Sequence record: NC_061418.1
Reading direction: 5' to 3' (one strand)
Length of the DNA: 64,000 bases
Shown: positions 1-64,000 of the stretch, one piece after another
Numbering within the stretch: the first letter of the stretch is position 1
How the letters are laid out: the number at the start of each line of letters is the position of its first letter
The notes under the pieces: model-generated
Database searches by the model: none
Seen by the model: the letters and a program-made list of their open reading frames with translations, nothing else
What the model was told of the DNA's origin: nothing
Translations under genes and position numbers: made by a program

Positions 1-24
1 AAAAAAAAACAAAGTAAACATAGA

Positions 25-52
25 CCTAGGAGAACCTTCGGGTTCTCCTAGG
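25..52 (-). terminator. Intrinsic terminator after HigA-like gene
   Basis: 12-bp stem cctaggagaacc/ggttctcctagg, followed on minus strand by tctatgtttactttgttttttttt. Confidence 0.8.
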
Positions 53-77
53 CTACATTTGCGCCAAAAAAGCGGAA

Positions 78-803
78 TTATTTAAACGCCGGGTGCAGTT
101 TGATCGCTTTCACTTCGGCGGCCAGCTCTTTATCAGCTTTGGCTTCAGCGAGGTCAACCGCCTGCTGGAGATTAACCCAGAATTCGACGGTGGTTTTGGT
201 AGCCTTTGCCAGGCGGTGCGCGGTGCGGATCGTCAGTTTGGTTTTGCCGTTGATCAGACGAGACAGCGTTGCCGTCGCCAGACCGATATGCGCAGCGAAA
301 TCAGTCGGAGAAATTTCTTTCGGTTCCAGGTATTCTTTCAAAAGAATTTCGCCCGGCGTAGAAGGTTTGCGTGCTTTTGCCATTTTCGGTTTTTCCTTTG
401 GTTTTTCAGGAGGTTGTGTACCATTACTGTTATTGCATAATACTACTTCTTGACGTGAAAGATTACCGAGGAACAGAATCGAGCCAACAGTGAAAATCGA
501 CTGCTTTACGCCGTCTGGTGTATTACGGAAAAGGGAGACCTGATTTTTATTTTTCTGCAGAAGATCAATGAGCAAATTAACGTGATAATCTGGCGGGTTA
601 TTCAGATCGCGGAAGAGCAGTGCTTCAGCTTCTGTAAAGCTGATCTTCTTCTCCTGTACCATCGCCATCTGAAGAGGGAATTTTAACTTATGGACTAAGA
701 TCCGATACGGTAATGAAACTACCGTTTTCAAATTACCCTCTTTATCGAGAATGAATCGGTTGAGCTCTTCGTCTGTAATGTCATTGTTAACGTAATGAAT
801 CAT
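78..803 (-). CDS. Unknown N-terminal domain fused to C-terminal HigA/VapI-family XRE helix-turn-helix (orphan antitoxin-like)
   Basis: C-terminal 101 aa: PGEILLKEYLEP...LSRLINGKTKLT...AHRLAKATKTTVEFWVNLQ, typical of HigA; possible internal start at 383 with AGGA upstream. Confidence 0.8.
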   Translation of the reverse strand: MIHYVNNDITDEELNRFILDKEGNLKTVVSLPYRILVHKLKFPLQMAMVQEKKISFTEAEALLFRDLNNPPDYHVNLLIDLLQKNKNQVSLFRNTPDGVKQSIFTVGSILFLGNLSRQEVVLCNNSNGTQPPEKPKEKPKMAKARKPSTPGEILLKEYLEPKEISPTDFAAHIGLATATLSRLINGKTKLTIRTAHRLAKATKTTVEFWVNLQQAVDLAEAKADKELAAEVKAIKLHPAFK

Positions 804-818
804 TTTTATTCCCTCGTC

Positions 819-1184
819 TTATGGCATCGCAACCCAATAAGGATTGTCGAGATTATCGGCACACCAGCGCGCAACTTTTAGAAATTCTTCAAAGTCAGAA
901 AAACCAATGTTATTGCGTTGTGTTTCTGTCATTGGCCAGCGGGTCAGTAATTGAAGTTTCTCCAGGAAAAATTCATCTATTTTACCGTAGAGAATCCCCT
1001 CTTTTTCTTGTCCACTGAAAACAATATTGAGATAATTGTTAGTGAAATTGACCACCGAATGATAATTGGAGTGGGTAATGAATAACGAGTTATCCAGAGG
1101 ACAAGTACTGGGAACCTGTGCGAAAGGTTTATTACCGTCCTCGCTGTCTTCTTTGAGTTCGCCGAATTGGAATAAGATCGCCAT
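819..1184 (-). CDS. Hypothetical protein
   Basis: Tiles with neighbours; AAGGA upstream of ATG. Confidence 0.75.
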   Translation of the reverse strand: MAILFQFGELKEDSEDGNKPFAQVPSTCPLDNSLFITHSNYHSVVNFTNNYLNIVFSGQEKEGILYGKIDEFFLEKLQLLTRWPMTETQRNNIGFSDFEEFLKVARWCADNLDNPYWVAMP

Positions 1185-1207
1185 TTATTTTATCCTTTAT
1201 AGCGTAG

Positions 1208-1234
1208 GTCCTGGGAGATAGTCTCTCCCAGGAC
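1208..1234 (-). other. Strong intergenic hairpin without U-tract (stability/processing stem or weak terminator)
   Basis: 11-bp stem gtcctgggaga/tctcccaggac. Confidence 0.55.
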
Positions 1235-1297
1235 GATGAGGCCATTAAACGTTTTTATTTTTCTCTTGGGTTGTTATTGCTTCCCATCTAAGAGAAA

Positions 1298-2104
1298 TTA
1301 AATTCTCTCTACCACAGCTTTTAACCAGGCTTTAACGATGTCCTGATTCAGTAAAGAAAGTTCATTGCTACCAAACCCCGGTTCAACAATGTGTAACCGA
1401 TAATTCTGGTCGAGATTATCCACTCCTACGGCAGGGGAAATCGTATAAACTCGGTTTGAATTAAAACCAAACGAAGGCCCGTTTTCTGAGTTAAAACTAA
1501 CACCCGCCTTTAACATTACCCTCGTTTTAATTCCGGCAAAAAGCGCGTAGAAGACGACAGAGATTTTTGGTTTCAGGACTACCCCATCTTCGAATCTTCT
1601 TCCATCAAAAATAGGAACATTTATTTTACGTTCGTGACAGAATTCTGCAATTACGTCGAAGAATGGGTTTAAAGTAACAACCTTAACCGGTAACTGATTA
1701 TAAACGTCGATAACCTTATCATTCTTGAAACCAATGCCATGACGGTTTACAAGAAAATAATAAATATATTCGCCGAACCAATTCATAACCCGCCCAAGTT
1801 GAGAGACGAACTTCTCTTCTTGACCTTCAATATTTGAGTAAAGCCTATAGGGCTTCTGATTGATAAAACGAATAATTAAGTTATTGTCATCCACGCGTTC
1901 CGCAATCGATAACCAACGCATATCGGTTGTTTTGTCATGGGTAATCACCGGGATAATTTTATAATTCTCATTATCTCGTTCCGGCATAATATAATTTTTA
2001 AGCCCAGGACGTTCTTCGCCGAGCCTAATACGGAACTCTGGGGTATAAGGGTGCACCAGAGCAGTATCATTGGTGTTTTGGACTTCATTTGGTAAAATAA
2101 TCAT
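1298..2104 (-). CDS. Hypothetical protein, first gene behind an early promoter
   Basis: 268-aa ORF, AAGGA RBS. Confidence 0.8.
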   Translation of the reverse strand: MIILPNEVQNTNDTALVHPYTPEFRIRLGEERPGLKNYIMPERDNENYKIIPVITHDKTTDMRWLSIAERVDDNNLIIRFINQKPYRLYSNIEGQEEKFVSQLGRVMNWFGEYIYYFLVNRHGIGFKNDKVIDVYNQLPVKVVTLNPFFDVIAEFCHERKINVPIFDGRRFEDGVVLKPKISVVFYALFAGIKTRVMLKAGVSFNSENGPSFGFNSNRVYTISPAVGVDNLDQNYRLHIVEPGFGSNELSLLNQDIVKAWLKAVVERI

Positions 2105-2198
2105 CGTACAGTTTCCTTCTTCGTGACCAGTTAGTGGCCCGTTACGTTAGATAAGAGAATTTTAGATTCTCAGATATAAAGTGTAGAGATGTTGTCTC

Positions 2199-2225
2199 TA
2201 CACTAGAGTGATATAGACGTTAACC
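2199..2225 (-). promoter_or_regulatory. Phage early promoter (phiKZ-type) 1
   Basis: Minus strand GGTTAACGTC-TATATCAC-TCTA-GTGTA; fits 8-copy consensus. Confidence 0.7.
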
Positions 2226-2771
2226 AGATTGGGTTTCGGTATCCTTTACGTAAATACCCGTTTCTACATCTAGTGTAAAACCCACGACCTCCAGATTAAC
2301 CCGCTCATTACCTTCGGCTGTAATCTTGAAACGTGCATTACAAGTCTCAATGTTAACTTCCCCGTCGACGCAGATAAATGCATCATCGATCAGCCCCGGT
2401 ATATCGATTTCAGTCCCGTTGACTAAATCGAATACTCGGAAGTTATACGTCGTATTCTGAGTGGGGCGAAAACGCGGGTACTGAACAACGACGTGACCTG
2501 AACTTTCGAGTTCACCATCTTCGTTAAATTTAGTGTAACGGATGAGCACTTTGTCCACCGCAAAATTTGACAGTGTACGTATTTGCATATCGGTGAATGT
2601 TAACTCCCCGCTAGCAGCCGCCAAACCAACCAAATTAAACCCGACGTCAGAGTTTGCTTTAAAGAACACTTGTCCTTCTGCCTCAGGAATTCCGGTAACA
2701 AAATACTCTTGGTTTTCTTTGATGATCTTAAACTGCATTTTCTTAATATCGGTAAACATAGCTTTGTCCAC
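2220..2771 (-). CDS. Hypothetical protein
   Basis: 183-aa ORF tiling with neighbours. Confidence 0.75.
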   Translation of the reverse strand: MDKAMFTDIKKMQFKIIKENQEYFVTGIPEAEGQVFFKANSDVGFNLVGLAAASGELTFTDMQIRTLSNFAVDKVLIRYTKFNEDGELESSGHVVVQYPRFRPTQNTTYNFRVFDLVNGTEIDIPGLIDDAFICVDGEVNIETCNARFKITAEGNERVNLEVVGFTLDVETGIYVKDTETQSG

Positions 2772-2779
2772 TTAATATC

Positions 2780-3211
2780 CTATTCGATGTTGCTGTATTG
2801 ATCACCCACCCATACTACGGGCGTTAATAGTCCTCGACCGATTTCCTGCTCGCGGTCTTTTTGTTTGTCTTCGTCGGAAAAACCGTCGATGCGCATGAGT
2901 TGATGAGGTCGAAAGGCAGCATTAAAATAAGTACCCCCTGAATCTAAGAAAGATTCTGCTAATCCCTTAAAGCATCCACCAACTAACCCCCAATGAAATT
3001 CCACATAGGACCGAACTTTACCATTAACCATCCAAACTTCCCGTCCCGAGATAACTTCTGCAACATTCTCTAATCCATTTTCGTTAACGGTGACTTGAAG
3101 CATATTTCCTGGCGAAATACTAACGCCAAGAATGACTTCTTTCCCGACATTTTCTGGATTTTTAGAGTCTCGGATGACTATTGCCCGACAACCGGGTTCT
3201 AAAGGTTTCAT
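2780..3211 (-). CDS. Conserved phage hypothetical protein
   Basis: N-terminal PGCRAIVI...ENVGKEV and C-terminal HQLMRID pattern recalled from enterobacterial phage small proteins. Confidence 0.7.
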   Translation of the reverse strand: MKPLEPGCRAIVIRDSKNPENVGKEVILGVSISPGNMLQVTVNENGLENVAEVISGREVWMVNGKVRSYVEFHWGLVGGCFKGLAESFLDSGGTYFNAAFRPHQLMRIDGFSDEDKQKDREQEIGRGLLTPVVWVGDQYSNIE

Positions 3212-3588
3212 TTATCTTTCCCCTGCACAAGGAAATATTCACGTATTCCCTCAGCTAATGGACCAAAGTCAGAAACCAACTGTAATAGGGATAATTGGTC
3301 ATCAGTCTGTCGCAGCCTTTCGAGCCCTATATGAGGAGGCTTCAGACCGACAGTAGAGAGCTCTAGTTTACCGAGGTATATCTTTGTCTGCCCTCGATCG
3401 AGGAACGCATGAAATGACAATTCCGGTCCAGTGGCAAGGATCATCCCGTCGAAGGGATTCTTTCCGTTATAAACACTCCCCCTTTGAAAGTGGAAAGCTG
3501 CTGCTACTTTCTCTCCCTCTCCTAATTCTTTTTGGCAATGTTTCAACCAACGTTCAGTGAGTTCCGCTTCTTTGAATTTGAATTCCAT
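3208..3588 (-). CDS. Hypothetical protein
   Basis: ATGA overlap with next gene; GGAG RBS. Confidence 0.8.
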   Translation of the reverse strand: MEFKFKEAELTERWLKHCQKELGEGEKVAAAFHFQRGSVYNGKNPFDGMILATGPELSFHAFLDRGQTKIYLGKLELSTVGLKPPHIGLERLRQTDDQLSLLQLVSDFGPLAEGIREYFLVQGKDK

Positions 3589-3615
3589 TTTGTACTCCTA
3601 TAATCAAAATAAAAA

Positions 3616-3639
3616 GTATAGGGGATTTCTCCCCTATAC
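3616..3639 (-). terminator. Intrinsic terminator
   Basis: 10-bp stem gtatagggga/tcccctatac, GAAA loop and tttttatttt tail on minus strand. Confidence 0.85.
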
Positions 3640-3658
3640 CGGCCTTATGTTCCCAAAC

Positions 3659-5386
3659 TTAGAAGTGGCGCGTCAGGGAATAGCGAACCATTACCCCGTC
3701 TTCATTTTCCGCCAGCAGTTGGAATTCACCCGTACTGCGGTAGATCTCCACACCGGTGTTTCCCGGAATCTGCAGACCGGCTACAACCTGCCCTTCGACC
3801 TGCTCCAGTGGATTCGCCTGAGAGAATGCTTCGACAACCCGACGAACGTCACGAAGTTCGTGATTGAGGTCTTCAGCAAACAATGCGGATTGTTTCGCTA
3901 CGTTATCTTTCCAGCCCTCAAGTACCAGGAGCATCCCGCGATCTGGTGTCTGATAGCTGAAGGTTTCTTTCCCGCCCCATACTGCTGGCGTGAGCGAAAT
4001 ACCCACTACCTTGACACGTTGACCCGCTGTCTCCGACCACTGACCGATCGGGCTTCCGTTCTGATAGCTGTAGCTCGCTACGCTGTTACGTTTCTCTTCG
4101 CTGTCCCAACGATAGATCGGTTTTGCATCCGGGTCGGCCTGCGCGGTGAATTGCGCAAAGTTATAACGGCCGTAGTGCCCGCCTCTTAACTCAACGAACA
4201 GCGCTTTCGCCTTCGGTAACACCTCCGCGATAAATTGCATCAGTGAAATATCCCCGCCACTTACTACCGAGCGCTGAGGCTCTGTTTTATTCTCTTTGGT
4301 TTTCAGGCCATCGAAAATACTTCCCTTAGCTTCAGTAGCCGCTTCTGTTTCTTTCGGTTGCCAGAACCATTCCTGAATATCAGCCAGCGTAGCGAAACGG
4401 CGACGGAACGCCGACTCAATCCCTAATTCAGCGACGAGCTTTTTCGCTTTTTCCAGCTGTTCTTCAGTCGGGGCTTCGGTTGCCCGCATGTAGTTGACGC
4501 CTTCGGTACGGATGCGGAATTGGTTAATCCCGTAACGCAGATTACCGTCTTTAATATCGTCGAGCAACACCCCAACCGCCGTAGTGTGGAAATGGATGAT
4601 ATCTTTGTTATCAAAGTCCATCGCTTCCCAAACCAGGTTGGTTTTGATATTGTTGTTTTTCGTTTCATGGAAGGCGGTGTAGAGTTTGTGCCACTTCATG
4701 AATTGGTTTTTGAACTTGGTGAGGTGCTTCAGTTCACCGTATTCAAACAGTTCATAAGCGGCGCGAACGGTATTCGATTCCCAGCGCAACAGACCGCTTT
4801 GAAGAATACGCACCAACTCACGCGCCTCTGCTTCTTTACCCAGACGCTCTTCGTCGTTCTGATAAACGAAGATCAATTCTTTCGACGCGCAGTTCAGGGT
4901 ACCGTTGAAATGGCGGAATTTACCGGAATGCGGGAAAGAATAGTCAGCGACGTTTTCAACCACGATGTTTGCCACCGGGCATTTTGAGATCACTTTGTTT
5001 AACGCAGCCACGAATGCGTAGACGTTGTTCGTCGGTTCGCCTTCTGCTTCCACGTCAACGTTGAACGCCATCGACTTCACTAACCCGTCGACAATCGTTA
5101 CGTATTGACCGTATTTGTTCAACCAACGCTCACAGGTTTTGCAGCGATACTGCTGACGTTCTTCTTCCGGGAAAAGTTCCAGGTAGTGCTGATATAAACT
5201 TTTCCCCGTGCTGTGTTCAACATCGACACGATAAATGTCATCGTTGATATCGTGCAGAGAAAGATTGTGTTCAATAACGTCTACTAAGGTTTCGTAGAAA
5301 CGATCAGAAGCTTCGGTGACGGTATTAACAGCAACAATTTGATCAGTCATTCTTTTATCCTTTACAGTGAAATAGGTTCTATTCAA
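3659..5386 (-). CDS. Conserved large-phage protein of unknown function with CxxC motif
   Basis: 575 aa; YRCKTCERW, IIHFHTTAVG, YMRATEAPT, FRRRFATLADI segments recalled from a widespread myophage family; own terminator. Confidence 0.75.
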   Translation of the reverse strand: MNRTYFTVKDKRMTDQIVAVNTVTEASDRFYETLVDVIEHNLSLHDINDDIYRVDVEHSTGKSLYQHYLELFPEEERQQYRCKTCERWLNKYGQYVTIVDGLVKSMAFNVDVEAEGEPTNNVYAFVAALNKVISKCPVANIVVENVADYSFPHSGKFRHFNGTLNCASKELIFVYQNDEERLGKEAEARELVRILQSGLLRWESNTVRAAYELFEYGELKHLTKFKNQFMKWHKLYTAFHETKNNNIKTNLVWEAMDFDNKDIIHFHTTAVGVLLDDIKDGNLRYGINQFRIRTEGVNYMRATEAPTEEQLEKAKKLVAELGIESAFRRRFATLADIQEWFWQPKETEAATEAKGSIFDGLKTKENKTEPQRSVVSGGDISLMQFIAEVLPKAKALFVELRGGHYGRYNFAQFTAQADPDAKPIYRWDSEEKRNSVASYSYQNGSPIGQWSETAGQRVKVVGISLTPAVWGGKETFSYQTPDRGMLLVLEGWKDNVAKQSALFAEDLNHELRDVRRVVEAFSQANPLEQVEGQVVAGLQIPGNTGVEIYRSTGEFQLLAENEDGVMVRYSLTRHF

Positions 5387-5402
5387 ACAAATGAGAAGAG
5401 GT

Positions 5403-5915
5403 TTATTTTCGGAACAGCGAGAAGAAACGTTTAAAAAGACTCGGTTTCTTCTCTTCTGGAATAATGTTTTTCTCTACCTCAACCGCTTCAGTACTTTCTT
5501 CTGTGGCCCCTACATTCTTAAACCGTTTTTCGGTCATTGACCGGGTCAGGTACTCATTGCCGAGATAAACGTTTTTATTGCGAATAAAGTCACGGAAACT
5601 TTCTTGTGCTTCTACTGCTCGTCCTTTACTGTCGTAATAAACCCTATAGTTTCTGACACTGTTGTTATCGACGCCTTGTAATTGGATCGTGTAACCCTCA
5701 CCCGCTTCATTGATTTCGTCGGTAACCAGGTTTAAACACCTGGACGGAATAACAAACGTCGCGCTGTCCCCTAAGATTTCCAGTCCTTGGCCGTTATCAA
5801 CAATCACCCAATAGCGGGCACTAAATGTTTTCAGCATTTTGTCAAACGGGAGCGGAAGGAGACCCTCAACAGAACCCGTCTCGTTGGGAGTATCACTTTT
5901 AAACTCAGTTTTCAT
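5403..5915 (-). CDS. Hypothetical protein
   Basis: Tiling ORF; amphipathic basic C-terminus KKPSLFKRFFSLFRK. Confidence 0.75.
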   Translation of the reverse strand: MKTEFKSDTPNETGSVEGLLPLPFDKMLKTFSARYWVIVDNGQGLEILGDSATFVIPSRCLNLVTDEINEAGEGYTIQLQGVDNNSVRNYRVYYDSKGRAVEAQESFRDFIRNKNVYLGNEYLTRSMTEKRFKNVGATEESTEAVEVEKNIIPEEKKPSLFKRFFSLFRK

Positions 5916-6273
5916 GCGGCAGCTCCGGTGTCAGGTCACCCACTTTCAGTACCGTGACAGCGTGATTCTCTCTATCGTACGGTACAAAAACAATACAAAA
6001 ATAACGTTCTTCTTGCATCAGCTGAACAATTTTCCCTTCTGCTTTGATGTCTTTCCCTTCCCACACAACGGCAGTGAAAACCGTATCAAAATCAAACACC
6101 GAATCGCCGGTTGATTTTTTACATTCTGCTTCGGTTTCACTGGTAACGACGATCTTCGTGTCACCTACGTAATAAAAACGTTTACCGTCACGAATATAGA
6201 AAGTGGCGTCGGCATCGCGCATAGGCTGAAAATCCACAAAATCCATTTCTTCTAAGATCATTGTTCTGGCCAT
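5905..6273 (-). CDS. Hypothetical protein
   Basis: Tiling ORF with GAGGA RBS. Confidence 0.75.
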   Translation of the reverse strand: MARTMILEEMDFVDFQPMRDADATFYIRDGKRFYYVGDTKIVVTSETEAECKKSTGDSVFDFDTVFTAVVWEGKDIKAEGKIVQLMQEERYFCIVFVPYDRENHAVTVLKVGDLTPELPHEN

Positions 6274-6275
6274 TT

Positions 6276-6581
6276 TTAATCCTCGTAATCGATAACTTCG
6301 TTAGTAAACGGAAAACGGTTCGCTAACATTTCCATACAGGTTCCAACCGAATCCCCGATGAAATAATAATCGTAAAGCATTCCGTTTTCATGGCGATGTT
6401 TGACGTGCAGGATCAGTCCTTTTCGATCAGCTGCGTAGAAGTCATTAAACCACGCAGAGGTGTTATACTCACCTGCGCCGAATACAGCACGCAGATAATC
6501 CTTCACGGTCATCTGGCTGTTTTCTGGGAAGAAACCAAACGACTTGATTTCAAATAGCTCAAAACGATGTTCTAACTGCAT
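6276..6581 (-). CDS. Hypothetical protein
   Basis: Tiling ORF with AAGGAG RBS. Confidence 0.8.
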   Translation of the reverse strand: MQLEHRFELFEIKSFGFFPENSQMTVKDYLRAVFGAGEYNTSAWFNDFYAADRKGLILHVKHRHENGMLYDYYFIGDSVGTCMEMLANRFPFTNEVIDYED

Positions 6582-6613
6582 ACCATATCTCCTTATTAAA
6601 AGTACATAGAAGC

Positions 6614-6639
6614 TCTCCTGAGGCTTTCGCCTCAGGAGA
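6614..6639 (-). terminator. Intrinsic terminator
   Basis: 11-bp stem tctcctgaggc/gcctcaggaga, GAAA loop on minus strand. Confidence 0.75.
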
Positions 6640-6644
6640 CAATA

Positions 6645-7265
6645 CTATTTACGCTTTTTCTTTTTGGATTGCCCAGAAGCGTGTTTAGAGACCCGTTTCG
6701 GACGTGCCGGTGGCGCAGTAAAGAGATTGCGTTTTCCGCCCATACTGAAACCCCCGTTGAAAGAGAAACTGGTTTGGAATTCAGCCGGTAACGCTTCTTT
6801 GAATTTGGTTTTCCACGCCAACCGCAACGCTGACTGAATCACCTGGAAACTACCCGGAACAAACCAGTCACCGGGGTTACGTTCGATCAGCGTTTTCCCG
6901 CCGTAGCTCGCAGTAACACTCTTTTCTTCTTGGTTAACAACGACGCTGACAACGGGATGTTCGATCGCCGGTTTCTCATCACTGAGCTGAGACATACTGT
7001 CTATTTCGATAGTGTCTCCAGACTGCGAATGATTTTGAGCTTTACGCACATCGGGGATAAAAGCTGGCTCGTCTAAGTAAATAAGACGACTTTTTTCTAT
7101 CGGGGTTTCTGCTGTTATTAACTGCATTTTTTCTTCGGGAATAAAGGCAGGATCATCTACCGGAGTAGTGAATCGCGTCTGACCGCGACCGAGAACTTCA
7201 CGGCTCTCCGCGTGAGTTTCAGCAGTGATAGCACTTTCTACACCTTCAATTTTTTTACTTTCCAT
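6645..7265 (-). CDS. Hypothetical protein with RVSKHA motif and basic C-terminal tail
   Basis: Ends RPKRVSKHASGQSKKKKRK. Confidence 0.8.
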   Translation of the reverse strand: MESKKIEGVESAITAETHAESREVLGRGQTRFTTPVDDPAFIPEEKMQLITAETPIEKSRLIYLDEPAFIPDVRKAQNHSQSGDTIEIDSMSQLSDEKPAIEHPVVSVVVNQEEKSVTASYGGKTLIERNPGDWFVPGSFQVIQSALRLAWKTKFKEALPAEFQTSFSFNGGFSMGGKRNLFTAPPARPKRVSKHASGQSKKKKRK

Positions 7266-7292
7266 TTTACTTTCCTTCTTTTATAAAAATGA

Positions 7293-7625
7293 TTAACGAC
7301 GGCGTTTAATTTTAATCGGTTTACTGCGCACTTTCTTCTTTGTCACCATCCGACCTTTAGCGTGTTTAGAAACACGGATTGCTTCCAGTCGTTCGATCTC
7401 ATGATCAATCGTTTTCCCATTCTCATCCAGAATACGATTAAGTACAGTGATTTCGATATTCTTTGCTTTTACTTTTAATAACGGAAAGTGTTTCTTAAAA
7501 ATGTCTGCAAGGATATCGAAATTGATAGTGGATGTCTTTGGATCTACGGCATCACGGAACATGGTGTGATGAAGAGCATGTCCCTGAACGCGCGCAGAGA
7601 GTGTATTCTTTACCCGTTCTTTCAC
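7293..7625 (-). CDS. Hypothetical protein with RVSKHA motif and basic C-terminal tail
   Basis: GTG start; ends IRVSKHAKGRMVTKKKVRSKPIKIKRRR. Confidence 0.75.
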   Translation of the reverse strand: MKERVKNTLSARVQGHALHHTMFRDAVDPKTSTINFDILADIFKKHFPLLKVKAKNIEITVLNRILDENGKTIDHEIERLEAIRVSKHAKGRMVTKKKVRSKPIKIKRRR

Positions 7626-7690
7626 GGTGGCGTTCTCCAGAGGCGTTAGAGGATTCTGTTCACAGATACGTCACGCGCCTAAAAAATAAT

Positions 7691-7711
7691 GAGAGGGGAC
7701 GAACCCCTCTC
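7691..7711 (-). terminator. Intrinsic terminator
   Basis: 8-bp stem gagagggg/cccctctc with attatttttt tail on minus strand. Confidence 0.75.
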
Positions 7712-7720
7712 TCTTCAATG

Positions 7721-8194
7721 TCAATTAACGAAATAGATGATCACATCTTCTGACAATGTAAAGTTGGTCAGTAACGCGTCGTAGAACTTTTCTTTGCGAA
7801 CGCGCGTAAAGTAGAAATACGCTTCGTCAATGTAGACGTGCGTAATCGGCGCTTCGCGGTAAAACTGAGTGTAACCGCGCTCATACGGTTTCCCAGCAAT
7901 AGCCCTGACCTTTTCCGTCGGTGGATTAGCGTCACCGTAGAGACGCGCCTCAAAGTCATCCAGAAGCGTTTCTGTCGGGAGAAAGACCATCGAGTACTTA
8001 GGGTTTTTCTTCACTCGATCGAGTACCCATTTCGTCTTACCGGTTTGACGCGGTATTTTAAACCCGATTGTCCGACATTCGCGGAGAATGGTACCACGTC
8101 GCCAATCAATTCGTTTCGCCATTTCCGAGGTCTCAGAAATCAACGTTTTCTCTAGTGTCTGCGCTATCAATTCGAAATCAACTTTCTTAGCCAT
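7721..8194 (-). CDS. Small stand-alone P-loop NTPase (terminase/SF2-like ATPase motifs)
   Basis: Walker A-like IPRQTGKT and Walker B-like VYIDEA in 157 aa. Confidence 0.65.
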   Translation of the reverse strand: MAKKVDFELIAQTLEKTLISETSEMAKRIDWRRGTILRECRTIGFKIPRQTGKTKWVLDRVKKNPKYSMVFLPTETLLDDFEARLYGDANPPTEKVRAIAGKPYERGYTQFYREAPITHVYIDEAYFYFTRVRKEKFYDALLTNFTLSEDVIIYFVN

Positions 8195-8224
8195 GACGTC
8201 TTTAACCTTTTAACGTTTTAACGT

Positions 8225-8575
8225 TTACAAAGAATGGAACCATCCGTTTTCGTCTGGTTTCTCGGGGAATTTAAACGCGACAGTTTTATTGCGTTTAGCG
8301 AACTCTTGGTAGACCTTAGTACCGACCCAAAACCCACGCCGGATAATTTCAACATCGTCCCCGTTCAAACGGAAAGAGAACCGATGCTTCCCCGGGTCAA
8401 ACGCGATGTCCAGGAAATGACCATCTTCTAATTCGTCTACTGCGGACGTAAAGCGAAAATAGCCGCTTTTGTAAAGACACCCTGCCCGACTGGTTTGTCT
8501 GGAATTACCTACATTTTTAGGGACAGAAAGAAAACGCAAATTATCCAAATCAAGTTTCATGTTAATACCTGTCAA
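8225..8575 (-). CDS. Hypothetical protein, paralog family with 25373..25792 and 26953..27366
   Basis: LDIAFDPGKHRFSFRLNG and C-terminal NGWFHSL match the paralogs. Confidence 0.7.
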   Translation of the reverse strand: MTGINMKLDLDNLRFLSVPKNVGNSRQTSRAGCLYKSGYFRFTSAVDELEDGHFLDIAFDPGKHRFSFRLNGDDVEIIRRGFWVGTKVYQEFAKRNKTVAFKFPEKPDENGWFHSL

Positions 8576-8898
8576 TCGGTAAAGGTAATCGAAAAAGTTC
8601 CTTCGTTGCGATGCCAGTTAACCAGGAAGGGTAACCCTATTTCTTTTAAGATCTCGTTCAGAGCACTTGCAGGAGTTTCTTGTTGACTTCTCCCGAAAAA
8701 GGGATTAGCGATGGTATTTTGTAGCTCCCAGAAACGGTTACCGTTTTTCCGCTTCTTAGAGAAGCGTTTTCGAGACGTGACGGGTTGTTTCAGATAGAGA
8801 TGCAAAGGGCCTTTGTTACTCTGAACCACCACTAAACGTACAAACTGTTCGCTGTAACGTAACTCACCAAACAAAATGTCTTTGATTTTCTTTAGCAT
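8572..8898 (-). CDS. Hypothetical protein
   Basis: Short overlaps with both neighbours. Confidence 0.7.
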   Translation of the reverse strand: MLKKIKDILFGELRYSEQFVRLVVVQSNKGPLHLYLKQPVTSRKRFSKKRKNGNRFWELQNTIANPFFGRSQQETPASALNEILKEIGLPFLVNWHRNEGTFSITFTD

Positions 8899-9125
8899 TC
8901 GTTTAAATCTCCAGTAATCATCGTGGTTAGATTCCTGACTTTATTCAGGGTCGCAATGTCTTTTTCGACCGAGGCCACCGGGATGTTGTAAAAGAAAGCG
9001 ATCTCTTCTACTCGCATACCATGATTGGCAGCGTTCTCCATCGTTCGGGCGATCTGCGGATTTTCGAGTTGTGACATCAGTTCGTCAAACTCGGCCAGGT
9101 AAGCCAGATATTTGTCACGTTGCAT
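8892..9125 (-). CDS. Small helix-turn-helix protein
   Basis: GMRVEEIAFFYNIPVASVEKDI fits an HTH; paralog of 9158..9457. Confidence 0.65.
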   Translation of the reverse strand: MQRDKYLAYLAEFDELMSQLENPQIARTMENAANHGMRVEEIAFFYNIPVASVEKDIATLNKVRNLTTMITGDLNEC

Positions 9126-9157
9126 CCTTAGGTACCTTTTTACTGTGGCGGGTCAAA

Positions 9158-9457
9158 CTACTCATCGTACCCTTCTAATAGCGGGCTATGTCCGTTTTTA
9201 GAGATCCAAGCCTCCGCTAACTTATCAGATTTTTTCATAATCTCGGTGGCCTCGGTATAAATTTTAATATCATGATCGACATCATCTACCGGAACAGAAA
9301 AAGCGGCGGCAATGGTCTCGTCGTCTAAACCGTTTTCTCGGAACTGAATAAAGTAATGAGGTAAGTCAGTCCCGTGGTGTCTCGCGGTAAAAAGTTGATC
9401 GTATCCTTTCATCCAAAGTTGATGGATTTCCATTTCTTCCTGTTTTTCTTTTGTCAT
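9158..9457 (-). CDS. Small helix-turn-helix protein
   Basis: GLDDETIAAAFSVPVDDVDHDI fits an HTH; GAGGTG RBS. Confidence 0.65.
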   Translation of the reverse strand: MTKEKQEEMEIHQLWMKGYDQLFTARHHGTDLPHYFIQFRENGLDDETIAAAFSVPVDDVDHDIKIYTEATEIMKKSDKLAEAWISKNGHSPLLEGYDE

Positions 9458-9485
9458 ATTTTCACCTCTTTCTGAATTTTATACA

Positions 9486-10460
9486 TCAGTCTTCCTTACT
9501 GCTCCCGGAAACTACGCTAGTACGAATCCACTTTATTTTCAGTTGGCGATTAGGGCTATTACGAGCACCGGTCCAATAGCCGTGCCAGTGTGCCCGTCTG
9601 ATATGCGCTGCTCGCCCGGTCGTCTTCTGTCCTTTCTTTCGCTTCTCGATTTCTTCGAGGTAATCGACCCCTACCGGAAACTTACGGTGTGCGTTCAGGA
9701 ACCGTAGGCTATAGTGTTTACCCGACCGTTTCATCTGGGTAAGTCGAAAGGTATTACGGAAGTCAGCGCGGTCTTGCAACTCGTATTCCTGCGCAACAAA
9801 CAATGCCACGTTGAGTAGCTTAGTGTACGTTTCACGGTACCCGTCACGCATTAGAATATCGACAGCTTTAACCGTATCGATATTGTATTCTTTTGCAGCC
9901 CGTACAATAGTAGGGTCAGAAGCAATGACCTCCTCCAGTGTCAAACCTTCATCAAACGGGAAGAATAACGTTTGCGGGAAGCCGTTATCATTATACGGGT
10001 AAACGATCGTTAGACCCTCTTTCCCGCTCCAGTGTGTAACCGTAGAAAGGAAAATCCCTTCGATAGTCGGTTCCTCCGGGAGAGGGTGTTTGATAGGGCA
10101 CGCTGAAAGGTCGACGTACCCGGTCCAATGAGGGATAGTTTTCAAAACACTGAGCGGCAATTTACCGTTGAATTCAGAGTCCAATACATCGGGTAATAAT
10201 TCAGTAGGGATCTGATATTCAGGTTTAGTAATTTGCCAGCAATACGCCATGCTCATATGCCAAAAGATTTCACGATAATACGGGTTAGTTAAATCGATCT
10301 TATTGTTCCAGTTACGATTCTCTCCCCATATTTCGATAGGGTAGAAATACGGTGGAACCTCCCCTTTCTTTTCCGTGAGGATACGATTGAAGAAATCCTT
10401 CGCGTCCCATGCCCGTAAACGGGGTAAGAGCGTTTTCTCCACTGTCTCCAGTATTTTCAT
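9486..10460 (-). CDS. AcrVA2/FinQ-family protein (anti-defence candidate)
   Basis: 324 aa; WQITKPEY, LPLSVLKTIPHWTGYVDLS and C-terminal AHIRRAHWHGYWTG...IKW..VVSG parallel recalled Moraxella AcrVA2 motifs (WRNTLGIY, IFLNLPDWCVYVDIS, PHIRRGHWHGYWQG...VRW..FVNSG). Confidence 0.75.
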   Translation of the reverse strand: MKILETVEKTLLPRLRAWDAKDFFNRILTEKKGEVPPYFYPIEIWGENRNWNNKIDLTNPYYREIFWHMSMAYCWQITKPEYQIPTELLPDVLDSEFNGKLPLSVLKTIPHWTGYVDLSACPIKHPLPEEPTIEGIFLSTVTHWSGKEGLTIVYPYNDNGFPQTLFFPFDEGLTLEEVIASDPTIVRAAKEYNIDTVKAVDILMRDGYRETYTKLLNVALFVAQEYELQDRADFRNTFRLTQMKRSGKHYSLRFLNAHRKFPVGVDYLEEIEKRKKGQKTTGRAAHIRRAHWHGYWTGARNSPNRQLKIKWIRTSVVSGSSKED

Positions 10461-10763
10461 TTAGCTCTCCTCAGACTCGCGTGTTCCCAGGTTCCCGTTT
10501 CCGTTAAAGACGATTTGATAGTCTAACGTACCTTTACTGTTCAGCTCCTCTAAATGCTCAGAGACGGCCTCGTTATAGGGTTTGAGTAAGTGGTTCTTAC
10601 CCAGCGCCTCTAACGTCATGAAAATGATCAGGGTACTTTGATCAATCGGCGTAATGTTCTTATTCGTCAAGATCTCAATGACACGCGGAATATTCGCCTT
10701 GAGTTTCTCTAGGTCTTCATTCACCCGTAATCCCCTTATAAAACAATTCCATCCCTTTCTCAA
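10461..10763 (-). CDS. Hypothetical protein
   Basis: Abuts AcrVA2-like start and supplies its GAGGAG RBS; true start may be downstream of 10763. Confidence 0.65.
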   Translation of the reverse strand: MRKGWNCFIRGLRVNEDLEKLKANIPRVIEILTNKNITPIDQSTLIIFMTLEALGKNHLLKPYNEAVSEHLEELNSKGTLDYQIVFNGNGNLGTRESEES

Positions 10764-11322
10764 CGTTACTGCAAAAGACAGAGAAAAGCGCCTCTCGTAG
10801 CGATTGCGGCCGGAAGGGGTTATTGGCCTGCACGTGAACGTCGTAAACCGCTTTGTTTGCTAAACGTGCAGTGAACGTTTGTTTTGTCAATTTAAGCGTC
10901 TTGACGTCATGGCCGTAGGATTTACAGACCTTCCGTCCCTCGGTAAAGACCAACCCCATCGCACCGTGACCAACCAAAAGTTTGTCAGTCGGTACGAGTA
11001 GCGGGTGCTCTTTAGTACGGGGGCTAACAACCGTCCACCACATGTTCACAGGGATGAACCAATATGCATCTTTCGGGTTAAGATGCGTCCAGTCGCGGAT
11101 GCAGTTGTACATCTCTTCCTGCGTGGTCGGGCGGAAGTCGACCTGAACCCCGTTCATATTTTCACTGCGGTCATATTCGTAGATTTTACGACCCATCTTA
11201 ACCGAATAGACAAAAGCAATAATCGAATTATCTTGACGTAAAAGATTTTCTCTTGCCCATTTCCCGTATTCGATCTCTAACGCAATGACTTTTTCTGCAA
11301 TGCTGTTTTCCATCTCGTTCAC
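10717..11322 (-). CDS. Hypothetical protein
   Basis: 201-aa tiling ORF. Confidence 0.75.
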   Translation of the reverse strand: MNEMENSIAEKVIALEIEYGKWARENLLRQDNSIIAFVYSVKMGRKIYEYDRSENMNGVQVDFRPTTQEEMYNCIRDWTHLNPKDAYWFIPVNMWWTVVSPRTKEHPLLVPTDKLLVGHGAMGLVFTEGRKVCKSYGHDVKTLKLTKQTFTARLANKAVYDVHVQANNPFRPQSLREALFSVFCSNVEKGMELFYKGITGE

Positions 11323-11325
11323 CGA

Positions 11326-11700
11326 TTAATTAACTAATTTTTTCAGACTGACTTTCTCTAAGCCAGAGAACATTTCTGAGATTGAATTACCAAAACCTTC
11401 CCCTTTCAACTCTTTTTCAAGCGCGTGGTAAAGTTCGTCGAGCGTTTCATACTCTATTTTCGTTAATGAAGTTGAATAAGCCTTGGCCCGCGCCAAAATT
11501 TCTTCCTTGTAAACGTAAGCGAAAGCTTCGATTTTAGATAAATCGCGCACAGCAGCAACCGTAAGGGCACTGTGCAATTTCTGAGATGCTTTTGGGTTCT
11601 GTAGCGTCGCCGAGATATTCCCAACAAGAAACCCAATAACGTAGTCTGATTGTTTAAAGGCAGAGAATAATTTTTCATCGACGTTTTTCAGCGTGTTCAT
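11326..11700 (-). CDS. Hypothetical protein
   Basis: Tiling ORF, AAGGT RBS. Confidence 0.75.
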   Translation of the reverse strand: MNTLKNVDEKLFSAFKQSDYVIGFLVGNISATLQNPKASQKLHSALTVAAVRDLSKIEAFAYVYKEEILARAKAYSTSLTKIEYETLDELYHALEKELKGEGFGNSISEMFSGLEKVSLKKLVN

Positions 11701-11733
11701 TTTGTTTACCTTTTGTGTTTTAAGAAAAAATAA

Positions 11734-11922
11734 TTAAATATCTAAAGTGGGGTTCCACCAAGTAGCCAGACCGTCCAGCTCTTTGACAACTTTCGCCGCC
11801 TGTCGTGCAGGAATACGATACTTTCTTGCGACTCGGCGTTTTGCGCTTTTTACCGTGGTCATACAGGTAGACAGATCGTAGGTGACCAAATTATCAATTT
11901 TCTTACGCAGTGATTCTTTCAT
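11734..11922 (-). CDS. Small basic hypothetical protein
   Basis: 62 aa, K/R-rich, fills the gap between neighbours. Confidence 0.65.
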   Translation of the reverse strand: MKESLRKKIDNLVTYDLSTCMTTVKSAKRRVARKYRIPARQAAKVVKELDGLATWWNPTLDI

Positions 11923-11936
11923 TGTTTGGTTCTCTG

Positions 11937-12203
11937 TTATTGGATAATGATGGTGTTGTCGCTTTTCTTGAGGATCTGTTCACGGGTGTAGAGTTGACTA
12001 TCAAAACCCGTAGATGAGATAAAAACGCCGTTACCGAAATTGATGTAGCAGCCATCGCTATAAATGACTTCCACTTGTGAATAAAGCCGTTTCGTTAGTT
12101 TACACTGCTCTAAATCGTATTCTTTCTTTTTAGAAAGAAAATAAGGCGTTGCCAACAGCATTAGAATAACCAAACCAAGAAGAACATATGTCAATTTTTT
12201 CAT
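11937..12203 (-). CDS. Small membrane-anchored or secreted protein
   Basis: MKK followed by hydrophobic LTYVLLGLVILMLLATPYF. Confidence 0.7.
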   Translation of the reverse strand: MKKLTYVLLGLVILMLLATPYFLSKKKEYDLEQCKLTKRLYSQVEVIYSDGCYINFGNGVFISSTGFDSQLYTREQILKKSDNTIIIQ

Positions 12204-12460
12204 GCGAGTTTCTCTCTGAGTGCCATGTAAAGTAAACCGACTTGATCGGCGATGATTTTTCCTCGGCTGATGACAATCGGTTTCTGCGCTCCGTAGAACT
12301 CAATCGTTAACTTGATAAAAGGGACATCGCCAAGTATCCCTTTTATTTTACGACATTCTTCTTCCTTGCGGACGTTTCTGACATCACGAAGAAAGAAAAT
12401 GTAATTCTTATCGTTATCGTCAACAATGACTTTATTACCTACGATACTAAACTTAGGCAT
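12200..12460 (-). CDS. Hypothetical protein
   Basis: ATGA overlap with next gene. Confidence 0.7.
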   Translation of the reverse strand: MPKFSIVGNKVIVDDNDKNYIFFLRDVRNVRKEEECRKIKGILGDVPFIKLTIEFYGAQKPIVISRGKIIADQVGLLYMALREKLA

Positions 12461-12806
12461 GTTTTCTTACCTTAACTAAGGGAACATTAATCGATTTAAC
12501 GTTGTTGATTTTATAGCGCTGATTAGAAACCCCAAAGGAGCGTACTCGGATTCCAGTCTCTCCGACAAAACGTAGGTGAGAAAGATCAGAGAGCAAAGTA
12601 ACAAAGTCTCTTTTGGTTATTCGGCTCCATCCCAGAATAGCAACGGCGTTTTCCCCGACCAAACTCTCGATACAGATTTGAACAGGGTGGGTGTTAGGGG
12701 CGGCCAGAGACCGCCCCTCAATGACTGATTCTAACCAATTGCTAAGAGGAGTAGATTCCTCTAACGTGGGGATACGGTATTCTTTAACTGCCATAGCTGT
12801 TCTCAA
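12453..12806 (-). CDS. Hypothetical protein
   Basis: Tiling ORF. Confidence 0.7.
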   Translation of the reverse strand: MRTAMAVKEYRIPTLEESTPLSNWLESVIEGRSLAAPNTHPVQICIESLVGENAVAILGWSRITKRDFVTLLSDLSHLRFVGETGIRVRSFGVSNQRYKINNVKSINVPLVKVRKHA

Positions 12807-13284
12807 AGCGGAAGAAAGAACCCTCGATGGAGACCATCACCTTGCTTTCCGCAGGGTACAATTCGTCTAAGGCATCTGCCATCACTTTCTCAATATCGAT
12901 GTCGCCCCTCACACACGGACAAATACCGCCAGTGATTTCTTTAGTGGCGGTCGAGTCAAGCGTGAGCTTCATGACAAGGTCACAGTCAGCATCGACACAC
13001 GCCATGACACTGACGTTGTCTCTTTCATAGTCCAACTGGAAGCGGTAGTTATCATTGCCTGAATTATGGATACGGAATTCCTCAGGGATTTCCCCCGTCT
13101 TGTTACATTTCTCAAGAAGCGAAAGGACAAGATTGACGTGTTCTTTGACTAAATGAACAACGTTGTTTTTCATTTTCTCTACGGCTTCTTTTTGTCCTTT
13201 AACATGGGACATAATCGCTTTGAAAGCGACGTCAGAAGAAACAAAGGTTTTTAAAACTGCAGCAGAACGAAATTCAGTGGACAT
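12784..13284 (-). CDS. Hypothetical protein, first gene behind early promoter 2
   Basis: GGAG RBS, 166 aa. Confidence 0.8.
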   Translation of the reverse strand: MSTEFRSAAVLKTFVSSDVAFKAIMSHVKGQKEAVEKMKNNVVHLVKEHVNLVLSLLEKCNKTGEIPEEFRIHNSGNDNYRFQLDYERDNVSVMACVDADCDLVMKLTLDSTATKEITGGICPCVRGDIDIEKVMADALDELYPAESKVMVSIEGSFFRFENSYGS

Positions 13285-13339
13285 TTTTTATCTCCGTGTT
13301 AAGTACAAACTATTTAAAGACCAAGTAATTTTTGTTACC

Positions 13340-13366
13340 TTCACTCAAGTGATATAGGCTTTAAAA
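13340..13366 (-). promoter_or_regulatory. Phage early promoter 2
   Basis: TTTTAAAGCC-TATATCAC-TTGA-GTGAA. Confidence 0.85.
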
Positions 13367-13382
13367 CGAATCGAAACAAAAA

Positions 13383-13414
13383 AAAAGAAAGAGGGAATGA
13401 CCCCTCTTTCTTTT
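13383..13414 (-). terminator. Intrinsic terminator after AAA ATPase
   Basis: aaaagaaagaggg/ccctctttctttt stem with long T run on minus strand. Confidence 0.85.
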
Positions 13415-13421
13415 ATTAGCC

Positions 13422-14738
13422 TTAGTTCAGAGAACGCCCTGTTTGAACGACGACTTCGCCTTCTTTCAGGTAGATTTTCTTGCGTGGCTTACGCAGCGCC
13501 GTTGCCAGCGGGATATCGCTTTTAGGAACGACATCAAACTTCGGTAAACCCGCAGCAGCGCGGGCTTCAACAGCCTCCATCGGAGTCAGCATACGGAAGT
13601 GTAACGGCTCGCCAAGATAGTGACGGCCATCGCGCATCAGTGCTGGTTCGATTTTTGATTTGTCGGTCAGGTTAGTGGTAATAATGATTTTACGCGTGGT
13701 GGCGCTCCCTACACCATCAGTTTCGTTCAGCAATTCTGACATCATCGTGTTACCGTCAGCACGCGGACGTAAGAGGATATCCCCATCTTCCACAATCACG
13801 ATTGGGAAGGTAGGCTCTTTACGGGTTTTCGCATCGTGGCTGTTTGGCAGCGTCAGCATATTACGGGTATTTTCAAAATGCGAACGGTCTTTGAAAAGTT
13901 CATAACGCGCATTTTCACCACTGGAGATTTCAACCCTTTCCATTTTGTCGTCGCTGAACGCGAAGATCTTAGAGATGAATTCTGGGTTTTCGAGGACCTC
14001 AGTTTTCTTCGCGTAGATCGGGAAAAGGTTCAGCGCCACGCAGGCAGCGGAAATGGCGGTCGATTTCCCGGTGCCCGGTTCGCCCATGAGAATCAGAACC
14101 GATTCATCAGACTGAATAAAGTCTTCGATGAGCGCTTCCACACCGCCGTTCAGGAACGGATAGAACTCCTTCTTCGTTTCGCCGCTATGACGCATGACTC
14201 TAGGTTCAAGGTGAGTCATTTCACCCATTGGCGTTTTCCGAATAACGACTTCAGAATAATAAAATTCCTCTTTCGTTTCGTCAGTACGGTGATCGATTTT
14301 GATATTTTCTTGGATCTGAATCAACAGATCGTCGTAGATATCTTTCGCCATCATACCTTCGATAGAGAGGTTAGACCTAATGTCGCTTTGAACGCGGATA
14401 CAGGCGATCGGACGATTGTATTTATCCAGTCCGATGAACTGGTCATCGTCGTGCTGGAAGAAGCGATGTTTTTCCAGGAACGCAGTTAACCACTGCGTGG
14501 ATTCGAAGTAGTATTTATTCTGATCGAACATTCGATCGGTATCGATGTTGAAGATAGGGAGTCGATTTGCAGTCAGGAAATGACGTACCATTTTATTGAC
14601 ACGAATTTCTTCCTCGTTATTGCCTACGAAACGTGCGTAGCTCCCGTAAGCTTCGCCGAACGATTCGAAGATATCATTCAGTGATTTAATAGGTGCGTTA
14701 TCAGAGAGAGATCCAGAGAAAAAAGCGTGCTTGTCCAT
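13422..14738 (-). CDS. AAA+ ATPase (classical AAA clade), monocistronic early gene
   Basis: Walker A GEPGTGKST, Walker B IVIVEDGD, LLNETDG, sensor TTN, arginine finger ALMRDGR. Confidence 0.9.
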   Translation of the reverse strand: MDKHAFFSGSLSDNAPIKSLNDIFESFGEAYGSYARFVGNNEEEIRVNKMVRHFLTANRLPIFNIDTDRMFDQNKYYFESTQWLTAFLEKHRFFQHDDDQFIGLDKYNRPIACIRVQSDIRSNLSIEGMMAKDIYDDLLIQIQENIKIDHRTDETKEEFYYSEVVIRKTPMGEMTHLEPRVMRHSGETKKEFYPFLNGGVEALIEDFIQSDESVLILMGEPGTGKSTAISAACVALNLFPIYAKKTEVLENPEFISKIFAFSDDKMERVEISSGENARYELFKDRSHFENTRNMLTLPNSHDAKTRKEPTFPIVIVEDGDILLRPRADGNTMMSELLNETDGVGSATTRKIIITTNLTDKSKIEPALMRDGRHYLGEPLHFRMLTPMEAVEARAAAGLPKFDVVPKSDIPLATALRKPRKKIYLKEGEVVVQTGRSLN

Positions 14739-14778
14739 TTAAAGTTCCTTAACGTTGTTTGTATCAGGGTGGGTTTAT

Positions 14779-14805
14779 TTCAATAACGTGATATAGATCT
14801 TAAAA
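14779..14805 (-). promoter_or_regulatory. Phage early promoter 3
   Basis: TTTTAAGATC-TATATCAC-GTTA-TTGAA. Confidence 0.85.
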
Positions 14806-14821
14806 CTTTTAGAAAACAGGA

Positions 14822-14845
14822 GAGAGGAGGCGTTTGCCTCCTCTC
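14822..14845 (-). terminator. Intrinsic terminator
   Basis: 10-bp stem gagaggaggc/gcctcctctc. Confidence 0.75.
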
Positions 14846-14847
14846 GA

Positions 14848-15201
14848 TTAATGAAACCAGTCGTAGCTGATCAGTCCGAGATGAACAGAGCACCAAACGA
14901 TAAAATAAAAGGTCAATAACACCGCCGCTACTAATACCTCCGGTTCCTTCTTAAATTGATAACGCTTAAAAAGGTAACCCGGATAGAATATTAGCCACCA
15001 GTAACTGGGCGATTGATCATTTTTCCCGGTACTTAATTGGAATTTATCCAGGAAGATCGAGAAGAACAACCAGACGATATAAAGGAAACTGATTACCCAA
15101 AGGTTATCAAACGGGAACGAATGATTTTCTGACTGGGAAAAGCAAATCGAGTAATAGCCGAAGGTAAGTAGATAACCGATTAACCACCACGCTATTTTCA
15201 T
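14848..15201 (-). CDS. Multi-pass membrane protein, paralog of 31393..31797
   Basis: Hydrophobic segments; YWWLIFYPGYLFKR motif. Confidence 0.75.
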   Translation of the reverse strand: MKIAWWLIGYLLTFGYYSICFSQSENHSFPFDNLWVISFLYIVWLFFSIFLDKFQLSTGKNDQSPSYWWLIFYPGYLFKRYQFKKEPEVLVAAVLLTFYFIVWCSVHLGLISYDWFH

Positions 15202-15665
15202 TGTAGCATATCCGTACTGTAGGTTGAGATTAGAGCCTTGAGCTGTTTAAGGTTATATTTTCCTTTTAATTCCTCCCATGGGCCGTCTTTAAAAAACTGC
15301 ATTTCAATGCTACGACAGTCAACATAACTAGAATAACCTTCTACTTTAATAACTAGTCGTAAACCGACCAACCGGCTAGGGGGTACTTTGGGTAACTTCA
15401 GCGGGATATGAATACTGAAATTATTCTTTCGCATAATCCCTTGGTTATTGGAATCGGGAATACGGTAGACTTTAGCCGAACTCCACGGATCGACGTAATT
15501 GGCTTTGGTAATATCGTTAACGTCGAAAAGAGAATACGCGGTGCGCTCTAGCGCCTGCAAGTAAAGATCAGTCCTTAGCCAAGGAAGATCTAAATCGTAG
15601 ATGTCTTTTAAAGACCGACTAAGCGGAGTGTTGAGTTTAAATTCCATTGCGTTTTCTTTTACCAT
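15198..15665 (-). CDS. Hypothetical protein
   Basis: Stop/start overlaps on both sides. Confidence 0.75.
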   Translation of the reverse strand: MVKENAMEFKLNTPLSRSLKDIYDLDLPWLRTDLYLQALERTAYSLFDVNDITKANYVDPWSSAKVYRIPDSNNQGIMRKNNFSIHIPLKLPKVPPSRLVGLRLVIKVEGYSSYVDCRSIEMQFFKDGPWEELKGKYNLKQLKALISTYSTDMLQ

Positions 15666-15970
15666 TAAAAGATGAGTCTGATTTCAAAACGCACAGGTAT
15701 TTTCAAGTGCTTCAATTTTGCTCTTGCTTTTCCTGAACAGGCGACTTCAAGCACCAGTTTCTCTGGTAAGTGGTAATCGAACTTGTTCAGATACTCGATA
15801 CGTTTCTTGATAGACTCGATTGCAGTATTAATCAAGAACGGCGACCCTGTCGGTTTCCCGTCTAACGTGAAATAACCTTTAAGCGGGAGAATACCGAACA
15901 AGGAATTAATAGAGGCTGCCCATTCGGGCAGCCCTTCTATCGCGCGATAATACGGAAGTTGTTTCATCAC
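15665..15970 (-). CDS. Hypothetical protein
   Basis: Stop/start overlaps on both sides. Confidence 0.75.
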   Translation of the reverse strand: MMKQLPYYRAIEGLPEWAASINSLFGILPLKGYFTLDGKPTGSPFLINTAIESIKKRIEYLNKFDYHLPEKLVLEVACSGKARAKLKHLKIPVRFEIRLIF

Positions 15971-17295
15971 TTACCTTTCATCACCAATGTGCACGATTGC
16001 CAGATACCGCGTTCCCAAGCCGCAATCTGGGCGTTCTGTAAAAGTACGACCTGATCAGAAAGGTCGCCGTTTTTAGGAACGACTTCATTAGCAGGAATAG
16101 TCATACGCAGCTCTTCCCCTTCGAAGTAGACCTCTGTAATAGCATCCGCACTGAGATTCTCTTCGACGTTGAGCATAATCCATTGATCTGCTTTACGTAC
16201 TTCATTCTCAGCCATGATATCCGCGTATTGAGTAATCAGTTTACGATTACGCACTGTCTCCTCAGAACTCGATACACGCCCGCTGTGGATGGTCCAGAAT
16301 TCTCCACCAAAATGCGCATAGCCGCTCTTCTTAACGTCCCCGTCTTTAAGCCCAGCAGAGCCAAATAAACGGATAGCCGGAGAGGCCATCAGGCCACGCC
16401 AACGTAACGCGTCGCGTACTAACTCGTTGTGCTCATCGATGGTATTAGCGCCATTAGTGAAAGTCTCTTTAAAACCGAGGTTTTTAATTTCATCGGTGCT
16501 CGGGGTTTTTAGTGTAACTGATGCCCCGGATGCGGGTAACTCAATATTTACTTTTTTCGCTAATTCACCGCGGATAAAAGCCTGAAGTTCATCAGACGTT
16601 TCAGTGACGGGGATAGCGAAACGATCGTTGACGTCAGGGACTGGTTTCAGGTTAAAACCGAGCAGGTTGTTCCGGCCATTACGGAAGGTGATCAACACGG
16701 TACTGTTGTCGTTCTGGACGCGGACGTCATTGATAGGGCCGTTATAATCGGAACCGCTTAGAGTTTCATACAGCGCCCGGATTTCCGTTTCAACATCTTC
16801 GCTAAACTGCGCTTTCGGGTAAGGTTTAGTCATCCCCGGTTCCTGAAGTCCAAAATCCCATTCGATTATCTCGTGAATCTCTCGCCTTGGTTTGTTGGGT
16901 TCAATAACCGATTGACGACGAAGCTCAGTCAGCTCTTGCGCCATACGGCGGACTTCGTACATGAATACCGTACAGCCGTCAGGTTGAGTAGGAAGAGTTT
17001 GATAATATTCGATACGATTCAGCGGGATGCGATCTTGCTTGTCCATTTCAACCTCGGTCAGTTTGTCTAATAAAGTGATTTCGTTGTAAGCGCCAAATAC
17101 GGTATCTAAGCCATATTTGTACTCATGAATTTGTTCGATGGGTAATTTACCGTAAAAGATATAATCGATACCGTTACACGGTTCGCAAATAACCCCGCCG
17201 AGTGCTTCAATACGCTTAGTATACTGTTCACGGCTGAACCGACTAAACTCACCCACTAATGCAATGTGCATTTTATCCAGAGTATCACCTGACAT
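15967..17295 (-). CDS. Mosaic protein with N-terminal BRCT-like domain
   Basis: HIALVGEFSRFSREQYTKRIEALGGVIC...IDYIFYG resembles the BRCT domain of NAD-dependent DNA ligases. Confidence 0.65.
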   Translation of the reverse strand: MSGDTLDKMHIALVGEFSRFSREQYTKRIEALGGVICEPCNGIDYIFYGKLPIEQIHEYKYGLDTVFGAYNEITLLDKLTEVEMDKQDRIPLNRIEYYQTLPTQPDGCTVFMYEVRRMAQELTELRRQSVIEPNKPRREIHEIIEWDFGLQEPGMTKPYPKAQFSEDVETEIRALYETLSGSDYNGPINDVRVQNDNSTVLITFRNGRNNLLGFNLKPVPDVNDRFAIPVTETSDELQAFIRGELAKKVNIELPASGASVTLKTPSTDEIKNLGFKETFTNGANTIDEHNELVRDALRWRGLMASPAIRLFGSAGLKDGDVKKSGYAHFGGEFWTIHSGRVSSSEETVRNRKLITQYADIMAENEVRKADQWIMLNVEENLSADAITEVYFEGEELRMTIPANEVVPKNGDLSDQVVLLQNAQIAAWERGIWQSCTLVMKGK

Positions 17296-17314
17296 TCGTT
17301 ACCTCTTTAATTAG

Positions 17315-17878
17315 TTAAAACCAATCTTCAATAGCGCGTTCTAAGTCGTTTACACTACTGCTCAACCACTGACTCTCGTCTGTCCACTCTACCCAAGGGT
17401 GAACGACGTCAAGTAGACTACAGTCTTTCCTGACTTTGATAACACTGAGATCATGGTTGGCGACGATTTCGTGTTGGGGTAGGGAGAAATAGATCAGCCC
17501 GGTTTGTGACGACTCGTCCCAGTATGTCCCCGTACTACACGGAAGTTTACAACCTTCCTCATTCAGTCCAGAAATCCCATTCTCCCAGAAGGTTTTCACC
17601 CAAGGACCGCTTTCATCTAAGTCCCGCATTGCCCTATCGGCAAAATCATCAAAAGAAAATTGCCAGCGGTCTAAGCAACGTCCTACTTTCTCGAGAAATA
17701 CTTTACGGGTAAGGGGTTCTTCGGCAAAGGTAGGGCTATTGAAAAGCGGTTCGTCTTTCCGATTCATCTGTTCACGGATTGTCCCGGTGAGATCCCAACG
17801 TTCTGTGCTGTCAGACAACACTGTCAAGATCTCGTCTACGAGTTCACGAGTCAATACAACAACTTTATCATTCGGCAT
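17315..17878 (-). CDS. Hypothetical protein
   Basis: Tiling ORF, AGGAAG upstream. Confidence 0.75.
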   Translation of the reverse strand: MPNDKVVVLTRELVDEILTVLSDSTERWDLTGTIREQMNRKDEPLFNSPTFAEEPLTRKVFLEKVGRCLDRWQFSFDDFADRAMRDLDESGPWVKTFWENGISGLNEEGCKLPCSTGTYWDESSQTGLIYFSLPQHEIVANHDLSVIKVRKDCSLLDVVHPWVEWTDESQWLSSSVNDLERAIEDWF

Positions 17879-18404
17879 TTCGCAATTTCCTTCCTATCAA
17901 TTCTATTTCATCCAACAAGGGTTTCAACGTATAAAGACCCTCGATCGCTTCTAGTGGGTTATCCGCCCGTAATCGAGACACGGTTTCGCGGTGACGTTCA
18001 AACCACTCAGCGTCGGTCTCAGGAACTTCTAGTATCTCCCACCACCTCGCTTCCGATTTCTTTTTCTTCCCGAAACGTTTTCCTTCGTGAAGTTGAACCT
18101 CTTGAACAACAAACCGGCCTCTTCCGGTGGTGATCTCTTCAGGTTCACCAATAGGGGAATACTCTTCAGTAATACTCCCTACCCATTTCTCTTTGAAGTT
18201 TATTTCCCAACGGCATTTACTCCCCCAGGCAAAATAAATCCCCGTGGTTTCGATCAGTAAGACTTTACCGTTTTCGGATGCGAATGAGGCCGCCGGAGAA
18301 ATTCCACGACGGTAAAGCGTTCGATTACCAACAATTAACATTTTACCGTGTTCGCTAGAGACGAAAGAGGCCAGAATCATTATTTCATTTTCCTCAGGTT
18401 CCAT
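17868..18404 (-). CDS. Hypothetical protein
   Basis: Tiling ORF. Confidence 0.7.
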   Translation of the reverse strand: MEPEENEIMILASFVSSEHGKMLIVGNRTLYRRGISPAASFASENGKVLLIETTGIYFAWGSKCRWEINFKEKWVGSITEEYSPIGEPEEITTGRGRFVVQEVQLHEGKRFGKKKKSEARWWEILEVPETDAEWFERHRETVSRLRADNPLEAIEGLYTLKPLLDEIELIGRKLRNAE

Positions 18405-18625
18405 TGCACGATAATTTCTTCGTATTTCTCAATGGCCGTTTCTTGGTCATGAAATACCAACCAACCCATCTTGCTTGGGTTAGACGTATAGAGCAGCCCA
18501 ATTGAAGGTTTAGCGCCGCCCCAGTTTGTATTGAGTTTTGAAATAGGCGGAGTAACATGTACCAATTCGCCAAAGTCAATGACATGATCGTTGATAATAA
18601 CACTTTTAATTTCTTCGTCGGTCAC
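18380..18625 (-). CDS. Hypothetical protein, first gene behind early promoter 4
   Basis: GTG start with AAGGAG RBS. Confidence 0.75.
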   Translation of the reverse strand: MTDEEIKSVIINDHVIDFGELVHVTPPISKLNTNWGGAKPSIGLLYTSNPSKMGWLVFHDQETAIEKYEEIIVQWNLRKMK

Positions 18626-18662
18626 GGTAGGAACTCCTTATAAACGATTTTGTTTACGTTCT

Positions 18663-18689
18663 TTCACTAGGGTGATATAGGTGTGAAAC
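18663..18689 (-). promoter_or_regulatory. Phage early promoter 4
   Basis: GTTTCACACC-TATATCAC-CCTA-GTGAA. Confidence 0.8.
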
Positions 18690-18709
18690 AGGGTCGAGTT
18701 GACCCTGTT
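18687..18709 (-). terminator. Terminator overlapping promoter 4 upstream element
   Basis: 9-bp stem aacagggtc/gaccctgtt. Confidence 0.65.
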
Positions 18710-18721
18710 CCCATAGTACGT

Positions 18722-20101
18722 TTAACTTACAGCTTTTAAGACGTTATAACTTACTGCTTCGACAGGTTTAGTGACGTCGTACGTCCGTAGCGCGTTTTCA
18801 TAGGCTACCGGGTCATGTTTGTTCAGCATGAAAAGCGCTTGAACAGATGCACCTGGTAAAGGAGAGAAAGGAAGGTTATTACTAGGTTCCGTATCAGGGA
18901 ATGCCATTTTGAAGAACTGACGAATTTCTTTATCGCCTAATACTTCTACTTCAGCCCTGACGTCTATTCTCCCGTCCCGCAGCAGCGCATCGTCAAGTTT
19001 CTCAGGGCGGTTAGTCGTCAGGAAAACGATAACATCATTCAACCGCAAGACGCCGTCTAACGCGTTGAGGAAATCTGACAAGCTACCGTTTAGGTACTCG
19101 TCCATTGCTTTATCGTCAGAACTTTGTTCTTCAACGACGAAAGGGGTATTTTTGAGTTCTTCTGGGTTTTCCGGTTTGTTTCCCTCTTTTAAGTCAATGA
19201 TAACCTTTTCTTTACTCCGCGCTTTCGTGAACGAATACGTATCAATATCCTCGATAATCACAACCCCGCCAGCTGCTCGTTGGAAAAGCGCTTGGTATTG
19301 TAATCCACCGGCGGGTTTGAGGATATGAATATCGCGCCCTAACGCGGCCGCTAATGCCGAAATCAAACTGCTCTTTCCGGTGCCTGGTAAACCGTATAAC
19401 AACACTGTGAACTTATAAGCCAGTCCTCGTGATTCGTACCAGTCTTTACTCTTATTAAAATCGAAGATAGGGTCGATTAACTCGCGCTGGACTTTATCCG
19501 TAACGACTATGGTTTTAAGGTCTCTTTTCTTCAGTCGGCACAAATAATTCCAACTGTCGGTAGTATTGACAAATGTCCGTATGTTGTCTTTACCCGTGTC
19601 TTTCAGCATAAACTCATCCATCAGGTTTAAGATAGGTTTATGGCTGCGACCGAATTTACTAATGCTAAGACGGTATTTCGAATTACTCGCAGCGTTAGCA
19701 TCAATTTCCGTGATAGAGAAAACAAACACAGTGCCCTTATGAAGAAAGAAATGTGACCCCACACCAGGCCCCACTGCGGCGGACTCTCCATTCACGTCGC
19801 CATCAATAGTTATCGTCCTACTCCAATGGAACCAGCTATTCTTAGCAAACCATTTCAGGAACGCCCCGTATTGTTCGGAGTTATAATTACTCCAGTTGGT
19901 TCCTGAGGTGTTAAAGACCAAACTGGTAACAAATTGACGTTTGACCCATTGTACTACCGCCTTGGGCGTTTTGATTAACCCCCAACCAATCGCCCCTGAT
20001 ACCGCGATAGAGCTCGCGGCGACAATCGCGTTCTGTGCCATGGGGTAGTCTTTAAAGTTAGAAAGAATATGGTCGTAAAATGACATTAGTTGTTCGAGCA
20101 T
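18722..20101 (-). CDS. BCS1-like membrane-anchored AAA+ ATPase
   Basis: N-terminal hydrophobic helix, Walker A YGLPGTGKSS, Walker B VIIEDID, LNALDG, TTN, ALLRDGRID. Confidence 0.9.
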   Translation of the reverse strand: MLEQLMSFYDHILSNFKDYPMAQNAIVAASSIAVSGAIGWGLIKTPKAVVQWVKRQFVTSLVFNTSGTNWSNYNSEQYGAFLKWFAKNSWFHWSRTITIDGDVNGESAAVGPGVGSHFFLHKGTVFVFSITEIDANAASNSKYRLSISKFGRSHKPILNLMDEFMLKDTGKDNIRTFVNTTDSWNYLCRLKKRDLKTIVVTDKVQRELIDPIFDFNKSKDWYESRGLAYKFTVLLYGLPGTGKSSLISALAAALGRDIHILKPAGGLQYQALFQRAAGGVVIIEDIDTYSFTKARSKEKVIIDLKEGNKPENPEELKNTPFVVEEQSSDDKAMDEYLNGSLSDFLNALDGVLRLNDVIVFLTTNRPEKLDDALLRDGRIDVRAEVEVLGDKEIRQFFKMAFPDTEPSNNLPFSPLPGASVQALFMLNKHDPVAYENALRTYDVTKPVEAVSYNVLKAVS

Positions 20102-20170
20102 TATTATTCCCCGTTATGGTAATTATAGTCGCACCATATTCTTACTCTCTGCCGTAAAAAGCAAAAAAAA

Positions 20171-20194
20171 AAGAGGAGGGAAACCCCTCCTCTT
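20171..20194 (-). terminator. Intrinsic terminator
   Basis: aagaggaggg/ccctcctctt stem followed by a T run on minus strand. Confidence 0.85.
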
Positions 20195-20199
20195 TTAGC

Positions 20200-20364
20200 T
20201 TAGTCTAAATCGTTGAGTTCCTGACGTACGATCTTTTTACTGATACGACGTTCAGCGCGGTGAGTCAAGAGTTTAGAGTATGGACCGGGGATTGTTGGAT
20301 TACCTGGCCGGGCGCTCCAGAATTCTTGACTTTGAGCCTTAGAACCGCGTTTGGTTCTTGCCAT
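20200..20364 (-). CDS. 54-aa basic peptide (not in ORF track)
   Basis: Hand translation MARTKRGSKAQSQEFWSARPGNPTIPGPYSKLLTHRAERRISKKIVRQELNDLD; GAGGA RBS; terminator right after stop. Confidence 0.8.
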   Translation of the reverse strand: MARTKRGSKAQSQEFWSARPGNPTIPGPYSKLLTHRAERRISKKIVRQELNDLD

Positions 20365-20371
20365 GATTTGA

Positions 20372-20401
20372 GTCCTCGAGTTAAATTAGGTAATCGAGGA
20401 C
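20372..20401 (-). promoter_or_regulatory. RBS-sequestering hairpin of the 54-aa gene
   Basis: mRNA GUCCUCGA-N14-UCGAGGAC; right arm contains the GAGGA Shine-Dalgarno. Confidence 0.55.
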
Positions 20402-20422
20402 GGACTTGAAAATAATGCATTT

Positions 20423-20806
20423 TTATCCCGCAGTAAAAATAAACCAGTCTTTATCAAAATCAAATGATTTATTTTTAAGAATTAAAAAGAGTTTTAATCC
20501 TTCGTAATCGTTCCATCGATCGTCGGTTTGCTCGTTATTACGCGCAGTAATCTCAGAGACGATTAATGGGATATCATTCTTAGTAATAACCCACGGCCCC
20601 AAGTCATCGTTAGAGCAGAGGTTCGCAGCAGCCATAATTTCGGCTAATGTATGCTGATTCTTCCAGGATGCTATTCTCTTTGGTGAGACAGCATCATTGT
20701 TAAAAACTTCATCGTATTCAAATGTTTTCCCTACACCACCTTCACCTGTAACCGGTTCCAATACCGTGTCTTTATCGACCGAATAAAACGTGAGAAAAAA
20801 TCCCAT
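20423..20806 (-). CDS. Conserved phage hypothetical protein
   Basis: MGFFLTFY...ASWKNQH...ITKNDIP...DFDKDWFIF resembles a recalled MGLDxY/WRK phage family. Confidence 0.65.
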   Translation of the reverse strand: MGFFLTFYSVDKDTVLEPVTGEGGVGKTFEYDEVFNNDAVSPKRIASWKNQHTLAEIMAAANLCSNDDLGPWVITKNDIPLIVSEITARNNEQTDDRWNDYEGLKLFLILKNKSFDFDKDWFIFTAG

Positions 20807-21172
20807 CTATTCCCCTCCCCAAAAATAAGTTAAGATTGAATCGAAGTCAGCGATGCACCAGAAGGTATCTAACTCAATCCAAGAATCAATAATGTCGGAA
20901 GAACCCTCTACTATCCAAGTATCCAACAGTTCCCTGATCTCATCACCCGTTAAAACAAAATGAATTCCGGGTCGAGGGAAATTATACTTGGCCTGTACCA
21001 GTTTATGGAAAGACTCCGCGCTTTTTCCGCTGATTCCACGCACCGCTAACACCGGTCCAAGGTTATGTCCGTAGGTTAAGTATTGCCGTGTTTTCCCTGC
21101 TTCTGTTTCGTAGTTGTCTATCTTTTCGGGTATCACACAGTCACGCTGAAATTCCCTCAGTTCAACAAACAT
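20807..21172 (-). CDS. Hypothetical protein, possible distant paralog of 20423..20806
   Basis: LTGDEIRELLD...DFDSILTYFWG. Confidence 0.65.
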   Translation of the reverse strand: MFVELREFQRDCVIPEKIDNYETEAGKTRQYLTYGHNLGPVLAVRGISGKSAESFHKLVQAKYNFPRPGIHFVLTGDEIRELLDTWIVEGSSDIIDSWIELDTFWCIADFDSILTYFWGGE

Positions 21173-21175
21173 AGT

Positions 21176-21649
21176 TTAACCCTCGAACCGATAAACAATG
21201 ATTTCAAGATTGGTATCCTTAAAAGCCCGCTCAATGTTTTGGCGGACCATTTCCCAATCACCACCGGCCAGCCCGCATCCGATTAAAGGAAAACCAACTT
21301 TTAACGGCTTCTCTTCCTTTTTGAGAATCGATGCCATTATCTTCATTGCCAGATACTGTGCGCTATAATGCGTTTTATATCCCGGATCTGAATGGTCGTG
21401 GTGAAATTGGCCACAAAGATTGAAACCCCACTGCTCATCCTTTTTGGCGGCCGTTAATTTCCCCAATCTGTTTTTGACAGGGCGTTTGTCAGCAAAGTAA
21501 GGCTCAGCTATCCAGGGAAAAGCTTCGAAGATCTTAACAGCGATGCCACTCTTTGCGATCCCAAAGCAGTTTACTTGGTGGGCAATGACGTCGACTTCCT
21601 TATTAAAGAAAGCCTCAATCAAATCCCCTTTAATTTCGGTATAGGTCAT
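21176..21649 (-). CDS. Macrodomain protein (ADP-ribose binding/hydrolase, T4 Tk.4-like)
   Basis: IKGDL, IAHQVNC..GIA, FPLIGCGLAGGDW. Confidence 0.9.
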   Translation of the reverse strand: MTYTEIKGDLIEAFFNKEVDVIAHQVNCFGIAKSGIAVKIFEAFPWIAEPYFADKRPVKNRLGKLTAAKKDEQWGFNLCGQFHHDHSDPGYKTHYSAQYLAMKIMASILKKEEKPLKVGFPLIGCGLAGGDWEMVRQNIERAFKDTNLEIIVYRFEG

Positions 21650-21667
21650 TGCCCAAACTCTCCGTAT

Positions 21668-22282
21668 TTAATTGATGATAAACTTACAATCTTCGAGATG
21701 GTATTCTCGCCCGCCAAAACAAAGTTTCTTAACGTAGTTAGGACGAGGAAGATTAACGTTGTCCATGTAGGCATTATGGGAAACTAATGACTTGTTAATT
21801 ATTTTCCCTTTGTTGTATTCGACGAGTTTCCCTGGGTGTTCTTGGGAAAAGCCAAACCCTGAGAATTTCAACTTTACATGAGAATGAAAAGAGAGATTTC
21901 GCCAGCCTGGGAATTTCAACCCTTTAACGTGCGCGGCGATAAAACGAATCAGAGCGGTATAAATTTTACCCAGTTCGCTCACTGTCAGTCGTTCTTCTTC
22001 ATCGCCAAAACGGAAAATAATCTTGACGTCATGACCGTCCAGATTACGATGCCAGTCGATGATAAAACGAGAATAATAACCGTACAGTCCATTCTCGGCG
22101 ACAGTGCGGTTGCGATAGGTTTGTGCCGTCTCAGAGTCGTAACGATAGGCGCCTGGCTCCAAAGGCTGCCCGCGTCTGAAACCAATAAACTGTGCGAGCT
22201 GTACCGCTTGGATTAAAGTCAGGTGCACGGCGGTACCGAACTTGTTAGTGATAATAAAAATGGGACTTGAAGACGTATGCAT
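21668..22282 (-). CDS. Hypothetical protein
   Basis: TAATG-type overlap with upstream gene. Confidence 0.75.
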   Translation of the reverse strand: MHTSSSPIFIITNKFGTAVHLTLIQAVQLAQFIGFRRGQPLEPGAYRYDSETAQTYRNRTVAENGLYGYYSRFIIDWHRNLDGHDVKIIFRFGDEEERLTVSELGKIYTALIRFIAAHVKGLKFPGWRNLSFHSHVKLKFSGFGFSQEHPGKLVEYNKGKIINKSLVSHNAYMDNVNLPRPNYVKKLCFGGREYHLEDCKFIIN

Positions 22283-22887
22283 TAATTTGACTCCTGTAGT
22301 AGTTTGGCTATTTCAGTAACGAATTCGGAATGATCCTCTAATTTATCGCTACCGATCTCTGAACGTCTTATTTGATCATCGACATATTTAGAGATTAAGG
22401 CGTTGATTTTACCAGCTGGGCTGGAGAGAAATTCTTTTGATTCGGCGTAGTCATTATTCCAATGACGAATATAATACTCTGGAGAAAATCTTTCCGGCGT
22501 GTTGAAGTTTTGTAATTCTCCCTTTGCGAGTAACTTGAGGCTCTCTGAAAACAAAACATCAATACTGCGACCTGGGTAGTCATCCCTATAGCTAAATTGG
22601 ACGGAAATCGAAAATGTATTAATAACAGGGTGATCGCCACATCGTTCGATGACTTCCTTTTTCCAATTGGCTAAAGGCCCATTTTGTAAAGCGAATGTTA
22701 ATACATCCTCGGAAATAATCTCGTCACCATAGTGCTCTCGGTTGAAATTTTCGATTTTATCTGTTAATGACTTGAATAAATATGTTTGATTTGAACGAAT
22801 AAAAACCGGGTAATAATCATTAGTGATTAAGTCCCTTTCTTCCTGATTTAACGGCTCTTTAAGAAAACCGAGTTTTGTTCTTGACAT
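22282..22887 (-). CDS. Hypothetical protein
   Basis: Tiling ORF. Confidence 0.75.
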   Translation of the reverse strand: MSRTKLGFLKEPLNQEERDLITNDYYPVFIRSNQTYLFKSLTDKIENFNREHYGDEIISEDVLTFALQNGPLANWKKEVIERCGDHPVINTFSISVQFSYRDDYPGRSIDVLFSESLKLLAKGELQNFNTPERFSPEYYIRHWNNDYAESKEFLSSPAGKINALISKYVDDQIRRSEIGSDKLEDHSEFVTEIAKLLQESN

Positions 22888-22897
22888 ACCCTATCCC

Positions 22898-23302
22898 CTA
22901 ATTGAAATTAAACACTAAACGCTCAACACCTTTTGATTTAAGAATATTTAATTTCTCAAACCACTCTTCTCCAAGATGTTCTCGCCAAGTCGCTGTTGTC
23001 CCTTGTCCCTCAGGTAGAGTATCGTGACCGTCTCGGCGATCCTCCACTAACTGATCGTAATCAAACTCGAACAGATATTTTGTTTCCAGTGTGTAATTAT
23101 AGTCGCAGTCGTAATTAATTGGCTCTCCTGCCTTTTCCCACTTGTAAGGTAACGGAGGGACTCCGGCGTGGTTCCGGACATCAGCAAACCAACCGTAAAT
23201 GAAATAAGATTGGAAATCAAACCAATCTACACCGCCAGAGATTCCTTCCCACTTCCCATTTTTATTTTTCTTTTCAAACCGCCCGTAAATGTAAGCGCCC
23301 AT
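22898..23302 (-). CDS. Conserved phage hypothetical protein
   Basis: MGAYIY...KWE...QSYFIYGWFADVRNH resembles the recalled MGCDIH...RNY.LFA.LAGVRN phage family. Confidence 0.7.
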   Translation of the reverse strand: MGAYIYGRFEKKNKNGKWEGISGGVDWFDFQSYFIYGWFADVRNHAGVPPLPYKWEKAGEPINYDCDYNYTLETKYLFEFDYDQLVEDRRDGHDTLPEGQGTTATWREHLGEEWFEKLNILKSKGVERLVFNFN

Positions 23303-23303
23303 T

Positions 23304-23651
23304 CTATTTTTCCTCTACCTTGTAGTAAAGAGTAAGACCGTATTCGAAAGGATGTATCAAAGAGAGACTATGCCAGCAATTATCGTTTACAGGGAGCCCT
23401 TCTTCTGAGGCAGTGACTCCTTGTAGACGTTTGAGAAGACTGAAGAGAGTGTCGTTGTCGGTCTCATTCATCCACTCTTTAAGTTGAGACATCAGATTGG
23501 CGACACCGATAGTTAGCCTATAGTTAATAGTTGTAACATCCCGATCTTCTGGTGTTACTGTAACCGCCGCGACTTTTCTGTCCAGTAAGTCCATTCGAGT
23601 GTAAATAACTGCTAAATAAATTTTCATTAGTATCCCCCTTATTAAACACAA
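23304..23651 (-). CDS. Hypothetical protein (true start probably MKIY at 23627)
   Basis: GGGGG RBS precedes the internal ATG. Confidence 0.7.
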   Translation of the reverse strand: MCLIRGILMKIYLAVIYTRMDLLDRKVAAVTVTPEDRDVTTINYRLTIGVANLMSQLKEWMNETDNDTLFSLLKRLQGVTASEEGLPVNDNCWHSLSLIHPFEYGLTLYYKVEEK

Positions 23652-23676
23652 GGTGAGAGGAAAGACCCCTCACCTT
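23650..23676 (-). terminator. Intrinsic terminator
   Basis: aaggtgag/ctcacctt stem with inner G-C pairs. Confidence 0.6.
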
Positions 23677-23682
23677 TTTACC

Positions 23683-23997
23683 TTATTTTTGCCTGATACG
23701 GAGTTCGAGTTTAATCGATAAATCGTCACCGTCAGTTTCATCAAATGAGAGACTCCGCCAGATTCCTATTTCTCCGCCGTACGCGTAGAAATAAATCTCC
23801 CTTTCGAAAATAACGAAGAGCTTCTCAATAATCGCTGTTTCTTCATTCGTAAAAGCAAATGACGGAGAAAGCGATTCCGAACGATGTTTAGGTAGTCCCT
23901 GTAACAATTCTACGGAATCATTAAACTCCGTCGAAGTAACACCGGAGTGACGAGCGTGACCAACTACCAGACACGTTTCTAAAACGCACGTTGTCAT
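23683..23997 (-). CDS. Hypothetical protein
   Basis: ATGA overlap with thyA stop. Confidence 0.75.
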   Translation of the reverse strand: MTTCVLETCLVVGHARHSGVTSTEFNDSVELLQGLPKHRSESLSPSFAFTNEETAIIEKLFVIFEREIYFYAYGGEIGIWRSLSFDETDGDDLSIKLELRIRQK

Positions 23998-25373
23998 ACC
24001 GACACCTGTAATTTAATGGCTGGGTGATGCTTGTACTCAGTGAAGACGAAATCTTCATAGGTGAGTTCAAACAACCCTTTCTTCGGCATCTCTGAGTTAT
24101 AGTAGTGCTCAGAGCGAACGTAACACTCAACCGGTTTGTAAGGCTCGCGAGTTAACTGTAACTTCGCTTCCTCTAACTGATTATTGTAGATATGGACGTT
24201 AGTCAGATTACCAACCAGCTTATTGGGCGCCATACCGAGCTCATGAGCAAATGACAGCAACATGAAGGCGTAGAAAGCCTGGTTAAAGGGCTCACCGGTC
24301 ATTGTGTCACAGCTCCGCATACTGTATTTCAAACTCAGCCACTGCGTCGGTACGTGGTTCTCCGTCAACCATTCCGCTTTACGCTCAGGGGACATTTTCG
24401 GCTGGTCACAATGTTCTTCGCTGTAGCAGTCCGACATATGGTCTTCCCAAAGATCCTGGAAGTACGGGTTAGCATTGTTCCTGCACCATTTTAACCGCTC
24501 GCTCAATGTCATCTCTTCTACGTAGAACTCTACCAGGAAATGACACGGGGTAAGGCATGGTTTACCCTCCACAATATTTTCCTGCGGCGTAACCTTAACG
24601 GTCTTAGTGCGTGGTACACCATGACTTGCTAAGAACTCTTCGCAGTTATCGGTCTTGCCATGATATTCCAGGCGCGGCCAGAAAATAGCATAAAGGTCCG
24701 GACTGTGAGTTTTTAAATGTTCCCACATCTCGTCACTACTGAGAGTAACTTCTTTCGTTTCTTCCGGCATCCAAAGCGGGTTCCACGCCGAGATCAGGAT
24801 ACGACGCGATTCCGGATTGTTCCGTAGGAGATCGAGCGCATACGCGATTTGGTCAACGCCCTTCTTCTCTAATGGATTCTCGGAGAAGTTTCGCCATGCT
24901 GACCCGTAAGGGGCATTAAGGTCACCCGCTTTGTTCACGGTGACCTGGCGAGTACGCGGTACACCTTTTTCATCTAGCCAACGATGGCCGTCTTCAACAG
25001 GCTGAATGGAGATCCCTTTGCTGTAAAACTCGATGTGAGCTTCTTTGTTGTTCTCTTCAAGCCACTTCAGGCGCTCGTAGTTTTCCAGAGGAACTTCTTT
25101 CACCACGTCAGCTTCTAAACGCCACGGGTCCCAGAACTTGACATTATTCTCCACCATGGTATCGAGGTGGAGTTCCCCGTTTAACATTGCCTTGTACTCA
25201 AACCACGCAGATTTACGCGGAACGAACTTCGTGGTGAGCAGAGGGAATTCCCCGGTCGAAAGGTCGTACTTCAGTTTCGCATCAAAAATAGAAATCGTCC
25301 CCGTTCCCGTCCTGTCTCCTCGCTGACGACCGGTTTCGATAATTTCACGTAGTAGATCGAGATACTGTTTCAC
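23994..25373 (-). CDS. thyA: Thymidylate synthase with three repeated insertions
   Basis: DRTGTGT, FPLLTTK, NPESRRILISAWNP, PCH catalytic Cys, MRSCD, PFNQAFY, HIY. Confidence 0.95.
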   Translation of the reverse strand: MKQYLDLLREIIETGRQRGDRTGTGTISIFDAKLKYDLSTGEFPLLTTKFVPRKSAWFEYKAMLNGELHLDTMVENNVKFWDPWRLEADVVKEVPLENYERLKWLEENNKEAHIEFYSKGISIQPVEDGHRWLDEKGVPRTRQVTVNKAGDLNAPYGSAWRNFSENPLEKKGVDQIAYALDLLRNNPESRRILISAWNPLWMPEETKEVTLSSDEMWEHLKTHSPDLYAIFWPRLEYHGKTDNCEEFLASHGVPRTKTVKVTPQENIVEGKPCLTPCHFLVEFYVEEMTLSERLKWCRNNANPYFQDLWEDHMSDCYSEEHCDQPKMSPERKAEWLTENHVPTQWLSLKYSMRSCDTMTGEPFNQAFYAFMLLSFAHELGMAPNKLVGNLTNVHIYNNQLEEAKLQLTREPYKPVECYVRSEHYYNSEMPKKGLFELTYEDFVFTEYKHHPAIKLQVSV

Positions 25374-25792
25374 TATTCTTTTTCCTCTTTAGCGATTTTA
25401 TAGTGTTTAGGGGCTTTATTCACACTTACGAATTCCCCGGTAAACCAACCTTCCGATTGCTCAATGATACGGTAATAGAACATCCGGTTATACCTCGTTC
25501 CGCTCCGGGAAGTAATCAGCCGGGTTAATTCGGCCGGAAGCGAAAACGCACCAGAGAGCACTTTATACAGGTAATCTTTCCCTACCCGAAAACGAAACTC
25601 TAACGTGATAGGGTCGTATTCGAATTCGAGCGACGAATAAGGTTCAGGCTGTAAGTCCCTGAACCCTGCGGAGAGGTAACAACTCCCGCCTGGTGCAATA
25701 CGGAGATAGACCGGTTTTAGGTTAGGAAGTTTATTGGTCTTCGGAACAAACTTTTCAAAGGCCATTTTGTTCTCTCTTATTAATTTAATCAA
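25373..25792 (-). CDS. Hypothetical protein, paralog family with 8225..8575 and 26953..27366
   Basis: LEFEYDPITLEFRFRVG, EGWFTGEF; likely start MAFEKF. Confidence 0.75.
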   Translation of the reverse strand: MIKLIRENKMAFEKFVPKTNKLPNLKPVYLRIAPGGSCYLSAGFRDLQPEPYSSLEFEYDPITLEFRFRVGKDYLYKVLSGAFSLPAELTRLITSRSGTRYNRMFYYRIIEQSEGWFTGEFVSVNKAPKHYKIAKEEKE

Positions 25793-25812
25793 ATAAAATC
25801 AAGACGGAATAA

Positions 25813-25840
25813 AAAGAGAGAGGGGAGTACCCTCTCTCTT
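25813..25840 (-). terminator. Intrinsic terminator
   Basis: aagagagaggg/ccctctctctt stem. Confidence 0.8.
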
Positions 25841-25843
25841 CAT

Positions 25844-26440
25844 TTATCTACCTGTACGCTTATTTGTCCAAGAAGACAATCGTTTCAAATTATCTCGATG
25901 AACCAATAAATCACCCCAATTTTTCTCGGGAGAGTTATCACCAGATGTAGCTCTCTGGTAGGCATACATAATTTGCTCGTAAGAAACCTCTACAGGCATC
26001 CCGCCTGTCGCTGTGCAGAATAACGGCATAACGACGTTTTTTATCGCCCGATCTGGAGAAATACGGTTGAAATATTTTATCTGGCAAAAAGCAGCCAGCG
26101 CCGCGTGATATGCAATATCTTTACTTTTTGTCGGGCTAGGGAATCGCATCGTCGGTGCATAGCACAATTGAACTGCTTCACTCAGTGAAACGGTGATAGC
26201 CTGCCCCACTGGCATTTCTTTACCCCAGAATTGTTTGATGACCGTTTGGACAGTTTCTTGGGAGCGAGGAAACTTGTCCCTTACTACTTTGTCAAAACCA
26301 CCGTCCATAATACCAAACGAGTTACCAGGTGTAATAATGCAGTCGTAATCCTTACCCGGGACCATCGTTCTGAAATCCCGTTTTTCAAAATTTGGCCAGC
26401 TATCAAAGCCAGATAAATCAATTATCTTTAGATTAAACAT
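25844..26440 (-). CDS. Macrodomain protein (Appr-1-p processing family)
   Basis: IITPGNSFGIMDGGFD, YAPTMRFP, VVMPLFCTATGG. Confidence 0.9.
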   Translation of the reverse strand: MFNLKIIDLSGFDSWPNFEKRDFRTMVPGKDYDCIITPGNSFGIMDGGFDKVVRDKFPRSQETVQTVIKQFWGKEMPVGQAITVSLSEAVQLCYAPTMRFPSPTKSKDIAYHAALAAFCQIKYFNRISPDRAIKNVVMPLFCTATGGMPVEVSYEQIMYAYQRATSGDNSPEKNWGDLLVHRDNLKRLSSWTNKRTGR

Positions 26441-26454
26441 TTTTGGTTACCTCT

Positions 26455-26934
26455 TTAATTAAAAAAGAAATTAGGGAATGGAAGCATTGACTTTTTCTTG
26501 TAGTCGCGATAGACGATTTCAATCGTTAACTTAGCCCCTGCTTTTGAGGTGAGAAGAAGCACGTCAGAAATGTAATGCGTATTCGTTATCTTCTTTTTCC
26601 GGTAAAGGCCAAGAACTTTTTCGGACTTCTCATTAATTACGTAGTCGCTTTCCAGCCTTACTCGGATTTCTCCTTCGGAATTAGTTCGAATGGCCAGTTG
26701 GAAGTTGATAGAAAGTAGTGGCGTAGTAACCTTAACTTCCCCTTTCTCTCCGATACCCTTCTTCAGTTTTTCTTGGAAAGTGGTACTTTCTGCGTTACTT
26801 CGTAAATACTCAGTAACCTCATCGATTACTTTTGAGATTACTACAATCAAATCCCCTTCCGAAAAAACCTTTTCTTCTTGTTTCGGTTCTTCAAGTGCCT
26901 GAAATAGTTTAGCGAGCGGGTCACTGGATGCCAT
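26455..26934 (-). CDS. Hypothetical protein
   Basis: Tiling ORF. Confidence 0.75.
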   Translation of the reverse strand: MASSDPLAKLFQALEEPKQEEKVFSEGDLIVVISKVIDEVTEYLRSNAESTTFQEKLKKGIGEKGEVKVTTPLLSINFQLAIRTNSEGEIRVRLESDYVINEKSEKVLGLYRKKKITNTHYISDVLLLTSKAGAKLTIEIVYRDYKKKSMLPFPNFFFN

Positions 26935-26952
26935 ATAATTTCCCCTAGTTAC

Positions 26953-27366
26953 CTATTTAACCCAAGTGTCAACCGGGCGAATAAAACTTTTGAATTCGCC
27001 GTACCACCACCCGTCTTCTTTTAACACGGGTTTAAAGTACGCCGATCGTCTGGCAAAACCTTTTGTGTGTTGGCCGTCTGCCAAGAGTTGTTTATTCCAG
27101 ATTGTACGTAATACTGTTGTCGGGAGAAGAAACGTACCACTCCCTGACAGCGGACGATCGAAATAAGGGCCAACCTGAAAACGAAAATGACCTGTTTCAG
27201 TATCGTATTCAAAATCAATCGTATCGTCGCCAATGTCAAATTGATTCAAAAATGTTTTCGATAAAGAACAATCGGAATCCCGAGAGAGGCGTACGTACTC
27301 TACGTGATAACTGCGTTCCCGGTGAATATCTTTCACTTGTGAATAAGGGACTTTGATAAAGGGCAT
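26953..27366 (-). CDS. Hypothetical protein, paralog family with 8225..8575 and 25373..25792
   Basis: IDFEYDTETGHFRFQVG, DGWWYGEF; AAGGAG RBS. Confidence 0.8.
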   Translation of the reverse strand: MPFIKVPYSQVKDIHRERSYHVEYVRLSRDSDCSLSKTFLNQFDIGDDTIDFEYDTETGHFRFQVGPYFDRPLSGSGTFLLPTTVLRTIWNKQLLADGQHTKGFARRSAYFKPVLKEDGWWYGEFKSFIRPVDTWVK

Positions 27367-27390
27367 TCACTACTCCTTGAAAAATAAAAA

Positions 27391-27411
27391 GACGGAGGAA
27401 TAACCCCCGCC
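27391..27411 (-). terminator. Intrinsic terminator
   Basis: Minus strand ggcggggg/cctccgtc (G-U pairs) then tttttattttt. Confidence 0.7.
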
Positions 27412-27418
27412 TGATAAA

Positions 27419-27796
27419 TTAACAAATGACCGCGTCTACAAACAGCGCCGACATCGAACGGACTGGCGTAAGCGACTCTTTTAACGTAGGGAAGAATTTA
27501 CCTTCCGAACTGATGAATAAACACGCGCAGTCTACTTGACCCCGATTTATCCGCTGCGCCATTGCTAAGGTATTCGGTAACGGAATGACCTTGATCGAAG
27601 CGATCAATTTCGGTCCGAGGTAATCAGTAATGACCTCTTTGAATTTCGCGCGAGTCCGCGGGTCACCGTATACCTTTACGGTCTTACCCTTCATCAGGTT
27701 ATTCGCAATGAAAGCGGAATAATGCAACATCGCAGATTCGTTGAAGGTGCCTAACACTTTAATGGACTGGATTCGTTTCATTTTGTAAAAACCCAA
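27419..27796 (-). CDS. Hypothetical protein
   Basis: Tiling ORF. Confidence 0.7.
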   Translation of the reverse strand: MGFYKMKRIQSIKVLGTFNESAMLHYSAFIANNLMKGKTVKVYGDPRTRAKFKEVITDYLGPKLIASIKVIPLPNTLAMAQRINRGQVDCACLFISSEGKFFPTLKESLTPVRSMSALFVDAVIC

Positions 27797-28323
27797 TAAA
27801 CGTCGTAAAATGGAATAGCATGGATTCCCGAGGGGAGGTTGTCGATCTCTTCGATATCTTTCATATCGAGTAAATTGACAACTAACCCGGTGGATAATAA
27901 TCGCTTGAGGCTATACGCCACCGCACCAAGCGGAATTTCGAAGGTAATCGCCTTTTGACATTTGAAATGACTGACCAGTTTGCGCGGATTATCCGCTAAC
28001 CGTTCGAGATAATCTTTATACGTTTCCCCGTCGTGACCACGCAGCGGCCACTGCCAGATAATTCCGTCTGCGGCTACTATCGCCTCCCCTCGAAAACGAT
28101 AAGGATTTTGATATTGCTCCCATTTGAGATACCCCGGTTGGTACATAGAGCCGTGATCAAGGATCTCCAATTCTTTCCCTGCTATGGCTTCACGAATCAT
28201 TTCTGCAAGGGCCGGTATGAGAACAGTTTCCCCTGCGGCATTTTTACCAAGAGCGACCTTCTCTCCTTCCACTAAACCGTAGACGTCAGCCGCGTAAGCG
28301 CCCCGTTCAAACTTAAATTTCAT
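27778..28323 (-). CDS. Hypothetical protein
   Basis: ATGA overlap with kptA stop; GAGGAG upstream. Confidence 0.75.
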   Translation of the reverse strand: MKFKFERGAYAADVYGLVEGEKVALGKNAAGETVLIPALAEMIREAIAGKELEILDHGSMYQPGYLKWEQYQNPYRFRGEAIVAADGIIWQWPLRGHDGETYKDYLERLADNPRKLVSHFKCQKAITFEIPLGAVAYSLKRLLSTGLVVNLLDMKDIEEIDNLPSGIHAIPFYDVYWVFTK

Positions 28324-28883
28324 TCTTTTTTCTCCTCTACTTTAAAACACCCAACTGGAACATGTTCGACCAGCCAAACCCCGTTCAACGCTTTGTAGAA
28401 CACGTAGCCGCGTTCCAATAGTTTCTGGGTATCAATACTCAAGACTACGAGCGACCCTTTCTTAGCGTACCGTAATCCCACTAACCGCGCGGTCTCGATG
28501 TGATCGGTTAAATGGACAAACTGGCGGGATTGCGGATTGAGTCCATTCTCAAAAATACTCTCTAAATTCCCCGATGCAGTGCCGTGGTAAAGTACCTCAG
28601 GCGGTACCTCTTCATTGAAGGCCATTTCATTTACCGGGAATGAATGCCCCTGTACAGCACGGATAGAAGAAAGATCATCGGATAACCCAAATCGTTTCTT
28701 ATCGTCCGTCTCTACAACGTGCATAATTTCCTGTAACGTAACTACCTTATTCTGTTCAGAGAATGCTGCAATCAGGTCGTCGAGTCTGACATAGCCAAGT
28801 TCATCAGGCGTTAATTTCAAAGCCTGAGGCCGATGGCGTAAAATGAAACACAGTGTTTTTGATAACTTAATTGGATCGTTCAA
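28320..28883 (-). CDS. kptA: RNA 2'-phosphotransferase (Tpt1/KptA)
   Basis: SKTLCFILRH, DDKKRF, IRAVQGHS, LYHGT, RQFVHLT, NGVWLVEHVP. Confidence 0.92.
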   Translation of the reverse strand: MNDPIKLSKTLCFILRHRPQALKLTPDELGYVRLDDLIAAFSEQNKVVTLQEIMHVVETDDKKRFGLSDDLSSIRAVQGHSFPVNEMAFNEEVPPEVLYHGTASGNLESIFENGLNPQSRQFVHLTDHIETARLVGLRYAKKGSLVVLSIDTQKLLERGYVFYKALNGVWLVEHVPVGCFKVEEKKE

Positions 28884-28887
28884 ATTA

Positions 28888-29415
28888 TTACCCTTGGAGC
28901 GTATAACCTGCGCCGTAAACTTCGATCAATTGATCCCAAATAGGATCTACCCAAACGGGTACTTTGAACCCAAGATGTTCTTCTTCACGGTATAACCAGC
29001 CTTTCTTCTCGGTGAAAGAGAAGAAGTTATCTCTGCTCTTTTTAAGGTTATCGTAATAGGCAAACATTTTGTGGTCGGTCGCTTCTGCTTTATATTTCGC
29101 ATAAAGCCATTTACGGTATTGCGCTTCGATTTCAGTATATTCCACTGGCTCATACCCAGAAAGAATCGTCACACCACCCGTTGAATTCTCCGGGTAGCGC
29201 TGGAGTCCATCCCAAATAGCGGGTAGGGGGATAAAATCCCCTAATTCCCAAATATCGAACATGGGTGTCAGAACAGAGCGGGGTTCGTCCGGGCAAACAC
29301 TGAACGTTGCATTGCGGAACGCAGCTTCTTTATTTTCAGCGGCGATTAATAACACTGTCGCTTCTTTAGATTCAGGGAGATCGTAAAACTTCTCACTCGC
29401 CAGAAACAGTTTCAT
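28888..29415 (-). CDS. Hypothetical protein
   Basis: Tiling ORF. Confidence 0.7.
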   Translation of the reverse strand: MKLFLASEKFYDLPESKEATVLLIAAENKEAAFRNATFSVCPDEPRSVLTPMFDIWELGDFIPLPAIWDGLQRYPENSTGGVTILSGYEPVEYTEIEAQYRKWLYAKYKAEATDHKMFAYYDNLKKSRDNFFSFTEKKGWLYREEEHLGFKVPVWVDPIWDQLIEVYGAGYTLQG

Positions 29416-30121
29416 TGTTATTCCCCTGTGCAGTTAGGCCAAAATAATGACAACTACCTTGCGCAACAACTCGGTATTTTTTCGCGTGTGCCGCGCCTAA
29501 CGCAGTGTAAAACTTGAGATTGCTGATGTAGTCAATGTTTCTTTTCGTAAACTCTTCTCGTGACTGACCGAAGCGAATACCGATCTCTTGGTAAAGTCCG
29601 TTGAAGATGTCTTCATCGAGATAAGACATCGCGTAGAGTTGATCGGCGTCCCGGATAATGCCGAATAAATAACGCATACCGGTACCGCCGGGATACTGCG
29701 GAAAAGGGTCGTCGAAGTTATAATGCGTGAATCCGACTAATAAAGTGATCATCGCTTTGTTAGCCGTAGGAAACTCACGCCAGAAACCTAATTGCTCAAG
29801 TTGCTGTAAAGTGTACTCAATATTCTTCCAGTCATCTTTCTCTCCTAAGTGACAGAAATCGTGAACTAGTCCTGCGATGACGGCTGATTCAAAATCCTTC
29901 TCAGAGAGCCCGTAATTTGATGGCTCAAGATTGGAAAGAAGATAACCTGTCAGTACACCTACGCCAATTAAATGGCGTGTGGAGTGGTACGGTCGCCCTG
30001 CGTTGTGTTCTTCTACCCAGCGAATGATCCCATTGTAGTCATTGAAGAAACAACGTCCCCAGATCGGGTTCATTTCCTTCAGTCCGTAATTATCCCAGAA
30101 GACTGAGAACTCACTGTGCAT
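29393..30121 (-). CDS. HD-domain phosphohydrolase
   Basis: PYHSTRH, GLVHDFCH, IIRDAD. Confidence 0.85.
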   Translation of the reverse strand: MHSEFSVFWDNYGLKEMNPIWGRCFFNDYNGIIRWVEEHNAGRPYHSTRHLIGVGVLTGYLLSNLEPSNYGLSEKDFESAVIAGLVHDFCHLGEKDDWKNIEYTLQQLEQLGFWREFPTANKAMITLLVGFTHYNFDDPFPQYPGGTGMRYLFGIIRDADQLYAMSYLDEDIFNGLYQEIGIRFGQSREEFTKRNIDYISNLKFYTALGAAHAKKYRVVAQGSCHYFGLTAQGNNNETVSGE

Positions 30122-30827
30122 TTTTAACCTCGTTATACGCGTTGTTTACTGCCACCAACGTTTTGCTCACCGCCTCATTGTCTGGGAGAGTAAGCGGCCA
30201 GCTGGGGTGCATGTTGATGTAATATTCGTTCTCGCCAGGAGCGAAGACGATAAAGAATGTATGGTCAGCGTTCACTTCCGCAGAGAGCCGATTAATGGCG
30301 ATATTGTAATAGACCCGACACCCTGCTTTCTCTCCGACTGCCTTTAGTTTGTCTGGGTTGATTAATGGGTTGTTTAAGAAGGACTCAACTGTCCCTTTAA
30401 ACGGGAGAATATTCATTTCGCCGTTAGAGGAATCCGTCGGGCCGCGATACAGTTTAACGGCATCCTGACAATACTCTTCTACCCGATCGCAATACGTCGC
30501 AATCAACGCTTCAGGTACTGCCGAGAGTTTGTCGGTGAGTTTATCAATCAGTACCGCGGTATCGGCTTCATCTGACCGGACCATGATCATCGGAAACCAT
30601 TTATTCAGCAGACAGAAGAAACGGGGGTCTACGCCGTGATTAACGAGGTAAGAAACGAATTCACTGGTAGCGATCCCTGCCACCCAGCCGTAGGGCTTAA
30701 AGGTACCCGGAGGAGCCCAATCTTCATCAGACCAAAATTTACGGAGATAAAATTCGTCCCGTTTAAGACGTTGGATGAAGAAAGTGAACTCTGGTTTATG
30801 ATTCAGAAAACGTTCGATGAAATCCAT
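30111..30827 (-). CDS. Hypothetical protein
   Basis: Stop/start overlaps. Confidence 0.75.
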   Translation of the reverse strand: MDFIERFLNHKPEFTFFIQRLKRDEFYLRKFWSDEDWAPPGTFKPYGWVAGIATSEFVSYLVNHGVDPRFFCLLNKWFPMIMVRSDEADTAVLIDKLTDKLSAVPEALIATYCDRVEEYCQDAVKLYRGPTDSSNGEMNILPFKGTVESFLNNPLINPDKLKAVGEKAGCRVYYNIAINRLSAEVNADHTFFIVFAPGENEYYINMHPSWPLTLPDNEAVSKTLVAVNNAYNEVKNAQ

Positions 30828-31276
30828 TATTTATCCTCGAGGTGAAAACGAATTTTAAAGACGGGATAATCAGTGATCTCGTCTTCATTGAGTAAAAGGA
30901 TGCGAATAGCTTTGATATTAAAGCCGAAAATCAATTTGAAATCTATAGCCTGCTCTTCACAATACGTAGTGCGACAGACATTATTCGAAATGAGATCGTT
31001 ATCGGGATTAACAAACAAACAATTCTCCGGCAATTGACAGTCTACCCCACGATAGCAAATCGATAGAATCTCTAGACGGGTTATTTTTCTGTCGACAGGA
31101 AGTTGGTCTCTAAGCTTGTAAATCTTGTCTTTATCAACGATGAGATCAGCGTAGTCGAGTTTAGGTCCGAATAGGTTAAGGGTTATTTCTTCATTCAACA
31201 GTCTATTGATCTCGAAAACTTTTACTTTATCAGAAATATCCCTTTTCAAGATTTCTTTAATTTTTTCGATGGACAT
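30827..31276 (-). CDS. Hypothetical protein, first gene behind early promoter 5
   Basis: AAGGAG RBS. Confidence 0.8.
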   Translation of the reverse strand: MSIEKIKEILKRDISDKVKVFEINRLLNEEITLNLFGPKLDYADLIVDKDKIYKLRDQLPVDRKITRLEILSICYRGVDCQLPENCLFVNPDNDLISNNVCRTTYCEEQAIDFKLIFGFNIKAIRILLLNEDEITDYPVFKIRFHLEDK

Positions 31277-31300
31277 TTATTTCTCCTTTTATTTTTCCTC

Positions 31301-31327
31301 TACATCTAAGTGATATAGACTTGAAAA
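31301..31327 (-). promoter_or_regulatory. Phage early promoter 5
   Basis: TTTTCAAGTC-TATATCAC-TTAG-ATGTA. Confidence 0.85.
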
Positions 31328-31357
31328 CAAATCCAAAAGAAAAAGAGAACATAGAAC

Positions 31358-31385
31358 CTTCCTCTCTCCCGAAGGAGAGAGGAAG
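31358..31385 (-). terminator. Intrinsic terminator with cUUCGg loop
   Basis: 12-bp stem cttcctctctcc/ggagagaggaag. Confidence 0.85.
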
Positions 31386-31392
31386 CGTCAAA

Positions 31393-31797
31393 CTATAGTT
31401 GCTGACCCATGGCCGCCGCTACAATCACTGCAACGAAGATCGAAACAATGCCGGAGAGAATGTACCAGACAAACCACAGGCGGGAGTTACCGTTGCGATT
31501 CTGGCGCTTATAGACATAAACCGGAGAGAGCAGCCACCACCAACCCGATGGGACAAAGGCCCCTTCTTTCTTCAGCATTTCACGGTCGGTGATGAACCAA
31601 CCCGTAAACAGTATCAGTGAGATCAGCCAGCCGATGGTTGGTAAGGCGACCTGAATCGCAGTGAAGATCGGCTGTGAGAAAATGATGAAAAGCATGAAGA
31701 ACGGCGTCATCAGCTGAGGCTTAGTGCCTTTCTTGAAGAAAGTGTAACCGTTCGCGTTTTGGTATTGGATTTCTGTTTCAATAGTGTTCTGGGACAT
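31393..31797 (-). CDS. Multi-pass membrane protein, monocistronic early gene
   Basis: Three hydrophobic segments; GWWWLLSPVYVYKR motif shared with 14848..15201. Confidence 0.8.
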   Translation of the reverse strand: MSQNTIETEIQYQNANGYTFFKKGTKPQLMTPFFMLFIIFSQPIFTAIQVALPTIGWLISLILFTGWFITDREMLKKEGAFVPSGWWWLLSPVYVYKRQNRNGNSRLWFVWYILSGIVSIFVAVIVAAAMGQQL

Positions 31798-31860
31798 TTT
31801 ATTACTCGCTTAGTTAAAGGTTGTTGTTAAATGATTTTAAAGTGACTTATCTGTCGTATA

Positions 31861-31887
31861 TGCAATCAAGTGATATAGATGTTAAAT
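31861..31887 (-). promoter_or_regulatory. Phage early promoter 6
   Basis: ATTTAACATC-TATATCAC-TTGA-TTGCA. Confidence 0.8.
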
Positions 31888-32433
31888 GATTTCGATATTG
31901 AAGGCGGGTTCGGGGATGCCTTTAAAAGCGCATTCGTTACTGACGAGTTCACTCAGACCACCGCCGATATAAACATCTTTAAGTCCGCGTTTGCTATAAG
32001 TACGTTTGCCGATGGGACTTTCTGCGGAGCAATCGTTCCGGAAAAGAAGATAAATTCTTTGCCCATCAAAATCGGTGTAGATTGAATAATCAGTAACGTC
32101 TTCTTGTTCGCCAGGTTCAGCAAAACAAAAATCAATAACGTTCGCGGAGAGTAGCCAGAAAAACCGAAGGTATTCCCGTAACAGATCGATATGAATAACA
32201 GAGAACTCGCCGCCTTTGTTAATTTTTTCTATCAGCTCTTTAACCGGAACTTCAGAAGAGGGCGAACCAACACCGTGAAGATCTCCCAGAATTTCCCACG
32301 CTGGATCGTTATCCCGTTGAACAAAAAGAAACTCTCCACTTTTCTCGTCATACATCACTGATGCCAACTCGGATTCGAGAAGTTTTAACCCTGCACGGTA
32401 ATTCTCAATTAAAGAAGTTTCTGTGTTTTCCAT
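31882..32433 (-). CDS. Hypothetical protein
   Basis: Abuts upstream gene; GAGGT RBS. Confidence 0.8.
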   Translation of the reverse strand: MENTETSLIENYRAGLKLLESELASVMYDEKSGEFLFVQRDNDPAWEILGDLHGVGSPSSEVPVKELIEKINKGGEFSVIHIDLLREYLRFFWLLSANVIDFCFAEPGEQEDVTDYSIYTDFDGQRIYLLFRNDCSAESPIGKRTYSKRGLKDVYIGGGLSELVSNECAFKGIPEPAFNIEII

Positions 32434-32862
32434 TTAAAATACCTCTATTTGCAAAAAGTTTTGATGTGGATTGACTTCTAGTTCAAACTGAACATCGTCA
32501 TCTGAGATGTAACTCCCAAGATCAATTTTCTCAAAGAAAAATCGATAGATCGTTGGCCACCCGCAATAAACATCGATATGCTGAGAGAACTTCTCAAAGA
32601 CCTCGTATAACCTATCTGGGTTGTCAGTAGGCGGGGGATCCTCAGCGCTGTCTGGGTAACAGGGCTCGATAAATTGGTGGTAGGCTTGCTCTGAAAACGC
32701 CTGATGTAAAATTTTCCCAGCATACTTTGAATCTGCGTTTTCAGCGGTAAGAATGACCGCCCAGAAAAGGGCTGTCATGACGTAAATGCGGTCATCAGGA
32801 TCCTTGATCTTCCGCAAACCCATCGAGAGTCTCTCCGGAATCCCCAAAATGAACGTTCCCAT
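32434..32862 (-). CDS. Hypothetical protein
   Basis: AAAGGA RBS; overlaps 3' end of upstream gene by 68 nt. Confidence 0.7.
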   Translation of the reverse strand: MGTFILGIPERLSMGLRKIKDPDDRIYVMTALFWAVILTAENADSKYAGKILHQAFSEQAYHQFIEPCYPDSAEDPPPTDNPDRLYEVFEKFSQHIDVYCGWPTIYRFFFEKIDLGSYISDDDVQFELEVNPHQNFLQIEVF

Positions 32863-34000
32863 CTTTTTCCTTTATCCTCATGATAAACGAGTAGCAATAA
32901 CTGATCTTTCTGCCAAATCTCCGGAGATGATCACGGTCGAAAGAGTCAGTCACGTTAGGAATCAAACCCATAGACAAAAAGCTTTCGTCAAAGATTTCTA
33001 CGTCTTTACCGTAGTCAGAAAAGAAACCACGGAGATTGACTTCGAGACGCTCGATCAAACGAGTTATGTCTAGTTCAACTTCTGGTATCGTTAATCTAAG
33101 GTTAAGAACAAAGTCATTTTTGTCCAGCGTTAAAGAAGCTTCTAGTACAAAAGATTGATCCATTGTTAAATCGATAATCGATTGACCTTTTAACTCCATA
33201 ACGGAAATGTTCTGTAACGTTGTCTCGGAAATGTAGTCCGAGATTTTCCGTGAGAAAAAGCCGATGCTATCGATGTACTCTTTTTCCAACTTCCTCTTCA
33301 TTTCGTTGGTGAATGACAAAAGCTGATGATAAACCTCTACCGGTTTTCCTTTTACCGAGAATTTATTTACGTCAGCATCAGGTAAACAAAAGACGATTTC
33401 CTCGGACTTTTCGTCTCTGCTGGAAAAAATGTCCCAGGGGGAATTAAGGGTAACATACCCAAGATCATTAGATAACGTATCCATTATCCACTTTTTCCAA
33501 TGCCATTCAATGACAGAGCTATTCTGATCGTTAATAGACGATCGAATAATGGTTCGGATATCCGAACCATTCAGACCCGGGAAAGACTGAGTAAGTTGAA
33601 ACCTAATCGCATCTTCCCATTCCCATCCAAACGTAGGGATTTCTACCGTAATACGCCACAGACCCATGAAATCCCGCGTCAATGAAAACTTTACACTGTT
33701 TTCTGGGAATATTGAGTCCGCTTTATTTCTCAGTAAGATTCCTTCCTCCGTCGTTTGAACAAGCATATTTTGATTACTCGATAACAACTTACGTAACAAA
33801 GTTAAAGACTCTTCGCCGGGATAAAGTTGTTTTGCCATTTCTTCTTGGATTTCGTTTACTTTCTCCTTGACCAAATTGTCATCAATCACCGAGTAAGAAA
33901 GAGAAGACTTTCCTTTATTTTTTACTAAAACAAAATAGATCGAAGTCACGCCGGCACCAATTAATGCCAAGAGCCCTAACGCAAAAAGAATTTCAGCCAT
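32795..34000 (-). CDS. Membrane-anchored hypothetical protein
   Basis: N-terminal TM ILFALGLLALIGAGVTSIYFVLV, 401 aa. Confidence 0.8.
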   Translation of the reverse strand: MAEILFALGLLALIGAGVTSIYFVLVKNKGKSSLSYSVIDDNLVKEKVNEIQEEMAKQLYPGEESLTLLRKLLSSNQNMLVQTTEEGILLRNKADSIFPENSVKFSLTRDFMGLWRITVEIPTFGWEWEDAIRFQLTQSFPGLNGSDIRTIIRSSINDQNSSVIEWHWKKWIMDTLSNDLGYVTLNSPWDIFSSRDEKSEEIVFCLPDADVNKFSVKGKPVEVYHQLLSFTNEMKRKLEKEYIDSIGFFSRKISDYISETTLQNISVMELKGQSIIDLTMDQSFVLEASLTLDKNDFVLNLRLTIPEVELDITRLIERLEVNLRGFFSDYGKDVEIFDESFLSMGLIPNVTDSFDRDHLRRFGRKISYCYSFIMRIKEKDGNVHFGDSGETLDGFAEDQGS

Positions 34001-34184
34001 TTACTTTACCCTTTGAGAATTCAACGAATTCACCTGCGAACTGAATCAGCTCAGCACCGTTCGGTTGAGTATCGGTATTTAACATACCGGCTGCGACGAG
34101 GACATCGTATAATGCCTCGGCTAATAACTGACGCTGATGAAAAACATCAGCAGGATCATTATCGGGCAGATAGACTTTAGACAT
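33993..34184 (-). CDS. Small hypothetical protein
   Basis: GAGGA RBS, fills gap. Confidence 0.7.
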   Translation of the reverse strand: MSKVYLPDNDPADVFHQRQLLAEALYDVLVAAGMLNTDTQPNGAELIQFAGEFVEFSKGKVNG

Positions 34185-34185
34185 G

Positions 34186-34674
34186 TTAAATTTCCTCTAT
34201 GATTGTGTTTTCATCCAATGTTGATGACAGAAGAACCAGTAAATGCCCTGCTGCCATTGATACATCATTACCTAAGGCTTTTATCACTACTAAGTTTATA
34301 AATTCCAAATTAACTCTGGGTAAGCCACCCCTGAGTTGTTTTACGACTTGATCCTTTACGTCTTGGGAAGTTAAGATCAATCTTTTGCGTTCTATCTTTA
34401 CCCTTACTTTCCCATAAGGATCTTTCTCAATACGAGTATTATTCTTCCTCATTGTGACGTTATTAACTGCTCCGGTTTTGACCGCTTTTATCGCGATTAA
34501 AATGGAAAATGTTTGATTAGAAGCTTCTTCGACAATTGCATTAGTTAACGTGGTAATATATTCTTCGGATATATTGCGTTTTGTAGAGGATGTACGTTTT
34601 CGATAAATAAGCAATCCTTTTGAGATAACAATAATTGCTAGTAATACTACCATTGTTATTCCAATAAAGTCCAC
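34186..34674 (-). CDS. Membrane-anchored hypothetical protein
   Basis: GTG start with GGAGGGG RBS; N-terminal TM. Confidence 0.75.
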   Translation of the reverse strand: MDFIGITMVVLLAIIVISKGLLIYRKRTSSTKRNISEEYITTLTNAIVEEASNQTFSILIAIKAVKTGAVNNVTMRKNNTRIEKDPYGKVRVKIERKRLILTSQDVKDQVVKQLRGGLPRVNLEFINLVVIKALGNDVSMAAGHLLVLLSSTLDENTIIEEI

Positions 34675-34691
34675 TTTCGTCCCCTCCGGAA

Positions 34692-35111
34692 TTAGTGCTT
34701 GTCTTTTACTACCACCGAGGCTTTCTCGGGGTCTGTGTCGTGCGCCAAAGAAATGTTTCCCAGATCTTCGCGGAAAGCGTAGTGCAGAACTGTCGTTGTT
34801 GCGTCATTTTGGGTGATATCTACAACGCCACTTTTCTCGTTCTGACTTTGGATCGTTAAATCAATACTTTCCCATTCAACGGTATCCAATTCACGATTAG
34901 ACGACAAGAACCAAACGTTATCGCCTACAGCCTCTTCATTGTCCATGAAAACGGCCAGATAACGTTCACCGGGAACTAAATGAGTGAAGCGATCACTGGC
35001 GATCCAGAAGGGGATGAGTTCATTACCAAATTTTAAGACGAGATTGGCTTGCTCGCCTTTGTCATTGAGAGGGACTTCGTTAGGATTCAATTCCATTTTA
35101 TTCTCCTCCAA
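34692..35111 (-). CDS. Hypothetical protein (likely start MELN at 35096)
   Basis: GGAGGAG RBS before the internal ATG. Confidence 0.75.
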   Translation of the reverse strand: MEENKMELNPNEVPLNDKGEQANLVLKFGNELIPFWIASDRFTHLVPGERYLAVFMDNEEAVGDNVWFLSSNRELDTVEWESIDLTIQSQNEKSGVVDITQNDATTTVLHYAFREDLGNISLAHDTDPEKASVVVKDKH

Positions 35112-36015
35112 AAGATTGTTGTATGGCAGTACGAATATCGATGGTTGGGGGAGGAATGATTACATCCCAATCTAAATCGGGTCGTACTGCAATAAATGCA
35201 CTACGGCGTTTCTGTAGCTCTACTTTTAAAAGGTCGTCATCTTTAAAAAGGTATCCCTTCTCTAAGAGATCAAACACTTCTATTTCACCTACGCCGAATT
35301 CATCAACCAAAGCCCAGAATACTTCATAGCCTTTTACAGATAACCACCCGCCCGCTGACCCGCCATGTTCCTCCCAATCTAAATTACCGAGCTGATAAGC
35401 CACCCAAAAATAAACCGGCTGAGGTAATCTCGCCCAGATCTCCCCTCGTTTTTCATAAAGGTCTGTTGTATCCGTTTTAGTAGGGGAGACAGCACGTTTA
35501 CGCAAGGCGAGATGAGTCATGAATTTGAATAAGAACCACTTACTATTACGTTTAGCGGCGTCTGGGATACTGAGAGTCGGGGTGAAATCCCCGGGGACTT
35601 CGTCGTCGCCGTCCGGACAGATCTCAATATATTTTTCGACAAAAAGTATCGTGAGTTTACCCAAATTTGTTAAGTTCCCTTCGGGGGTAATAATACCCTG
35701 ACGAATCGCTGTTTCCGTGAAAAACTCCACGCCACCAGGGTACCCCATGTAATCCATTTTTGTCCCTGACACAACAGCATTAATCTGAGCTAACCAAAAT
35801 ACCTGTGCCTCGAAAGGCATACCGCAGCCGCAAAAACCGAGAACGTCGTAAAGGAAGTACTGCTTAGCATCGTCTAAAACTGTTTCCACTCCGTTAAGAA
35901 TAATGGGGGAATTATCTCCCCAATCCTCTTTTAGTTCGAAAGTTGGCGTTTCCAGCAATGGAATAATTGGATTTTTGCCACGGATATTGCCATATTTAAT
36001 TTCAATACTTTCCAT
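35098..36015 (-). CDS. Hypothetical protein with FCGCG motif
   Basis: 305-aa ORF; DVLGFCGCGMP. Confidence 0.75.
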   Translation of the reverse strand: MESIEIKYGNIRGKNPIIPLLETPTFELKEDWGDNSPIILNGVETVLDDAKQYFLYDVLGFCGCGMPFEAQVFWLAQINAVVSGTKMDYMGYPGGVEFFTETAIRQGIITPEGNLTNLGKLTILFVEKYIEICPDGDDEVPGDFTPTLSIPDAAKRNSKWFLFKFMTHLALRKRAVSPTKTDTTDLYEKRGEIWARLPQPVYFWVAYQLGNLDWEEHGGSAGGWLSVKGYEVFWALVDEFGVGEIEVFDLLEKGYLFKDDDLLKVELQKRRSAFIAVRPDLDWDVIIPPPTIDIRTAIQQSFGGE

Positions 36016-36025
36016 CTTTTTTTCC

Positions 36026-36382
36026 TCAGTGCAGTTTTCTTTTATCTTCTTCGGTCAACCTATACCGCATCTTGATAGGTGGGTCATTATTGAATAAGGC
36101 GTCTAGCGTCACCGTTGTTTCGTCTTTATCCGTGACCCGAACCCATGTGAAAATATATTCCGAATCAGACTCGTTGATATATTTTAACACTCGCGCCATA
36201 AAGGGCATTTCAAGGTCTTCGTCACAAAACATCGGATTGATGTAAACTCCTATCGAAAGAGGGTCCTTTAAACGGGATAACAGGTAAACTTTCCCTATTT
36301 CCATTCCGGACGGACCGCCTTCCACGGGGTAAAAGTTGACATCGCCAACGTTGGATTTTAACACCATAATTGCTTCGCGCAT
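36026..36382 (-). CDS. Hypothetical protein
   Basis: AGGAGGG RBS. Confidence 0.8.
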   Translation of the reverse strand: MREAIMVLKSNVGDVNFYPVEGGPSGMEIGKVYLLSRLKDPLSIGVYINPMFCDEDLEMPFMARVLKYINESDSEYIFTWVRVTDKDETTVTLDALFNNDPPIKMRYRLTEEDKRKLH

Positions 36383-36429
36383 AAATTAAACCCTCCTTTC
36401 ATTCAGAGCAATTGACGAGAAAATAAAAA

Positions 36430-36451
36430 AGGAGAGGCAAAAGCCTCTCCT
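36430..36451 (-). terminator. Intrinsic terminator ending nadR-pnuC unit
   Basis: aggagaggc/gcctctcct stem, ttttttattttt tail on minus strand. Confidence 0.85.
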
Positions 36452-36456
36452 CTCAT

Positions 36457-36744
36457 TTAATGTCTTTTTTGCCGTATCCAAAGATTCTTAGTTGGAATCC
36501 AGATAGCAACAATTTCCCCATGAACATGTTTAACGCGCGCCCCTTCTGGCCATCTGGGAATTACTTTTGTAATCTCTTCAACTTCATGATACCAAAGACG
36601 ATCAGGCAAAGTAAAAGCCAAAACACGCAAGTAACCGTACTTCATGGAACTTTCTTTACCGTCTATGACCATTTCGATCCACTTCCCGGAATGTTCATAA
36701 CTTTCAAGAATTCCTATTTTTTCTACGGAATCAGAATCGCTCAT
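36457..36744 (-). CDS. Hypothetical protein
   Basis: GAGGTG RBS. Confidence 0.75.
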   Translation of the reverse strand: MSDSDSVEKIGILESYEHSGKWIEMVIDGKESSMKYGYLRVLAFTLPDRLWYHEVEEITKVIPRWPEGARVKHVHGEIVAIWIPTKNLWIRQKRH

Positions 36745-36756
36745 TTACACCTCTGG

Positions 36757-37197
36757 CTATTTTTCAGGCGGTAGGCCGTTATTAAAACGGTTCGCTTCCA
36801 TCACCGGGAGATTCGCTTCTGTCGGGACGTAGATCACTTGGTTCTTAGTTTGCTGTAAGCTATCTACCCAAAGGTAACGGAGATACGCTTCGTTGTTCTT
36901 CAAGCTGTCACCAATGATCTTGTTCGCCTTGGCGACACCGCCTGCACGAATAACCTCTGCCTCCGCCAAACTTTTAGCGGACTCTTTCTTAGCCTCTGCT
37001 TCCTGTACGGCGATCTGACGATCCTGCGTGGCTTTCATCAGAGCGGCTTTCCCCGCCATCCCCTGCTGCCAAACATTGTAGTACGGGCACCCCGCCATCA
37101 GCAGCACTATAAACGCAACAATGCCGATGGCCGCCCATTTACCCACCTTCTTTAATAACGACTTTACGTCGAAATCATTATCAGCGTAACGATTCAT
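36757..37197 (-). CDS. Membrane-anchored coiled-coil protein of a widespread phage family (resembles SPFH/band-7 C-terminus)
   Basis: TM then AEAKKESA...AEVIRAGGVAKANKIIGDSL...YLRYLW...IYVPTEANLP. Confidence 0.75.
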   Translation of the reverse strand: MNRYADNDFDVKSLLKKVGKWAAIGIVAFIVLLMAGCPYYNVWQQGMAGKAALMKATQDRQIAVQEAEAKKESAKSLAEAEVIRAGGVAKANKIIGDSLKNNEAYLRYLWVDSLQQTKNQVIYVPTEANLPVMEANRFNNGLPPEK

Positions 37198-37227
37198 TTC
37201 TATTTCCTATTTTTTAAACCAGTAAAC

Positions 37228-37917
37228 TTATTTGTTGGTTTTGGTGATATACCACTTCCAAAGGCCGTAGAAAGCATTCATCAAGAATACTGCCCACTGT
37301 GCCACCTGCGCCCATGAACCCGGTTGATTAAGCGCCGGGATCACCCACAGATAAATCGTGACGCAGTTGATAATGATCCAGAGAATCCATTGTTCTGGCT
37401 GCTGCTTGATCATCATCCACATGGCGATGAGCGATGCGACTAAGCAGAACGCGTCTAATGCAGGAAACGGATCCTGCGTAGTTTTCAGGTATTCGGTCAG
37501 GCCATACCAGAAGATAACCCCAACAACCAGATAAGTTATCACGTCACGTAAAGTGATCGTTTTAACCGCTACGTCAGCTTTGGCTGGAGTTTTGCCCAGG
37601 TCTTTCGTCCAGTAATAAATACCGATAAACTGCATGGGAAGGTAAATAGCGTTCAACGCCGCATTGGCATAAAGGCCGGTATTGTACGAAACAATACCGT
37701 AGGTAATTACGCCAATCGTCCCCCAGTAATAATTAGAGACGCGACCCTTCGCCACCAGAATCACGCAGACGACGTTAGTCAGCGCTGCCGTGAATTCTAA
37801 CGGACTGGCTTGCCAGCTCCCTAATCCGACGACGATTAACGCTACGATCAGCCAAAAGTATTCGACTTTCTTCCAGTGCGCAAAGTCAGTGAAAGTTTTC
37901 ATTACCAATGAGTTCAT
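37228..37917 (-). CDS. pnuC: Nicotinamide riboside transporter PnuC
   Basis: Multi-TM; CVILVAKGRVSNYYWG, YLPMQFIGIYYW, DPFPALDAF, EQWILWIIIN. Confidence 0.92.
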   Translation of the reverse strand: MNSLVMKTFTDFAHWKKVEYFWLIVALIVVGLGSWQASPLEFTAALTNVVCVILVAKGRVSNYYWGTIGVITYGIVSYNTGLYANAALNAIYLPMQFIGIYYWTKDLGKTPAKADVAVKTITLRDVITYLVVGVIFWYGLTEYLKTTQDPFPALDAFCLVASLIAMWMMIKQQPEQWILWIIINCVTIYLWVIPALNQPGSWAQVAQWAVFLMNAFYGLWKWYITKTNK

Positions 37918-38057
37918 CTATTAAATCCTTCGAGAAAAGTTGAGATGTAACTTGCGGATCTCAGATTAAGTTTGTCGCCAAATACAGCGTGGTAAAAGCG
38001 ATAGTTATCGCCTAACATCCGCTTTATTTTGCGTTGCGTACGCCGTTGTTGAGTCAT
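37914..38057 (-). CDS. 47-aa basic peptide between nadR and pnuC (not in ORF track)
   Basis: Hand translation MTQQRRTQRKIKRMLGDNYRFYHAVFGDKLNLRSASYISTFLEGFNR; starts 4 nt after nadR stop, stop overlaps pnuC ATG (ATGA). Confidence 0.65.
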   Translation of the reverse strand: MTQQRRTQRKIKRMLGDNYRFYHAVFGDKLNLRSASYISTFLEGFNR

Positions 38058-38061
38058 GAAA

Positions 38062-39273
38062 TCATCCACCCCAATCAGCGGGGTTCTGATGAGAACCAGC
38101 CTCGATGCTTTCTACCATACTCCAATCTTTATCAAAGTTACCACCGCTGGCAGCAGGAGGGAACTTATTTGGAATTTCTGGAGCGCTCTGGCCGGCAGTG
38201 CCGTTACCGGATAACAAGTTATCAACCGCTTCACGTGATTGATCTAAACGACCTTTGTAAGAGTCCCCTTTAATGAATACAGTGCGCCCCCATGGTGTTT
38301 GGTTTTTAAATTCCCAAAGCATTTGTTGGAAGAGACTCTCTGTTTTCTCGCGGTCAGGATTCAGCCGCAGACCATCATCGACCCATGGTACTTCCGGCGA
38401 AAGAATCAACACGAGATCGTAATGCTCTTCAGCCGCGATAGCAGAAACAATAGGGTTAGGTTTACCCTCGTACAGCCGATGGTAATATTCCGTAATGAAG
38501 GCGTTCGTATCGATGAAACAGAGTCGATTAGAAGTACGTAATGCTTCCTCCTCCAGCTCTTTGTGACGATACGCAATCAACGGGTAGTCAGAACTACGGA
38601 GAGTCGCTTCCGAACCCGCTAAGACCGTTTCACAGTACGTACGGCCGTACTCTTCAACCCAGCTGGTATTGTAGAGTTTGGCGAGGTTCTTGACGAGGGA
38701 ACTTTTCCCAGAACTCTCAACGCCTAATACGACCACCCGCAAACAATAATCTTTACGGACAATGCTCGGGAGATATTCCCAATGGTCGTAAAGGTTTTCA
38801 CGGATCATCGTGGCGGAGATGGGGACGCGGGTACGGTTACTGTCAACGATAACGTGTTCTACAAAACCGAGGTGCGTTTTGTATTTTTCATCGTAATCCA
38901 GCTCGCTACTGAAAATAGCAATGCTCTGCGCCTGACTGTGATTAGCTGCCAGTCTACCTGCCTCGTTGAAAATCTTAGCGCCGAGCAGAGCAGCGTATTC
39001 TTTCCAGCCGTTCGGGTATTCCGGTACAGAAGCCTCATCAATGAAATCGATCGTGACGTGCTCTGTATCCGCGTAAGTCTGTTGCAGCCAGCGCAGACGA
39101 TTCTTGAAATTGAGTACCTTTTGGTCTCGTGGCGATTGTTTATCCAGCCAACGTTGGTCGTGGGAAAGAATGACGAGGACATGCTTAGACTGCACAGCAG
39201 CCTCTGTGATTAAGTTGATGTGCCCCAACGTAAGGGGTGCGAATTTACCGATTACTACGCCTAAGTCAAACAT
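38062..39273 (-). CDS. nadR: Bifunctional NMN adenylyltransferase / ribosylnicotinamide kinase NadR (no N-terminal HTH)
   Basis: GKFAPLTLGH, Walker A GVESSGKS, EYGR, FIDTN, PWVDDGLR. Confidence 0.93.
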   Translation of the reverse strand: MFDLGVVIGKFAPLTLGHINLITEAAVQSKHVLVILSHDQRWLDKQSPRDQKVLNFKNRLRWLQQTYADTEHVTIDFIDEASVPEYPNGWKEYAALLGAKIFNEAGRLAANHSQAQSIAIFSSELDYDEKYKTHLGFVEHVIVDSNRTRVPISATMIRENLYDHWEYLPSIVRKDYCLRVVVLGVESSGKSSLVKNLAKLYNTSWVEEYGRTYCETVLAGSEATLRSSDYPLIAYRHKELEEEALRTSNRLCFIDTNAFITEYYHRLYEGKPNPIVSAIAAEEHYDLVLILSPEVPWVDDGLRLNPDREKTESLFQQMLWEFKNQTPWGRTVFIKGDSYKGRLDQSREAVDNLLSGNGTAGQSAPEIPNKFPPAASGGNFDKDWSMVESIEAGSHQNPADWGG

Positions 39274-39291
39274 CTGATATACCCTTCCTTA

Positions 39292-39606
39292 TTAGCCTAC
39301 GAAATGGTGATAAAGACGATGCAAGTCCCAGCCCTTATGATTCATCGCATTGAATCCCTGCTCATTCTTGACTACCACCTTGACGGCGTAGTCTTCCATC
39401 AGAAGGAAATCCCGCCCTGACTTAGAATGAATATCGCCATCGTAGACCGGACCATCTACAATCAGCTGGTTCATCGTGCCGATAACATGGCCAACGTCAT
39501 TCCGCTCGAGTAACATCGTCACGGTTTTCTCTAACTCGGCAGCGTACGCCATATCTACTTCTTCATCGGCATCTAGACCACAAATCTCAATAATCTGATT
39601 CAACAT
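39292..39606 (-). CDS. Hypothetical protein
   Basis: AAGGA RBS, tiling. Confidence 0.75.
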   Translation of the reverse strand: MLNQIIEICGLDADEEVDMAYAAELEKTVTMLLERNDVGHVIGTMNQLIVDGPVYDGDIHSKSGRDFLLMEDYAVKVVVKNEQGFNAMNHKGWDLHRLYHHFVG

Positions 39607-39619
39607 GTTTTAGTTTCCT

Positions 39620-40012
39620 TTATTCGGTCCAGGGACGGAAAGTCCATGTACGAACTTTGTATTTACGATTATCAAAACGACGGCTACGGATATAGACCTC
39701 TACAGTTAAACTCGTTGCCGTTGGGGTGAGAAAAACAACCAGGTGTGCGGGTTCGTACTGGTACACCTCCGCTAAAGAAACAAACGCCGAGAACGGCAGA
39801 CTTTTCTTTTCAGCGGAACGGAGATTCCGATAGAGCAGTTTCACTGCGCGTTTAGCGAACACCTGGTCGTGGTAACTGGCGTGACGGAGACTTTTCCGAT
39901 TAGCGTTTAACTTCATCAGAAACAAACGCTTCTCCGCCCATGGGAGGTAATAGCTCAAACTGATCCCTGCCCCAGAAAACAATATTGCTGATAGTGTTTT
40001 CATTAACGCCAT
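39620..40012 (-). CDS. Membrane-anchored hypothetical protein
   Basis: N-terminal hydrophobic segment, basic soluble part; AGGAG RBS. Confidence 0.75.
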   Translation of the reverse strand: MALMKTLSAILFSGAGISLSYYLPWAEKRLFLMKLNANRKSLRHASYHDQVFAKRAVKLLYRNLRSAEKKSLPFSAFVSLAEVYQYEPAHLVVFLTPTATSLTVEVYIRSRRFDNRKYKVRTWTFRPWTE

Positions 40013-40025
40013 TAATTTTCTTCTC

Positions 40026-40268
40026 CTATCGTATATCGTTGTTGTCTTTCTTGAACGGGTTATAGATGTTCAAGTACCAAACCAACCCGACGAATATTCC
40101 GATGCAGATAAAAGGCCATGCAATACCAATTGTCAAAACCTTCCAGATCTCCATACGGAGGACGACGCGGCGATACTTGGGGTTAACAATTGGTTTCCAA
40201 ACAATCATCAGAAACACAACCGCCCAGAGCGCCCCGCCGGCAGATATCAACATTCCCGCTGTACTCAT
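40026..40268 (-). CDS. Small two-TM membrane protein
   Basis: Two hydrophobic helices, IAWPF motif. Confidence 0.75.
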   Translation of the reverse strand: MSTAGMLISAGGALWAVVFLMIVWKPIVNPKYRRVVLRMEIWKVLTIGIAWPFICIGIFVGLVWYLNIYNPFKKDNNDIR

Positions 40269-40579
40269 GACTTCACACCTACCGTTAAAAGGAGGGTTCG
40301 CAGGTAATCCGCATCCGGGTTGAGTACAACACTGAACCGACTGTTGTCGTGAATCAGAATCAAATCACCAGGATAAAGAACTGCGGTGTGATTTCCGTCG
40401 TACACGAAATTCAAGGTCGCGTAATCTAACGCGTCTTGTTCAGGAAACCGTGGCGTGACGGGTGGTTCATTCAGGATATCGGCGGCGGGGTCGCCTGCCA
40501 GGATACGTAAGAACCCGTTGTACTCAGTCGGAACAATAGGGAGTTCCACATATTTCAGTTCAATCACGTGCGTTAACAT
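40265..40579 (-). CDS. Hypothetical protein
   Basis: GAGGTG RBS; YPGDLIL motif. Confidence 0.75.
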   Translation of the reverse strand: MLTHVIELKYVELPIVPTEYNGFLRILAGDPAADILNEPPVTPRFPEQDALDYATLNFVYDGNHTAVLYPGDLILIHDNSRFSVVLNPDADYLRTLLLTVGVKS

Positions 40580-40596
40580 GATTCACCTCTTTATCG

Positions 40597-41091
40597 TTAG
40601 TTATTAAAGGATCGAAAGAATTCGTTGCCGTGTTTAACCCCGTCGAGAATGTCGTTACAGAGCTTTGGTATTTGTCTGATAACTAGGATATCCATAATCT
40701 TGAAATCGGCACAGTGGATAGCCCGGAGTTTTTCATAAGCGAGATCACCTTTAAGTGAACGCGTAATGCCGAGGAGATCACAGGTGTTTGTAACAGGGCA
40801 AAGAGAAAACCAACCTTGCTTTGCGTAGGTGTCAAAGTCCATGATTAGTTTTCTTAGACCGACTTCTTTAAACGGGTCATTACCCGCTGAGGGCCAGTTG
40901 ATAGCCCTGGTTAACGGGTGAAGCGAATTTAACCAGAGAACGAAAGGGTCCGACTCTTCATAGGTCGCGTTTTCAGGAGCAAGATTACTCAGCGCTGTTC
41001 CGTTACCAATGCCGCTAAATTGTTTCTGATTTTCCATCGTTACCTTATCCACACCCGTCGCAAAGACTTTACCAAAAAATTTAATAAGCAT
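40597..41091 (-). CDS. Hypothetical protein
   Basis: Tiling ORF; AYEKLRAIHCADF. Confidence 0.75.
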   Translation of the reverse strand: MLIKFFGKVFATGVDKVTMENQKQFSGIGNGTALSNLAPENATYEESDPFVLWLNSLHPLTRAINWPSAGNDPFKEVGLRKLIMDFDTYAKQGWFSLCPVTNTCDLLGITRSLKGDLAYEKLRAIHCADFKIMDILVIRQIPKLCNDILDGVKHGNEFFRSFNN

Positions 41092-41351
41092 TAGAGCCCC
41101 TCGGTTGAGAACATTTTTAACCCGTGTCGATAGTGAACGCGGTTTTTCAATAGATGACCCATCTCAGCACATTTTTTCAGCCTGGTCGCAAGTAACGTTT
41201 TCCCCATCCGGCGTGGCGCTGAAATTGTGAGATTACTGTCTAAATCATCAAAATAGGGTTTGGATACTTTAATGAGGAAAATATGGTTGGCGGTGACGGA
41301 ACTTCTTTTCAGTTTCCCTCTCTGTATTTTCAAACATTTTTTCAAGGCCAT
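41091..41351 (-). CDS. Small basic protein with isolated Walker A-like motif
   Basis: ISAPRRMGKT, no Walker B; AAGGAG RBS. Confidence 0.6.
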   Translation of the reverse strand: MALKKCLKIQRGKLKRSSVTANHIFLIKVSKPYFDDLDSNLTISAPRRMGKTLLATRLKKCAEMGHLLKNRVHYRHGLKMFSTEGL

Positions 41352-41360
41352 AGCGTCTCC

Positions 41361-41486
41361 TTATTCTAGTGAATCATAGAGCTTCTTACCAATAGCAAAC
41401 AGTATCTTAAGTATCGCACCGGAGATGTACCAAGCACCACCGTAACAGAAGATTACGAAGATAACGATTTTCCATTCTACTGGCAT
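41361..41486 (-). CDS. 41-aa membrane peptide (not in ORF track)
   Basis: Hand translation MPVEWKIVIFVIFCYGGAWYISGAILKILFAIGKKLYDSLE; GGAGGT RBS. Confidence 0.8.
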   Translation of the reverse strand: MPVEWKIVIFVIFCYGGAWYISGAILKILFAIGKKLYDSLE

Positions 41487-41516
41487 AGTACACCTCCGGT
41501 ATTTAAGAAATAATAA

Positions 41517-41544
41517 CTGAGAGAGGGCATTATCCCTCTCTCAG
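41517..41544 (-). terminator. Intrinsic terminator
   Basis: ctgagagaggg/ccctctctcag stem, ttattattt tail. Confidence 0.75.
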
Positions 41545-41548
41545 TCGG

Positions 41549-42175
41549 TCAATATAAGTTTTCGGAATAAAGTTCGTTGTTAATAATGATAACGTTGGGA
41601 CGTGTGGCGTTAATTTGTCCGGCGTGTTTCGCAATGACAAACGCGTCTTCTCGATTCCAATAACGATCCCATTGATCGATAAACCCTTGTCCGCTACCGT
41701 GCGGGAAATTGACAGGTTCTTCACCTGCCTTTGCTCGGAGGCGTTTGATCTCATCGCCGAGGATATGCTGTAGAAGCGAACCGTGGCGCGAAGAAGGAAT
41801 GACCAAAGGCTCTTCTTCTTTTAACCCCAGTGCTTCTCCGAGTCTTTCATTCGGTTTCACTGTTCCCCAGATATTTGCCGCTGAAACGATACGGACCTGA
41901 ACAAAGATACCTGGTGACGGCTCGTGTACGCAAATAGCCGGGAGGGTTGCTCTTTGTTCTTCAGTGAGTACTTCGTCATCAGCGTAGCCTTCCTCTTTAC
42001 GGAAATGAGATTCGGCTAATTGACACGACGCGAGGATATCCATGGCCAATTTGCGAGCAGAGTCGATATCAAACTCGTACTGCCCGCTCTTTAACTGAAT
42101 AACCTTATCATCGCGAATGTCGTAATCGCGGATATCTACTCGACTGTAGTCACCTTCATGAATCATTTTAGTCAT
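41549..42175 (-). CDS. Phage protein with conserved C-terminal domain of unknown function
   Basis: RH...QGFIDQWDRYWNREDAFVIAKHAGQI...LYSENLY pattern recalled from many phages. Confidence 0.75.
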   Translation of the reverse strand: MTKMIHEGDYSRVDIRDYDIRDDKVIQLKSGQYEFDIDSARKLAMDILASCQLAESHFRKEEGYADDEVLTEEQRATLPAICVHEPSPGIFVQVRIVSAANIWGTVKPNERLGEALGLKEEEPLVIPSSRHGSLLQHILGDEIKRLRAKAGEEPVNFPHGSGQGFIDQWDRYWNREDAFVIAKHAGQINATRPNVIIINNELYSENLY

Positions 42176-42458
42176 TAAGATTCTTCCTCAAGGAAAGTTT
42201 CTGTCCCAGTTTGAGGGTGCGGATCGGAAGTTCGATTGACCCACACGCATTGGCGATAATGGTTCCTGTCGGTGTTCCGACCACCGCAGTGAATTCATCG
42301 GGATGTTTCTCAATCAACCCGATGCTGGCGGAGAACAGATCTTCATCGCGCGCGAGTAGATGTAAATCAGTTTCACTTACGATGTCGCCGATGTAAGGGT
42401 AATTTGGATTGCGGTCATAGGCGACAGTTGGAGACTGCTTGACTTTCTTTGCCGACAT
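42168..42458 (-). CDS. Hypothetical protein
   Basis: TAATG overlap with sspB stop. Confidence 0.75.
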   Translation of the reverse strand: MSAKKVKQSPTVAYDRNPNYPYIGDIVSETDLHLLARDEDLFSASIGLIEKHPDEFTAVVGTPTGTIIANACGSIELPIRTLKLGQKLSLRKNLND

Positions 42459-42886
42459 TATTCCTTCCCTCCGGAGATAACCGAAAATGGGTTTGGTTTC
42501 TTAGTTTCTTTTACCGGTTCAGCGGGTTCGTCAGAACGCCCGTCAGCAGTGATGAGTTTTTGCGGGAGTTGAATCATCTGTTCCGGGTTATCAGGGTTAA
42601 ACATCTGAATGACGGACCCCCACGGGAAAGTGTCTGAGGCGAGTTTACCCCCGAAACGCCCTTCGAAGAACAACCCTTCGTCCAGTGAAGAAAGCTGACA
42701 GGAATGCGGAGAAACATTCAGTGTCAATACGTGATAACCCTGCATGTTAGGTACCGGTTTGACATATTGACGAAGAATGGGATTCACGGTGATTTCGGTA
42801 CCAAAGACCGTGATGTAAATACGACTGCCATTATCGATAAGCCAGCTATAACCTGCATCAAACAACGCTTTATTTAAAGAAGACAT
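42458..42886 (-). CDS. sspB: SspB-like ClpXP protease adaptor
   Basis: YSWLIDNG, LTLNVSP, FEGRFGG, FPWGSVIQMF parallel E. coli SspB (YEWLLDN, IVLNIAP, FNARFGG, VPLAAVLAIY); tail PNPFSVISGGKE. Confidence 0.85.
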   Translation of the reverse strand: MSSLNKALFDAGYSWLIDNGSRIYITVFGTEITVNPILRQYVKPVPNMQGYHVLTLNVSPHSCQLSSLDEGLFFEGRFGGKLASDTFPWGSVIQMFNPDNPEQMIQLPQKLITADGRSDEPAEPVKETKKPNPFSVISGGKE

Positions 42887-42915
42887 GTGTTACTCCCGAT
42901 TGTTATTTAATTACC

Positions 42916-42942
42916 TTCACTCAGGTGATATAGATTTTAAAA
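42916..42942 (-). promoter_or_regulatory. Phage early promoter 7 (inside 3' end of NADAR-like gene)
   Basis: TTTTAAAATC-TATATCAC-CTGA-GTGAA. Confidence 0.85.
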
Positions 42943-43411
42943 GCCGTCGAGTTTCTTCCCAAAACTCCACTAACCATTCTCCGCTTTTAGGCGTAACAAC
43001 TTTAACGTCGTCTTCCCAGACACGCGCCCCTTTCTCCATTCGCCAATTACCGAAAACGTAGTAATGGGTAAAAGGTAGGGTTGAATTGACCAGCGCTTGG
43101 TATTGGTGTTTGTAAGTATTCAATTTCGCCAGATTAGCAGCTTTGATAATCGAGAGGAAATCGGGATGATGAACCACTTCCAGTTTCTTCCCAAATGCTT
43201 TCGCCTCGTTACCGTACAAGCCTCTGAGGTATTGGTGTTTAAAACCGGTTTTTGCGTAATACCAAAACCCTTCCATACTTTCAAAGTTTCCGTACTCAGG
43301 GTGAATGAAAGGTGTCTTTGGAAAGTGAGAGAGAAAGAACCCGAGACGGTTCTTGGACTTAGAGTAAATGTTGATGTGGTCAATACCGTCATTGTTTGGG
43401 TTCAAAGTCAT
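42917..43411 (-). CDS. NADAR-superfamily protein (T4 gp30.3-like)
   Basis: LSHFPKTPF...FESMEGFWYYAK, GLYGNEAKAFGK, ALVNS..FTHY parallel recalled T4 gp30.3 LSNFAQWPF...LEGFLQGCK, GLSGLAAQQAGR. Confidence 0.7.
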   Translation of the reverse strand: MTLNPNNDGIDHINIYSKSKNRLGFFLSHFPKTPFIHPEYGNFESMEGFWYYAKTGFKHQYLRGLYGNEAKAFGKKLEVVHHPDFLSIIKAANLAKLNTYKHQYQALVNSTLPFTHYYVFGNWRMEKGARVWEDDVKVVTPKSGEWLVEFWEETRRLLKSISPE

Positions 43412-43667
43412 CAGGTGCTACCTTCCTGTACGCGTAAGTTTTTCGGAGAATATGTTTTTTCATCGGGCCCCAATAATTATTTTTGATACGATAGATTAAA
43501 TGAAGTTGTTTAATCGTATAGTTGAACCGTCTTTCCGCTGTATCGAGGAATAATAACACAGGGGTCATCAATTTACGGGCTTTAACGATTTTTCTTTTAT
43601 TTGTCCATATGACTTTAATCAGAACTTGATTCAACAAGTTATTCAAATCGCTGTTATCTATCGCCAT
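43389..43667 (-). CDS. Small basic hypothetical protein
   Basis: Tiling ORF. Confidence 0.65.
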   Translation of the reverse strand: MAIDNSDLNNLLNQVLIKVIWTNKRKIVKARKLMTPVLLFLDTAERRFNYTIKQLHLIYRIKNNYWGPMKKHILRKTYAYRKVAPDDFEPKQ

Positions 43668-43668
43668 T

Positions 43669-43971
43669 TTAGAACCCCGGTGTAGTTATCCAAAACCAAA
43701 CTTCTTCGTAGATACGAAAAAATGTCGGCCACAGCAGTAGAGTCGTTCCCAAAACAAATGCGAAATTGTTTATTTTTTTCTTTAGGGGTAATCTTCGAAA
43801 TAGATCAAGAATAAAAGACAGTATCATAAGGGCAAATAGTAAAGCAGCAAAAAGCAACATCCACTCCCCGACAACAGTGGTTGAGTAAAGGTTCATTTTC
43901 TTACTCCCTAGCACCAGTAAAAGATAGACCCCAATACCACCAACGCAGCAATAATGAAGGTTAATACCCAT
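43669..43971 (-). CDS. Small membrane protein (true start probably MNLYS)
   Basis: Hydrophobic helices; GGGAG precedes internal ATG. Confidence 0.65.
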   Translation of the reverse strand: MGINLHYCCVGGIGVYLLLVLGSKKMNLYSTTVVGEWMLLFAALLFALMILSFILDLFRRLPLKKKINNFAFVLGTTLLLWPTFFRIYEEVWFWITTPGF

Positions 43972-44312
43972 TTATCGTGTAGAAAACTTCCTTTTGTTTT
44001 TCCCGCTGAAAAGGCTGGCTTCCCATCATTGAGTCGCCTTACGATCGTCTCTACTTCGTAATAGTAATTTTCATACCGGTCAGAAATACCCTTCTCGTCG
44101 TAAAGTGAACCGTCCATTTTATATCTTAACGGTAGAAGGTTACGTGATAGAATATAACCGTCACTGTTTTTTATCACTGCCCATTTCGGTTCAATGGAAG
44201 GACTAGTACGCGGAAACAGTTTAATATCGGGACTTCGTTTTGCTTCGAGAACAAAAAACTTAGGTTCCTTACTCTCTTCTATCTTTATATCCCCACCTAT
44301 TATTTCCACCAT
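43908..44312 (-). CDS. C-terminally anchored membrane protein, tandem paralog of 44300..44728
   Basis: WAVIKNSDGYILSRNLLPLRY, RRLND, C-terminal TM. Confidence 0.75.
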   Translation of the reverse strand: MVEIIGGDIKIEESKEPKFFVLEAKRSPDIKLFPRTSPSIEPKWAVIKNSDGYILSRNLLPLRYKMDGSLYDEKGISDRYENYYYEVETIVRRLNDGKPAFSAGKTKGSFLHDKWVLTFIIAALVVLGSIFYWC

Positions 44313-44728
44313 ACCGTTATCCCCTGTTGAATGAGAAAACCGACAGAAAAAAGAAACCCTGCTAATAACATTCCCGCCGCCATTTGTAATAATGGACTTT
44401 GATTGAAAACGGCTTTAAACCGGTTCCATCGGGTATTATAGAAGTCTATTTCAAATCCTGCGATGACACGATCATTTAAACGCCCTGCTTCTTTTTCTGC
44501 ACCTTCTTTAAAACGATAAGCGAATAATTCCTGACAACCTAATGCATCGGCTAGGTTTCCGTTCGGCCCTGGGTAACACAACGGAAGTTCATTAGAAGAA
44601 ATGACTGCGCCGTTGATATTCACGACAACCCAACTCCCCTTTGCGTCAGGGTGTTCAATCGCTCGAAAGAATTTTCTTTCGATGTAATAAAATTGAGGGC
44701 CCGAAGGCCCTCTTTTATTTTTTTCCAA
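44300..44728 (-). CDS. C-terminally anchored membrane protein, tandem paralog of 43908..44312
   Basis: WVVVNINGAVISSNELPLCY, GRLND, C-terminal TM. Confidence 0.75.
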   Translation of the reverse strand: MEKNKRGPSGPQFYYIERKFFRAIEHPDAKGSWVVVNINGAVISSNELPLCYPGPNGNLADALGCQELFAYRFKEGAEKEAGRLNDRVIAGFEIDFYNTRWNRFKAVFNQSPLLQMAAGMLLAGFLFSVGFLIQQGITVWWK

Positions 44729-44749
44729 AAGGAACGTCCTCTTTAGAAC

Positions 44750-45337
44750 TTATTTAACGCCTGATGAACCAAAGCCGTTAGTTCCGCGTTCTGACGATGC
44801 GCTGAACGCGGTCACCTCTTTCAAGTCCAGGTGCCAGATCGGTACCACGATCAGTTGCGCGATACGGTCACCGGGGTTGATAGTGAACGGAACGTCAGAA
44901 CGGTTCCAGGCGGGGATACCGATGATATTTTGGTAGTCGCTGTCGATAATGCCTGTCAGGTTACCCAAAACAATTCCGTTCTTGTACCCTAACCCGGAGC
45001 GCGGATGGGTATTCAACATGAAGTTCGGGTTATTCAGGTGAATAGCAACACCGGAGGAAATCATCTTGCATTCTCCCGGATTCAGTACAACAGGTTCATC
45101 GATTGCCGCCCGCAGATCGACCGCAGCAGAACCAGGGGTCGCGTAGTCCAGTTTACCCCATTCGCTCTCATAACGCGAGTCATGGTAGATAATTTCTGCT
45201 GGGATGAACTGACGCGGATCCGGGTCCGCGATACGAAAACGCTGAACGGTATCAACGGTAGATCCCAGCTGGGAGTGGTGTACGATAGTCCCTGTTTCGG
45301 TCTTAAAATAATTCAGGATTTCTTTTGGCTCAGACAT
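44750..45337 (-). CDS. dut: Trimeric dUTPase
   Basis: AAVDLRA, PRSGLG, GIIDSDY, GDRIAQL, RGTNGFGSSG. Confidence 0.97.
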   Translation of the reverse strand: MSEPKEILNYFKTETGTIVHHSQLGSTVDTVQRFRIADPDPRQFIPAEIIYHDSRYESEWGKLDYATPGSAAVDLRAAIDEPVVLNPGECKMISSGVAIHLNNPNFMLNTHPRSGLGYKNGIVLGNLTGIIDSDYQNIIGIPAWNRSDVPFTINPGDRIAQLIVVPIWHLDLKEVTAFSASSERGTNGFGSSGVK

Positions 45338-45406
45338 TTTTAAACTCTCTTAGGTTATTACGGTGATTAATCAAACAAAGTCGGTGTGCCGTTGAAAAAT
45401 ATAGCC

Positions 45407-45430
45407 GGGAGAGAGCCGTAGCTCTCTCCC
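45407..45430 (-). terminator. Intrinsic terminator after tail genes
   Basis: 10-bp stem gggagagagc/gctctctccc. Confidence 0.75.
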
Positions 45431-45437
45431 TAAACTA

Positions 45438-47507
45438 TTAAGCGGTTTCGTAATCAGTAATCTGACGACTGGTGTAAATGAACCGGTAAGGGTTAGGTTT
45501 GCTGTACTGTGCTACCGCACCGATCGGCGTATTGTAGAGATGAATCTCGCCGCTTCCATACGTTTGGAAGCTTGACTTCACGCCGTTGTCGTAACTACAG
45601 CTGTAGAAGTAAGATGCCCCTCTACCATAAACGTTAGAACCTACCGTATCTTTCCCGACGACGTACAACGCACCTTTAATACTGTCGGTGCTTTGGTTGC
45701 CGCTGGCGATCGTTTCGAGGTGAGCCACGAAGGTATTCAACCCGTACTCTTCGATAGGGTAACCGTCTACATTTCGGTAAGTCGATTTGAATCGAATCCC
45801 GGTTACACCCGGCCCCACTAATGACCCACGTTTTTGTCCATTACCCGAACCGAAGTGATTCTCAGATACGCAACTGACTTCGAGGAACGTACCTTGTACT
45901 CCCAACGGAATTGTCTGACGGTCACTGCCGTGATAGGTACCGTAAGTCCCGCCGTTACTGAAATGGCAATCTTGAGAGAAGACCTCAGCCCCGTAGTTGT
46001 TCAGACACGCCGTTGAACAGGTTCCGGTAACCTCCACGCCCTTCAACCATAAAGACGGTTTCGCGTTGATCGCCACAGACTCAGCGCCCAAACCAATGTC
46101 GGTGTCAGAGACTTTCACATTGGAAACGTAAATTGTGCTGTTCCCAGTGAAATTCAGTCCCGTGTTCTTCACGACAACTTTAACGTTACTGTCAGGCTTA
46201 CGGCTGTTCGACGTCTGGACAATGATCGCAGTGGACGTCACGCAGTAGCTTCCTACTGTGGCCACTACCGCAGCAGGACCGTCTACTTCCACTAAGCGTT
46301 TAGGTAACCCGTTACTGTCTAACGTGCCGTAGTCAAAGACACCGGCGATATTTAGACCTGTTGCTAAATATTGATAGACAACGTTAGAGTCGGAGTAAAG
46401 CGACCAGTTAGTGATCCCCAGATCGCCCGTAAAGGTCGGTACGGTGCCACCGGTGCCATAGATACCGATCTTACGGTCATTCACTGTACGTTGAACGAAG
46501 AACGGTTTAGAGCCCTTCACGACGATACTGGTGGCAATAGGCGATTTATCAATTGCAGCGTTAAGAGTTTTCAGTGGGTTAGCTTCACTTCCATCATTCC
46601 CGTCTGCACCGAGATCAGAGTCAACGTAGTAGACCATCCCGTAGGGGAAGTACCATTCGCTCAGATCAAAGTCGGTTGAGAATCGCATCAGTCCCTGGGC
46701 CAACGCTCCCTCGTAAGGGAAGACCGCAGCGAGTGGATCAAAAACCGCAGGGAGTTTAGGAACTACCGGCAAACAGTTATTTGCACTGTCGTAACTGGTC
46801 TCGTAAGAAGGACCGGTCAGTTCCAGTAATTGCCCAGCGCGGAAACGCGCCACTGTATTACCCGATTGTAGCGAACTTTGAGTCATTGACAACGATCCGT
46901 CATTCCCTAAAATAATCCCAGTATTCGCGGCAGTCGGTAAGAAACTCCCTTGTTTCCCAACCACAAAGTTTTCGCCGTTAATTCGGCTCTTCCCAGAGAG
47001 CGTAAAGGTTTTACCGTCTGACTGATAAAGTTGATACGGGGTGCGGAGCCAATCGCGAATCGTGGTTTCTTGACCGAAATAAACTTCGAGTGTCCCGATG
47101 TACATCAATGAAGTAGCAACGGTTTTCAGTGTAAAGACACCGATTGTGGTCGTCAACGCAGTGGGAATGAAGACTTCCTGTTTGATATCGGTCATGTCCA
47201 GCTGTAGGCCGTACAACGTATTCAAACGGGTAACGATATCTTCGGCCGTGAATATTCCGGCAGTAGACATGAACACCACGGGCTCGGTCAGGACTCTATT
47301 GAGATTGACCCGGTTGTAATCAAAGACTGCTGAATCACGGTAGTCACCTGCATCGGTCGCTACCGCGGTGATACGCGTGTTAAAATTCCCGGTCGTCAGG
47401 GCAGTGAGGTTGATGAAATCCAAATCGCTTTCTTTAAAAAAGGCACCGTACTGCGTGTTCAGCTGACGAACCAGAAGCGCTTTACTTTTTAACGAGAAAT
47501 CTGTCAT
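45438..47507 (-). CDS. Virion structural protein / tail fibre with C-terminal beta-helix
   Basis: N-terminal jumbo-phage virion repeat domain (YNRVNL...LNTLYGLQLDMTDI); YVDSDLGADGNDGSEANPLKTLNAAI beta-helix cap; full-length paralog of 47524 gene. Confidence 0.75.
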   Translation of the reverse strand: MTDFSLKSKALLVRQLNTQYGAFFKESDLDFINLTALTTGNFNTRITAVATDAGDYRDSAVFDYNRVNLNRVLTEPVVFMSTAGIFTAEDIVTRLNTLYGLQLDMTDIKQEVFIPTALTTTIGVFTLKTVATSLMYIGTLEVYFGQETTIRDWLRTPYQLYQSDGKTFTLSGKSRINGENFVVGKQGSFLPTAANTGIILGNDGSLSMTQSSLQSGNTVARFRAGQLLELTGPSYETSYDSANNCLPVVPKLPAVFDPLAAVFPYEGALAQGLMRFSTDFDLSEWYFPYGMVYYVDSDLGADGNDGSEANPLKTLNAAIDKSPIATSIVVKGSKPFFVQRTVNDRKIGIYGTGGTVPTFTGDLGITNWSLYSDSNVVYQYLATGLNIAGVFDYGTLDSNGLPKRLVEVDGPAAVVATVGSYCVTSTAIIVQTSNSRKPDSNVKVVVKNTGLNFTGNSTIYVSNVKVSDTDIGLGAESVAINAKPSLWLKGVEVTGTCSTACLNNYGAEVFSQDCHFSNGGTYGTYHGSDRQTIPLGVQGTFLEVSCVSENHFGSGNGQKRGSLVGPGVTGIRFKSTYRNVDGYPIEEYGLNTFVAHLETIASGNQSTDSIKGALYVVGKDTVGSNVYGRGASYFYSCSYDNGVKSSFQTYGSGEIHLYNTPIGAVAQYSKPNPYRFIYTSRQITDYETA

Positions 47508-47523
47508 TTTAAATTCGCCCCAG

Positions 47524-49566
47524 TTAAGCGGTATAAATGAATTGATACGGGGTCAGAAGCTGTGTGGCCGGTTTAGTGCCAATGTCGGTATCGAACAGGG
47601 CGATTTTCCCTACTCCGTTTGGAATGAACGAGAACGCCGAGTTATCCCCTTTACAACTCCAGTACTGAGCCGATGCAGCGGTCGTCGCATTCGCACCGGT
47701 GGTAAAGTGCGCCAGATTACTCAACGTGTTCGTCACGCTATTGGACTGGCAAGCGATATTCACCGAGAACGTTCCTTCACCGGAGTCTTTGACGTGAGAA
47801 CCGTCACAATGGCTGTATACGGAGTTCAGACGCAGGATTGTCCCGTACGCAGAGAGACCGGAGGCCGCAGAGGTATGGTTACTATCAAAACCGCAGTAGC
47901 TGACTGTTGCTCTATTCTCCACGATCCAATACTTACTGTTCATCGCAGGTAATACACGGTCACTGTTGTAACTGAATCCGCCACTGAAACCAAATTGTGC
48001 AACACAGTCTTGGTGTGCAACGTTATAACCGTAGCTTCCGAAGGATGGGCCCTTGAACGTCCACCCGAACCGACAGGCGTTCATGTACAGATACCCGTAG
48101 GTTCTCGGTGTGGTCATGTCTGCGATAAAGCCATTGTAGGAGAGATCAAAATTACATTTCTCCATGAACACGTTACCCGCATCGGCGACTGACCCTGAGA
48201 GCGTTTTTGCAATCAGGTAAACATTACTGTCTGGCTTGCGGCTATCGGTTAATCGAACGTAGACCCGATTATTGGTGTTGTCGATGTAATACGAGTGCGG
48301 AGTGTTCGCACAGTCAGCAATCGAGGTCTTAGCAGTCATTCTCCCGTACCCGGCATCGCTGTATACCGTTTTGTCTACCACGGCAGCAATGTCACTGATT
48401 TTACTGTACCAGGTGTTGGCATCGTACCCTGACCAATCAGTACTTTGACGGGTGGAGGTAAAGGTAGGGTTAACGTCACCGTAACCAATAATATCGACCG
48501 TACGTTGGCGAATAGTTTGTGTCCAGCCAGAGTCGGCATCGTAGTAAAGATCCGCGTAACCTTTTACGCGAATAACTCTGGCAGCAGGCAGTCGGTTTAT
48601 CGCACGACGGAAGGTTTTGAACGCAGTCGCTGCGGTCGAACCGTCATTGGTGTCGGAACCGTCTTTGACATCAACGAAGACCACTGTACCTGTACCGGCA
48701 CGTTTACTGGTGACGTCGAAACCCAGAGAGTAGGTCAATGTCCCCGCATTCAACGACGCTGTTAACCCTAACGTTTCAGGGATCACTGCAAGCTGAGACG
48801 GTAACATCGGCACTTTAGGAAGCAAGTTACCCGTGGCGTCGTAAGACGTTTCACCGTTGACTCCTAAGGTCTCCAGTAGACGACCATTGCGGAAGCGTCC
48901 TATCAACGTGTTCTTGCTGTTTGGGTGATAGTCGATTGCCGGGATAATATTCCCAGTAGGAGAAAGATAAAGCGCAGTTAACCCGGAACGTTGCGAAATA
49001 GTACGGCTGACGTCAACGATGTCTTTCCCAGCCAGTTTCCAGTGACCGCCTAAAAAGCTGAGGGTGTTATAGTCACTTCCCACGGTAAACTGTAGCGCAT
49101 TGAAATATTGGTAAACCGCCTCTTGTTTGCCGAGATAGATAGTTACGCTACCGGTGTACACGAGGTGATTATCTGCCACGCTGACTGTGATCTTTCTGAC
49201 GCCAGTGGCAATGTCATCTGGGCGATACGGGCCGTCTACGAGATCAGTGGTAGTTAGGGCGAGTTGGTATTTCTCGTTCAGGTACGGAATTAAATCAACG
49301 ATACGAGAAAGGGTATAGTCTTCCAGTTGACAGTAGGGTCGGGCCAATAGCGTTTTAAAGCTCAGGCGATTATACTGTAATGTTACACCGAGCGATTGCA
49401 GGGACGAGCCGTTAGTGACGTTAATCGTCGTATTCAAACCGTTAACAACGGTAGTGTTAACAGCGGGTGTACCTAACGAGATTGACGAAGTCGTGTACAT
49501 TGTCCCGTTTGCTTCGTTAATCAGGTCAACGGCAATCTGTTTTGGGGTCTGTTTTAAATCAACCAT
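47524..49566 (-). CDS. Virion structural protein / tail fibre with C-terminal beta-helix
   Basis: Start reassigned to MVDLKQ (GAGGG RBS); YNRLSF...LNEKYQLALTTTDL; FVDVKDGSDTNDGSTAATAFKTFRRAI. Confidence 0.75.
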   Translation of the reverse strand: MVDLKQTPKQIAVDLINEANGTMYTTSSISLGTPAVNTTVVNGLNTTINVTNGSSLQSLGVTLQYNRLSFKTLLARPYCQLEDYTLSRIVDLIPYLNEKYQLALTTTDLVDGPYRPDDIATGVRKITVSVADNHLVYTGSVTIYLGKQEAVYQYFNALQFTVGSDYNTLSFLGGHWKLAGKDIVDVSRTISQRSGLTALYLSPTGNIIPAIDYHPNSKNTLIGRFRNGRLLETLGVNGETSYDATGNLLPKVPMLPSQLAVIPETLGLTASLNAGTLTYSLGFDVTSKRAGTGTVVFVDVKDGSDTNDGSTAATAFKTFRRAINRLPAARVIRVKGYADLYYDADSGWTQTIRQRTVDIIGYGDVNPTFTSTRQSTDWSGYDANTWYSKISDIAAVVDKTVYSDAGYGRMTAKTSIADCANTPHSYYIDNTNNRVYVRLTDSRKPDSNVYLIAKTLSGSVADAGNVFMEKCNFDLSYNGFIADMTTPRTYGYLYMNACRFGWTFKGPSFGSYGYNVAHQDCVAQFGFSGGFSYNSDRVLPAMNSKYWIVENRATVSYCGFDSNHTSAASGLSAYGTILRLNSVYSHCDGSHVKDSGEGTFSVNIACQSNSVTNTLSNLAHFTTGANATTAASAQYWSCKGDNSAFSFIPNGVGKIALFDTDIGTKPATQLLTPYQFIYTA

Positions 49567-49607
49567 TTTCAATTCATCCCTCATTATACGGGGCGGTTAA
49601 AGTACGA

Positions 49608-49617
49608 GTCATAGAAA
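49608..49617 (-). promoter_or_regulatory. Candidate late promoter TTTCTATGAC
   Basis: Between terminator and structural gene; TATG core as in phiKZ late promoters. Confidence 0.55.
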
Positions 49618-49656
49618 GGTTTTGGGACAAAAAAGAAAAGCGCGAGAAGGAGACAA

Positions 49657-49688
49657 CAGGAGAAGAGAGCAGACGCTCTCTTCTCCTG
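49657..49688 (-). terminator. Intrinsic terminator
   Basis: 14-bp stem caggagaagagagc/gctctcttctcctg. Confidence 0.8.
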
Positions 49689-49692
49689 GGAA

Positions 49693-50100
49693 TTATTCAT
49701 CGTCTTCGAAGTCTTCCGGTACAGATTGGTAATCGTCATCGTCGTAGTCGTCCCAATCCTCTTCCTCGCTGTCGTCAAGTTCATCGATGATCTTGTTGTC
49801 AGCTTCTTCCATGAACCAGCCTTTCTCAGCCAGTGTAGCAGCAAAGACGTTGTTCCCTTCTTCGATCAGCGTTTCGGTCACCGCCCCTGAGTCATTCTCA
49901 GTAACGGCAACCACCGTGAGTTCTTCGCCGTCAGCGGTCTTATCGTTGACATCCGTTTTATAGAGTTCAAACCCTAACTGTTCGTTGACACTTTCTAATG
50001 TTTCAGAAAGGTCGAGTGGGTCAACCGGACGGCCGTCGTTGTCGATGACTTCGAAAGTCTCTTCGTCGGTACTGAATTTCAGGATAGTGCGATTTGTCAT
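49693..50100 (-). CDS. Highly acidic protein
   Basis: About one third D/E by hand count; tail DELDDSEEEDWDDYDDDDYQSVPEDFEDDE. Confidence 0.85.
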   Translation of the reverse strand: MTNRTILKFSTDEETFEVIDNDGRPVDPLDLSETLESVNEQLGFELYKTDVNDKTADGEELTVVAVTENDSGAVTETLIEEGNNVFAATLAEKGWFMEEADNKIIDELDDSEEEDWDDYDDDDYQSVPEDFEDDE

Positions 50101-50426
50101 TTCCAGTCCTCCTGGGTGCGTTTAATAAAGAGTGCGTCAACGACAGTCAGATCGACAGGGATCAGCTCAGTCGCCGCATGGGGTTGTATAAAGTAAAGCG
50201 TCAGAGTTGTGTCGTTGGTGAGTTTTCCAACCACGTTGTAAAGAACACCGTTGTACATTCCGGATGTGCCGGTTTTCAGATTGAGTGCAACAATGAGTTG
50301 TCGTCCCAGTAAATCGCAGTTGTTACCAGGGTAAGTGTCGCGGAGTTTAAAGAGTACTCGACCCACCTTTTCTTGCCATTCTTTCATTAACACATTGAGA
50401 ATCGTTTCTCTTGTAATAACCTGCAT
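50097..50426 (-). CDS. Hypothetical protein (start reassigned to MQVITR)
   Basis: AAGGA RBS before ATG at 50426; ATGA overlap with acidic gene. Confidence 0.7.
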   Translation of the reverse strand: MQVITRETILNVLMKEWQEKVGRVLFKLRDTYPGNNCDLLGRQLIVALNLKTGTSGMYNGVLYNVVGKLTNDTTLTLYFIQPHAATELIPVDLTVVDALFIKRTQEDWK

Positions 50427-50547
50427 CTTGTCTTCCTTATTGGTCGTTATCATAGAAAGTTTACTTAAAAATAGATTTGGGGTAGTCAAGAAAAACAGGC
50501 GGTATATTGCTATGTTAACACCTAAAATGAACAAGGCATAAGTAGCG

Positions 50548-50760
50548 ATGAACTATTCAATCATTCCCACCACAGCGCAAAAGATTGTTGAGATTACCCG
50601 CAGTAAAATTGACCCGAATGCGGTCACGCTCATTTTCGAAGACGGGGCAAACGAAACATTTCTGGATTGGTTTGTCCAGAAACATAAACCAGCAATCGGT
50701 CGTTTTCTGGCCAAAGACACCGACGGTTTCCTGCACGTAGTAGACACGATCGACGCTTAA
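50548..50760 (+). CDS. Small phage protein, only credible plus-strand gene
   Basis: Occupies a gap free of minus genes; followed by a bidirectional terminator; AQKIVEI...WFVQKHKPAIG...DG motif. Confidence 0.75.
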   Translation: MNYSIIPTTAQKIVEITRSKIDPNAVTLIFEDGANETFLDWFVQKHKPAIGRFLAKDTDGFLHVVDTIDA

Positions 50761-50768
50761 AAGAACAC

Positions 50769-50801
50769 AGAAAGGAAAGGGGTTAGTCCCCTTTCCTTTC
50801 T
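50769..50801. terminator. Bidirectional terminator between convergent genes
   Basis: 14-bp stem agaaaggaaagggg/cccctttcctttct. Confidence 0.8.
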
Positions 50802-51045
50802 AGTCTATATTGTTTTTCAGGATGTCTTCGGCAGGGTAGAAATGATCTTCTACGATTTTACCGAATTGATGGGCGCCAGTGAGTGCGTTTTCTACGGGGG
50901 TGATGTAAGCGGCTTTATTGTCCCACGGCGGGAGAAGCTCTGAGAGCAACAGTGCGGCTTCGTTTAATAAAGCTAGGTTCTCGTCAGGGACGAATGATAT
51001 TGTCTCTTGTAGGCTCTCTAAGAGCGCTATACGGGGAGTAAACAT
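50800..51045 (-). CDS. Hypothetical protein
   Basis: AAGGG RBS; ends at terminator. Confidence 0.7.
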   Translation of the reverse strand: MFTPRIALLESLQETISFVPDENLALLNEAALLLSELLPPWDNKAAYITPVENALTGAHQFGKIVEDHFYPAEDILKNNID

Positions 51046-51062
51046 AGTTGACCCTTAAAGGT

Positions 51063-51182
51063 GAAATAAGACAGGGACCGAAGTCCCTGAACTTATAAAT
51101 TAAAATGAATGTCTCGTTATTAACCGGCACTGTGAGAAACGGTTAAATAGGAGTAATCGGAGGGTGTCTTATTTCCTCTTCA
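51063..51182 (-). ncRNA. Candidate structured small RNA or attenuating leader
   Basis: Early promoter upstream; no ATG inside; 11-bp 5'/3' complementarity, internal 7-bp stem and cUUCGg terminator stem. Confidence 0.45.
51072..51089 (-). terminator. Terminator stem with cUUCGg loop
   Basis: cagggac-ttcg-gtccctg then tcttattt on minus strand. Confidence 0.75.
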
Positions 51183-51205
51183 CACTTGTAATATAGATGT
51201 GAAAA
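51179..51205 (-). promoter_or_regulatory. Phage early promoter 8
   Basis: TTTTCACATC-TATATTAC-AAGT-GTGAA (exact phiKZ TATATTAC core). Confidence 0.85.
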
Positions 51206-51215
51206 AGAATCGAGA

Positions 51216-52943
51216 TTAAGTAATTTTCATCCACCAAATATCATTAATAAAATTCCCATCGATATCGGTGGTGGTAGTATTAGATCCCGACCCTTTCAAA
51301 ACAGTACCTGGCATAGTTTTAATCTTTCTTGCACTTGCAACGGACACTGGTGGTTGAGATGGAATATAACCGATTTTAGGATCGGTAATATTAACATTGG
51401 TGCACGTTCCTGCTAATTGCACGGCGGCAGCGGCGGCTGTAATGTCAGCTGCTGACCATACTTGTGAAAAAGCAACAACGTTAGTTAAAACAGTGGCTGC
51501 TTTACTGTAATTGACCGTGTCTGTTATAGGTTTAAGAATATTTAAACCGTCATTATATCTGGCGTAATAGACCGAGTCCTGAATAACTAATCGAGGAACT
51601 TCACCCTGTAACAACGGGAAATTATTATTACTAGCGAGGTATTTACTGGTTCGAGAAACGGTGTCAATAAAGACGCAGTTCCTGACCACATTGTTGTAAT
51701 TAATGTTACCAGAACGAATGTTGGTGCAATAGTCGTAACCGGAAGAAGGATATGGTAATCGTTGAATACCGTCATTGAAAAAGAACGAAAACTCAACAAC
51801 ATTGTTACCTTGGCCATTCCTTCGATCATAGAACCATTGCGCCTGTGTATAAGTGCCGGAATAGGGGGCGTACGCCGCTCGTGCTCCACCTTGTACACTT
51901 GTAGAAGAATTGCCCATAAATAGAATCGAGGCGCCATTGTTGAAGCCAATGATATTTCTTGCCACCGAATCCCACGTACAGTAATCAAAATCAATGATTT
52001 CATTATCGGTAACCGAAGGGTGCATACCACCGCCGAAAATGTTTTCAATCATGATTCGATTACAACGCCATGTCCAAAACCCCGCATCGGCATATAGCGT
52101 TTCAGTGTTCTCTAACGCGTTATCCCATCGGTATTTTGAATACGTAATATTCCGCATGACTGACTGATATTTGTCCACAACGTAGGCGGAGTTTAAAGAC
52201 TCCACGCCAGCAAACTGACAGCCTCCTTTTGAGATTCCTGTCATCTCAATATTCTCTACTTTGACCCCGCGAGAATAATACGTCCCTTTAGAGTTGTCAG
52301 TAATATCATCTGCTTTCCAATGGTTCCCCACGATGTTAATGGATCTCGCTACATTGAAAAATGAAGAATTTCTGACACCAAAAACATTCGCCCTATTTGT
52401 GGCGGCACCATCTAAACGTATATTGACGGCGGAATCATAGTCTTTATGATTTCCGCTTCTGCCAATCGGATCGCTAATAAATTTACAATTATCAATCCAT
52501 ACGTCGACATCAGTTTCCACAGTTACCGGTGGCAATTCAAACCAAATAAAACAGCTACTGTTATTATCGACCGAAACAAGATTGTTTCGGGCATAAAACT
52601 CTATTCCGCTGACGGTAACGCTTTGTACCTTACGTGCGGTCAAATGCATTGCACGATAGCTATACCCATCGAGCGCAGTGGCAGCTTTAAAATAGTCTGT
52701 GTTAATCCATTTTGGTTTTGGTCCAGTCCCATAACTTGTAATATAAGACATGGTCCCCGTTGTGTTGTACAAAGAGGTTAAGCCAAAATTAACGTTCTCA
52801 TAAATAGTTGTCCCTGCTTTTAGTGCAATAGTACAAGGGTGACTGAAACCTTGTGCAATCAATGCAGAAAACGTTTTAAATGGTGAGTCTTTTGTCCCCG
52901 TACCGTTCACTGATACGGTAGGATCAATGTAATAATAGTTCAT
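51216..52943 (-). CDS. Right-handed beta-helix protein (pectate-lyase-like; putative depolymerase)
   Basis: YYIDPTVSVNGTGTKDSPFKT cap; periodic IDNCKF, VRNSSF, IENIF, VRNCVF rungs. Confidence 0.8.
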   Translation of the reverse strand: MNYYYIDPTVSVNGTGTKDSPFKTFSALIAQGFSHPCTIALKAGTTIYENVNFGLTSLYNTTGTMSYITSYGTGPKPKWINTDYFKAATALDGYSYRAMHLTARKVQSVTVSGIEFYARNNLVSVDNNSSCFIWFELPPVTVETDVDVWIDNCKFISDPIGRSGNHKDYDSAVNIRLDGAATNRANVFGVRNSSFFNVARSINIVGNHWKADDITDNSKGTYYSRGVKVENIEMTGISKGGCQFAGVESLNSAYVVDKYQSVMRNITYSKYRWDNALENTETLYADAGFWTWRCNRIMIENIFGGGMHPSVTDNEIIDFDYCTWDSVARNIIGFNNGASILFMGNSSTSVQGGARAAYAPYSGTYTQAQWFYDRRNGQGNNVVEFSFFFNDGIQRLPYPSSGYDYCTNIRSGNINYNNVVRNCVFIDTVSRTSKYLASNNNFPLLQGEVPRLVIQDSVYYARYNDGLNILKPITDTVNYSKAATVLTNVVAFSQVWSAADITAAAAAVQLAGTCTNVNITDPKIGYIPSQPPVSVASARKIKTMPGTVLKGSGSNTTTTDIDGNFINDIWWMKIT

Positions 52944-52952
52944 CTAAACCTC

Positions 52953-54776
52953 TTAATTTGCGAGTTTTACCAACACGTCTATCCAAACTGCCGGGCCCAG
53001 ATCTACTGGGGAGCTACTCAACGCTTCTGTTACCGTGATCGCGTTAGTTGTTGTATTCAGTGTGGCAGTAGTAAGGACTTGCCTAACGCTAAACGCAAAT
53101 GTATGTGCAGTTGTATCCGTTGCACCAATAACGTATCGATAACTGTTAGCATTATTTGGTATCTGAGGTAGCCTTATCTGCCAAGGCATATCTGTCGCAA
53201 GATCAGCACCTGTGATCGTGAAATTAAGACTCGGTATTGTGCATGTTAATGAATCAACACCACTTTCAAAATTGGTGGCGTAACAAAAAGAAGAAACGAA
53301 TTTCTTAAAGGGAGCGGCATTGATAACCGAATCAGCCGGGTGGTTGTAATGACAACGCAATACAGCATAACCCTCTGGTACGTCAAAACTCGAACCATCA
53401 TTGAGTAACACGCGACGATAGTTTGACCCTGTATAGGCGGTGTTCGCCCAAATAATCCCTGCAGGGGTCGAACCACTGAGCGACGTCAATTGTGACCCGC
53501 CCATGTATTTATTCCAATTCCATGTGATCAAGTTTGCATTTCCGGAGTTCACGCAAGTAGAACTCAAATAAGTGGAATGCGCCGGAGTTCTTAGGTAGAA
53601 ATTCACCGTTCCGGTTGTTGTATCTTGAACCAAACCAATAACCGGTTGGAGGGCGTTTTTTACATCGCTATTATCCAACATCTTACCCGAACCAATCCCT
53701 GTAAAACGAACGTACTTATTAATGTTGTATTGAGTAAACGCGGTAACGACATCTGGTAAATTGACATCGAGAACATATGTCAAAACATTGCTATTTGTCG
53801 CGTTCCCAATATTAATTAAGCAGGAGAAACGTGCGCCGATAAGATTGGATGGGTTTACAATAGTTGCGAAATTAATGAAGTTAGCATTAGCACTGTCTAC
53901 GGTGAAGTAGGTGTCGTAAGAATTGGCCAGACTCCGTCCAATAGAATCAAGCTGAGCTAATTCTCTGACAGCTGTGCCGTTCGCCCAACTCCAACGATAA
54001 CGCCCAGCGTCAGTGAAAGGGACTAACCCTGTTTGGAGCGGAGAAACAGTAAAGATTCTTGGGAGATTTGTGGTTTTATCATAACTCCACATGATCGCTG
54101 GGGAGGTTTCATCATCCGCTTGGCCGTCTACAGGGAATCGCGCAATGACGTCTTGATAAGGACCTCTCCAGTAGCCTGTGCCTTCAGCAAAAGGTACATG
54201 AATGTTTCTTGCAGTTCGGTGTCCGTCAACGGTAGCTGAGGTTTTCAGTCTTCCGCGGTTATCAATGAGAATGGTACCCAGATTTTTCTTTCCGCCGAAG
54301 TTAATGCCAGCTACCGCTTGAATATCTTCAGGGGCCGGGTTGACGTCGTATTGACCTTTTACGCTCATTTGATCTTCAACGGAAATATCGTCAGAAGCAG
54401 AGGGCCCGTTTCCGTCAGTTGTTCCTTTATTATCAATTTCGCCCTTAAATTCCGCTAACAAATTTTCAACGACGCTCAAAGCCTGATCAATTACCCCAAG
54501 ATCTCTCCATGGGCCAACGTTAAAACTTCCTGTTGTCGTTACCAAGTTTAAAGTTCCATCTTGGTTTCTGGTGAAACTTTGCAACGTTCCCGTAGCTGAA
54601 ACTGTTTCGAAACAGTTGTTTGTATTAAAATCAAAAAGCACGTTTACATTGGAAAGGTCGACATTTGTCTCGAGTACCGCTATTTGATTTGTTTCTAATC
54701 CCAGTAGAGTACAAAGGTTACGAAGAATGATCTCTTTTGTTGTACTTCCGTTGGGTTGGACTAAACGATTTAACAT
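52953..54776 (-). CDS. Tail fibre/tailspike with tailspike-type N-terminal head domain
   Basis: QPNGSTT..ILRNLCTLLGLE..IAVLETNVDLS resembles Ackermannviridae-type TSP N-termini. Confidence 0.75.
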   Translation of the reverse strand: MLNRLVQPNGSTTKEIILRNLCTLLGLETNQIAVLETNVDLSNVNVLFDFNTNNCFETVSATGTLQSFTRNQDGTLNLVTTTGSFNVGPWRDLGVIDQALSVVENLLAEFKGEIDNKGTTDGNGPSASDDISVEDQMSVKGQYDVNPAPEDIQAVAGINFGGKKNLGTILIDNRGRLKTSATVDGHRTARNIHVPFAEGTGYWRGPYQDVIARFPVDGQADDETSPAIMWSYDKTTNLPRIFTVSPLQTGLVPFTDAGRYRWSWANGTAVRELAQLDSIGRSLANSYDTYFTVDSANANFINFATIVNPSNLIGARFSCLINIGNATNSNVLTYVLDVNLPDVVTAFTQYNINKYVRFTGIGSGKMLDNSDVKNALQPVIGLVQDTTTGTVNFYLRTPAHSTYLSSTCVNSGNANLITWNWNKYMGGSQLTSLSGSTPAGIIWANTAYTGSNYRRVLLNDGSSFDVPEGYAVLRCHYNHPADSVINAAPFKKFVSSFCYATNFESGVDSLTCTIPSLNFTITGADLATDMPWQIRLPQIPNNANSYRYVIGATDTTAHTFAFSVRQVLTTATLNTTTNAITVTEALSSSPVDLGPAVWIDVLVKLAN

Positions 54777-54822
54777 GATTATTCCTTGTAGAAAGCCAGA
54801 GAGGGATTCCTCTCTGGTGTTA

Positions 54823-57501
54823 TTATACCGTATAACGCCACGTCGAGTTCGTTAGCGTGACTGCGCCGGTGATCGTAATGTTGACCCTTTCTTGGTAATA
54901 CAGCACCAAGTTCAACGGGTAAGTACCCGCGGCTGTATAATTGTACAATATTTGGTCGTTCACTTTGATAACGCATGTACCACCAGAAGGGACAGTCAAA
55001 TCACCGTGGTACTTACCCGCGCGACGATAATTATAGACGTAGTCAACGCCTGTTAATGGTAGTGCGGTTGTCGTCAAATCAACATGGGTAGCGTCCCGCA
55101 TTCCAAAAGATGATTGTGTCCCGTCCCCATATCGAATACGTGAGTAGCTTGTTTGTGCGCTCTGGAAATACGCCAGTTGACTTTGTAGCTTAAGGTAAAT
55201 GACGTAATTAAAATTATTATCGTCCCATTTACAGTTCCGAGTACTAAAGAAGAAATTGGGATTAGGACTGTCTACACGGACGATGTACATCTGATCTTCG
55301 GTGAGGTTAGTCCACCCAGAATGGGTATTATAGAATTCGATATTATCGAGCGTCATTTTCCCGTAAAGAACAGTTGCGTCTACGTAGAACACAGGTTGCG
55401 CTGCGTAACCTCCAGCGTAGTAATCGAGATTGTAGAAGATCCCTTTCGAAATTGTGACAATACCAGTATCATTAGGTTGACCAATGCGTTGTCCGGTATA
55501 TTGTAACTTGGTCGTATCGTTAGTGACGTAGACCACTCTTGACATATACCAGCCCGTAATATCGGCAATGCCAACGTAAGCATTGTAGCCCATGCGAATA
55601 AACTCGCCAGGATAATACGCATTAACAAGGCCGATTGAAACACGGGAGTTACAGATTTCAATACAGTACGCGCCGGGGAGGGTTTGGGCAAGAGTCGGGC
55701 CGCCTTGGACACCAAAGATCTTGTTGATAGTGATCGCTGGAGTATCCCAAATTCTGACGTGAGGACCGCCGCCTGAACCTACTAACAGACTTCCTATCGT
55801 TACTGTTCCGCAAGTATCAATAATCAATCCACCTGTCGCCAGCAGCGGTGGGACAAAGTCTTCGTAATGTTCTAGTCCTACATCGTACATTTCTTTCAGA
55901 ACGGAAGCTTGGGAATTATTCTGCTCCCAAAGGTATTCAACTTTACCTAAGCCTGAACCAGTGTTTCGAAGATAGAACCCGCGACCCACTGTTTTGTTAT
56001 TCATCCTTAATGTACCAAGATTCTGAATGGACGGTAGGACGACGGTAAGATCTGGCCACTTCGCTGTTACATCGGTATAATTAGACTTCCCTAAGGAGTA
56101 AAGTACGGTTCCTGCGTAAGCACCTGCCGATATCTTAATATCCGGGGCGTTAACCATACTTTCCAGTCGTAACGCGTAGTTAGTGTCCACCAAGCCAGCA
56201 ATCTGTGCAGTGGTGTAATTATTGACTTGGAATGTCAGCGAGGTGTTGTCAATCTCAATATCGAACAGCGGACGGTTCGCTTGCACCACAAACCAACCCG
56301 CCCCTTGATCTAACGCATAACGCCCCGTAATACCGAAACGATCGCCGGAATTAGTTGGAAGAATCCACGACAGAGATTCAGGGAATGTTCCACAGCGAAT
56401 ATAATGGCGCTGAGCAAGGTAGACCACGCCTTTATCTAACCCGGTAATAATCGATTGCGGGTAACCGTTAGAGGAGAGTTGTCCGGCTGCTTTCAATGCA
56501 TTTTTAAATGCGGTATCTTGGGGTGCGGTGGTTTGGTCGTAACTCTTAACGCCTGCCCAGGCGAGCTTCACTACGTTCCCATTGATTCGACGTTTCCAAA
56601 GTCTGCCTAATTTATCAACAAGATGAACGCAGTCATCATCTGTTTTACTACCAGCTACGCTTTGTCGATCGAAAATCCCTTCCCCACCATCACCGGCGGT
56701 GCTGTAACCGTAAAGAGACAACGTGCTTGCATAACCCGTATAGTTGCGAAGATCAGCGTAATTCCCTGTACCGACCAGCCCTGCTCCATAGACGCTACTT
56801 AAATCAGCAGTAGCTACCCGCGCGCCTATGGCGGCCTCTACGGTGCCGCCTGCTGCCATTCCGATATTTGCAGCACCTGTCGGCCCGCTAAATAGACTGA
56901 GCAACGCTTCGTTGACTTTCTCAATGTCATCGCTACCAAAACAGATCGCTACTACGGTTTGATTTTCTTTTACTGGTGTAGCGAGTTTAAAGCTCAACAT
57001 ATCGCCAGCAACTAATTCAAAACCTACGTCTTTAAACTGACGCAAACCATCGACGTACACTTCCTGTACTGCGACATTCCCCGCTAAAGGAACCGTGAAG
57101 GTTTGCTCCCCGCCGTTACTTAACCCGCCATTATAAACCCACTGTACAATCGCCCCTTTATTCTTCAGAGCTTTATTCAACAGCGCGTAAGTACCGTAAG
57201 TGATTTGTTCACTATTAGCATTCAATAACGGGGTGGCGCCACCGGCACTGTTAACCCAGCCTTGAACATGCTCTTTAGTATCGTCAGTGTAAACAAAGAA
57301 CACATCGCCAGGAACCGTTGCCGAAACACCCGCCGCAGTACTCGAGTAGGCGTTCTCAAACATGATACTTTCACGTAACGCACGGAGTGTTGTTTTATAC
57401 GTGTCGTTTTCTTCTTTAACTTGAGCAATGGGGATAAACCCATTCTCTGAGGCTACCGACAAAGCCGGTAATTCGGTAATCTTTAAGCTAGACTTATCCA
57501 T
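54823..57501 (-). CDS. Large tailspike, probable anchoring unit of a branched complex
   Basis: KITELP anchor; YSSTAAGVSAT; WVYNGG..GGEQTF..EVYVDGLRQ Ig-like module; DLRNY..DGGEGIF neck; beta-helix C-terminus. Confidence 0.85.
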   Translation of the reverse strand: MDKSSLKITELPALSVASENGFIPIAQVKEENDTYKTTLRALRESIMFENAYSSTAAGVSATVPGDVFFVYTDDTKEHVQGWVNSAGGATPLLNANSEQITYGTYALLNKALKNKGAIVQWVYNGGLSNGGEQTFTVPLAGNVAVQEVYVDGLRQFKDVGFELVAGDMLSFKLATPVKENQTVVAICFGSDDIEKVNEALLSLFSGPTGAANIGMAAGGTVEAAIGARVATADLSSVYGAGLVGTGNYADLRNYTGYASTLSLYGYSTAGDGGEGIFDRQSVAGSKTDDDCVHLVDKLGRLWKRRINGNVVKLAWAGVKSYDQTTAPQDTAFKNALKAAGQLSSNGYPQSIITGLDKGVVYLAQRHYIRCGTFPESLSWILPTNSGDRFGITGRYALDQGAGWFVVQANRPLFDIEIDNTSLTFQVNNYTTAQIAGLVDTNYALRLESMVNAPDIKISAGAYAGTVLYSLGKSNYTDVTAKWPDLTVVLPSIQNLGTLRMNNKTVGRGFYLRNTGSGLGKVEYLWEQNNSQASVLKEMYDVGLEHYEDFVPPLLATGGLIIDTCGTVTIGSLLVGSGGGPHVRIWDTPAITINKIFGVQGGPTLAQTLPGAYCIEICNSRVSIGLVNAYYPGEFIRMGYNAYVGIADITGWYMSRVVYVTNDTTKLQYTGQRIGQPNDTGIVTISKGIFYNLDYYAGGYAAQPVFYVDATVLYGKMTLDNIEFYNTHSGWTNLTEDQMYIVRVDSPNPNFFFSTRNCKWDDNNFNYVIYLKLQSQLAYFQSAQTSYSRIRYGDGTQSSFGMRDATHVDLTTTALPLTGVDYVYNYRRAGKYHGDLTVPSGGTCVIKVNDQILYNYTAAGTYPLNLVLYYQERVNITITGAVTLTNSTWRYTV

Positions 57502-57545
57502 TTCGGTACCTGTATAGTCTGGGTAAATAAGAGGGTATCTAGATC

Positions 57546-57555
57546 GTCATAAAAA
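57546..57555 (-). promoter_or_regulatory. Candidate late promoter TTTTTATGAC
   Basis: Between terminator and tailspike gene. Confidence 0.55.
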
Positions 57556-57559
57556 CACA

Positions 57560-57585
57560 AGAGTAGGGCCGATCGGCCCTACTCT
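57560..57585 (-). terminator. Terminator hairpin (26-bp perfect palindrome)
   Basis: agagtagggccgatcggccctactct. Confidence 0.75.
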
Positions 57586-57600
57586 CTATATTTTCAGCGC

Positions 57601-57810
57601 TTAACTTCCTTCTTCTTCAAAACGATTATAGGTTACCGATCTGGTGTCATCAATCAGTCCAGAGCTCTGAAGTGTCTGGTCAGCCAACATTAGGATAACG
57701 CTATCGTTGGTTTCCTCCGTCTCGAAGGTTGCTACCGCACCTTCTGAATGAGTAGAAGAAACCAAATAATTATTCTCTAATGCGGTTGTCGTAATATAAA
57801 AAGTTTTCAT
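57601..57810 (-). CDS. Small protein co-transcribed with tailspike (assembly chaperone candidate)
   Basis: 69 aa directly after tailspike stop. Confidence 0.65.
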   Translation of the reverse strand: MKTFYITTTALENNYLVSSTHSEGAVATFETEETNDSVILMLADQTLQSSGLIDDTRSVTYNRFEEEGS

Positions 57811-57813
57811 GTC

Positions 57814-59796
57814 TTAACCTATCAAAAGTCGGTCACAAGTAACCGTCGGATTTTTTAATGTTATCGTCCCCACGAAACCGGTAATACGCAACCCGACTCT
57901 AGCAAATTGCATAGGGTTTGTTGTGTTAGTGTACGAGTTGGCCACTACTGCTTGAGTACAAAAACCTTGATAAGCCCCTAATAAATTATTAGCAGTCGCT
58001 AAAGCGCCGACATCAACGGCTGCGCTGTATACGGTTGATGTTGTTTTATCGGCAATCGCGGTGCTGTTCAGTGTTAAAGTGCTATGGACCTCAACACCGC
58101 ACGATACGTTCACGTTACCTGTCAAAGCACTGTCAACGATAATAGAACCTAACGCACGGAATTTATCATAAGGTAATAGATCGAATGGCATAGAGCACAT
58201 GATATAAAAGACACTACTTGTTGATGCAGATGTTACAGAGATACCCTGTAAATTGTCGGTAGGATCAACTGCCGAGTAGGTCCATGCGCCGTTTACATTA
58301 TACCAGCCGTATGAATCCGCAGTATTGATATTTGTCGAATATGCCGACCCAGCCGTCCCAGAAAATCTATTGGTGCTAATAACCCGTTCATCTGTTGCTG
58401 TAGGGTTAAATTTGGCAAGGAAAATACTAGCGGAAGTTAAGACGTCTTCTTTCGACTTTTGCCAGTCGACATCAATAGCATTATTAGCCGGCGCTCCGTT
58501 AATAATCAAAGATTGATATCCGGTTGTAGCCTGTAAAAAGGTCTCGTTACCCATGAATACTCGGGTTTCTTTGTCTATATTTACATAGCTGTTAATAGTA
58601 GAAGAGAAAAACCAAGTTCTATTCCATACCGTTTGTCCGGTACGTAAGTCAATTACGCACCCAGTGAAATTTATCTTTTTCCCTTGTTTTGGGTATAGTG
58701 TTGAGTTAACAACATTAACCAACATTCCTTGGACGCCTTCGATATGACATCTATCAAAAACAATATTAGCATTCCCACTTTTAGTGATTTTCACCATATC
58801 ACCGGTAGGGTAATCTAGCGAACAGTTAGAAAAGAACATTTCGAATGCGTTGTTTTCAATGTAGATTAAATCTGAATCTGAATCTGCGATAGTGGCATTA
58901 TCGAAAGTAAGTTTTTCCCCAGAGTTTGTCTTGCTATCGCCGAGTATAGCAATCGCATAATTATTACGACCTAAATGAAATGTCGAGAACGTATTGATGT
59001 AGTTATCGACGGGGTTAATCTTGATTCCATAAAAGAAACCCAGTGACTGAAAGTTGTTAATTGTGGCGCCACGAACATCGATAAAACCAGAAACTGAATT
59101 TCCGATTGTAATTCCTGCATTACTGGTTCTAGCGGCGCCAGTAGGGTGCGTCAATGTTAACCTGCCACCAACAAAAATAGAACGTTCGGATTCCCATAAT
59201 AAAACTTGTCTTGCCCTAACAGTACTGGTGAAAAGTGTATCTAATAAAGTAGGGAAATGACTGTTATCAATCACAATACCGTCGGTATTAGTGACCCCGT
59301 AGAAATCGAAATAAGTATCCGATTCCATTTTTAAGGTGACGAATGACGGAAGATAAATTGTACCCGACAGAGCGTACCTATTTGCGCCAAATTTTATTGC
59401 GGGGATTTTGATAGTGGTCGTAAAATTAATAATTCCTAATGCAGTGCTATACTTGATAGCGAGGTCGGTAGCAATTTTATTAATGCACGCCGAGAGATCT
59501 GTAAAACCTGGCTTCCCTAATAAGAAAAGTGGGTTGTAACCCTCTGAAAGATCAGCCCTCCAAAACTTTCCAGTGACTGACAAAAAGAGAGAATAGCCAT
59601 CATCTACAGCACTAGAAAGGGTGTCATCGTAATAGAGGACTTCGTTTAATACAGGACCGCCTGTGAATGCACGCTGAAGAATCACACTTTGTCCACTAAC
59701 CCAGGGTTTAAAACTACGTAAATCGTCAAGAGTACTGAGTACAACTCTTGAATATTCGCCGTTACTGCCTCGCGGTTTATTAAAATCAGTTAACAT
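57814..59796 (-). CDS. Tailspike / capsule depolymerase
   Basis: MLTDFNKPRGS N-terminus, DDLRSFKPW neck, beta-helix; paralog of 59875..62145 (NSGEKLTF, CSLDYPTGD). Confidence 0.85.
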   Translation of the reverse strand: MLTDFNKPRGSNGEYSRVVLSTLDDLRSFKPWVSGQSVILQRAFTGGPVLNEVLYYDDTLSSAVDDGYSLFLSVTGKFWRADLSEGYNPLFLLGKPGFTDLSACINKIATDLAIKYSTALGIINFTTTIKIPAIKFGANRYALSGTIYLPSFVTLKMESDTYFDFYGVTNTDGIVIDNSHFPTLLDTLFTSTVRARQVLLWESERSIFVGGRLTLTHPTGAARTSNAGITIGNSVSGFIDVRGATINNFQSLGFFYGIKINPVDNYINTFSTFHLGRNNYAIAILGDSKTNSGEKLTFDNATIADSDSDLIYIENNAFEMFFSNCSLDYPTGDMVKITKSGNANIVFDRCHIEGVQGMLVNVVNSTLYPKQGKKINFTGCVIDLRTGQTVWNRTWFFSSTINSYVNIDKETRVFMGNETFLQATTGYQSLIINGAPANNAIDVDWQKSKEDVLTSASIFLAKFNPTATDERVISTNRFSGTAGSAYSTNINTADSYGWYNVNGAWTYSAVDPTDNLQGISVTSASTSSVFYIMCSMPFDLLPYDKFRALGSIIVDSALTGNVNVSCGVEVHSTLTLNSTAIADKTTSTVYSAAVDVGALATANNLLGAYQGFCTQAVVANSYTNTTNPMQFARVGLRITGFVGTITLKNPTVTCDRLLIG

Positions 59797-59824
59797 TGCC
59801 TATACCTCAGAATTGAAAGACTAA

Positions 59825-59834
59825 GTCATAGAAA
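59825..59834 (-). promoter_or_regulatory. Candidate late promoter TTTCTATGAC
   Basis: Directly after terminator stem, 29 nt before tailspike ATG. Confidence 0.55.
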
Positions 59835-59865
59835 AATCAGAGGAGGTCATGTACCTCCTCTGATT
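59835..59865 (-). terminator. Intrinsic terminator
   Basis: 13-bp stem aatcagaggaggt/acctcctctgatt. Confidence 0.8.
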
Positions 59866-59874
59866 AATTTGTTA

Positions 59875-62145
59875 TTATTCGTTAATGAACCAAAAAACAG
59901 GTAACTTAACGAAAACGGAACCAGTAAAACCGGTTAAGTTAATAGAAAGGCTAAGCTGATCCGCATAACTGGCTTTTCTAACTACCATCGGGAACGCTAT
60001 ATAACCAACATCCGATAAACCGGTGATCGTTTTTTTCTTCGTAAAATGTGTATCTGTCGAAATAGGGGTTCCGTTATCAGTGGCTATAAGTGCCCTACTC
60101 TCTGTCACTGTTGCAACGCTTCCTGAGACAGTCCCCGCATAGGTCGGGTAATCTAAATACTTAATTGTGTTGTAAACGCTCAATCCACTAGTGTAGTCCG
60201 ATCCTTGTTTGATGGAAATAACTGACGCTAAAATAGGATTCAAAAGACCGTTTGAGGTTACTCTTTTCATCAGCTCAAGCGTTGTTATATTACTGGTTGC
60301 AGTACTATTTATTTTTACAGTAACATAGCCGTCGTCATCTAAAGCAGCTAATTTGGTGATAGTGACTCCAGCGCCTGTGAAACTAAATTTAATCTGTGAT
60401 TGGGAATCTGTTTGGTTTATCATATCGGTATCTGTAGCAACCGAATTAAAATAGTGTCGCCATCCCATAATCGACTGTTGATAATCCCCGATCAGAGGAG
60501 TTAATGAACGTAAAACCCCGGACGGGTGAATTGTATTATATCCGCCTTTTACTACGCAGACAAACTGATCTCCGGTCCCATCACCGTAGTCGCCGCCTTT
60601 GTTAGTTTGACCGGTTAAAGAATAATACGGGGACCAATATTCATTAGGTAACTCCCATGCGCATGAATCAAAGGTCACACCTAAATCTTTATCTGGTGCT
60701 GAAATCATTTGGCGAACATAACTCGCTCTGAAAGTACTAGAATAGTAAGCAGATTTAAAATTATTAGGGTAAATAAAAGTCCCGAGGAACTCAAAAATAT
60801 TACGAATATTCCAAGTGCTATTCGTAAACATTTGGGTTTTTTCTGGCTGGTTAATTAATTTCCCCCCGAACCCTTCAATCCAACCCCTTTCCATTCTGAC
60901 CCTAACCCCGGAACTATATTTATTACATTTGAAAACATCGCCATCGGTATAATCAAGGCTACAATCCACGATAGAAATTATCCCGGCCCTGTCAAAGAGG
61001 AAATGAGCCAATGTAGTGTTCCCGATAACTCCATTTTTGAATACTATTTTTTCCCCTGAATTTATCGGAGTGTCGTTACTTTCAAAAAAGACTCCGGCTA
61101 CGCAATCTGCAATGTTAAAATCTGAAAAAGTATTGCAATAAAAGTTAATGTAATTAATTCTGATCCCGTACTTAAAGCCTTTCACGCGGAAGTTCTTGAT
61201 ATTTAAATCGCGAACCGACATTGGTGAAGTACCATATGTCGCTAACCTTATTCCCGCTCCAGTTGTTGTATCTTTACCTGGGCCTAAAATAAAGAAAGAC
61301 CCGCCATTAGCGTTAAAGAAATTCGACCCCTGAGTATCGACGAAATTACTATCCGGCATCTGGCCAGCTGCAACACCAGTGATACCTTCATTCGTGATAA
61401 CGATCGCGTCATCGTTTGTTAGAGAAGTGACTAAATAAATATTCCCATAAGAGACTAAAGAAAAGAACGAGGGGATTTTAACTTGTTTCTCTAGCACGTA
61501 TTTATCAGAAAACTGAGGAAAGAAAATCTGAGTGCTAACACCGAAAGTATTCTTGTTAGCGGAAACTTTGGCGGTAGTAAAATCAACAATTTTTTGGATT
61601 GCGGCTCCTGTACCCGTACCGTCGCTTTTCACTCCGGCCAAACGAATATCTACCCCTTTAGAGACATCAACTTTCCAACGGGCACCTTTGGGAGTCACCA
61701 TAATTGAGAAGTCATTATCAGCGGAAGCAACGTCGCTAGAATCATAATTGGCAATAATATTGATTAGCGGACCGCCTTGTACAGCACGCTCTAAAATAAT
61801 TTTTTGCCCTGCGTACCACGGCTCAAATTTTCTGAGGTCGGCAATCGTCGCGATAGAAACGGTTGTCAACGCTGCGGGAAACGCCGCTCCCTGGAATACC
61901 CCTTTATCAGTCGTTATCGTCGCCACGGTACCGCTGATACTGATCCCTGAAACAACCCCCGTGACGGCACTGACGTTGAAGATTTCTTTTGACGCTGGAT
62001 CAACGCCGAAAGAAAAAATGGTCAGGTCTACATTTTTATCGAGTGTAGCAATACTACTCAACGGGATATTTAATAACTGAGAGAACATTTCTGCGCTTGA
62101 CTGAACAGACGTCGTTCCGGATGGTTGGATGAAATTGGTTTGCAT
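59875..62145 (-). CDS. Tailspike / capsule depolymerase
   Basis: MQTNFIQPSGTTS TSP-type N-terminus, ADLRKFEPW neck, GARW, beta-helix (NSGEKIVF, CSLDYTDGD). Confidence 0.85.
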   Translation of the reverse strand: MQTNFIQPSGTTSVQSSAEMFSQLLNIPLSSIATLDKNVDLTIFSFGVDPASKEIFNVSAVTGVVSGISISGTVATITTDKGVFQGAAFPAALTTVSIATIADLRKFEPWYAGQKIILERAVQGGPLINIIANYDSSDVASADNDFSIMVTPKGARWKVDVSKGVDIRLAGVKSDGTGTGAAIQKIVDFTTAKVSANKNTFGVSTQIFFPQFSDKYVLEKQVKIPSFFSLVSYGNIYLVTSLTNDDAIVITNEGITGVAAGQMPDSNFVDTQGSNFFNANGGSFFILGPGKDTTTGAGIRLATYGTSPMSVRDLNIKNFRVKGFKYGIRINYINFYCNTFSDFNIADCVAGVFFESNDTPINSGEKIVFKNGVIGNTTLAHFLFDRAGIISIVDCSLDYTDGDVFKCNKYSSGVRVRMERGWIEGFGGKLINQPEKTQMFTNSTWNIRNIFEFLGTFIYPNNFKSAYYSSTFRASYVRQMISAPDKDLGVTFDSCAWELPNEYWSPYYSLTGQTNKGGDYGDGTGDQFVCVVKGGYNTIHPSGVLRSLTPLIGDYQQSIMGWRHYFNSVATDTDMINQTDSQSQIKFSFTGAGVTITKLAALDDDGYVTVKINSTATSNITTLELMKRVTSNGLLNPILASVISIKQGSDYTSGLSVYNTIKYLDYPTYAGTVSGSVATVTESRALIATDNGTPISTDTHFTKKKTITGLSDVGYIAFPMVVRKASYADQLSLSINLTGFTGSVFVKLPVFWFINE

Positions 62146-62179
62146 TTAATTGAATTCCTTTAGGCATCAAGAAAGAATA

Positions 62180-62209
62180 AAAGAGGGAAAGGTTTTCCTT
62201 TCCCTCTTT
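62180..62209 (-). terminator. Intrinsic terminator
   Basis: 13-bp stem aaagagggaaagg/cctttccctcttt. Confidence 0.8.
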
Positions 62210-62212
62210 ACG

Positions 62213-62515
62213 TTAACTACCGAGTGTAGCGCCTAACAATAAAGCCAGCTCGCTCTCGGCTTGTTGCAAAATCTTTTCCCCATCCGTCGTCTCAGTCAGG
62301 ATTTTAAAGGTCGTTTCTCCCGGAGAAAATTCATCTGCTTCAATACTGAAATAAACTTCCGCGGTATCTCCGACAAATTTCCCGCCGTAGTTTATGCTCA
62401 GCGCAGTGTATGTTAAAGAAATTGTTCTTGGAATAGGGTTGCTGAACATCCCGAATTCTTCGACAGATTCTTTAACAAAGACCTCTTTCGTTATTGTAAA
62501 ACTCATTGTGAGCAT
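62213..62515 (-). CDS. Small protein co-transcribed with tailspike (assembly chaperone candidate)
   Basis: 100 aa, 3 nt after tailspike stop, before terminator. Confidence 0.7.
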   Translation of the reverse strand: MLTMSFTITKEVFVKESVEEFGMFSNPIPRTISLTYTALSINYGGKFVGDTAEVYFSIEADEFSPGETTFKILTETTDGEKILQQAESELALLLGATLGS

Positions 62516-62518
62516 TCC

Positions 62519-64000
62519 TTAGAGTTGAGTGATTTCAATTTCAATCCCGTAGACATTCCCCGCAACAGCAGTATCGGTGTTTTGGGACGTCCCGCGATAT
62601 AAGGCTGGAGGGATAACAATGTCAAAACACTGTCCATTGTTTGCTGAGAAATATCCCGCTTGCATACCCATGTAGGTTTGTGCATAAATCGTGTTTGTCG
62701 TGAAAGACGAATAAGGAGATAATGTCGTCGTATAAACACTATTTGACAGCGTAGTCTCTGCTTTTAATTTTTCGTGTTCAATGACCGAAGCAACATAACT
62801 TTGACCCTGGGTACTAACAGTATACGTTCTACTGTTGACGTGGTTAGAGCCATTTATTCTGATTTCAACCTTGAAGGTACTGTTCACGGGCAAATTCGTG
62901 ACCCTGATAATTCCGTTATCAGTTGTAGCCGTTGCTGTTGAGGTTAGGCTGGTTCGATAACATATACGGGCTCCCTTGGTCTGGATTGGGGAACGCGCAC
63001 CGTATGGCGAATTGCCGTAGTTACAGCGCCCATATGTATACGTACTCCCATCAGATGTCGGGTACGCAAGATTATCCCAGGCCGGATAACTGTTAACATT
63101 ACCCGCTGTAGGAACAATAAGGACTCCGTCCGTATAGCCGAATTGGTTATCATCATTTTGCCATCTAACATCAACGCAACTGTTCAATGTTTCCGTAACG
63201 AAGGTTCTGACCAACGTACCGAAGTTAGATTGTTTAAGGCCATCAAAACGGGTTTGTACTTCTCCCTGCACAAAACCAGAATAAGCCCTGACGTAGAAAA
63301 TTATTTGGGGATCGTTCGCATAAGTTACCCCTATCCAGCCGCCAACATCGAAATGACTAGAGTACATGAAGGCGCGATCAACGTTATTACCGCCACCTAA
63401 AACAACGGCTTTCGATGCCTTCCCTACCCCAGAACCAAAGTTAAAATAATAACGTTTAACTGTTGTACCGTAGAAACTTTGCCACGCCGATTTCGAATAA
63501 AAGAGGATACCTTGTAAGCAGTGACGAATGTTTAAGTTCTCTGCATAGAAGTTCTCTGTCCAAGAAATCTCGTTACAAACCACGACGGCCGCCGAAAGAA
63601 CATAACCATGTGCATGGAAGTTCTTGAGTTCATTACCCCAACCATCTGCGAACCGGACAAAGTGAAGCGGATTGACCGTATCGGTGCAATAAGCGTAAAT
63701 TCCGGACAGTTTACCTGGGTTCCAACAAGGAGCCCCTGCTACGGTATTGAAGAATTTAATACCGTAGGTTTCCCCACCTGTCTTAAACTTATGATTTAAC
63801 TGGACAGAATCCATCCCCGTCCCATCACCGCCACGAATGTGCAATGGGCATTTGGTGACGTCAACTGCGACGCTGCCATAAAACGTGTACATGGTATTGG
63901 AAGGTGGGATAGTAATCAATGTGATATTTTTCAGGCGACTGAATGCTACGGCAGCGGTAAGTGCGTTCGTAATATCAGAGCCTGCAATCACTCCGTAATT
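62519..64000 (-). CDS. Tailspike / depolymerase, 5' end beyond window
   Basis: Frame open to window edge; DITNALTAAV...ITIPPS...YTF beta-helix entry, repeated rungs. Confidence 0.8.
   Translation of the reverse strand, partial: NYGVIAGSDITNALTAAVAFSRLKNITLITIPPSNTMYTFYGSVAVDVTKCPLHIRGGDGTGMDSVQLNHKFKTGGETYGIKFFNTVAGAPCWNPGKLSGIYAYCTDTVNPLHFVRFADGWGNELKNFHAHGYVLSAAVVVCNEISWTENFYAENLNIRHCLQGILFYSKSAWQSFYGTTVKRYYFNFGSGVGKASKAVVLGGGNNVDRAFMYSSHFDVGGWIGVTYANDPQIIFYVRAYSGFVQGEVQTRFDGLKQSNFGTLVRTFVTETLNSCVDVRWQNDDNQFGYTDGVLIVPTAGNVNSYPAWDNLAYPTSDGSTYTYGRCNYGNSPYGARSPIQTKGARICYRTSLTSTATATTDNGIIRVTNLPVNSTFKVEIRINGSNHVNSRTYTVSTQGQSYVASVIEHEKLKAETTLSNSVYTTTLSPYSSFTTNTIYAQTYMGMQAGYFSANNGQCFDIVIPPALYRGTSQNTDTAVAGNVYGIEIEITQL

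Follow-up and report, generated by a model that had tools for sequence, protein, structure and literature searches.

The question raised by this locus is whether two small genes that follow an AcrVA2-like gene in the Klebsiella jumbo phage KpLz-2_45 encode repressors of an anti-defense operon. The window analyzed spans 64,000 nucleotides of the genome of this nucleus-forming Siatvirus (NC_061418.1). An earlier note had placed the two genes, gp017 and gp016, directly after the AcrVA2-like gene gp018 on the minus strand. These positions were confirmed (Table 1), and both peptide strings quoted there are found in the two products. The note had read the pair as helix-turn-helix (HTH) repressors of the Aca type, which at face value would tag a dozen unknown jumbo-phage genes as anti-defense candidates by association. 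The explanation that we tentatively prefer is that gp016 and gp017 come from a family of putative early phage proteins that have a scaffold resembling sigma region 4 and probably bind other proteins.

Table 1. Features of the gp016–gp018 locus and of its transcription unit, in window coordinates
Feature	Position	Strand	Basis
gp018, AcrVA2/FinQ-family protein, 324 aa	9486..10460	−	7ci1, phrog_6160, PF26125
gp017, acidic protein of 99 aa with four predicted helices (pI 4.8, charge −11)	9158..9457	−	AF2 model, family alignment
gp017 HTH core, residues 32–73	9239..9364	−	Region that hhalign pairs with gp016
gp016, acidic protein of 77 aa with four predicted helices (pI 4.6, charge −5)	8892..9125	−	AF2 model, family alignment
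gp016 HTH core, residues 26–66	8928..9050	−	hhalign columns 23–68; weak Sigma70_ECF region-4 match
Mosaic cassette, swapped in phage MJ359 for a ~50%-identical allele	9131..9400	−	Sliding identity
14-gene transcription unit, gp026 to gp013	7721..13284	−	ORFs tightly packed or overlapping; promoter motif and terminators at edges
Phage promoter motif GTTTTAAnnnCTATATCAC heading the 14-gene unit; putative phiKZ-type early promoter	13349..13367	−	5 copies in window
Intrinsic terminator of the upstream AAA-ATPase (gp027) unit	13383..13414	−	14-bp stem and T-run
Intrinsic terminator closing the unit 3′ of gp013	7691..7711	−	8-bp GC-rich stem and T-run

The AcrVA2-like label of gp018 proved well founded. 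The protein aligns with AcrVA2 (PDB 7ci1_A) at E 2.8e-7 in two collinear stretches, with lengths of 323 versus 324 residues; it matches phrog_6160 at E 2e-36, and a PF26125 (AcrVA2-like) match is precomputed on its homologs. The C-terminal H-I-R-R-x-H-W-H-G-Y-W motif of AcrVA2 is kept in gp018. Within this motif, the AcrVA2 residues H286, R288, and H291 are invariant in the aligned gp018 family, and these His/Arg residues are needed for AcrVA2 activity (bioRxiv 10.1101/2022.11.29.518452). Judged from its sequence, gp018 is a genuine member of the AcrVA2/FinQ family, with which it shares length, collinear sequence, and the C-terminal His/Arg motif. A basic tract (pI 10.5, +9) makes up its last 65 residues. 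Most members of the AcrVA2/FinQ family occur without Cas12a, and other targets are probable (bioRxiv 10.1101/2022.11.29.518452).

KpLz-2_45 encodes PhuZ and an RNA polymerase (RNAP) β subunit and has its own RNA polymerase; a nucleus shell is present in its relative FBKp24 (bioRxiv 10.1101/2021.03.02.433402). The proposal that the genes from 13284 to 7721 form a single promoter-to-terminator unit is borne out by the promoter motif and the two terminators at its edges, and FBKp24 carries an annotated terminator at the position equivalent to 13383–13414. Most genes of the unit are small and uncharacterized. The window contains the promoter motif GTTTTAAnnnCTATATCAC five times, always on the minus strand, where chance would give 0.06 occurrences. 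Alignment of the five copies shows a common consensus that runs about 12 nt beyond the motif. The early promoters of phiKZ are AT-rich and are transcribed by the virion RNAP (PMC10914365). gp016 and gp017 lie in the middle of the 14-gene operon, behind a generic phage promoter that is common to at least four other units, and an SD sequence, AGAGGTGA, precedes the ATG of gp017. No operon-specific inverted repeat was found at the promoter within 13285–13420, where the sole inverted repeat nearby is the upstream terminator. A short palindrome that follows the promoter motif, TCACTTGAGTGA, was considered as an operator and rejected because each of the five promoter copies has it as part of their common consensus.

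An HTH-type fold is predicted for both monomers, as the earlier note had expected. The AlphaFold2 models of gp016 (pLDDT 91.1; helices 2–18, 26–34, 39–45, and 50–75) and gp017 (pLDDT 92.9; helices 3–22, 32–41, 46–52, and 57–88) are single domains of identical four-helix topology. The HTH pattern read from the sequence stands at this level of fold but not in Pfam, where no HTH model rises above threshold for either protein. The top Pfam match, Sigma70_ECF (E 0.027), scores 14.8 bits, below the gathering cut-off of 21.1. This region-4 match is the commonest of the weak Pfam matches, and four of seven gp016-family members show it; it does not appear in Pfam searches with the gp017 family. Neither protein has a match that passes the threshold in PADLOC, PHROGs, or Pfam.

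The top-ranked entries of the fold searches with both models are enriched in region 4 of ECF sigma factors (AlgU, SigE, SigH, SigR, and WhiG) and in LuxR/NarL DNA-binding domains, at non-significant scores. For gp016 the scores are Z 7.0 with AlgU, 6.7 with SigE region 4, and 7.3 with a chain of the RNA-guided transcription complex 9n9q, which is the noise range for helical models. For gp017 the same chains give Z 5.7–6.6, again the noise range for small helical proteins. No significant fold match was returned for either protein by Foldseek (E > 0.5) or VIA (Z ≤ 7.3). Since all of these scores lie in the noise range, what supports a sigma-region-4 assignment is the enrichment together with the topology rather than a significant match. 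ESM Atlas look-alikes of the two proteins fall below 0.9 and give only a hint of an HTH. When the PDB was searched by sequence with the profiles of the two families, a designed HTH-like repeat protein and chance matches came up. The models place the predicted HTH of both proteins, at the level of fold only, in the sigma-region-4/LuxR-like class, formed by the last three helices. A LysM-like reading of the motif, suggested by a weak match to 6qup, was dropped because both models are all-helical.

With sigma-70 region 4 (the −35-binding domain of ECF factors) and the C-terminal domains of LuxR/GerE proteins, gp016 and gp017 share a predicted four-helix domain, an HTH at its end, and a G-hydrophobic-x-x-E-E-I-A...V motif. 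They differ in standing alone at 77 and 99 residues, with neither a region 2 nor a receiver domain, in falling below all Pfam thresholds with non-significant fold scores, and in being rich in Asp and Glu at the DNA-contacting positions of sigma region 4 and of LuxR domains.

Profile comparisons, reciprocal HMM matches, and matching, confidently predicted four-helix models show that gp016 and gp017 are distant paralogs, but they are not a unique pair. The mutual paralogy claimed earlier holds for profiles and not for BLASTP, which returned no alignment of gp016 with gp017. Their best local alignment is a 23-residue motif that scores 43 versus 23.3 ± 4.2, with 4 of 2000 shuffles reaching 43. Comparison of the two families by hhalign gave 67% with four sequences each; once the alignments were deepened, it gave 90.2%, spanning 46 columns at E 1.5e-6, and the gp016 profile matches remote members of the gp017 family at E 5.6e-8. 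In searches of the whole 297-kb genome, gp017 is the top non-self match of the gp016 profile, and gp016 ranks second, after gp344, with the gp017 profile. The motif recurs in at least three further KpLz-2_45 genes (gp344, gp327, and gp250), so that the family has at least five dispersed members in this phage, and further members are found in FBKp24, PhiEaH1, and PCH45. An exhaustive HMM search yielded only four gp016-family clusters at E < 1e-10.

Both families are acidic. With net charge taken as only a sequence proxy for DNA binding, the 31-residue window of gp017 from G43 to I73 carries −8 with one basic residue, and across the gp017 family (pI 4.4–5.1) the corresponding HTH window ranges from −6 to −9 with zero or one basic residue. 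In the gp016 family (pI 4.4–5.7) the window ranges from 0 to −7 with few basic residues, that of KpLz-2_45 gp016 itself being neutral. Some acidic HTH proteins do bind DNA. Because the surface that would face DNA is negative throughout both families, binding of a protein or of a basic surface is most likely. Operator binding is unlikely, and gp016 and gp017 are therefore probably not Aca-type autorepressors.

According to the explanation that we tentatively prefer, gp017 and gp016 are two divergent representatives of a family of small acidic proteins that is specific to the lineage of nucleus-forming jumbo phages like PCH45, PhiEaH1, and FBKp24 and exists there in several copies. Each would consist of a four-helix domain, the last three helices of which may form an HTH of the sigma-factor region 4/LuxR type. 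The two share a transcription unit with the AcrVA2/FinQ-family gene, headed by the generic phage promoter, probably an early one that the virion RNA polymerase reads. Their most likely action would be to bind either a protein, as decoy or adaptor, or a basic nucleic-acid-binding surface. The analysis shows the genes, their paralogy, fold class, charge, operon frame, and distribution; protein binding and its target are inferred. Candidates for the target are those components of the host transcription machinery with which sigma region 4 interacts, and gp018, by way of its basic C-terminal domain.

A functional analogy may be drawn with T4 AsiA-type proteins, which phages make early, which target sigma region 4 or RNAP by protein contact, and whose HTH-like motif is unused for DNA binding. 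gp016 and gp017 are likewise small, acidic, and all-helical. The analogy is one of function only, as no AsiA-type sequence or fold match to either protein appeared in any search; moreover, T4 depends on host RNAP, whereas KpLz-2_45 does not in the same way.

Across genera, identity is 84–85% for gp018, 58–73% for gp017, and 39–48% for gp016. In phage MJ359, sliding identity is 96–100% in the flanks and 34–64% in the 9131–9400 segment; its gp017 is 49.5% identical, and its gp018 and gp016 are 97–99% identical (gp018 97.5%). Fast evolution and cassette exchange are typical of host-interacting phage genes. The linkage that the earlier note had expected across related phages is kept in near relatives and even in L011, the most distant lineage (gp018 52.6% identical), where the order is gp017-gp018-gp016 and the three genes still abut or overlap although their other neighbors are lost. 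FBKp24, however, has no gp017, and the AcrVA2 homologs of four other jumbo-phage genera have no such family beside them.

It is possible, if rather unlikely, that gp016, with or without gp017, binds gp018 and serves it as adaptor, as antidote, or as the subunit that confers specificity, the trio forming one three-gene module. The gp016 family is seen only close to an AcrVA2-like gene, in six of six lineages with enough context, and the trio is contiguous in L011 despite its reordering. The basic C-terminus of gp018 would complement the acidic mini-proteins. In addition, the tail of PhiEaH1 gp042 resembles the C-terminal motif region of AcrVA2 (score 55 versus 26.5 ± 4.4, reached by 0 of 2000 shuffles). 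All six lineages, however, belong to one syntenic clade, and shared ancestry therefore explains much of the linkage. gp017 is gone in FBKp24 and replaced in MJ359 beside a nearly unchanged gp018. PhiEaH1, which has a tandem pair of gp017-family genes, lacks an AcrVA2-like gene beside them, and so do the metagenomic lineages L045, L047, and L049, where the family also occurs. Conversely, the AcrVA2 homologs of Alexandravirus, Risingsunvirus, Salmondvirus, and phage SA002 have no gp016- or gp017-like neighbors, and a locus search with the gp018 alignment returned close relatives only. AcrVA2 alone, moreover, suffices in heterologous hosts (bioRxiv 10.1101/2022.11.29.518452). A more specific form of this proposal is doubtful: that gp017, gp018, and gp016 are a clade-specific module in which an AcrVA2/FinQ-type silencer, acting via the nascent chain of its target, has the acidic mini-proteins as subunits for adaptation, specificity, or antidote function, the likeness between PhiEaH1 gp042 and AcrVA2 reflecting a shared docking peptide. 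If true, these would be the first accessory subunits known for the widespread AcrVA2/FinQ family.

An Aca role for gp016 and gp017 is unlikely. We consider it very doubtful that they act, perhaps as a heterodimer, like Aca HTH repressors and lower the expression of an anti-defense operon by binding its promoter. Like Aca1 and Aca2, they are small proteins with HTH-fold models, encoded immediately 3′ of an Acr-family gene in the same transcription unit, and that linkage is retained in near relatives; the occurrence of a tandem pair in PhiEaH1 as well would fit two cooperating subunits. The predicted recognition helices, however, are acidic, and the promoter, which lacks an operator-like, operon-specific repeat, is the generic one of at least four other units in a phage with its own RNA polymerase. 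The genes also lie in the middle of a 14-gene unit. The proteins show no sequence kinship with curated HTH or Aca families: Pfam matches are sub-threshold, and PDB profile searches with both families to E ≤ 10 returned no Aca chains. In aca-guided discovery, aca is the conserved marker gene and acr the variable partner, on diverse elements. Here the order is reversed, the candidate aca genes being more variable than the acr-like gene. The two are also uncoupled, as the family is found without an acr gene (in PCH45, for example) and the acr gene without the family. Labeling neighboring genes as anti-defense by association is thus unsafe here. There remains a family of acidic mini-proteins with an HTH fold, rapidly evolving and present in multiple copies, in nucleus-forming phages that are independent of host transcription, with one family pair persistently linked to an AcrVA2/FinQ-type gene. 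Identification of their partners could reveal a new interference with host machinery or the first AcrVA2-family cofactors.

There is only a slight probability that the two proteins are sigma-like or promoter-specificity accessory factors of the phage non-virion RNA polymerase, or other DNA-binding regulators at promoters elsewhere. In favor of this, their topology is sigma-region-4-like, the family member gp327 is encoded two genes away from the annotated RNAP β subunit, and another member, gp344, is near neutral (pI 7.9). Against it, the HTH of gp016 and gp017 is acidic, sigma region 2 is lacking, and a core transcription factor would not be expected to be poorly conserved or, like gp017, to be missing from FBKp24.

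Counting against the explanation that we prefer, the adjacency of the two genes to gp018, kept after the rearrangement in L011, fits a regulatory or a partner role.

The two small HTH-type genes directly downstream of the AcrVA2/FinQ-family gene gp018, gp017 and gp016, are distant paralogs, as shown by profile comparison, genome-wide profile matches, matches to remote family members and a common predicted topology. Their core identity is about 20%, and BLASTP finds no similarity between them; the best local alignment is the 23-residue motif picked out in the earlier note (score 43 against 23.3 ± 4.2 for shuffled sequences, reached by 4 of 2000 shuffles). For family alignments of metagenomic and phage relatives, hhalign gives a probability of 67% at first and of 90.2% with deeper alignments (E 1.5e-6, 46 columns). 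In six-frame searches of the whole phage, gp017 is the best non-self match of the gp016 profile (E 1.7e-4), and the gp017 profile places gp016 second (E 5.6e-3), after gp344; the gp016 profile also matches remote gp017-family proteins (E 5.6e-8 and 8.6e-7). The AlphaFold2 models (pLDDT 92.9 for gp017, 91.1 for gp016) share a single topology, in which a long N-terminal helix leads into a three-helix HTH whose last helix is long. The mutual paralogy claimed in the earlier note therefore survives at the level of profiles and models, but not as that of a unique pair. The same HTH motif, RG-x-x-x-EEIA...(P/S)VG-x-V, occurs in three further proteins that the phage encodes, gp344, gp327 and gp250, so that the mini-HTH proteins constitute a dispersed multi-gene family, with members also in the jumbo phages FBKp24, PhiEaH1 and PCH45. 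An exhaustive profile search of 1.8 billion representatives yielded, at E < 1e-10, no more than four clusters of the gp016 family; tandem multi-HTH repeat proteins came next.

The HTH, first seen as a sequence pattern, is borne out by the confident models but not by significant matches to known folds: Foldseek gave E > 0.5 and VIA Z <= 7.3, within that tool's stated noise range. The best, non-significant rows for both models are mostly of two kinds, ECF sigma region 4 domains (AlgU, SigE region 4, SigH, SigR, WhiG) and LuxR/NarL DNA-binding domains (DesR, EsrB, DosR), and the commonest weak Pfam match in the gp016 family is Sigma70_ECF region 4, which 4 of 7 members show, at a sub-threshold E of 0.027 at best. 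With moderate confidence, we assign the proteins to a sigma-region-4/LuxR-class HTH fold within a small clade-restricted family. Acidity is common to all members of the two families (pI 4.4-5.7). Over the 31 residues that run from the conserved Gly to midway along the last helix, gp017-family proteins have 7-9 acidic against 0-1 basic residues, and those of the gp016 family carry a net charge of 0 to -7. Sigma region 4 and LuxR domains contact DNA via basic and polar side chains in the first turns of the last HTH helix, whereas the same positions in these two families are rich in Asp and Glu.

Klebsiella phage KpLz-2_45 (NC_061418, 296,707 bp, Siatvirus) matches window positions 7700-13400 at 100% identity, with equal coordinates. 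It encodes a homolog of the tubulin PhuZ (43% identical to that of PhiEaH1, E 3.6e-67) and a protein annotated as RNA polymerase beta subunit, and so belongs to the jumbo phages of nucleus-forming type that have a transcription apparatus of their own. All genes of the gp016-gp018 region lie on the minus strand, at the positions assigned earlier. The promoter motif GTTTTAAnnnCTATATCAC and the flanking terminators delimit a 14-gene unit, gp026 to gp013, much as it had been drawn. Early promoters of phiKZ are AT-rich and read by the injected virion RNA polymerase (PMC10914365); by analogy, it is plausible that the motif copy heading the unit is a putative early-class promoter. Base conservation among the copies continues for about 12 nt downstream of the motif, and the next 19 nt of the copies at 42925 and 13349 are equal except for one mismatch.

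Features of the unit and related genes (window coordinates unless stated otherwise)
Feature	Coordinates	Strand	Remarks
gp018	9486-10460	minus	324 aa
gp017	9158-9457	minus	99 aa
gp016	8892-9125	minus	77 aa
gp022	11734-11922	minus	62 aa, pI 10.2
gp013	7721-8194	minus	157 aa
GTTTTAAnnnCTATATCAC promoter motif	13349-13367	minus	5 copies in window, all minus, vs 0.06 expected
Further motif copies (4; window motif search)	14788-14806, 31310-31328, 31870-31888, 42925-42943	minus	
Intrinsic terminator upstream of promoter motif	13383-13414		
Next intrinsic terminator downstream	7691-7711		
gp344	NC_061418 191939-192283		outside window
gp327	NC_061418 207425-207649		outside window; 74 aa, pI 4.5; two genes from RNA polymerase beta subunit
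gp250	NC_061418 264074-264406		outside window
PhiEaH1 gp043 + gp042	L039 (NC_023610) 5675-6525; record 36674-37524		

The reading that we tentatively prefer is that gp016 and gp017 are early-expressed, acidic, sigma-region-4-like mini-proteins that would act through protein contact or nucleic-acid mimicry. The fold class is already known; the family itself is uncharacterised, confined to one jumbo-phage group, multi-copy, and unusually acidic for an HTH.

The main rival, which we consider rather unlikely, makes the two proteins dedicated partners of gp018. The AcrVA2-like label of gp018 is secure: it matches solved AcrVA2 (7ci1; E 2.8e-7) over two collinear stretches, the C-terminal HIRRxHWHGYW motif included, and phrog_6160 (E 2e-36), and PF26125 AcrVA2-like is found on its homologs. 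The positions of H286, R288 and H291, which are reported to be needed for AcrVA2 activity (bioRxiv 10.1101/2022.11.29.518452), are invariant across the clade alignment. In 6 of 6 lineages with context, the gp016 family occurs only near an AcrVA2-like gene, with variable insertions between; all six belong to one syntenic clade, however, so inheritance explains much of the linkage. In the most distant lineage, a 264-kb contig (L011; identities of 52.6% for gp018, 31% for gp016 and 33% for gp017), the genes run gp017-gp018-gp016 and abut or overlap, with several other neighbours missing or moved. That contiguous though rearranged trio is more than would be expected from inertia alone. The basic last 65 residues of gp018 (pI 10.5) would suit an acidic partner, and PhiEaH1 gp042 has a C-terminal tail that can be aligned to gp018 265-293, in the region of the functional motif of AcrVA2 (score 55 against 26.5 ± 4.4 shuffled, reached by 0 of 2000), as one of roughly 357 pairs inspected; the likeness may reflect chance or a shared peptide motif.

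The mini-HTH family and the AcrVA2-like gene are each found one without the other. In FBKp24 two unrelated genes occupy the gp017 slot, which argues against an obligate gp016-gp017 heterodimer. No AcrVA2-like gene was found in PhiEaH1, whose gp043 and gp042 are tandem, overlapping, acidic and gp017-like (rows 2 and 3 of the BFVD match list), or in PCH45, which has one mini-HTH member. A tandem arrangement kept in two distant genera would be compatible with a gp016/gp017-type pair. In three metagenomic lineages, gp017-family genes (40-52% identity) stand with neither an AcrVA2-like nor a gp016-like ORF within 5 kb. Conversely, no gp016/gp017-like neighbour accompanies the AcrVA2 homologs of Erwinia Alexandravirus and Risingsunvirus, Dickeya Salmondvirus and Salmonella phage SA002. 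In the metagenomic relative L047 (2050-4440), precomputed Pfam matches indicate that an intein carrying a LAGLIDADG endonuclease splits the thymidylate synthase gene.

The position of two HTH genes behind an AcrVA2-like gene had suggested Aca-type repressors of an acr operon, a role that now appears improbable. Besides the acidic HTH and the decoupling in both directions, no operator is seen, the sole inverted repeat at the promoter being the upstream terminator; a short palindrome after the motif, considered as an operator, is common to the promoter copies. Both genes lie mid-unit behind a generic phage promoter, and the gaps of 28 and 32 bp, which contain ribosome-binding sites, leave no room for a private one. 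Normally it is the aca gene that is conserved and serves as the marker, and the acr genes beside it that vary. Here conservation is inverted, identity between genera being 84-85% for gp018, 58-73% for gp017 and 39-48% for gp016. Moreover, gp017 is exchangeable as well as dispensable: window 9131-9400 is a sharp recombination mosaic against MJ359, with DNA identity of only about 50% between flanks of 96-100%. The exchanged stretch begins near codon 19 of gp017, extends as far as the intergenic spacer and affects gp017 alone, for which MJ359 has a roughly 50%-identical allele; a further difference between the two phages lies in the gp019-gp021 region. Still less likely is it that the proteins work with the phage RNA polymerase or regulate elsewhere.

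Nor is it justified to regard the neighbouring ORFs as anti-defence candidates by association, as had been proposed. The AcrVA2 family, FinQ included, is reported to be common on mobile elements, for the most part where Cas12a is absent (bioRxiv 10.1101/2022.11.29.518452), and has no tie to Cas12a in hosts of this kind. The unit resembles an ordinary block of uncharacterised early genes of a jumbo phage. Its final gene, gp013, matches phrog_2586 (E 2e-20) and, only weakly, a terminase ATPase model and the PADLOC 'HTH' model; the label 'terminase large subunit' on its MJ359 ortholog looks like over-annotation for a protein of this size. Of the small genes in the unit, the one for the basic protein gp022 is by a wide margin under the strongest constraint, with 92-94% identity between genera against 30-60% for its neighbours, and still 65% in L011.

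Follow-up and report, generated by a model that had tools for sequence, protein, structure and literature searches.

What does a relative of AcrVA2 do in a lytic phage whose host species has no known Cas12a? To our knowledge, AcrVA2 is the only bacterial protein so far that reads a nascent peptide and has the corresponding mRNA destroyed, and its family is mostly found where Cas12a is absent. The stretch of DNA analysed here (the window, 64,000 nucleotides) corresponds to the first 64 kb of the genome of the Klebsiella phage KpLz-2_45 (NC_061418.1, 100% identity). A preliminary description made from its letters had singled out one open reading frame (ORF), gp018, as an AcrVA2/FinQ-family gene in a phiKZ-like jumbo phage, and had proposed that its product acts on a protein other than Cas12a. 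We find that gp018 is a genuine member of the family, a conclusion based on sequence, profile, predicted fold and key residues, and we consider co-translational silencing of a different protein to be a reasonable proposal for what it might do.

Results

Identification of gp018 as an AcrVA2/FinQ-family protein

An ORF scan of the window found the 324-aa ORF at exactly the coordinates given in the preliminary description (9486-10460), on the minus strand, intact from ATG to stop and with a GAGGAG Shine-Dalgarno sequence 7 nt 5' of the ATG. It corresponds to MOA67_gp018 (YP_010297599.1), for which the deposited label is merely 'hypothetical protein'. All of the motifs that had been quoted for the protein are present, namely WQITKPEY at residues 75-82, LPLSVLKTIPHWTGYVDLS at residues 101-119 and AHIRRAHWHGYWTG at residues 285-298, and the position suggested for the terminal block, about 9573-9605, agrees with the codons of H286-G298 (9567-9605). 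The features of the locus are collected in Table 1.

Table 1. Features of the gp018 locus in the window.
Feature	Position	Strand	Basis
gp018, AcrVA2/FinQ-family (Pfam PF26125 'AcrVA2-like') protein	9486..10460	-	ORF, sequence, profile and fold matches
C-terminal HxRRxHWHGYWxG module (H286, R288, H291, H293), residues 284-300	9561..9611	-	Alignment
Second conserved block, residues 69-123, invariant W75, Y82, P102, Y115	10092..10256	-	Aligns to AcrVA2 chain residues 74-126
gp016, 77 aa, companion of AcrVA2-like gene, possible sigma-region-4/LuxR-type HTH	8892..9125	-	Homologs, model
gp017, 99 aa, lineage-specific, between gp018 and gp016	9158..9457	-	ORF
gp019, 87 aa, stop abuts gp018 start (TAA-ATG)	10461..10724	-	Sequence and annotation
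14-gene block gp026..gp013 including gp018, putative early operon	7721..13284	-	Gaps of ≤33 nt or overlaps
Promoter-like motif CTATATCAC, putative early (virion-RNAP) promoter	13349..13357	-	~65 nt upstream of gp026 ATG
Terminator-like hairpin, end of upstream transcription unit	13383..13414	-	14 bp stem and T-run
Terminator-like hairpin closing the block after gp013	7691..7711	-	8 bp stem, 6 GC pairs, T-run

When gp018 was compared by phmmer with all PDB sequences, the sole match was AcrVA2 (7CI1, E=2.8e-7), aligned in two blocks that follow the same order in proteins of 324 and 323 aa, in line with the likeness in length and motif order to the Moraxella protein that the preliminary description had pointed out. 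Judged from this alignment, the likeness to AcrVA2 is far above chance. A profile of 60 family sequences matched AcrVA2 in the PDB with E=1.2e-44, aligning residues 8-319 with residues 8-319. The annotated, plasmid-encoded FinQ matched gp018 both by tblastn (E=1e-10, 28% identity, residues 69-312) and by profile comparison with hhalign (99.9%, E=2.1e-32, residues 72-324 vs 86-359); the first ~70 residues of gp018 lie outside every FinQ alignment produced by these two methods. The AF2 model of gp018 (pLDDT 90.1, pTM 0.89) retrieved only the AcrVA2 entries 7CI1 and 7CI2 from the PDB at E<=0.001 in Foldseek (E~1.5e-12, prob 1.00, TM 0.51-0.55), the next match having E=0.26. Both proteins named in the preliminary description were thus matched, the profile and structural matches to the family are significant, and the family assignment is one on which the sequence, profile, structure and key-residue tests all agree. 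The TM-score of 0.51-0.55 is moderate, and the orientation of domains could differ between the gp018 model and AcrVA2.

Database labels also point to the family: relatives of gp018 bear the name 'AcrVA2 family anti-CRISPR protein', and the cluster identical to gp018 (P0001) carries the precomputed tag PF26125 'AcrVA2-like'. Searches of gp018 against local Pfam and NCBIfam HMM libraries gave nothing significant. NCBI-named AcrVA2-family proteins and annotated FinQ likewise found no match there, which indicates that the local copies are without a model for this family, and for that reason we rejected the missing match as a sign of failed membership. We also dismissed two non-significant matches, to DUF6895 (Pfam, E=0.19) and to a PHROG 'minor tail protein' (E=0.24), as well as the annotation of the RisingSun homolog as 'putative mycothiosynthase', which no family or structure search supported.

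Conserved residues

Conservation is concentrated near the C-terminus, where residues 284-300 have a mean identity to distant relatives of 77%, compared with 10-23% for all other blocks. Within this module, R288, H291 and H293 occur in 60/60 family sequences and H286 in 59/60; the close ortholog P0005 has T at position 286. In the phmmer alignment H286, R288 and H291 bear the same numbers in gp018 and AcrVA2, and alanine at any of the three abolishes AcrVA2 activity and mRNA down-regulation (Marino et al., bioRxiv 10.1101/2022.11.29.518452). According to the cited literature, how the mRNA is actually destroyed is still unknown even for AcrVA2, so that conservation of HxRxxH speaks for a shared chemistry and not for a known reaction.

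In the second conserved block, W75 is the equivalent of AcrVA2 W79 and is present in 60/60 sequences. The next position, 76, is R in 54/60 relatives and Q, M or A in the jumbo-phage clade, and position 85, which is D in 44/60 (AcrVA2 D89), is P in all six jumbo-clade sequences. Mutation of W79 or D89 causes a moderate loss of function in AcrVA2 (Marino et al.). By our own mapping of the phmmer alignment, the equivalent of AcrVA2 E98 is E96, also a glutamate. In the AcrVA2 crystal structure, D129 and D195 make contact with the peptide, and 7CI2 has the Cas12a peptide lying in a groove.

Phage type and host

The carrier of gp018 is a 297-kb lytic phage, not a conjugative plasmid, and its genus, Siatvirus, has been placed in Chimalliviridae by ICTV. 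We located its shell gene by synteny, through a chimallin-then-RNAP-subunit gene order common to KpLz-2_45 and Erwinia phage Special G, and then confirmed it by sequence matches: gp315 (633 aa) matched phiPA3 PhuN (E=7.2e-7) and chimallin (7SQQ/8IGG, E=1.2e-4) in the PDB, and the nuclear shell protein of Special G by BLASTP (E=3e-6). With Special G chimallin as the query, a tblastn search of all phages gave no match in the KpLz-2_45 group. FBKp24 gp082 was considered as a chimallin and rejected, being a phiKZ gp182-like virion protein. In the RefSeq annotation of KpLz-2_45, moreover, gp302 is labelled 'tubulin PhuZ', and seven genes bear the label 'RNA polymerase beta subunit'. From the chimallin homolog, the annotated PhuZ and split RNAPs, and the ICTV placement, we infer that KpLz-2_45 is a nucleus-forming chimallivirus, in line with the phiKZ-like, nucleus-type jumbo phage that had been suspected. 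A nucleus-like compartment has been shown in relatives such as Serratia PCH45, and the genome of a chimallivirus is protected against DNA-targeting CRISPR nucleases (cited literature). The host had been taken for an enterobacterium without Cas12a; it is Klebsiella, and the CRISPR types described for K. pneumoniae are only I-E, I-F and IV-A, type V not being among them (PMC11792477).

Distribution and constraint

The ortholog in phage FBKp24, gp195, is 85% identical and lies in a syntenic operon. This is the identity of gp018 between the genera Siatvirus and Maaswegvirus, between which 10/11 other shared operon genes have 33-60%, and by this comparison of sequences gp018 is under stronger constraint than its neighbours. 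A 100%-identical gp018 is found in six other deposited phages, the gene is single-copy across Klebsiella jumbo-phage genera, and 13 or more of the deposited genomes of Klebsiella jumbo phages have a gene of this type, for which an annotation as 'hypothetical protein' can now give way to that of a named family member.

The family as a whole comprises 4,527 representative clusters at 50% identity, and its carriers include 660 plasmid records, 597 of these conjugative, and 85 phage records. Jumbo-phage homologs outside the Klebsiella group share 23-28% identity with gp018; one of them, gp231 of the chimallivirus Special G, is already annotated as 'putative protein FinQ'. Among the phage matches listed there was no homolog from Pseudomonas chimalliviruses, of which 68 records have chimallin, a pattern that fits the behaviour of an accessory gene and not that of a core regulator. 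The base composition of gp018 is typical for KpLz-2_45 and gives no sign of recent acquisition.

Genomic context

gp018 lies within a block of closely spaced genes (Table 1) that is syntenic with FBKp24 gp189..gp201, although its neighbours are gained and lost between relatives. The motif upstream of the block, CTATATCAC, occurs seven times without mismatch in the window, each time on the coding strand, against an expectation of 0.18; its extended consensus is TTTTAA-N3-CTATATCAC, and FBKp24 has an exact copy at the matching relative position. In RNAP-encoding jumbo phages, early promoters are marked by AT-rich motifs of ~10 nt that can be detected bioinformatically (PMC7598289). This statement, together with the promoter-like motif, suggests that gp018 is probably expressed early. 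A scan for sigma-70 promoters found fewer sites than shuffled sequence (10 vs 12.5); it tells us nothing either way, which is no surprise in a phage that encodes RNA polymerases of its own.

The junction between gp019 and gp018 implies translational coupling. Neither gp019 nor gp017 can be regarded as a conserved partner of gp018: no homolog of gp019 was found in FBKp24 or on a 264-kb metagenomic contig, and gp017, for which a family search gave no match, has no counterpart on that contig or in FBKp24, where two unrelated ORFs take its place. By contrast, at least three lineages have a gene of the gp016 type on the downstream side of their AcrVA2-like gene. Its FBKp24 homolog, gp198, is 41% identical and downstream of the AcrVA2-like gene, and the homolog on the 264-kb contig directly adjoins that gene on its downstream side (31% identity, E=5e-18). 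The model of gp016 (pLDDT 91.3) has four helices, and sigma region 4 and LuxR HTH domains rank top in a fold search, non-significantly (best E=0.74); the match to Pfam Sigma70_ECF (E=0.027) is below the cut-off, the homology search returned two clusters only, too few for a deep profile, and comparison with known Aca families gave no match. By analogy with the Aca proteins of anti-CRISPR operons, gp016 might bind DNA and regulate the module. A motif in gp016 and gp017 looks similar by eye, but BLASTP finds no similarity, and we do not claim paralogy.

Discussion

Proposed role of gp018

Our analysis suggests that gp018 is a functional family member that is made early and silences one non-Cas12a protein through nascent-chain recognition and mRNA loss, a proposal to which we give somewhat better than an even chance. 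gp018 would act in the cytoplasm, the site of all translation in chimallivirus infection. Its variable N-terminal and middle part would recognise the N-terminal peptide of one particular protein as this emerges, and its conserved C-terminal module would then trigger loss of that protein's mRNA, as AcrVA2 does with Cas12a, where cas12a retains its 5' reads and abruptly loses coverage towards the 3' end. The likeliest targets would be proteins newly made after infection, for instance a defence or stress factor that the host induces, or something encoded by a mobile element resident in the same cell. It should be noted that the AcrVA2 mode of action blocks new synthesis only, from which a fast lytic phage would gain little if its target were neither induced nor short-lived, and that the sole characterised relative behind the functional inference shares about 16-20% identity with gp018.

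The idea that such homologs have targets other than Cas12a is not new and has already been published with megaphages included: AcrVA2 homologs on plasmids and megaphages, typically without Cas12a, may have other targets, and FinQ lowers F tra mRNAs (Marino et al.), while AcrVA2-like proteins in huge phages were noted by Al-Shayeb et al. What this analysis adds is the terminator-bounded block with its promoter-like motif, the high conservation of gp018 and the gp016 companion. Putting these together, one could envisage an early module in the jumbo phages of enterobacteria, formed by an AcrVA2-like protein with its small HTH companion, that uses nascent-chain recognition and translation-coupled mRNA loss to silence a protein of the host or of a rival element that still threatens a nucleus-shielded phage; we regard this more specific version as possible, though doubtful. 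An induced cytoplasmic defence directed at RNA or translation would be an example of such a target.

Alternative explanations

Could gp018 simply still be directed at Cas12a, retained for the occasional host or plasmid that has a type V-A system? It belongs to the same family as AcrVA2 and has the same essential residues, and the glutamate at the E98 equivalent is also retained. Nevertheless, the target is most likely not Cas12a, since none is known from the host species, the phage DNA is out of reach of DNA-targeting nucleases in any case, and the jumbo clade has changed otherwise-conserved residues beside the W79 equivalent, replacing both the D89 equivalent and the usually conserved neighbouring arginine. 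As overall identity to AcrVA2 is low and most family members occur without Cas12a (Marino et al.), we consider retention of the original target highly improbable. That gp018 is a decaying or functionless passenger is almost certainly wrong: adjoining genes are gained and lost between relatives, as is typical of accessory regions, but the ORF is intact, keeps all family-invariant residues, is far more conserved between genera than its neighbours, recurs unchanged in other deposited phages and gives a confident structure model.

The remaining alternatives concern whose mRNA is lost, and how many. The target might be owned by a rival mobile element (a plasmid, prophage, satellite or co-infecting phage), in which case gp018 would serve inter-element competition or superinfection exclusion and not anti-defence; the mechanism would be the same as in the explanation that we prefer, differing only in the target's owner. 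Both characterised members act in mobile-element conflicts, with FinQ hitting another plasmid (Marino et al.), the family is dominated by mobile elements, and newly induced or arriving elements need de novo synthesis, which suits a mechanism that blocks synthesis. However, a single-copy, strongly conserved gp018 fits a constant host target better than variable rivals, making this explanation rather unlikely. A broad ribosome- or mRNA-associated role in early general host shut-off would accord with the place of gp018 in a putative early block, the usual place of host-takeover genes, with the unknown enzymology of the HxRxxH module and with the confinement of strong conservation across the family to that module. 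We find it unlikely, because cas12a alone among the genes expressed was significantly down in transcriptomics with AcrVA2 (Marino et al.), and because conjugative plasmids and prophages stably carry the family, which would not be tolerated of a general shut-off factor. Very unlikely, finally, is regulation of the phage's own genes, whereby gp018 would clear the mRNA of a phage nascent chain and sharpen the early-to-middle switch. The cytoplasm, as the site at which gp018 would act, is also the place where phage mRNAs are translated, gp018 and its operon are conserved across two genera, and a companion that possibly binds DNA, gp016, is suggestive of a regulatory module, but such a role has no precedent within the family, and the lack of a detected homolog in Pseudomonas chimalliviruses argues against it.

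Significance

A lytic Klebsiella chimallivirus presents a clean case for the family, since its host species is without known Cas12a, which would in any event be irrelevant to shielded DNA, and since gp018 is single-copy, strongly constrained and probably early. The pairing of KpLz-2_45 with its host could uncover a target of a second kind and contribute to a definition of the family's general mechanism. If the early module of gp018 and gp016 acts as envisaged above, it would give the family its first defined target that is neither Cas12a nor of plasmid origin, as well as a natural system for learning how the HxRxxH module destroys mRNA.

Comparison with known systems

AcrVA2 from a Moraxella bovoculi prophage (7CI1/7CI2) resembles gp018 in length (about 322-323 vs 324 aa), fold and phage carriage, and its W79 and essential H286, R288 and H291 are kept in gp018 at equivalent positions. 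The two nevertheless share only about 16-20% identity, and gp018 has P at the D89 equivalent and glutamine after the conserved Trp, where most of the family (54/60) has arginine. Furthermore, the carrier of AcrVA2 is a prophage, whereas gp018 is carried by a jumbo phage that is lytic and nucleus-forming, and no AcrVA1 partner was seen close to it; since Cas12a is not known from the phage's host species, the target of gp018 presumably differs from that of AcrVA2. FinQ, from IncI/IncF-type conjugative plasmids, is the family member with a known non-Cas12a target, the F tra mRNAs, and is homologous over gp018 residues 72-324, including the HIRRxHWH module. It is a plasmid-borne protein of 361 aa that acts on the transfer genes of another plasmid and leaves the N-terminal ~70 residues of gp018 unaligned, and inhibition of F transfer would have no obvious use for a lytic phage.

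The arrangement of gp018 and gp016 is reminiscent of acr-aca operons, in which an anti-defence-type gene is likewise followed by one for a small conserved protein, although the HTH likeness of gp016 is non-significant and, in a chimallivirus, a regulator that binds DNA could gain access to that of the phage only by entering the nucleus. Closest in setting are the members of gp018's family in Enterobacterales jumbo phages of 235-307 kb, namely Special G gp231, those of RisingSun, Yoloswag and Dickeya JA13, and FBKp24 gp195; in Special G, the FinQ-like gene lies ~5 kb from the genes for chimallin and an RNAP subunit.

Family membership and fold of gp018

The window corresponds to the first 64 kb, and is 100% identical over the region tested, of the record of Klebsiella phage KpLz-2_45 (NC_061418.1 / MN871446.1; 296,707 bp), in which the gene studied here, MOA67_gp018 (gp018), is named a 'hypothetical protein'. 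It is single-copy, intact from ATG to stop and of ordinary base composition for the phage; a GAGGAG Shine-Dalgarno sequence stands upstream of its ATG, which is directly abutted by the stop codon of gp019, the preceding ORF. All motifs quoted in the preliminary description are found in its product, and the C-terminal block lies where it had been placed (codons H286-G298, 9567-9605).

The proposed assignment to the AcrVA2/FinQ family is borne out by sequence, profile and fold comparisons, and we consider it close to certain. Among all PDB chain sequences, phmmer matched gp018 solely to AcrVA2 (7CI1; 323 aa; E=2.8e-7), in two blocks whose order is kept. A profile from an alignment of 60 gp018 relatives, which also served as AlphaFold2 input, matched AcrVA2 at E=1.2e-44 (residues 8-319 in both proteins) and annotated FinQ with 99.9% probability (E=2e-32, residues 72-324). 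Homology searches returned six close relatives, followed by distant ones in the hundreds; every one bears the precomputed tag PF26125 ('AcrVA2-like'), and some are named 'AcrVA2 family anti-CRISPR protein' by NCBI/UniRef. By tblastn, gp018 matched 660 plasmid records (597 conjugative), the top matches being annotated 'protein finQ' (E=1e-10). PHROGs places it in phrog_6160, of unknown function there (E=2e-36). Local Pfam and NCBIfam scans gave no match to gp018; since NCBI-named AcrVA2-family proteins and FinQ likewise went unmatched in these libraries, the nulls show only that the local copies are without a model of the family.

The AlphaFold2 model is confident (pLDDT 90.1, pTM 0.89) and found only 7CI1/7CI2 in the PDB (E~1.5e-12, probability 1.00, TM 0.51-0.55), with the next match at E=0.26; among predicted viral structures it matched homologs from Erwinia and Dickeya jumbo phages. 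The PDB folds ranking after AcrVA2 were repeatedly Hsp70/DnaK substrate-binding domains, a non-significant resemblance (E 0.26-4, probability <=0.11), though a curious one given the presumed hold of the protein on nascent peptides.

A fixed C-terminal module and a variable remainder

AcrVA2 recognises the N-terminal Cas12a polypeptide, which leads to lowered Cas12a mRNA and protein; H286A, R288A and H291A abolish this lowering with binding preserved, and W79A and D89A cause partial defects (Marino et al., bioRxiv 10.1101/2022.11.29.518452). In gp018, H286, R288 and H291 stand at the same positions as their AcrVA2 counterparts and W75 aligns to W79 (PDB AcrVA2 chain numbering is that of the paper +1). 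R288, H291, H293 and W75 are invariant across the 60 relatives, and H286 is present in 59. Mean identity to distant relatives is 77% over residues 284-300 and 10-23% in all other blocks. As judged from the alignment, this arrangement fits the view in the literature of a C-terminus with a shared activity and a remainder that provides specificity (Marino et al., bioRxiv 10.1101/2022.11.29.518452). The jumbo-phage clade, represented by six sequences, departs from the rest of the family at two positions near the invariant Trp: position 76, R in 54/60 relatives, is Q, M or A in the clade, and position 85 (AcrVA2 D89), D in 44/60, is P in all six.

Two variations on this architecture are worth recording. 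A close ortholog on a 144-kb contig (P0005; L013:5001-5966) has T in place of H286 and keeps R288, H291 and H293. Several homolog clusters (P0009, P0122, P0139, P0143, P0178 and P0202) are 430-575 aa long, with 75-280 additional N-terminal residues ahead of a C-terminal AcrVA2-like domain, and may represent fusions, perhaps hinting at partners or targets.

Operon and promoter-like motif

gp018 lies in a tightly packed 14-gene run bounded by strong terminator-like hairpins (see table). After the upstream hairpin, ~65 nt before the ATG of the first gene, gp026, stands the 9-mer CTATATCAC, preceded by TTTTAA. The window holds seven copies where 0.18 would be expected, each of them on the coding strand; the extended form is TTTTAA-N3-CTATATCAC, and two copies come directly after terminator hairpins. 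In the Klebsiella jumbo phage FBKp24 an exact copy occupies the equivalent position, after an annotated terminator and ahead of the leading gene of the orthologous operon. Early promoters of jumbo phages, used by the virion RNA polymerase, are ~10-nt AT-rich conserved motifs that can be detected bioinformatically; middle and late promoters are not predictable by motif search (PMC7598289). The 9-mer probably marks such early promoters in KpLz-2_45, and gp018 would then be an early gene, because a promoter-like motif of this type heads its block.

The operon is syntenic between the two phages, and gp018 is strongly constrained within it: it is 85% identical, against 33-60% for 10 of the 11 other shared genes, and its immediate flanks (gp017, gp019 and gp021) are replaced or absent in FBKp24.

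Features of KpLz-2_45 discussed in the text (window positions unless stated)
Feature	Position	Strand	Remarks
gp018 ORF	9486-10460	minus	324 aa
gp016	8892-9125	minus	77 aa
14-gene run, gp026 to gp013	13284 to 7721	minus	includes gp018
Upstream hairpin	13414-13383
Downstream hairpin	7711-7691
CTATATCAC copies (starts)	2216, 13357, 14796, 18680, 31318, 31878, 42933	minus
AAA-type ATPases	13422-14738; 18722-20101	minus	one with BCS1_N
Thymidylate synthase ORF	23994-25373	minus	459 aa
NadR-like nicotinamide-nucleotide adenylyltransferase	38062-39273	minus
DUF7941 paralogs	45438-49584	minus	two, tandem, ~690 aa
Tail fibre, spike and depolymerase-like genes	51216-63991	minus	long run
gp315, chimallin	NC_061418.1 218438-220339		outside window; labelled 'hypothetical protein' only

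The long leftward gene array containing gp018 also includes the two ATPases and the NadR-like gene. In the thymidylate synthase ORF the ThyA Pfam model matches residues ~1-200 and 344-459, leaving the middle ~140 unmatched, as though a large segment of unknown nature had been inserted into the enzyme. The DUF7941 domains are N-terminal in both paralogs, and the fibre array follows them; the hyperbranched tail-fibre apparatus of the related phage phiKp24 matches this arrangement. An AcrVA2-like gene on metagenomic contig L014 adjoins a tandem series of five DUF7941 genes.

Carrier phage, host and distribution of the family

The premises that the phage is phiKZ-like and its host devoid of Cas12a both stand as far as sequence and literature show. 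The ICTV transferred Siatvirus, the genus of KpLz-2_45, to Chimalliviridae in 2025 (PMC12451628). A tblastn search with the annotated chimallin of the Erwinia jumbo phage Special G gave no match in KpLz-2_45; synteny located gp315, a hypothetical protein of 633 aa encoded immediately upstream of a gene for an RNAP subunit. This protein matches solved chimallins (phiPA3 PhuN, E=7e-7; 7SQQ/8IGG, E=1e-4) and that of Special G (E=3e-6). The record also has annotations for PhuZ and for seven split RNAP genes of beta type. Elsewhere it holds a six-tRNA gene cluster with an HNH endonuclease gene within, and one DNA primase gene flagged as frameshifted (one frameshift). For K. pneumoniae, only CRISPR types I-E, I-F and IV-A have been described, and a survey of 520 genomes found type I-E and IV-A3 systems only (PMC11792477).

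An exhaustive family profile search returned 4,527 representative clusters (defined at 50% identity) with E<=1e-3, of which 3,122 also pass E<=1e-10. Homologs detectable by gp018 occur in 85 deposited phage records. By name, 77 are phages of Erwinia (56), Klebsiella (7), 'Serratia' (6, K. pneumoniae host), Dickeya (3), Salmonella (3) and Escherichia (2), the genomes listed being jumbo phages of 235-307 kb; the other eight are small Leptospira, Pasteurella and Acinetobacter phages. No Pseudomonas chimallivirus is among the 85, though 68 Pseudomonas records carry chimallin, and the AcrVA2-like gene is thus accessory, not core. The Special G copy, ~5 kb from chimallin, is already annotated 'putative protein FinQ'. 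Several near-identical, unannotated Klebsiella-host phages (MN871447-MN871453) are titled 'UNVERIFIED_ORG: Serratia phage Kp...'; the matched records among them all encode the same AcrVA2-like protein (99.7-100% identity).

Possible action and target

We lean, with modest confidence, towards early, co-translational silencing of a target that is probably not Cas12a. Expressed early, gp018 would act at cytoplasmic ribosomes engaged on one particular mRNA; its variable part would recognise the emerging N-terminus of the target protein, and the HxRxxH module would trigger loss of the mRNA. The chemistry of mRNA destruction was still unknown family-wide as of a 2026 review (PMC13131331). Only new synthesis is blocked by the AcrVA2 mechanism (Marino et al., bioRxiv 10.1101/2022.11.29.518452), so that silencing would benefit a lytic phage most if aimed at products that have to be made after infection; candidates would include a defence or stress factor induced in the host, or a gene of a mobile element residing in the same cell.

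The alternatives differ mainly in the owner of the target, or in specificity. Ownership by a rival element is the most plausible of them, at perhaps one chance in five; a general shut-off factor, which would dispense with a single target, is less probable, and a target belonging to the phage itself somewhat less again. Retained anti-Cas12a activity would fit the conserved residues of the C-terminal module, but Cas12a is an unlikely target in view of the host, the shielding of the phage genome and the substitutions specific to the clade, and we give this very little weight. For a gene so intact and constrained, a functionless passenger is scarcely credible.

Published work already describes AcrVA2/FinQ homologs in huge phages and suggests other targets for homologs that occur where Cas12a is absent. 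Added here are the firm assignment of a gene that stands unannotated in 13 or more deposited records of Klebsiella jumbo phages, the direct identification of the KpLz-2_45 chimallin, a putative early operon with its promoter-like motif, clade-specific substitutions adjoining the W79 equivalent, and a conserved companion, gp016. For this poorly understood mechanism the phage offers a clean natural system, in which a new target might come to light from descriptive data on expression.

As far as gene neighbourhoods indicate, the small downstream gene gp016 travels with the AcrVA2-like gene across several jumbo-phage lineages. In FBKp24 the AcrVA2-like gene likewise has a gp016 homolog (41% identity) downstream of it; a homolog from a metagenomic contig of 264 kb (E=5e-18) forms a stop/start junction with an AcrVA2-like gene whose product is only 53% identical to gp018, and a 144-kb contig carries another candidate. 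The gp016 model is confident (pLDDT 91.3) and has four helices; its best fold matches are nearly all sigma-factor region 4 or LuxR-type helix-turn-helix domains, none significant (best E=0.74), and the match to Pfam Sigma70_ECF is below threshold (E=0.027). gp016 may be an Aca-like regulator: in a likeness that we rate as suggestive only, the gp018-gp016 arrangement recalls the layout of acr-aca operons.

Follow-up and report, generated by a model that had tools for sequence, protein, structure and literature searches.

The region described here lies within bases 1-64000 of the genome of the Klebsiella jumbo phage KpLz-2_45 (NC_061418.1; Siatvirus, chimallivirus-type), and this whole stretch of 64,000 nucleotides is referred to as the window. 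Six genes linked to NAD+ or ADP-ribose are found within 22 kb, all on the minus strand (Table 1). These encode the macrodomain proteins gp039 and gp047, the RNA 2'-phosphotransferase Tpt1 (gp052), the transporter PnuC (gp068), NadR (gp069) and gp078, which displays a NADAR fold. The original prediction had placed these genes here, and their positions and identities are backed by profile and structure matches. It had also called the two macrodomains unrelated, in line with a BLASTP E of 0.01 over 39 residues, which shows that gp039 and gp047 are not paralogues. The roughly 34 genes lying between the six are unrelated ORFans without a related domain.

Table 1. Genes and terminator-like hairpins of the minus-strand array, with their positions in the window.
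Feature	Position	Strand	Basis
gp039, stand-alone ALC1-class macrodomain, SCO6735 (Gln) type, probable ADP-ribosyl hydrolase	21176..21649	-	phrog_335 at 1e-41
Terminator-like hairpin, gp044/gp043 intergenic, unit boundary	23650..23676	-	11-bp stem and T-rich tail
gp047, putative Macro-2 (yeast Ymx7/YMR087W-like) macrodomain	25844..26440	-	PDB 1njr, E 9e-6
Terminator-like hairpin, 3' end of Tpt1 unit	27390..27412	-	9-bp stem, then T-run
gp056-gp050, unit of seven genes whose frames overlap or abut, including Tpt1 and HD hydrolase	27419..31276	-	ORFs, flanking hairpins
gp052, Tpt1/KptA NAD+-dependent RNA 2'-phosphotransferase	28320..28883	-	PF01885, E 3e-43, full-length
gp054, HD-superfamily phosphodiesterase-like hydrolase	29393..30121	-	H46...H87-D88 invariant
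Terminator-like hairpin, just upstream of Tpt1 unit	31358..31385	-	12-bp stem
Terminator-like hairpin, 3' end of NadR/PnuC unit	36427..36454	-	12-bp stem and T-run
gp068, PnuC nicotinamide riboside transporter (NARP3 component)	37228..37917	-	PF04973, E 3e-43
gp069, HTH-less NadR, NMN adenylyltransferase and ribosylnicotinamide kinase (NARP3 component)	38062..39273	-	PDB 9x6f, E 3e-142
Terminator-like hairpin between gp078 unit and NadR/PnuC unit	41515..41546	-	13-bp stem
gp078, divergent NADAR-fold protein, distant relative of T4 AdfN (gp30.3)	42917..43411	-	AF2, Foldseek and hhalign

For gp039, the Pfam Macro score of 20 bits stays below the cut-off of 22. Matches at about 1e-5 were obtained in the PDB to SCO6735 (5e3b), TARG1 and the DarG macrodomains, and the macro part of the NCBIfam and PADLOC DarG models is hit at about 1e-11, far under the family cut-off. 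All 121 family members carry N27 and Q81, and these two residues align with the H-x-x-N and G-Q motifs of 5e3b. In SCO6735 from Streptomyces, an ALC1-class macrodomain, Gln85 is essential and Asn27 is used, and the class reverses thymidine-linked DNA ADP-ribosylation (PMC9411070). Q81 of gp039 occupies the position of this Gln85 within the same fold, and N27 also corresponds to the conserved Asn of DarG2 and AdfM (DarG N22, AdfM N23). In contrast to DarG2, TARG1 and AdfM, the catalytic Lys (DarG K80, AdfM K78) is lacking: this column carries Tyr, Phe, His or another residue and Lys in 0 of 121 members, the Lys and Gln columns being told apart by a register of one residue in low-identity alignments. 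To AdfM (PhiKZ gp104) the identity is only 22%. A DarG/AdfM (Lys) type was ruled out for gp039, since the family column is never Lys, and the sequence points to a probable ADP-ribosyl hydrolase of the SCO6735 (Gln) type. Its substrate could be thymine-linked ADP-ribose on DNA, as for SCO6735, ADP-ribose on proteins, or Appr-1''-p, as for yeast Poa1. The literature search revealed no experimental test of any member of this family (phrog_335, 2811 records).

The only solved relative of gp047 is Ymx7 (PDB 1njr), which aligns over residues 31-171 with low identity. PF14519 (Macro_2) is matched over a short stretch (E 4e-5, 23.5 bits, cut-off 27) and an ADP-ribose-binding protein of NCBIfam at 3e-6. 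The Macro-2 clade is known only as Appr-1''-p phosphatase of the tRNA-splicing pathway, without de-MARylating activity, and Poa1 is a member of the ALC1 clade (PMC6397177). Due to this lack of de-MARylating activity in the clade, gp047 was rejected as a DarG-type eraser. The label DarG-type, which had been given to both macrodomains, therefore does not apply; the true AdfM/DarG2-type macrodomain of this phage, an AdfM orthologue with the catalytic Lys, is gp334, located beyond the window at a distance of about 155 kb. gp047 is probably an ADP-ribose-1''-phosphate phosphatase of the Macro-2 type, which would handle the by-product of Tpt1. As for Ymx7/YMR087W and Poa1, which are ADP-ribose-1''-phosphate phosphatases in the pathway for the by-product of Tpt1, a Tpt1 gene is present, here in the same arm as gp047. 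In contrast to that pathway, no 2H cyclic phosphodiesterase was found, and gp047 and Tpt1 belong to different units.

Besides its full-length Pfam match, gp052 hits the Tpt1 model of NCBIfam at 4e-58 and PDB 7kw8 at 1e-40. The Tpt1 of Runella slithyformis (RslTpt1) has four essential active-site residues, Arg-His-Arg-Arg (PMC6097658), and all four are aligned with R16, H17, R64 and R120 of gp052, so that the catalytic tetrad is intact as read from the alignment. The enzyme would remove 2'-phosphates from RNA at the expense of NAD+, and the by-product ADP-ribose cyclic-phosphate would then be converted to ADP-ribose via gp047, possibly also via gp054. Different from the known pathway, no ligase that would create 2'-phosphate junctions is annotated in KpLz-2_45. 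A place for Tpt1 in a counter-defence toolkit had been suggested, but no such role is known for a phage Tpt1 from the literature searched. The HD hydrolase gp054 was modeled by AF2 (pLDDT 86.5); Foldseek relates the model to class-I cyclic-nucleotide PDE domains (TM 0.55-0.60), and its BFVD matches are phage HD phosphohydrolases. It is a candidate associate of Tpt1 only, by its placement within the Tpt1 unit. The five remaining products of this unit gave no match in Pfam, PHROG or PDB.

The pair of gp069 and gp068 was compared with NARP3, which has been experimentally characterised as NadR (Bas30_86) and PnuC (Bas30_87) of the Escherichia phage TrudiRoth (PDB 9X6F/9X6H; Sci Adv 2026, PMC13464706). 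gp069 shares 61.9% identity with Bas30_86, and PDB 9x6f, the same protein, aligns over residues 2-354. It contains a CTP_transf_like domain (residues 7-159, NMNAT) and an AAA_28 kinase domain (residues 179-323) with a Walker A motif at residue 184. The NCBIfam model PRK08099 is matched only from model position 65 onward, which indicates that the HTH is missing, as in NARP3, while the NMNAT and kinase motifs are kept. PnuC scores above the cut-off of TIGR01528 (NCBIfam) and shares 45.7% identity with Bas30_87. The order is also identical to that in TrudiRoth, with NadR first (39273-38062) and PnuC directly downstream on the same strand (37917-37228). Differences are a spacer of 144 nt between the two genes, about 45 additional C-terminal residues on NadR and the type of phage, since TrudiRoth is a T5-like siphovirus. 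The host phage of the pair described here is a chimallivirus-type myovirus of roughly 300 kb, and the NARP3 survey found just one Klebsiella phage (PMC13464706). By homology, gp068 and gp069 represent a clear orthologue of the NAD+-rebuilding pair. PnuC would import nicotinamide riboside, which NadR would phosphorylate and then adenylylate to NAD+; the NAD+ rebuilt in this way would offset NAD+-depleting defences. The resupply of NAD+ proposed in the original prediction is borne out to this extent, by order, domain content and sequence.

gp078 was recognized by its fold, and its sequence has no match in Pfam (including NADAR PF08719) or NCBIfam. The AF2 model (pLDDT 96) has NADARs as its best three PDB fold matches in Foldseek, namely YbiA (2b3w, TM 0.62), PnNADAR (8bau) and the NADAR of G. 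lovleyi (8bat). By hhalign, the family profile matches T4 gp30.3 (AdfN) with 94.5% probability and E 8e-8 over 89 columns. AdfN is a phage NADAR that reverses guanine ADP-ribosylation by DarT1, for which E36 and K43 are essential (PMC11257639). Both residues align with E47 and K54 of gp078, which is likewise a small stand-alone protein of a large myovirus. At least 90% of the family keeps E47; at K54, 9 of 28 relatives carry Lys and 15 of 28 Lys or Arg, so that the Lys is not family-wide. Among the same 28 relatives, one matches PF08719 (E 0.068) and ten match PF08010 weakly; one relative is a fusion with DUF4326, and the family profile hits the PDB sequence 8bau at E 0.18. In contrast to AdfN, the homology is confined to about 90 N-terminal and central residues, and the family is a separate one, its 516 phage records taking in jumbo phages, Vi01-like phages and Vibrio phages. 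The similarity to the Bas32-type NADAR is weak, and none is detectable to the Bas60-type. An AdfN-like eraser of guanine-linked ADP-ribose, as had been proposed, is therefore plausible on the aligned residues. gp078 would most likely hydrolyse the N-glycosidic bond of guanine-linked ADP-ribose placed on DNA by DarT1-type toxins.

Strong intergenic hairpins split the array, which distributes the six genes over five units; these hairpins are predicted solely by pattern matching, and phages often show read-through. The five units lie within 21.8 kb, which is tighter than random: a uniform null reaches this in 32 of 200000 placements, and a null limited to the accessory arms in 429 of 200000 (about 0.002). 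Genome-wide, six of seven units inside 47.5 kb were obtained in 795 of 200000, whereas the arc of 142 kb covering all seven units including gp334 is not significant (16419 of 200000). Outside the window, gp205 (Prs-family) lies immediately upstream of gp206 (Nampt-family) with an overlap of 4 nt. By family assignment and gene architecture this pair is like the Adps/Namat pair of NARP1, and together with the genuine AdfM macrodomain gp334 it would add to the set.

The distribution of the genes was surveyed in 50,697 phage records, in which gp039 has 2811 family records, gp047 45, Tpt1 98, PnuC 403, NadR 738 and gp078 516. Outside the Siatvirus/Maaswegvirus clade the genes are independent, and co-occurrence is sporadic and unlinked. 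In Ea35-70, Tpt1 is located at 68 kb and a gp078-like gene at 113 kb; gene pairs in RTH11, FLC9 and LR756500 are likewise unlinked, the latter being the sole overlap of gp047 and Tpt1 outside the clade among the matches listed. The patchy, independent distribution that had been named as speaking against a joint programme is thus found in part, namely outside the clade. Two genera with about 80% nucleotide identity keep gene order and content. In the sister genus, gp047 is absent from Centimanus, and the sister phage FBKp24 encodes, 6 kb upstream of the orthologue of gp039, a true RtcB ligase. In the unrelated Serratia phage BF, a gp078-like gene, an ARH hydrolase, NadR and PnuC are encoded within 10 kb on one strand. 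The co-occurrence of NAD+-ADP-ribose genes in jumbo phages has already been described (Iyer, Burroughs, Anantharaman, Aravind, 2022; PMC9503650), so the general idea was already in print. That study found Macro and NADAR to co-occur in DNA viruses above chance and assigned phage KptA, along with 2H, Macro and NADAR, to RNA repair. The array resembles this network in its early-region, stand-alone Macro, NADAR, KptA and NadR genes in a large myovirus, genes whose co-occurrence in such phages exceeds chance. Different from the network and from the phage BF island, the KpLz-2_45 lineage has NARP3 and the NARP1-like pair in the same genome as three macrodomain clades, a NADAR and Tpt1, a combination that was not found described in the literature searched.

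Every part within the window has a counterpart of a published kind; the genes are real, and nothing shows one coordinated programme, which leaves the earlier interpretation as a whole partly supported. The modules have a common theme and probably share an early expression class. The region appears, with some confidence, to be part of a long minus-strand accessory arm in which several independent modules of known types accumulated, and we lean towards separate units that were independently acquired and lost over one integrated system. The five hairpin-bounded units among some 34 genes without a related domain argue for this, as do the widely differing record counts (45 to 2811), the distant co-occurrence in Ea35-70, RTH11, FLC9 and LR756500, the differences among sister phages (gp047 absent from Centimanus, RtcB present in FBKp24), and the remote position of gp334. 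However, clustering beats both the arms-only and the genome-wide six-of-seven null, and the synteny of the two genera, the phage BF island and the above-chance Macro/NADAR co-occurrence also point the other way, as does the pattern-based nature of the hairpins. The clustering, the synteny, the BF island and the common theme would instead fit a single programme, in which NAD+ is resupplied while thymine-linked ADP-ribose is erased by the macrodomains, guanine-linked ADP-ribose by the NADAR and RNA marks by Tpt1. Relatives proven by experiment exist for NARP3, for the AdfN-like eraser and for the ALC1-class eraser, and with the NARP1-like pair and AdfM outside the window the phage does stack many such functions. 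Nevertheless, a single programme seems improbable, since the units are separated by ORFans and unlinked outside the clade, neither a de-ADP-ribosylating activity of the clade of gp047 nor a counter-defence role of Tpt1 is known, and the canonical DarG2-type eraser lies elsewhere.

Alternatively, Tpt1 and the macrodomains, three or four genes, may serve RNA repair unconnected with ADP-ribosylating defences, which we regard as possible, if doubtful. The intact active site of Tpt1, the tRNA-splicing role of the Macro-2 clade, the membership of Poa1 in the ALC1 clade, the placement of phage KptA by Iyer et al., the RtcB near the gp039 orthologue of FBKp24 and six tRNA genes in KpLz-2_45 would be in line with this. 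On the contrary, RtcB was not found in the KpLz-2_45 genome by tblastn, RNA ligase, PNK and 2H enzymes are not annotated genome-wide (the ORFans may include remote homologues), a motif check of the neighbours of Tpt1 revealed no motifs of these kinds, and gp047 and Tpt1 occur in different units and rarely together in phages. RtcB is not known to create 2'-phosphate junctions, which also counts against RNA repair. The separate modules favoured above still share a neighbourhood, and this might reflect coincidence, as such domains are common in jumbo phages and six of them in 22 kb could result from a general crowding of accessory genes in the arm. Although the seven-unit arc would agree with this, we consider it rather unlikely in view of the arms-only null for the five units of the window and the parallel island in phage BF.

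The six domain calls of the original prediction proved to be right and every ORF is present as described. For Tpt1 (gp052), PnuC (gp068) and NadR (gp069) the identities are unambiguous in Pfam, PHROGs and NCBIfam. NadR gp069 shares 62% identity with Bas30_86 of phage TrudiRoth, for which crystal structures are available (9X6H, 9X6F), and PnuC gp068 shares 46% identity with Bas30_87. Bas30_86/87 is the experimentally characterised NARP3, in which nicotinamide riboside is imported and converted to NAD+, and which overcomes Sir2-HerA and DSR1 (PMC13464706). As in TrudiRoth, the order is NadR followed by PnuC, and gp069 resembles the NARP3 NadR in lacking an HTH domain. The proposed NAD+ resupply is supported by identity, gene order and HTH absence, and gp069 and gp068 are, judged by sequence, an orthologous NARP3 module. 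Given this orthology, NAD+ resupply counts as biology that had been described before. Directly downstream of PnuC and within the same unit lies gp067, which matches phrog_11227 ('protease') at 1e-60 and no Pfam family. No gp078-like gene accompanies NARP3 in the 40 kb of TrudiRoth that were inspected. That gp078-like, NadR and PnuC matches have almost equal Salmonella counts is explained by a gp078-like gene in Vi01-like phages.

An additional pair, gp205 and gp206, is located outside the window. Its arrangement, a Prs-family gene followed by a Nampt-family gene, is the architecture of NARP1, where Adps and Namat convert ADP-ribose to NAD+. In phage FBKp24 the Prs/Nampt pair has the same order and lies upstream of the gp039 orthologue at a distance of ~30 kb, in one unbroken minus-strand array. 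Since this array is unbroken, base 1 of the KpLz-2_45 record is arbitrary and gp205-gp206 is contiguous with the start of the window.

In Pfam, the two macrodomains of the window, gp039 (Macro) and gp047 (Macro_2), score slightly under the family cut-offs; their macrodomain status is backed by PDB sequence matches, PHROGs and NCBIfam/PADLOC. They are not paralogues of one another, in agreement with the view that they are unrelated. With NCBIfam/PADLOC, gp039 matches best to the DarG macrodomain part, far under the family cut-off; among solved structures SCO6735 is its nearest relative. When 121 family members were aligned with PhiKZ AdfM, the Asn matching DarG N22 and AdfM N23 was conserved throughout. 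In the column that holds the catalytic Lys (DarG K80, AdfM K78), no family member has Lys, and the adjacent Gln, Q81, is invariant, the one-residue register between these columns being taken from low-identity alignments. In SCO6735, which is also devoid of this Lys, activity depends on Gln85 and Asn27; the enzyme takes thymidine-linked ADP-ribose off DNA efficiently and has proteins as further substrates (PMC9411070). Because of the invariant Asn and Q81, the consistent absence of Lys and the precedent of SCO6735, gp039 is assigned by its residue pattern to the Gln-type ALC1-class macrodomains. The phage family that contains it is very large (phrog_335, 2811 records), and no tested member of it was found in the literature searched.

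For gp047, yeast Ymx7 is the only solved relative. Ymx7 represents the Macro-2 clade, whose described activity is that of an ADP-ribose-1''-phosphate phosphatase in the pathway of tRNA-splicing by-products, with no de-MARylating activity (PMC6397177). The label "DarG-type" therefore fits neither gp039, which is of the Gln type without the Lys, nor gp047, a putative Macro-2 domain. A third macrodomain, gp334, shares 35% identity with AdfM (PhiKZ gp104; E 4e-26), reaches 128 bits with the DarG model and carries both the catalytic Asn and the catalytic Lys. On these sequence criteria, gp334 is a genuine AdfM/DarG2-type macrodomain, AdfM being the anti-DarT2 factor of chimalliviruses. Since gp334 is of the AdfM type, the canonical thymine-ADPr eraser is to be sought ~155 kb away and not among the genes that were originally listed.

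The NADAR-like protein gp078 had no match in Pfam, NCBIfam or PDB sequence searches. Its predicted model, obtained from a 28-member alignment, has a pLDDT of 96, and the top three PDB folds are all NADAR proteins, namely YbiA, Phytophthora NADAR and Geobacter NADAR. The family profile matches T4 gp30.3 with 94.5% probability (E 8e-8). This protein, AdfN, is a phage NADAR that strips DarT1-made ADP-ribose off DNA guanine, with E36 and K43 being essential (PMC11257639). E47 and K54 of gp078 are aligned with these residues; within the family E47 is nearly invariant, and of the 28 members only 9 have Lys in the Lys column, 15 if Arg is counted too. The Bas32-type phage NADAR is weakly similar to the gp078 family (54%) and not close, and for the Bas60-type similarity is not detectable (5.6%). 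The family is present in 516 phage records, which include Vi01-like and Vibrio phages besides several genera of jumbo phages, and a few members are annotated as YbiA, DUF1768 or NADAR. One relative is fused to DUF4326, a reported fusion partner of viral NADAR domains (Iyer et al., 2022, PMC9503650). Based on fold and profile, gp078 is read as a divergent AdfN-like NADAR, which by analogy with AdfN would act on guanine-ADPr. PADLOC gave no matches for gp047, gp078, Tpt1 and gp054.

Tpt1 gp052 aligns with solved Tpt1 enzymes over its full length and has R16, H17, R64 and R120 aligned with the four residues that Runella Tpt1 requires (PMC6097658). It lies within seven overlapping or abutting genes, gp056-gp050, with strong predicted hairpin/T-run sites on both sides. 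Within this unit, the model of the HD-superfamily hydrolase gp054 resembles class-I cyclic-nucleotide phosphodiesterase domains; a cyclic phosphate or a cyclic-nucleotide signal could be what it breaks down. The remaining five genes are ORFans. No 2H, P-loop or ligase motifs were found near Tpt1, and neither a 2H enzyme nor a polynucleotide kinase nor an RNA ligase is annotated genome-wide, where ~250 proteins are hypothetical. Phage KptA has been grouped with 2H, Macro and NADAR in a role in RNA repair (Iyer et al., PMC9503650), and no report of a counter-defence role for phage Tpt1 was found in the literature. FBKp24 encodes an RtcB, 6 kb from its gp039 orthologue and between the counterparts of gp031 and gp032, and RtcB is absent from the whole KpLz-2_45 genome; this represents a difference in gene content between sister genera within the same arm. 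gp031 itself gave no RtcB signal and is the homologue of FBKp24 gp184, the neighbor of RtcB.

Features outside the six genes (window coordinates are those of the record; L005, L007, L013 and L014 are handles of sequence pieces)
Feature	Position	Strand	Remark
gp334, third macrodomain	record 198039-198482 (L005:46040-46483), outside window	-	annotated hypothetical; whole-genome search with PhiKZ AdfM
gp205 + gp206	record 291032-293673 (L007:39033-41674)	-	Prs-family and downstream Nampt-family (593 aa); 4-nt overlap
gp054, HD-superfamily hydrolase	29393-30121	-	two genes upstream of Tpt1, same unit
gp045, thymidylate synthase homologue	23994-25373	-	459 aa, unusually long; Pfam match in two stretches
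FBKp24 RtcB	FBKp24 record 174955-176199 (L013:26956-28200)		PF01139, 4e-120
Serratia phage BF island	BF record 256367-265998 (L014:8368-17999)	one strand	gp078-like NADAR, ADP-ribosylglycohydrolase (ARH), NadR and PnuC within 10 kb
gp067	36757-37197	-	phrog_11227
gp027, AAA+ ATPase	13422-14738	-	
gp035, AAA+ ATPase	18722-20101	-	N-terminal domain of BCS1 type
DNA primase fragment	L005:29305-29574, outside window		one frameshift marked in RefSeq record
Strong intergenic hairpins	23650-23676, 25814-25840, 31358-31385, 36427-36454, 41515-41546, 45407-45430		

The 23-kb stretch with the six genes matches bases 21000-44000 of Klebsiella phage KpLz-2_45 at 100% identity. KpLz-2_45 (MN871446 / NC_061418, 296.7 kb, genus Siatvirus) shares this region with ten near-identical relatives as well as with Maaswegvirus FBKp24 and Centimanus (~80% identical); the genome paper of FBKp24 makes no mention of these NAD/ADP-ribose genes. 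PicA, the nuclear importer of PhiKZ, has a clear homologue in KpLz-2_45 (E 8e-27); an annotated PhuZ tubulin and split multisubunit RNA polymerases are encoded as well, and due to these KpLz-2_45 is, from its gene content, placed among the chimallivirus-type nucleus-forming phages. A BLAST search of KpLz-2_45 for chimallin with PhiKZ gp054 returned nothing convincing (E 0.4, gp315).

According to the original prediction, the six genes could form one coordinated counter-defence programme. Several observations speak against this. gp078, NadR with PnuC, Tpt1, gp047 and gp039 belong to five different units split by strong intergenic hairpins, which as terminators are predicted from pattern matches, and the ~34 intervening genes carry no related domain, the sole recognisable one being the thymidylate synthase homologue. 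The families are unevenly frequent in phage records (gp039 2811, gp047 45, Tpt1 98, PnuC 403, NadR 738, gp078 516), and outside the Siatvirus/Maaswegvirus clade they occur together sporadically and far apart among the matches listed. Furthermore, Centimanus is devoid of gp047 and gp334 is 155 kb distant. A scan for sigma-70 promoters was uninformative (17 sites versus 19.3 expected; 23 versus 21.6 expected). Other observations favour some non-random association: the five units of the window lie more tightly together than random placement would give, even if confined to accessory arms, and genome-wide six of seven units fall inside 47.5 kb, the arc with all seven not being significant. A parallel loose NAD/ADP-ribose island is present in the unrelated 357-kb jumbo phage BF of Serratia, and in DNA viruses Macro and NADAR co-occur above chance and are placed in early regions (Iyer et al., PMC9503650). 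It is concluded that the genes are, more likely than not, independent modules that related selective pressure has brought together in one accessory arm, rather than an integrated programme.

A more far-reaching reading would be that the lineage runs a closed ADP-ribose economy divided between compartments, an integrated recycle-and-erase system. Here, removal of thymine-ADPr within the phage nucleus would fall to gp334, and gp039 and gp078 would serve in the cytoplasm or on different marks. Tpt1, gp054 and gp047 would process RNA 2'-phosphate and ADP-ribose cyclic phosphate to free ADP-ribose, which the NARP1-like pair would convert to NAD+; NARP3 would supplement this pool by using nicotinamide riboside from outside. 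If true, this would be broader than any single module described, yet we consider it improbable.

For the independent modules, a counterpart of every unit is known: NARP3 (2026), NARP1 (2024), AdfN (2024), AdfM (2026), SCO6735 (2022), the Macro-2/Poa1 phosphatases and Tpt1. The idea that jumbo phages have an NAD+-ADPr network, with NAD+ synthesis directed against NADases as one part, was set out in 2022 (Iyer et al., PMC9503650) and for gut jumbo phages in 2024. The novelty is modest and a new kind of system is not revealed. New are NARP3 in a chimallivirus-type Klebsiella phage, extending its range to such jumbo phages, the divergent AdfN-like family, the Gln-type phage macrodomain family, and the stacking of these three in a single genome. 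Functional names can now be proposed for gp039, gp047, gp078, gp054 and gp334, mostly "hypothetical" in deposited records. In one lineage, two routes that rebuild NAD+ are combined with erasers of the NADAR and macrodomain kinds (three clades), which points to strong pressure in Klebsiella from NAD+-depleting and ADP-ribosylating defences. Candidate families for characterisation are the Gln-type macrodomain phrog_335 and the gp078-type NADAR.

Within ~0-50 kb every gene is on the minus strand and tightly packed. A purine-rich stem of the GAGAG...CTCTC type is common to the strong hairpins, suggesting that KpLz-2_45 has a conserved family of terminators or regulatory stem-loops. The two AAA+ ATPases flank the stretch upstream of gp039. 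The split Pfam match of gp045 implies a putative big insertion or extension, and glycosyl- and glucosyltransferases are encoded near the other end of the genome; DNA base modification is thus conceivable.
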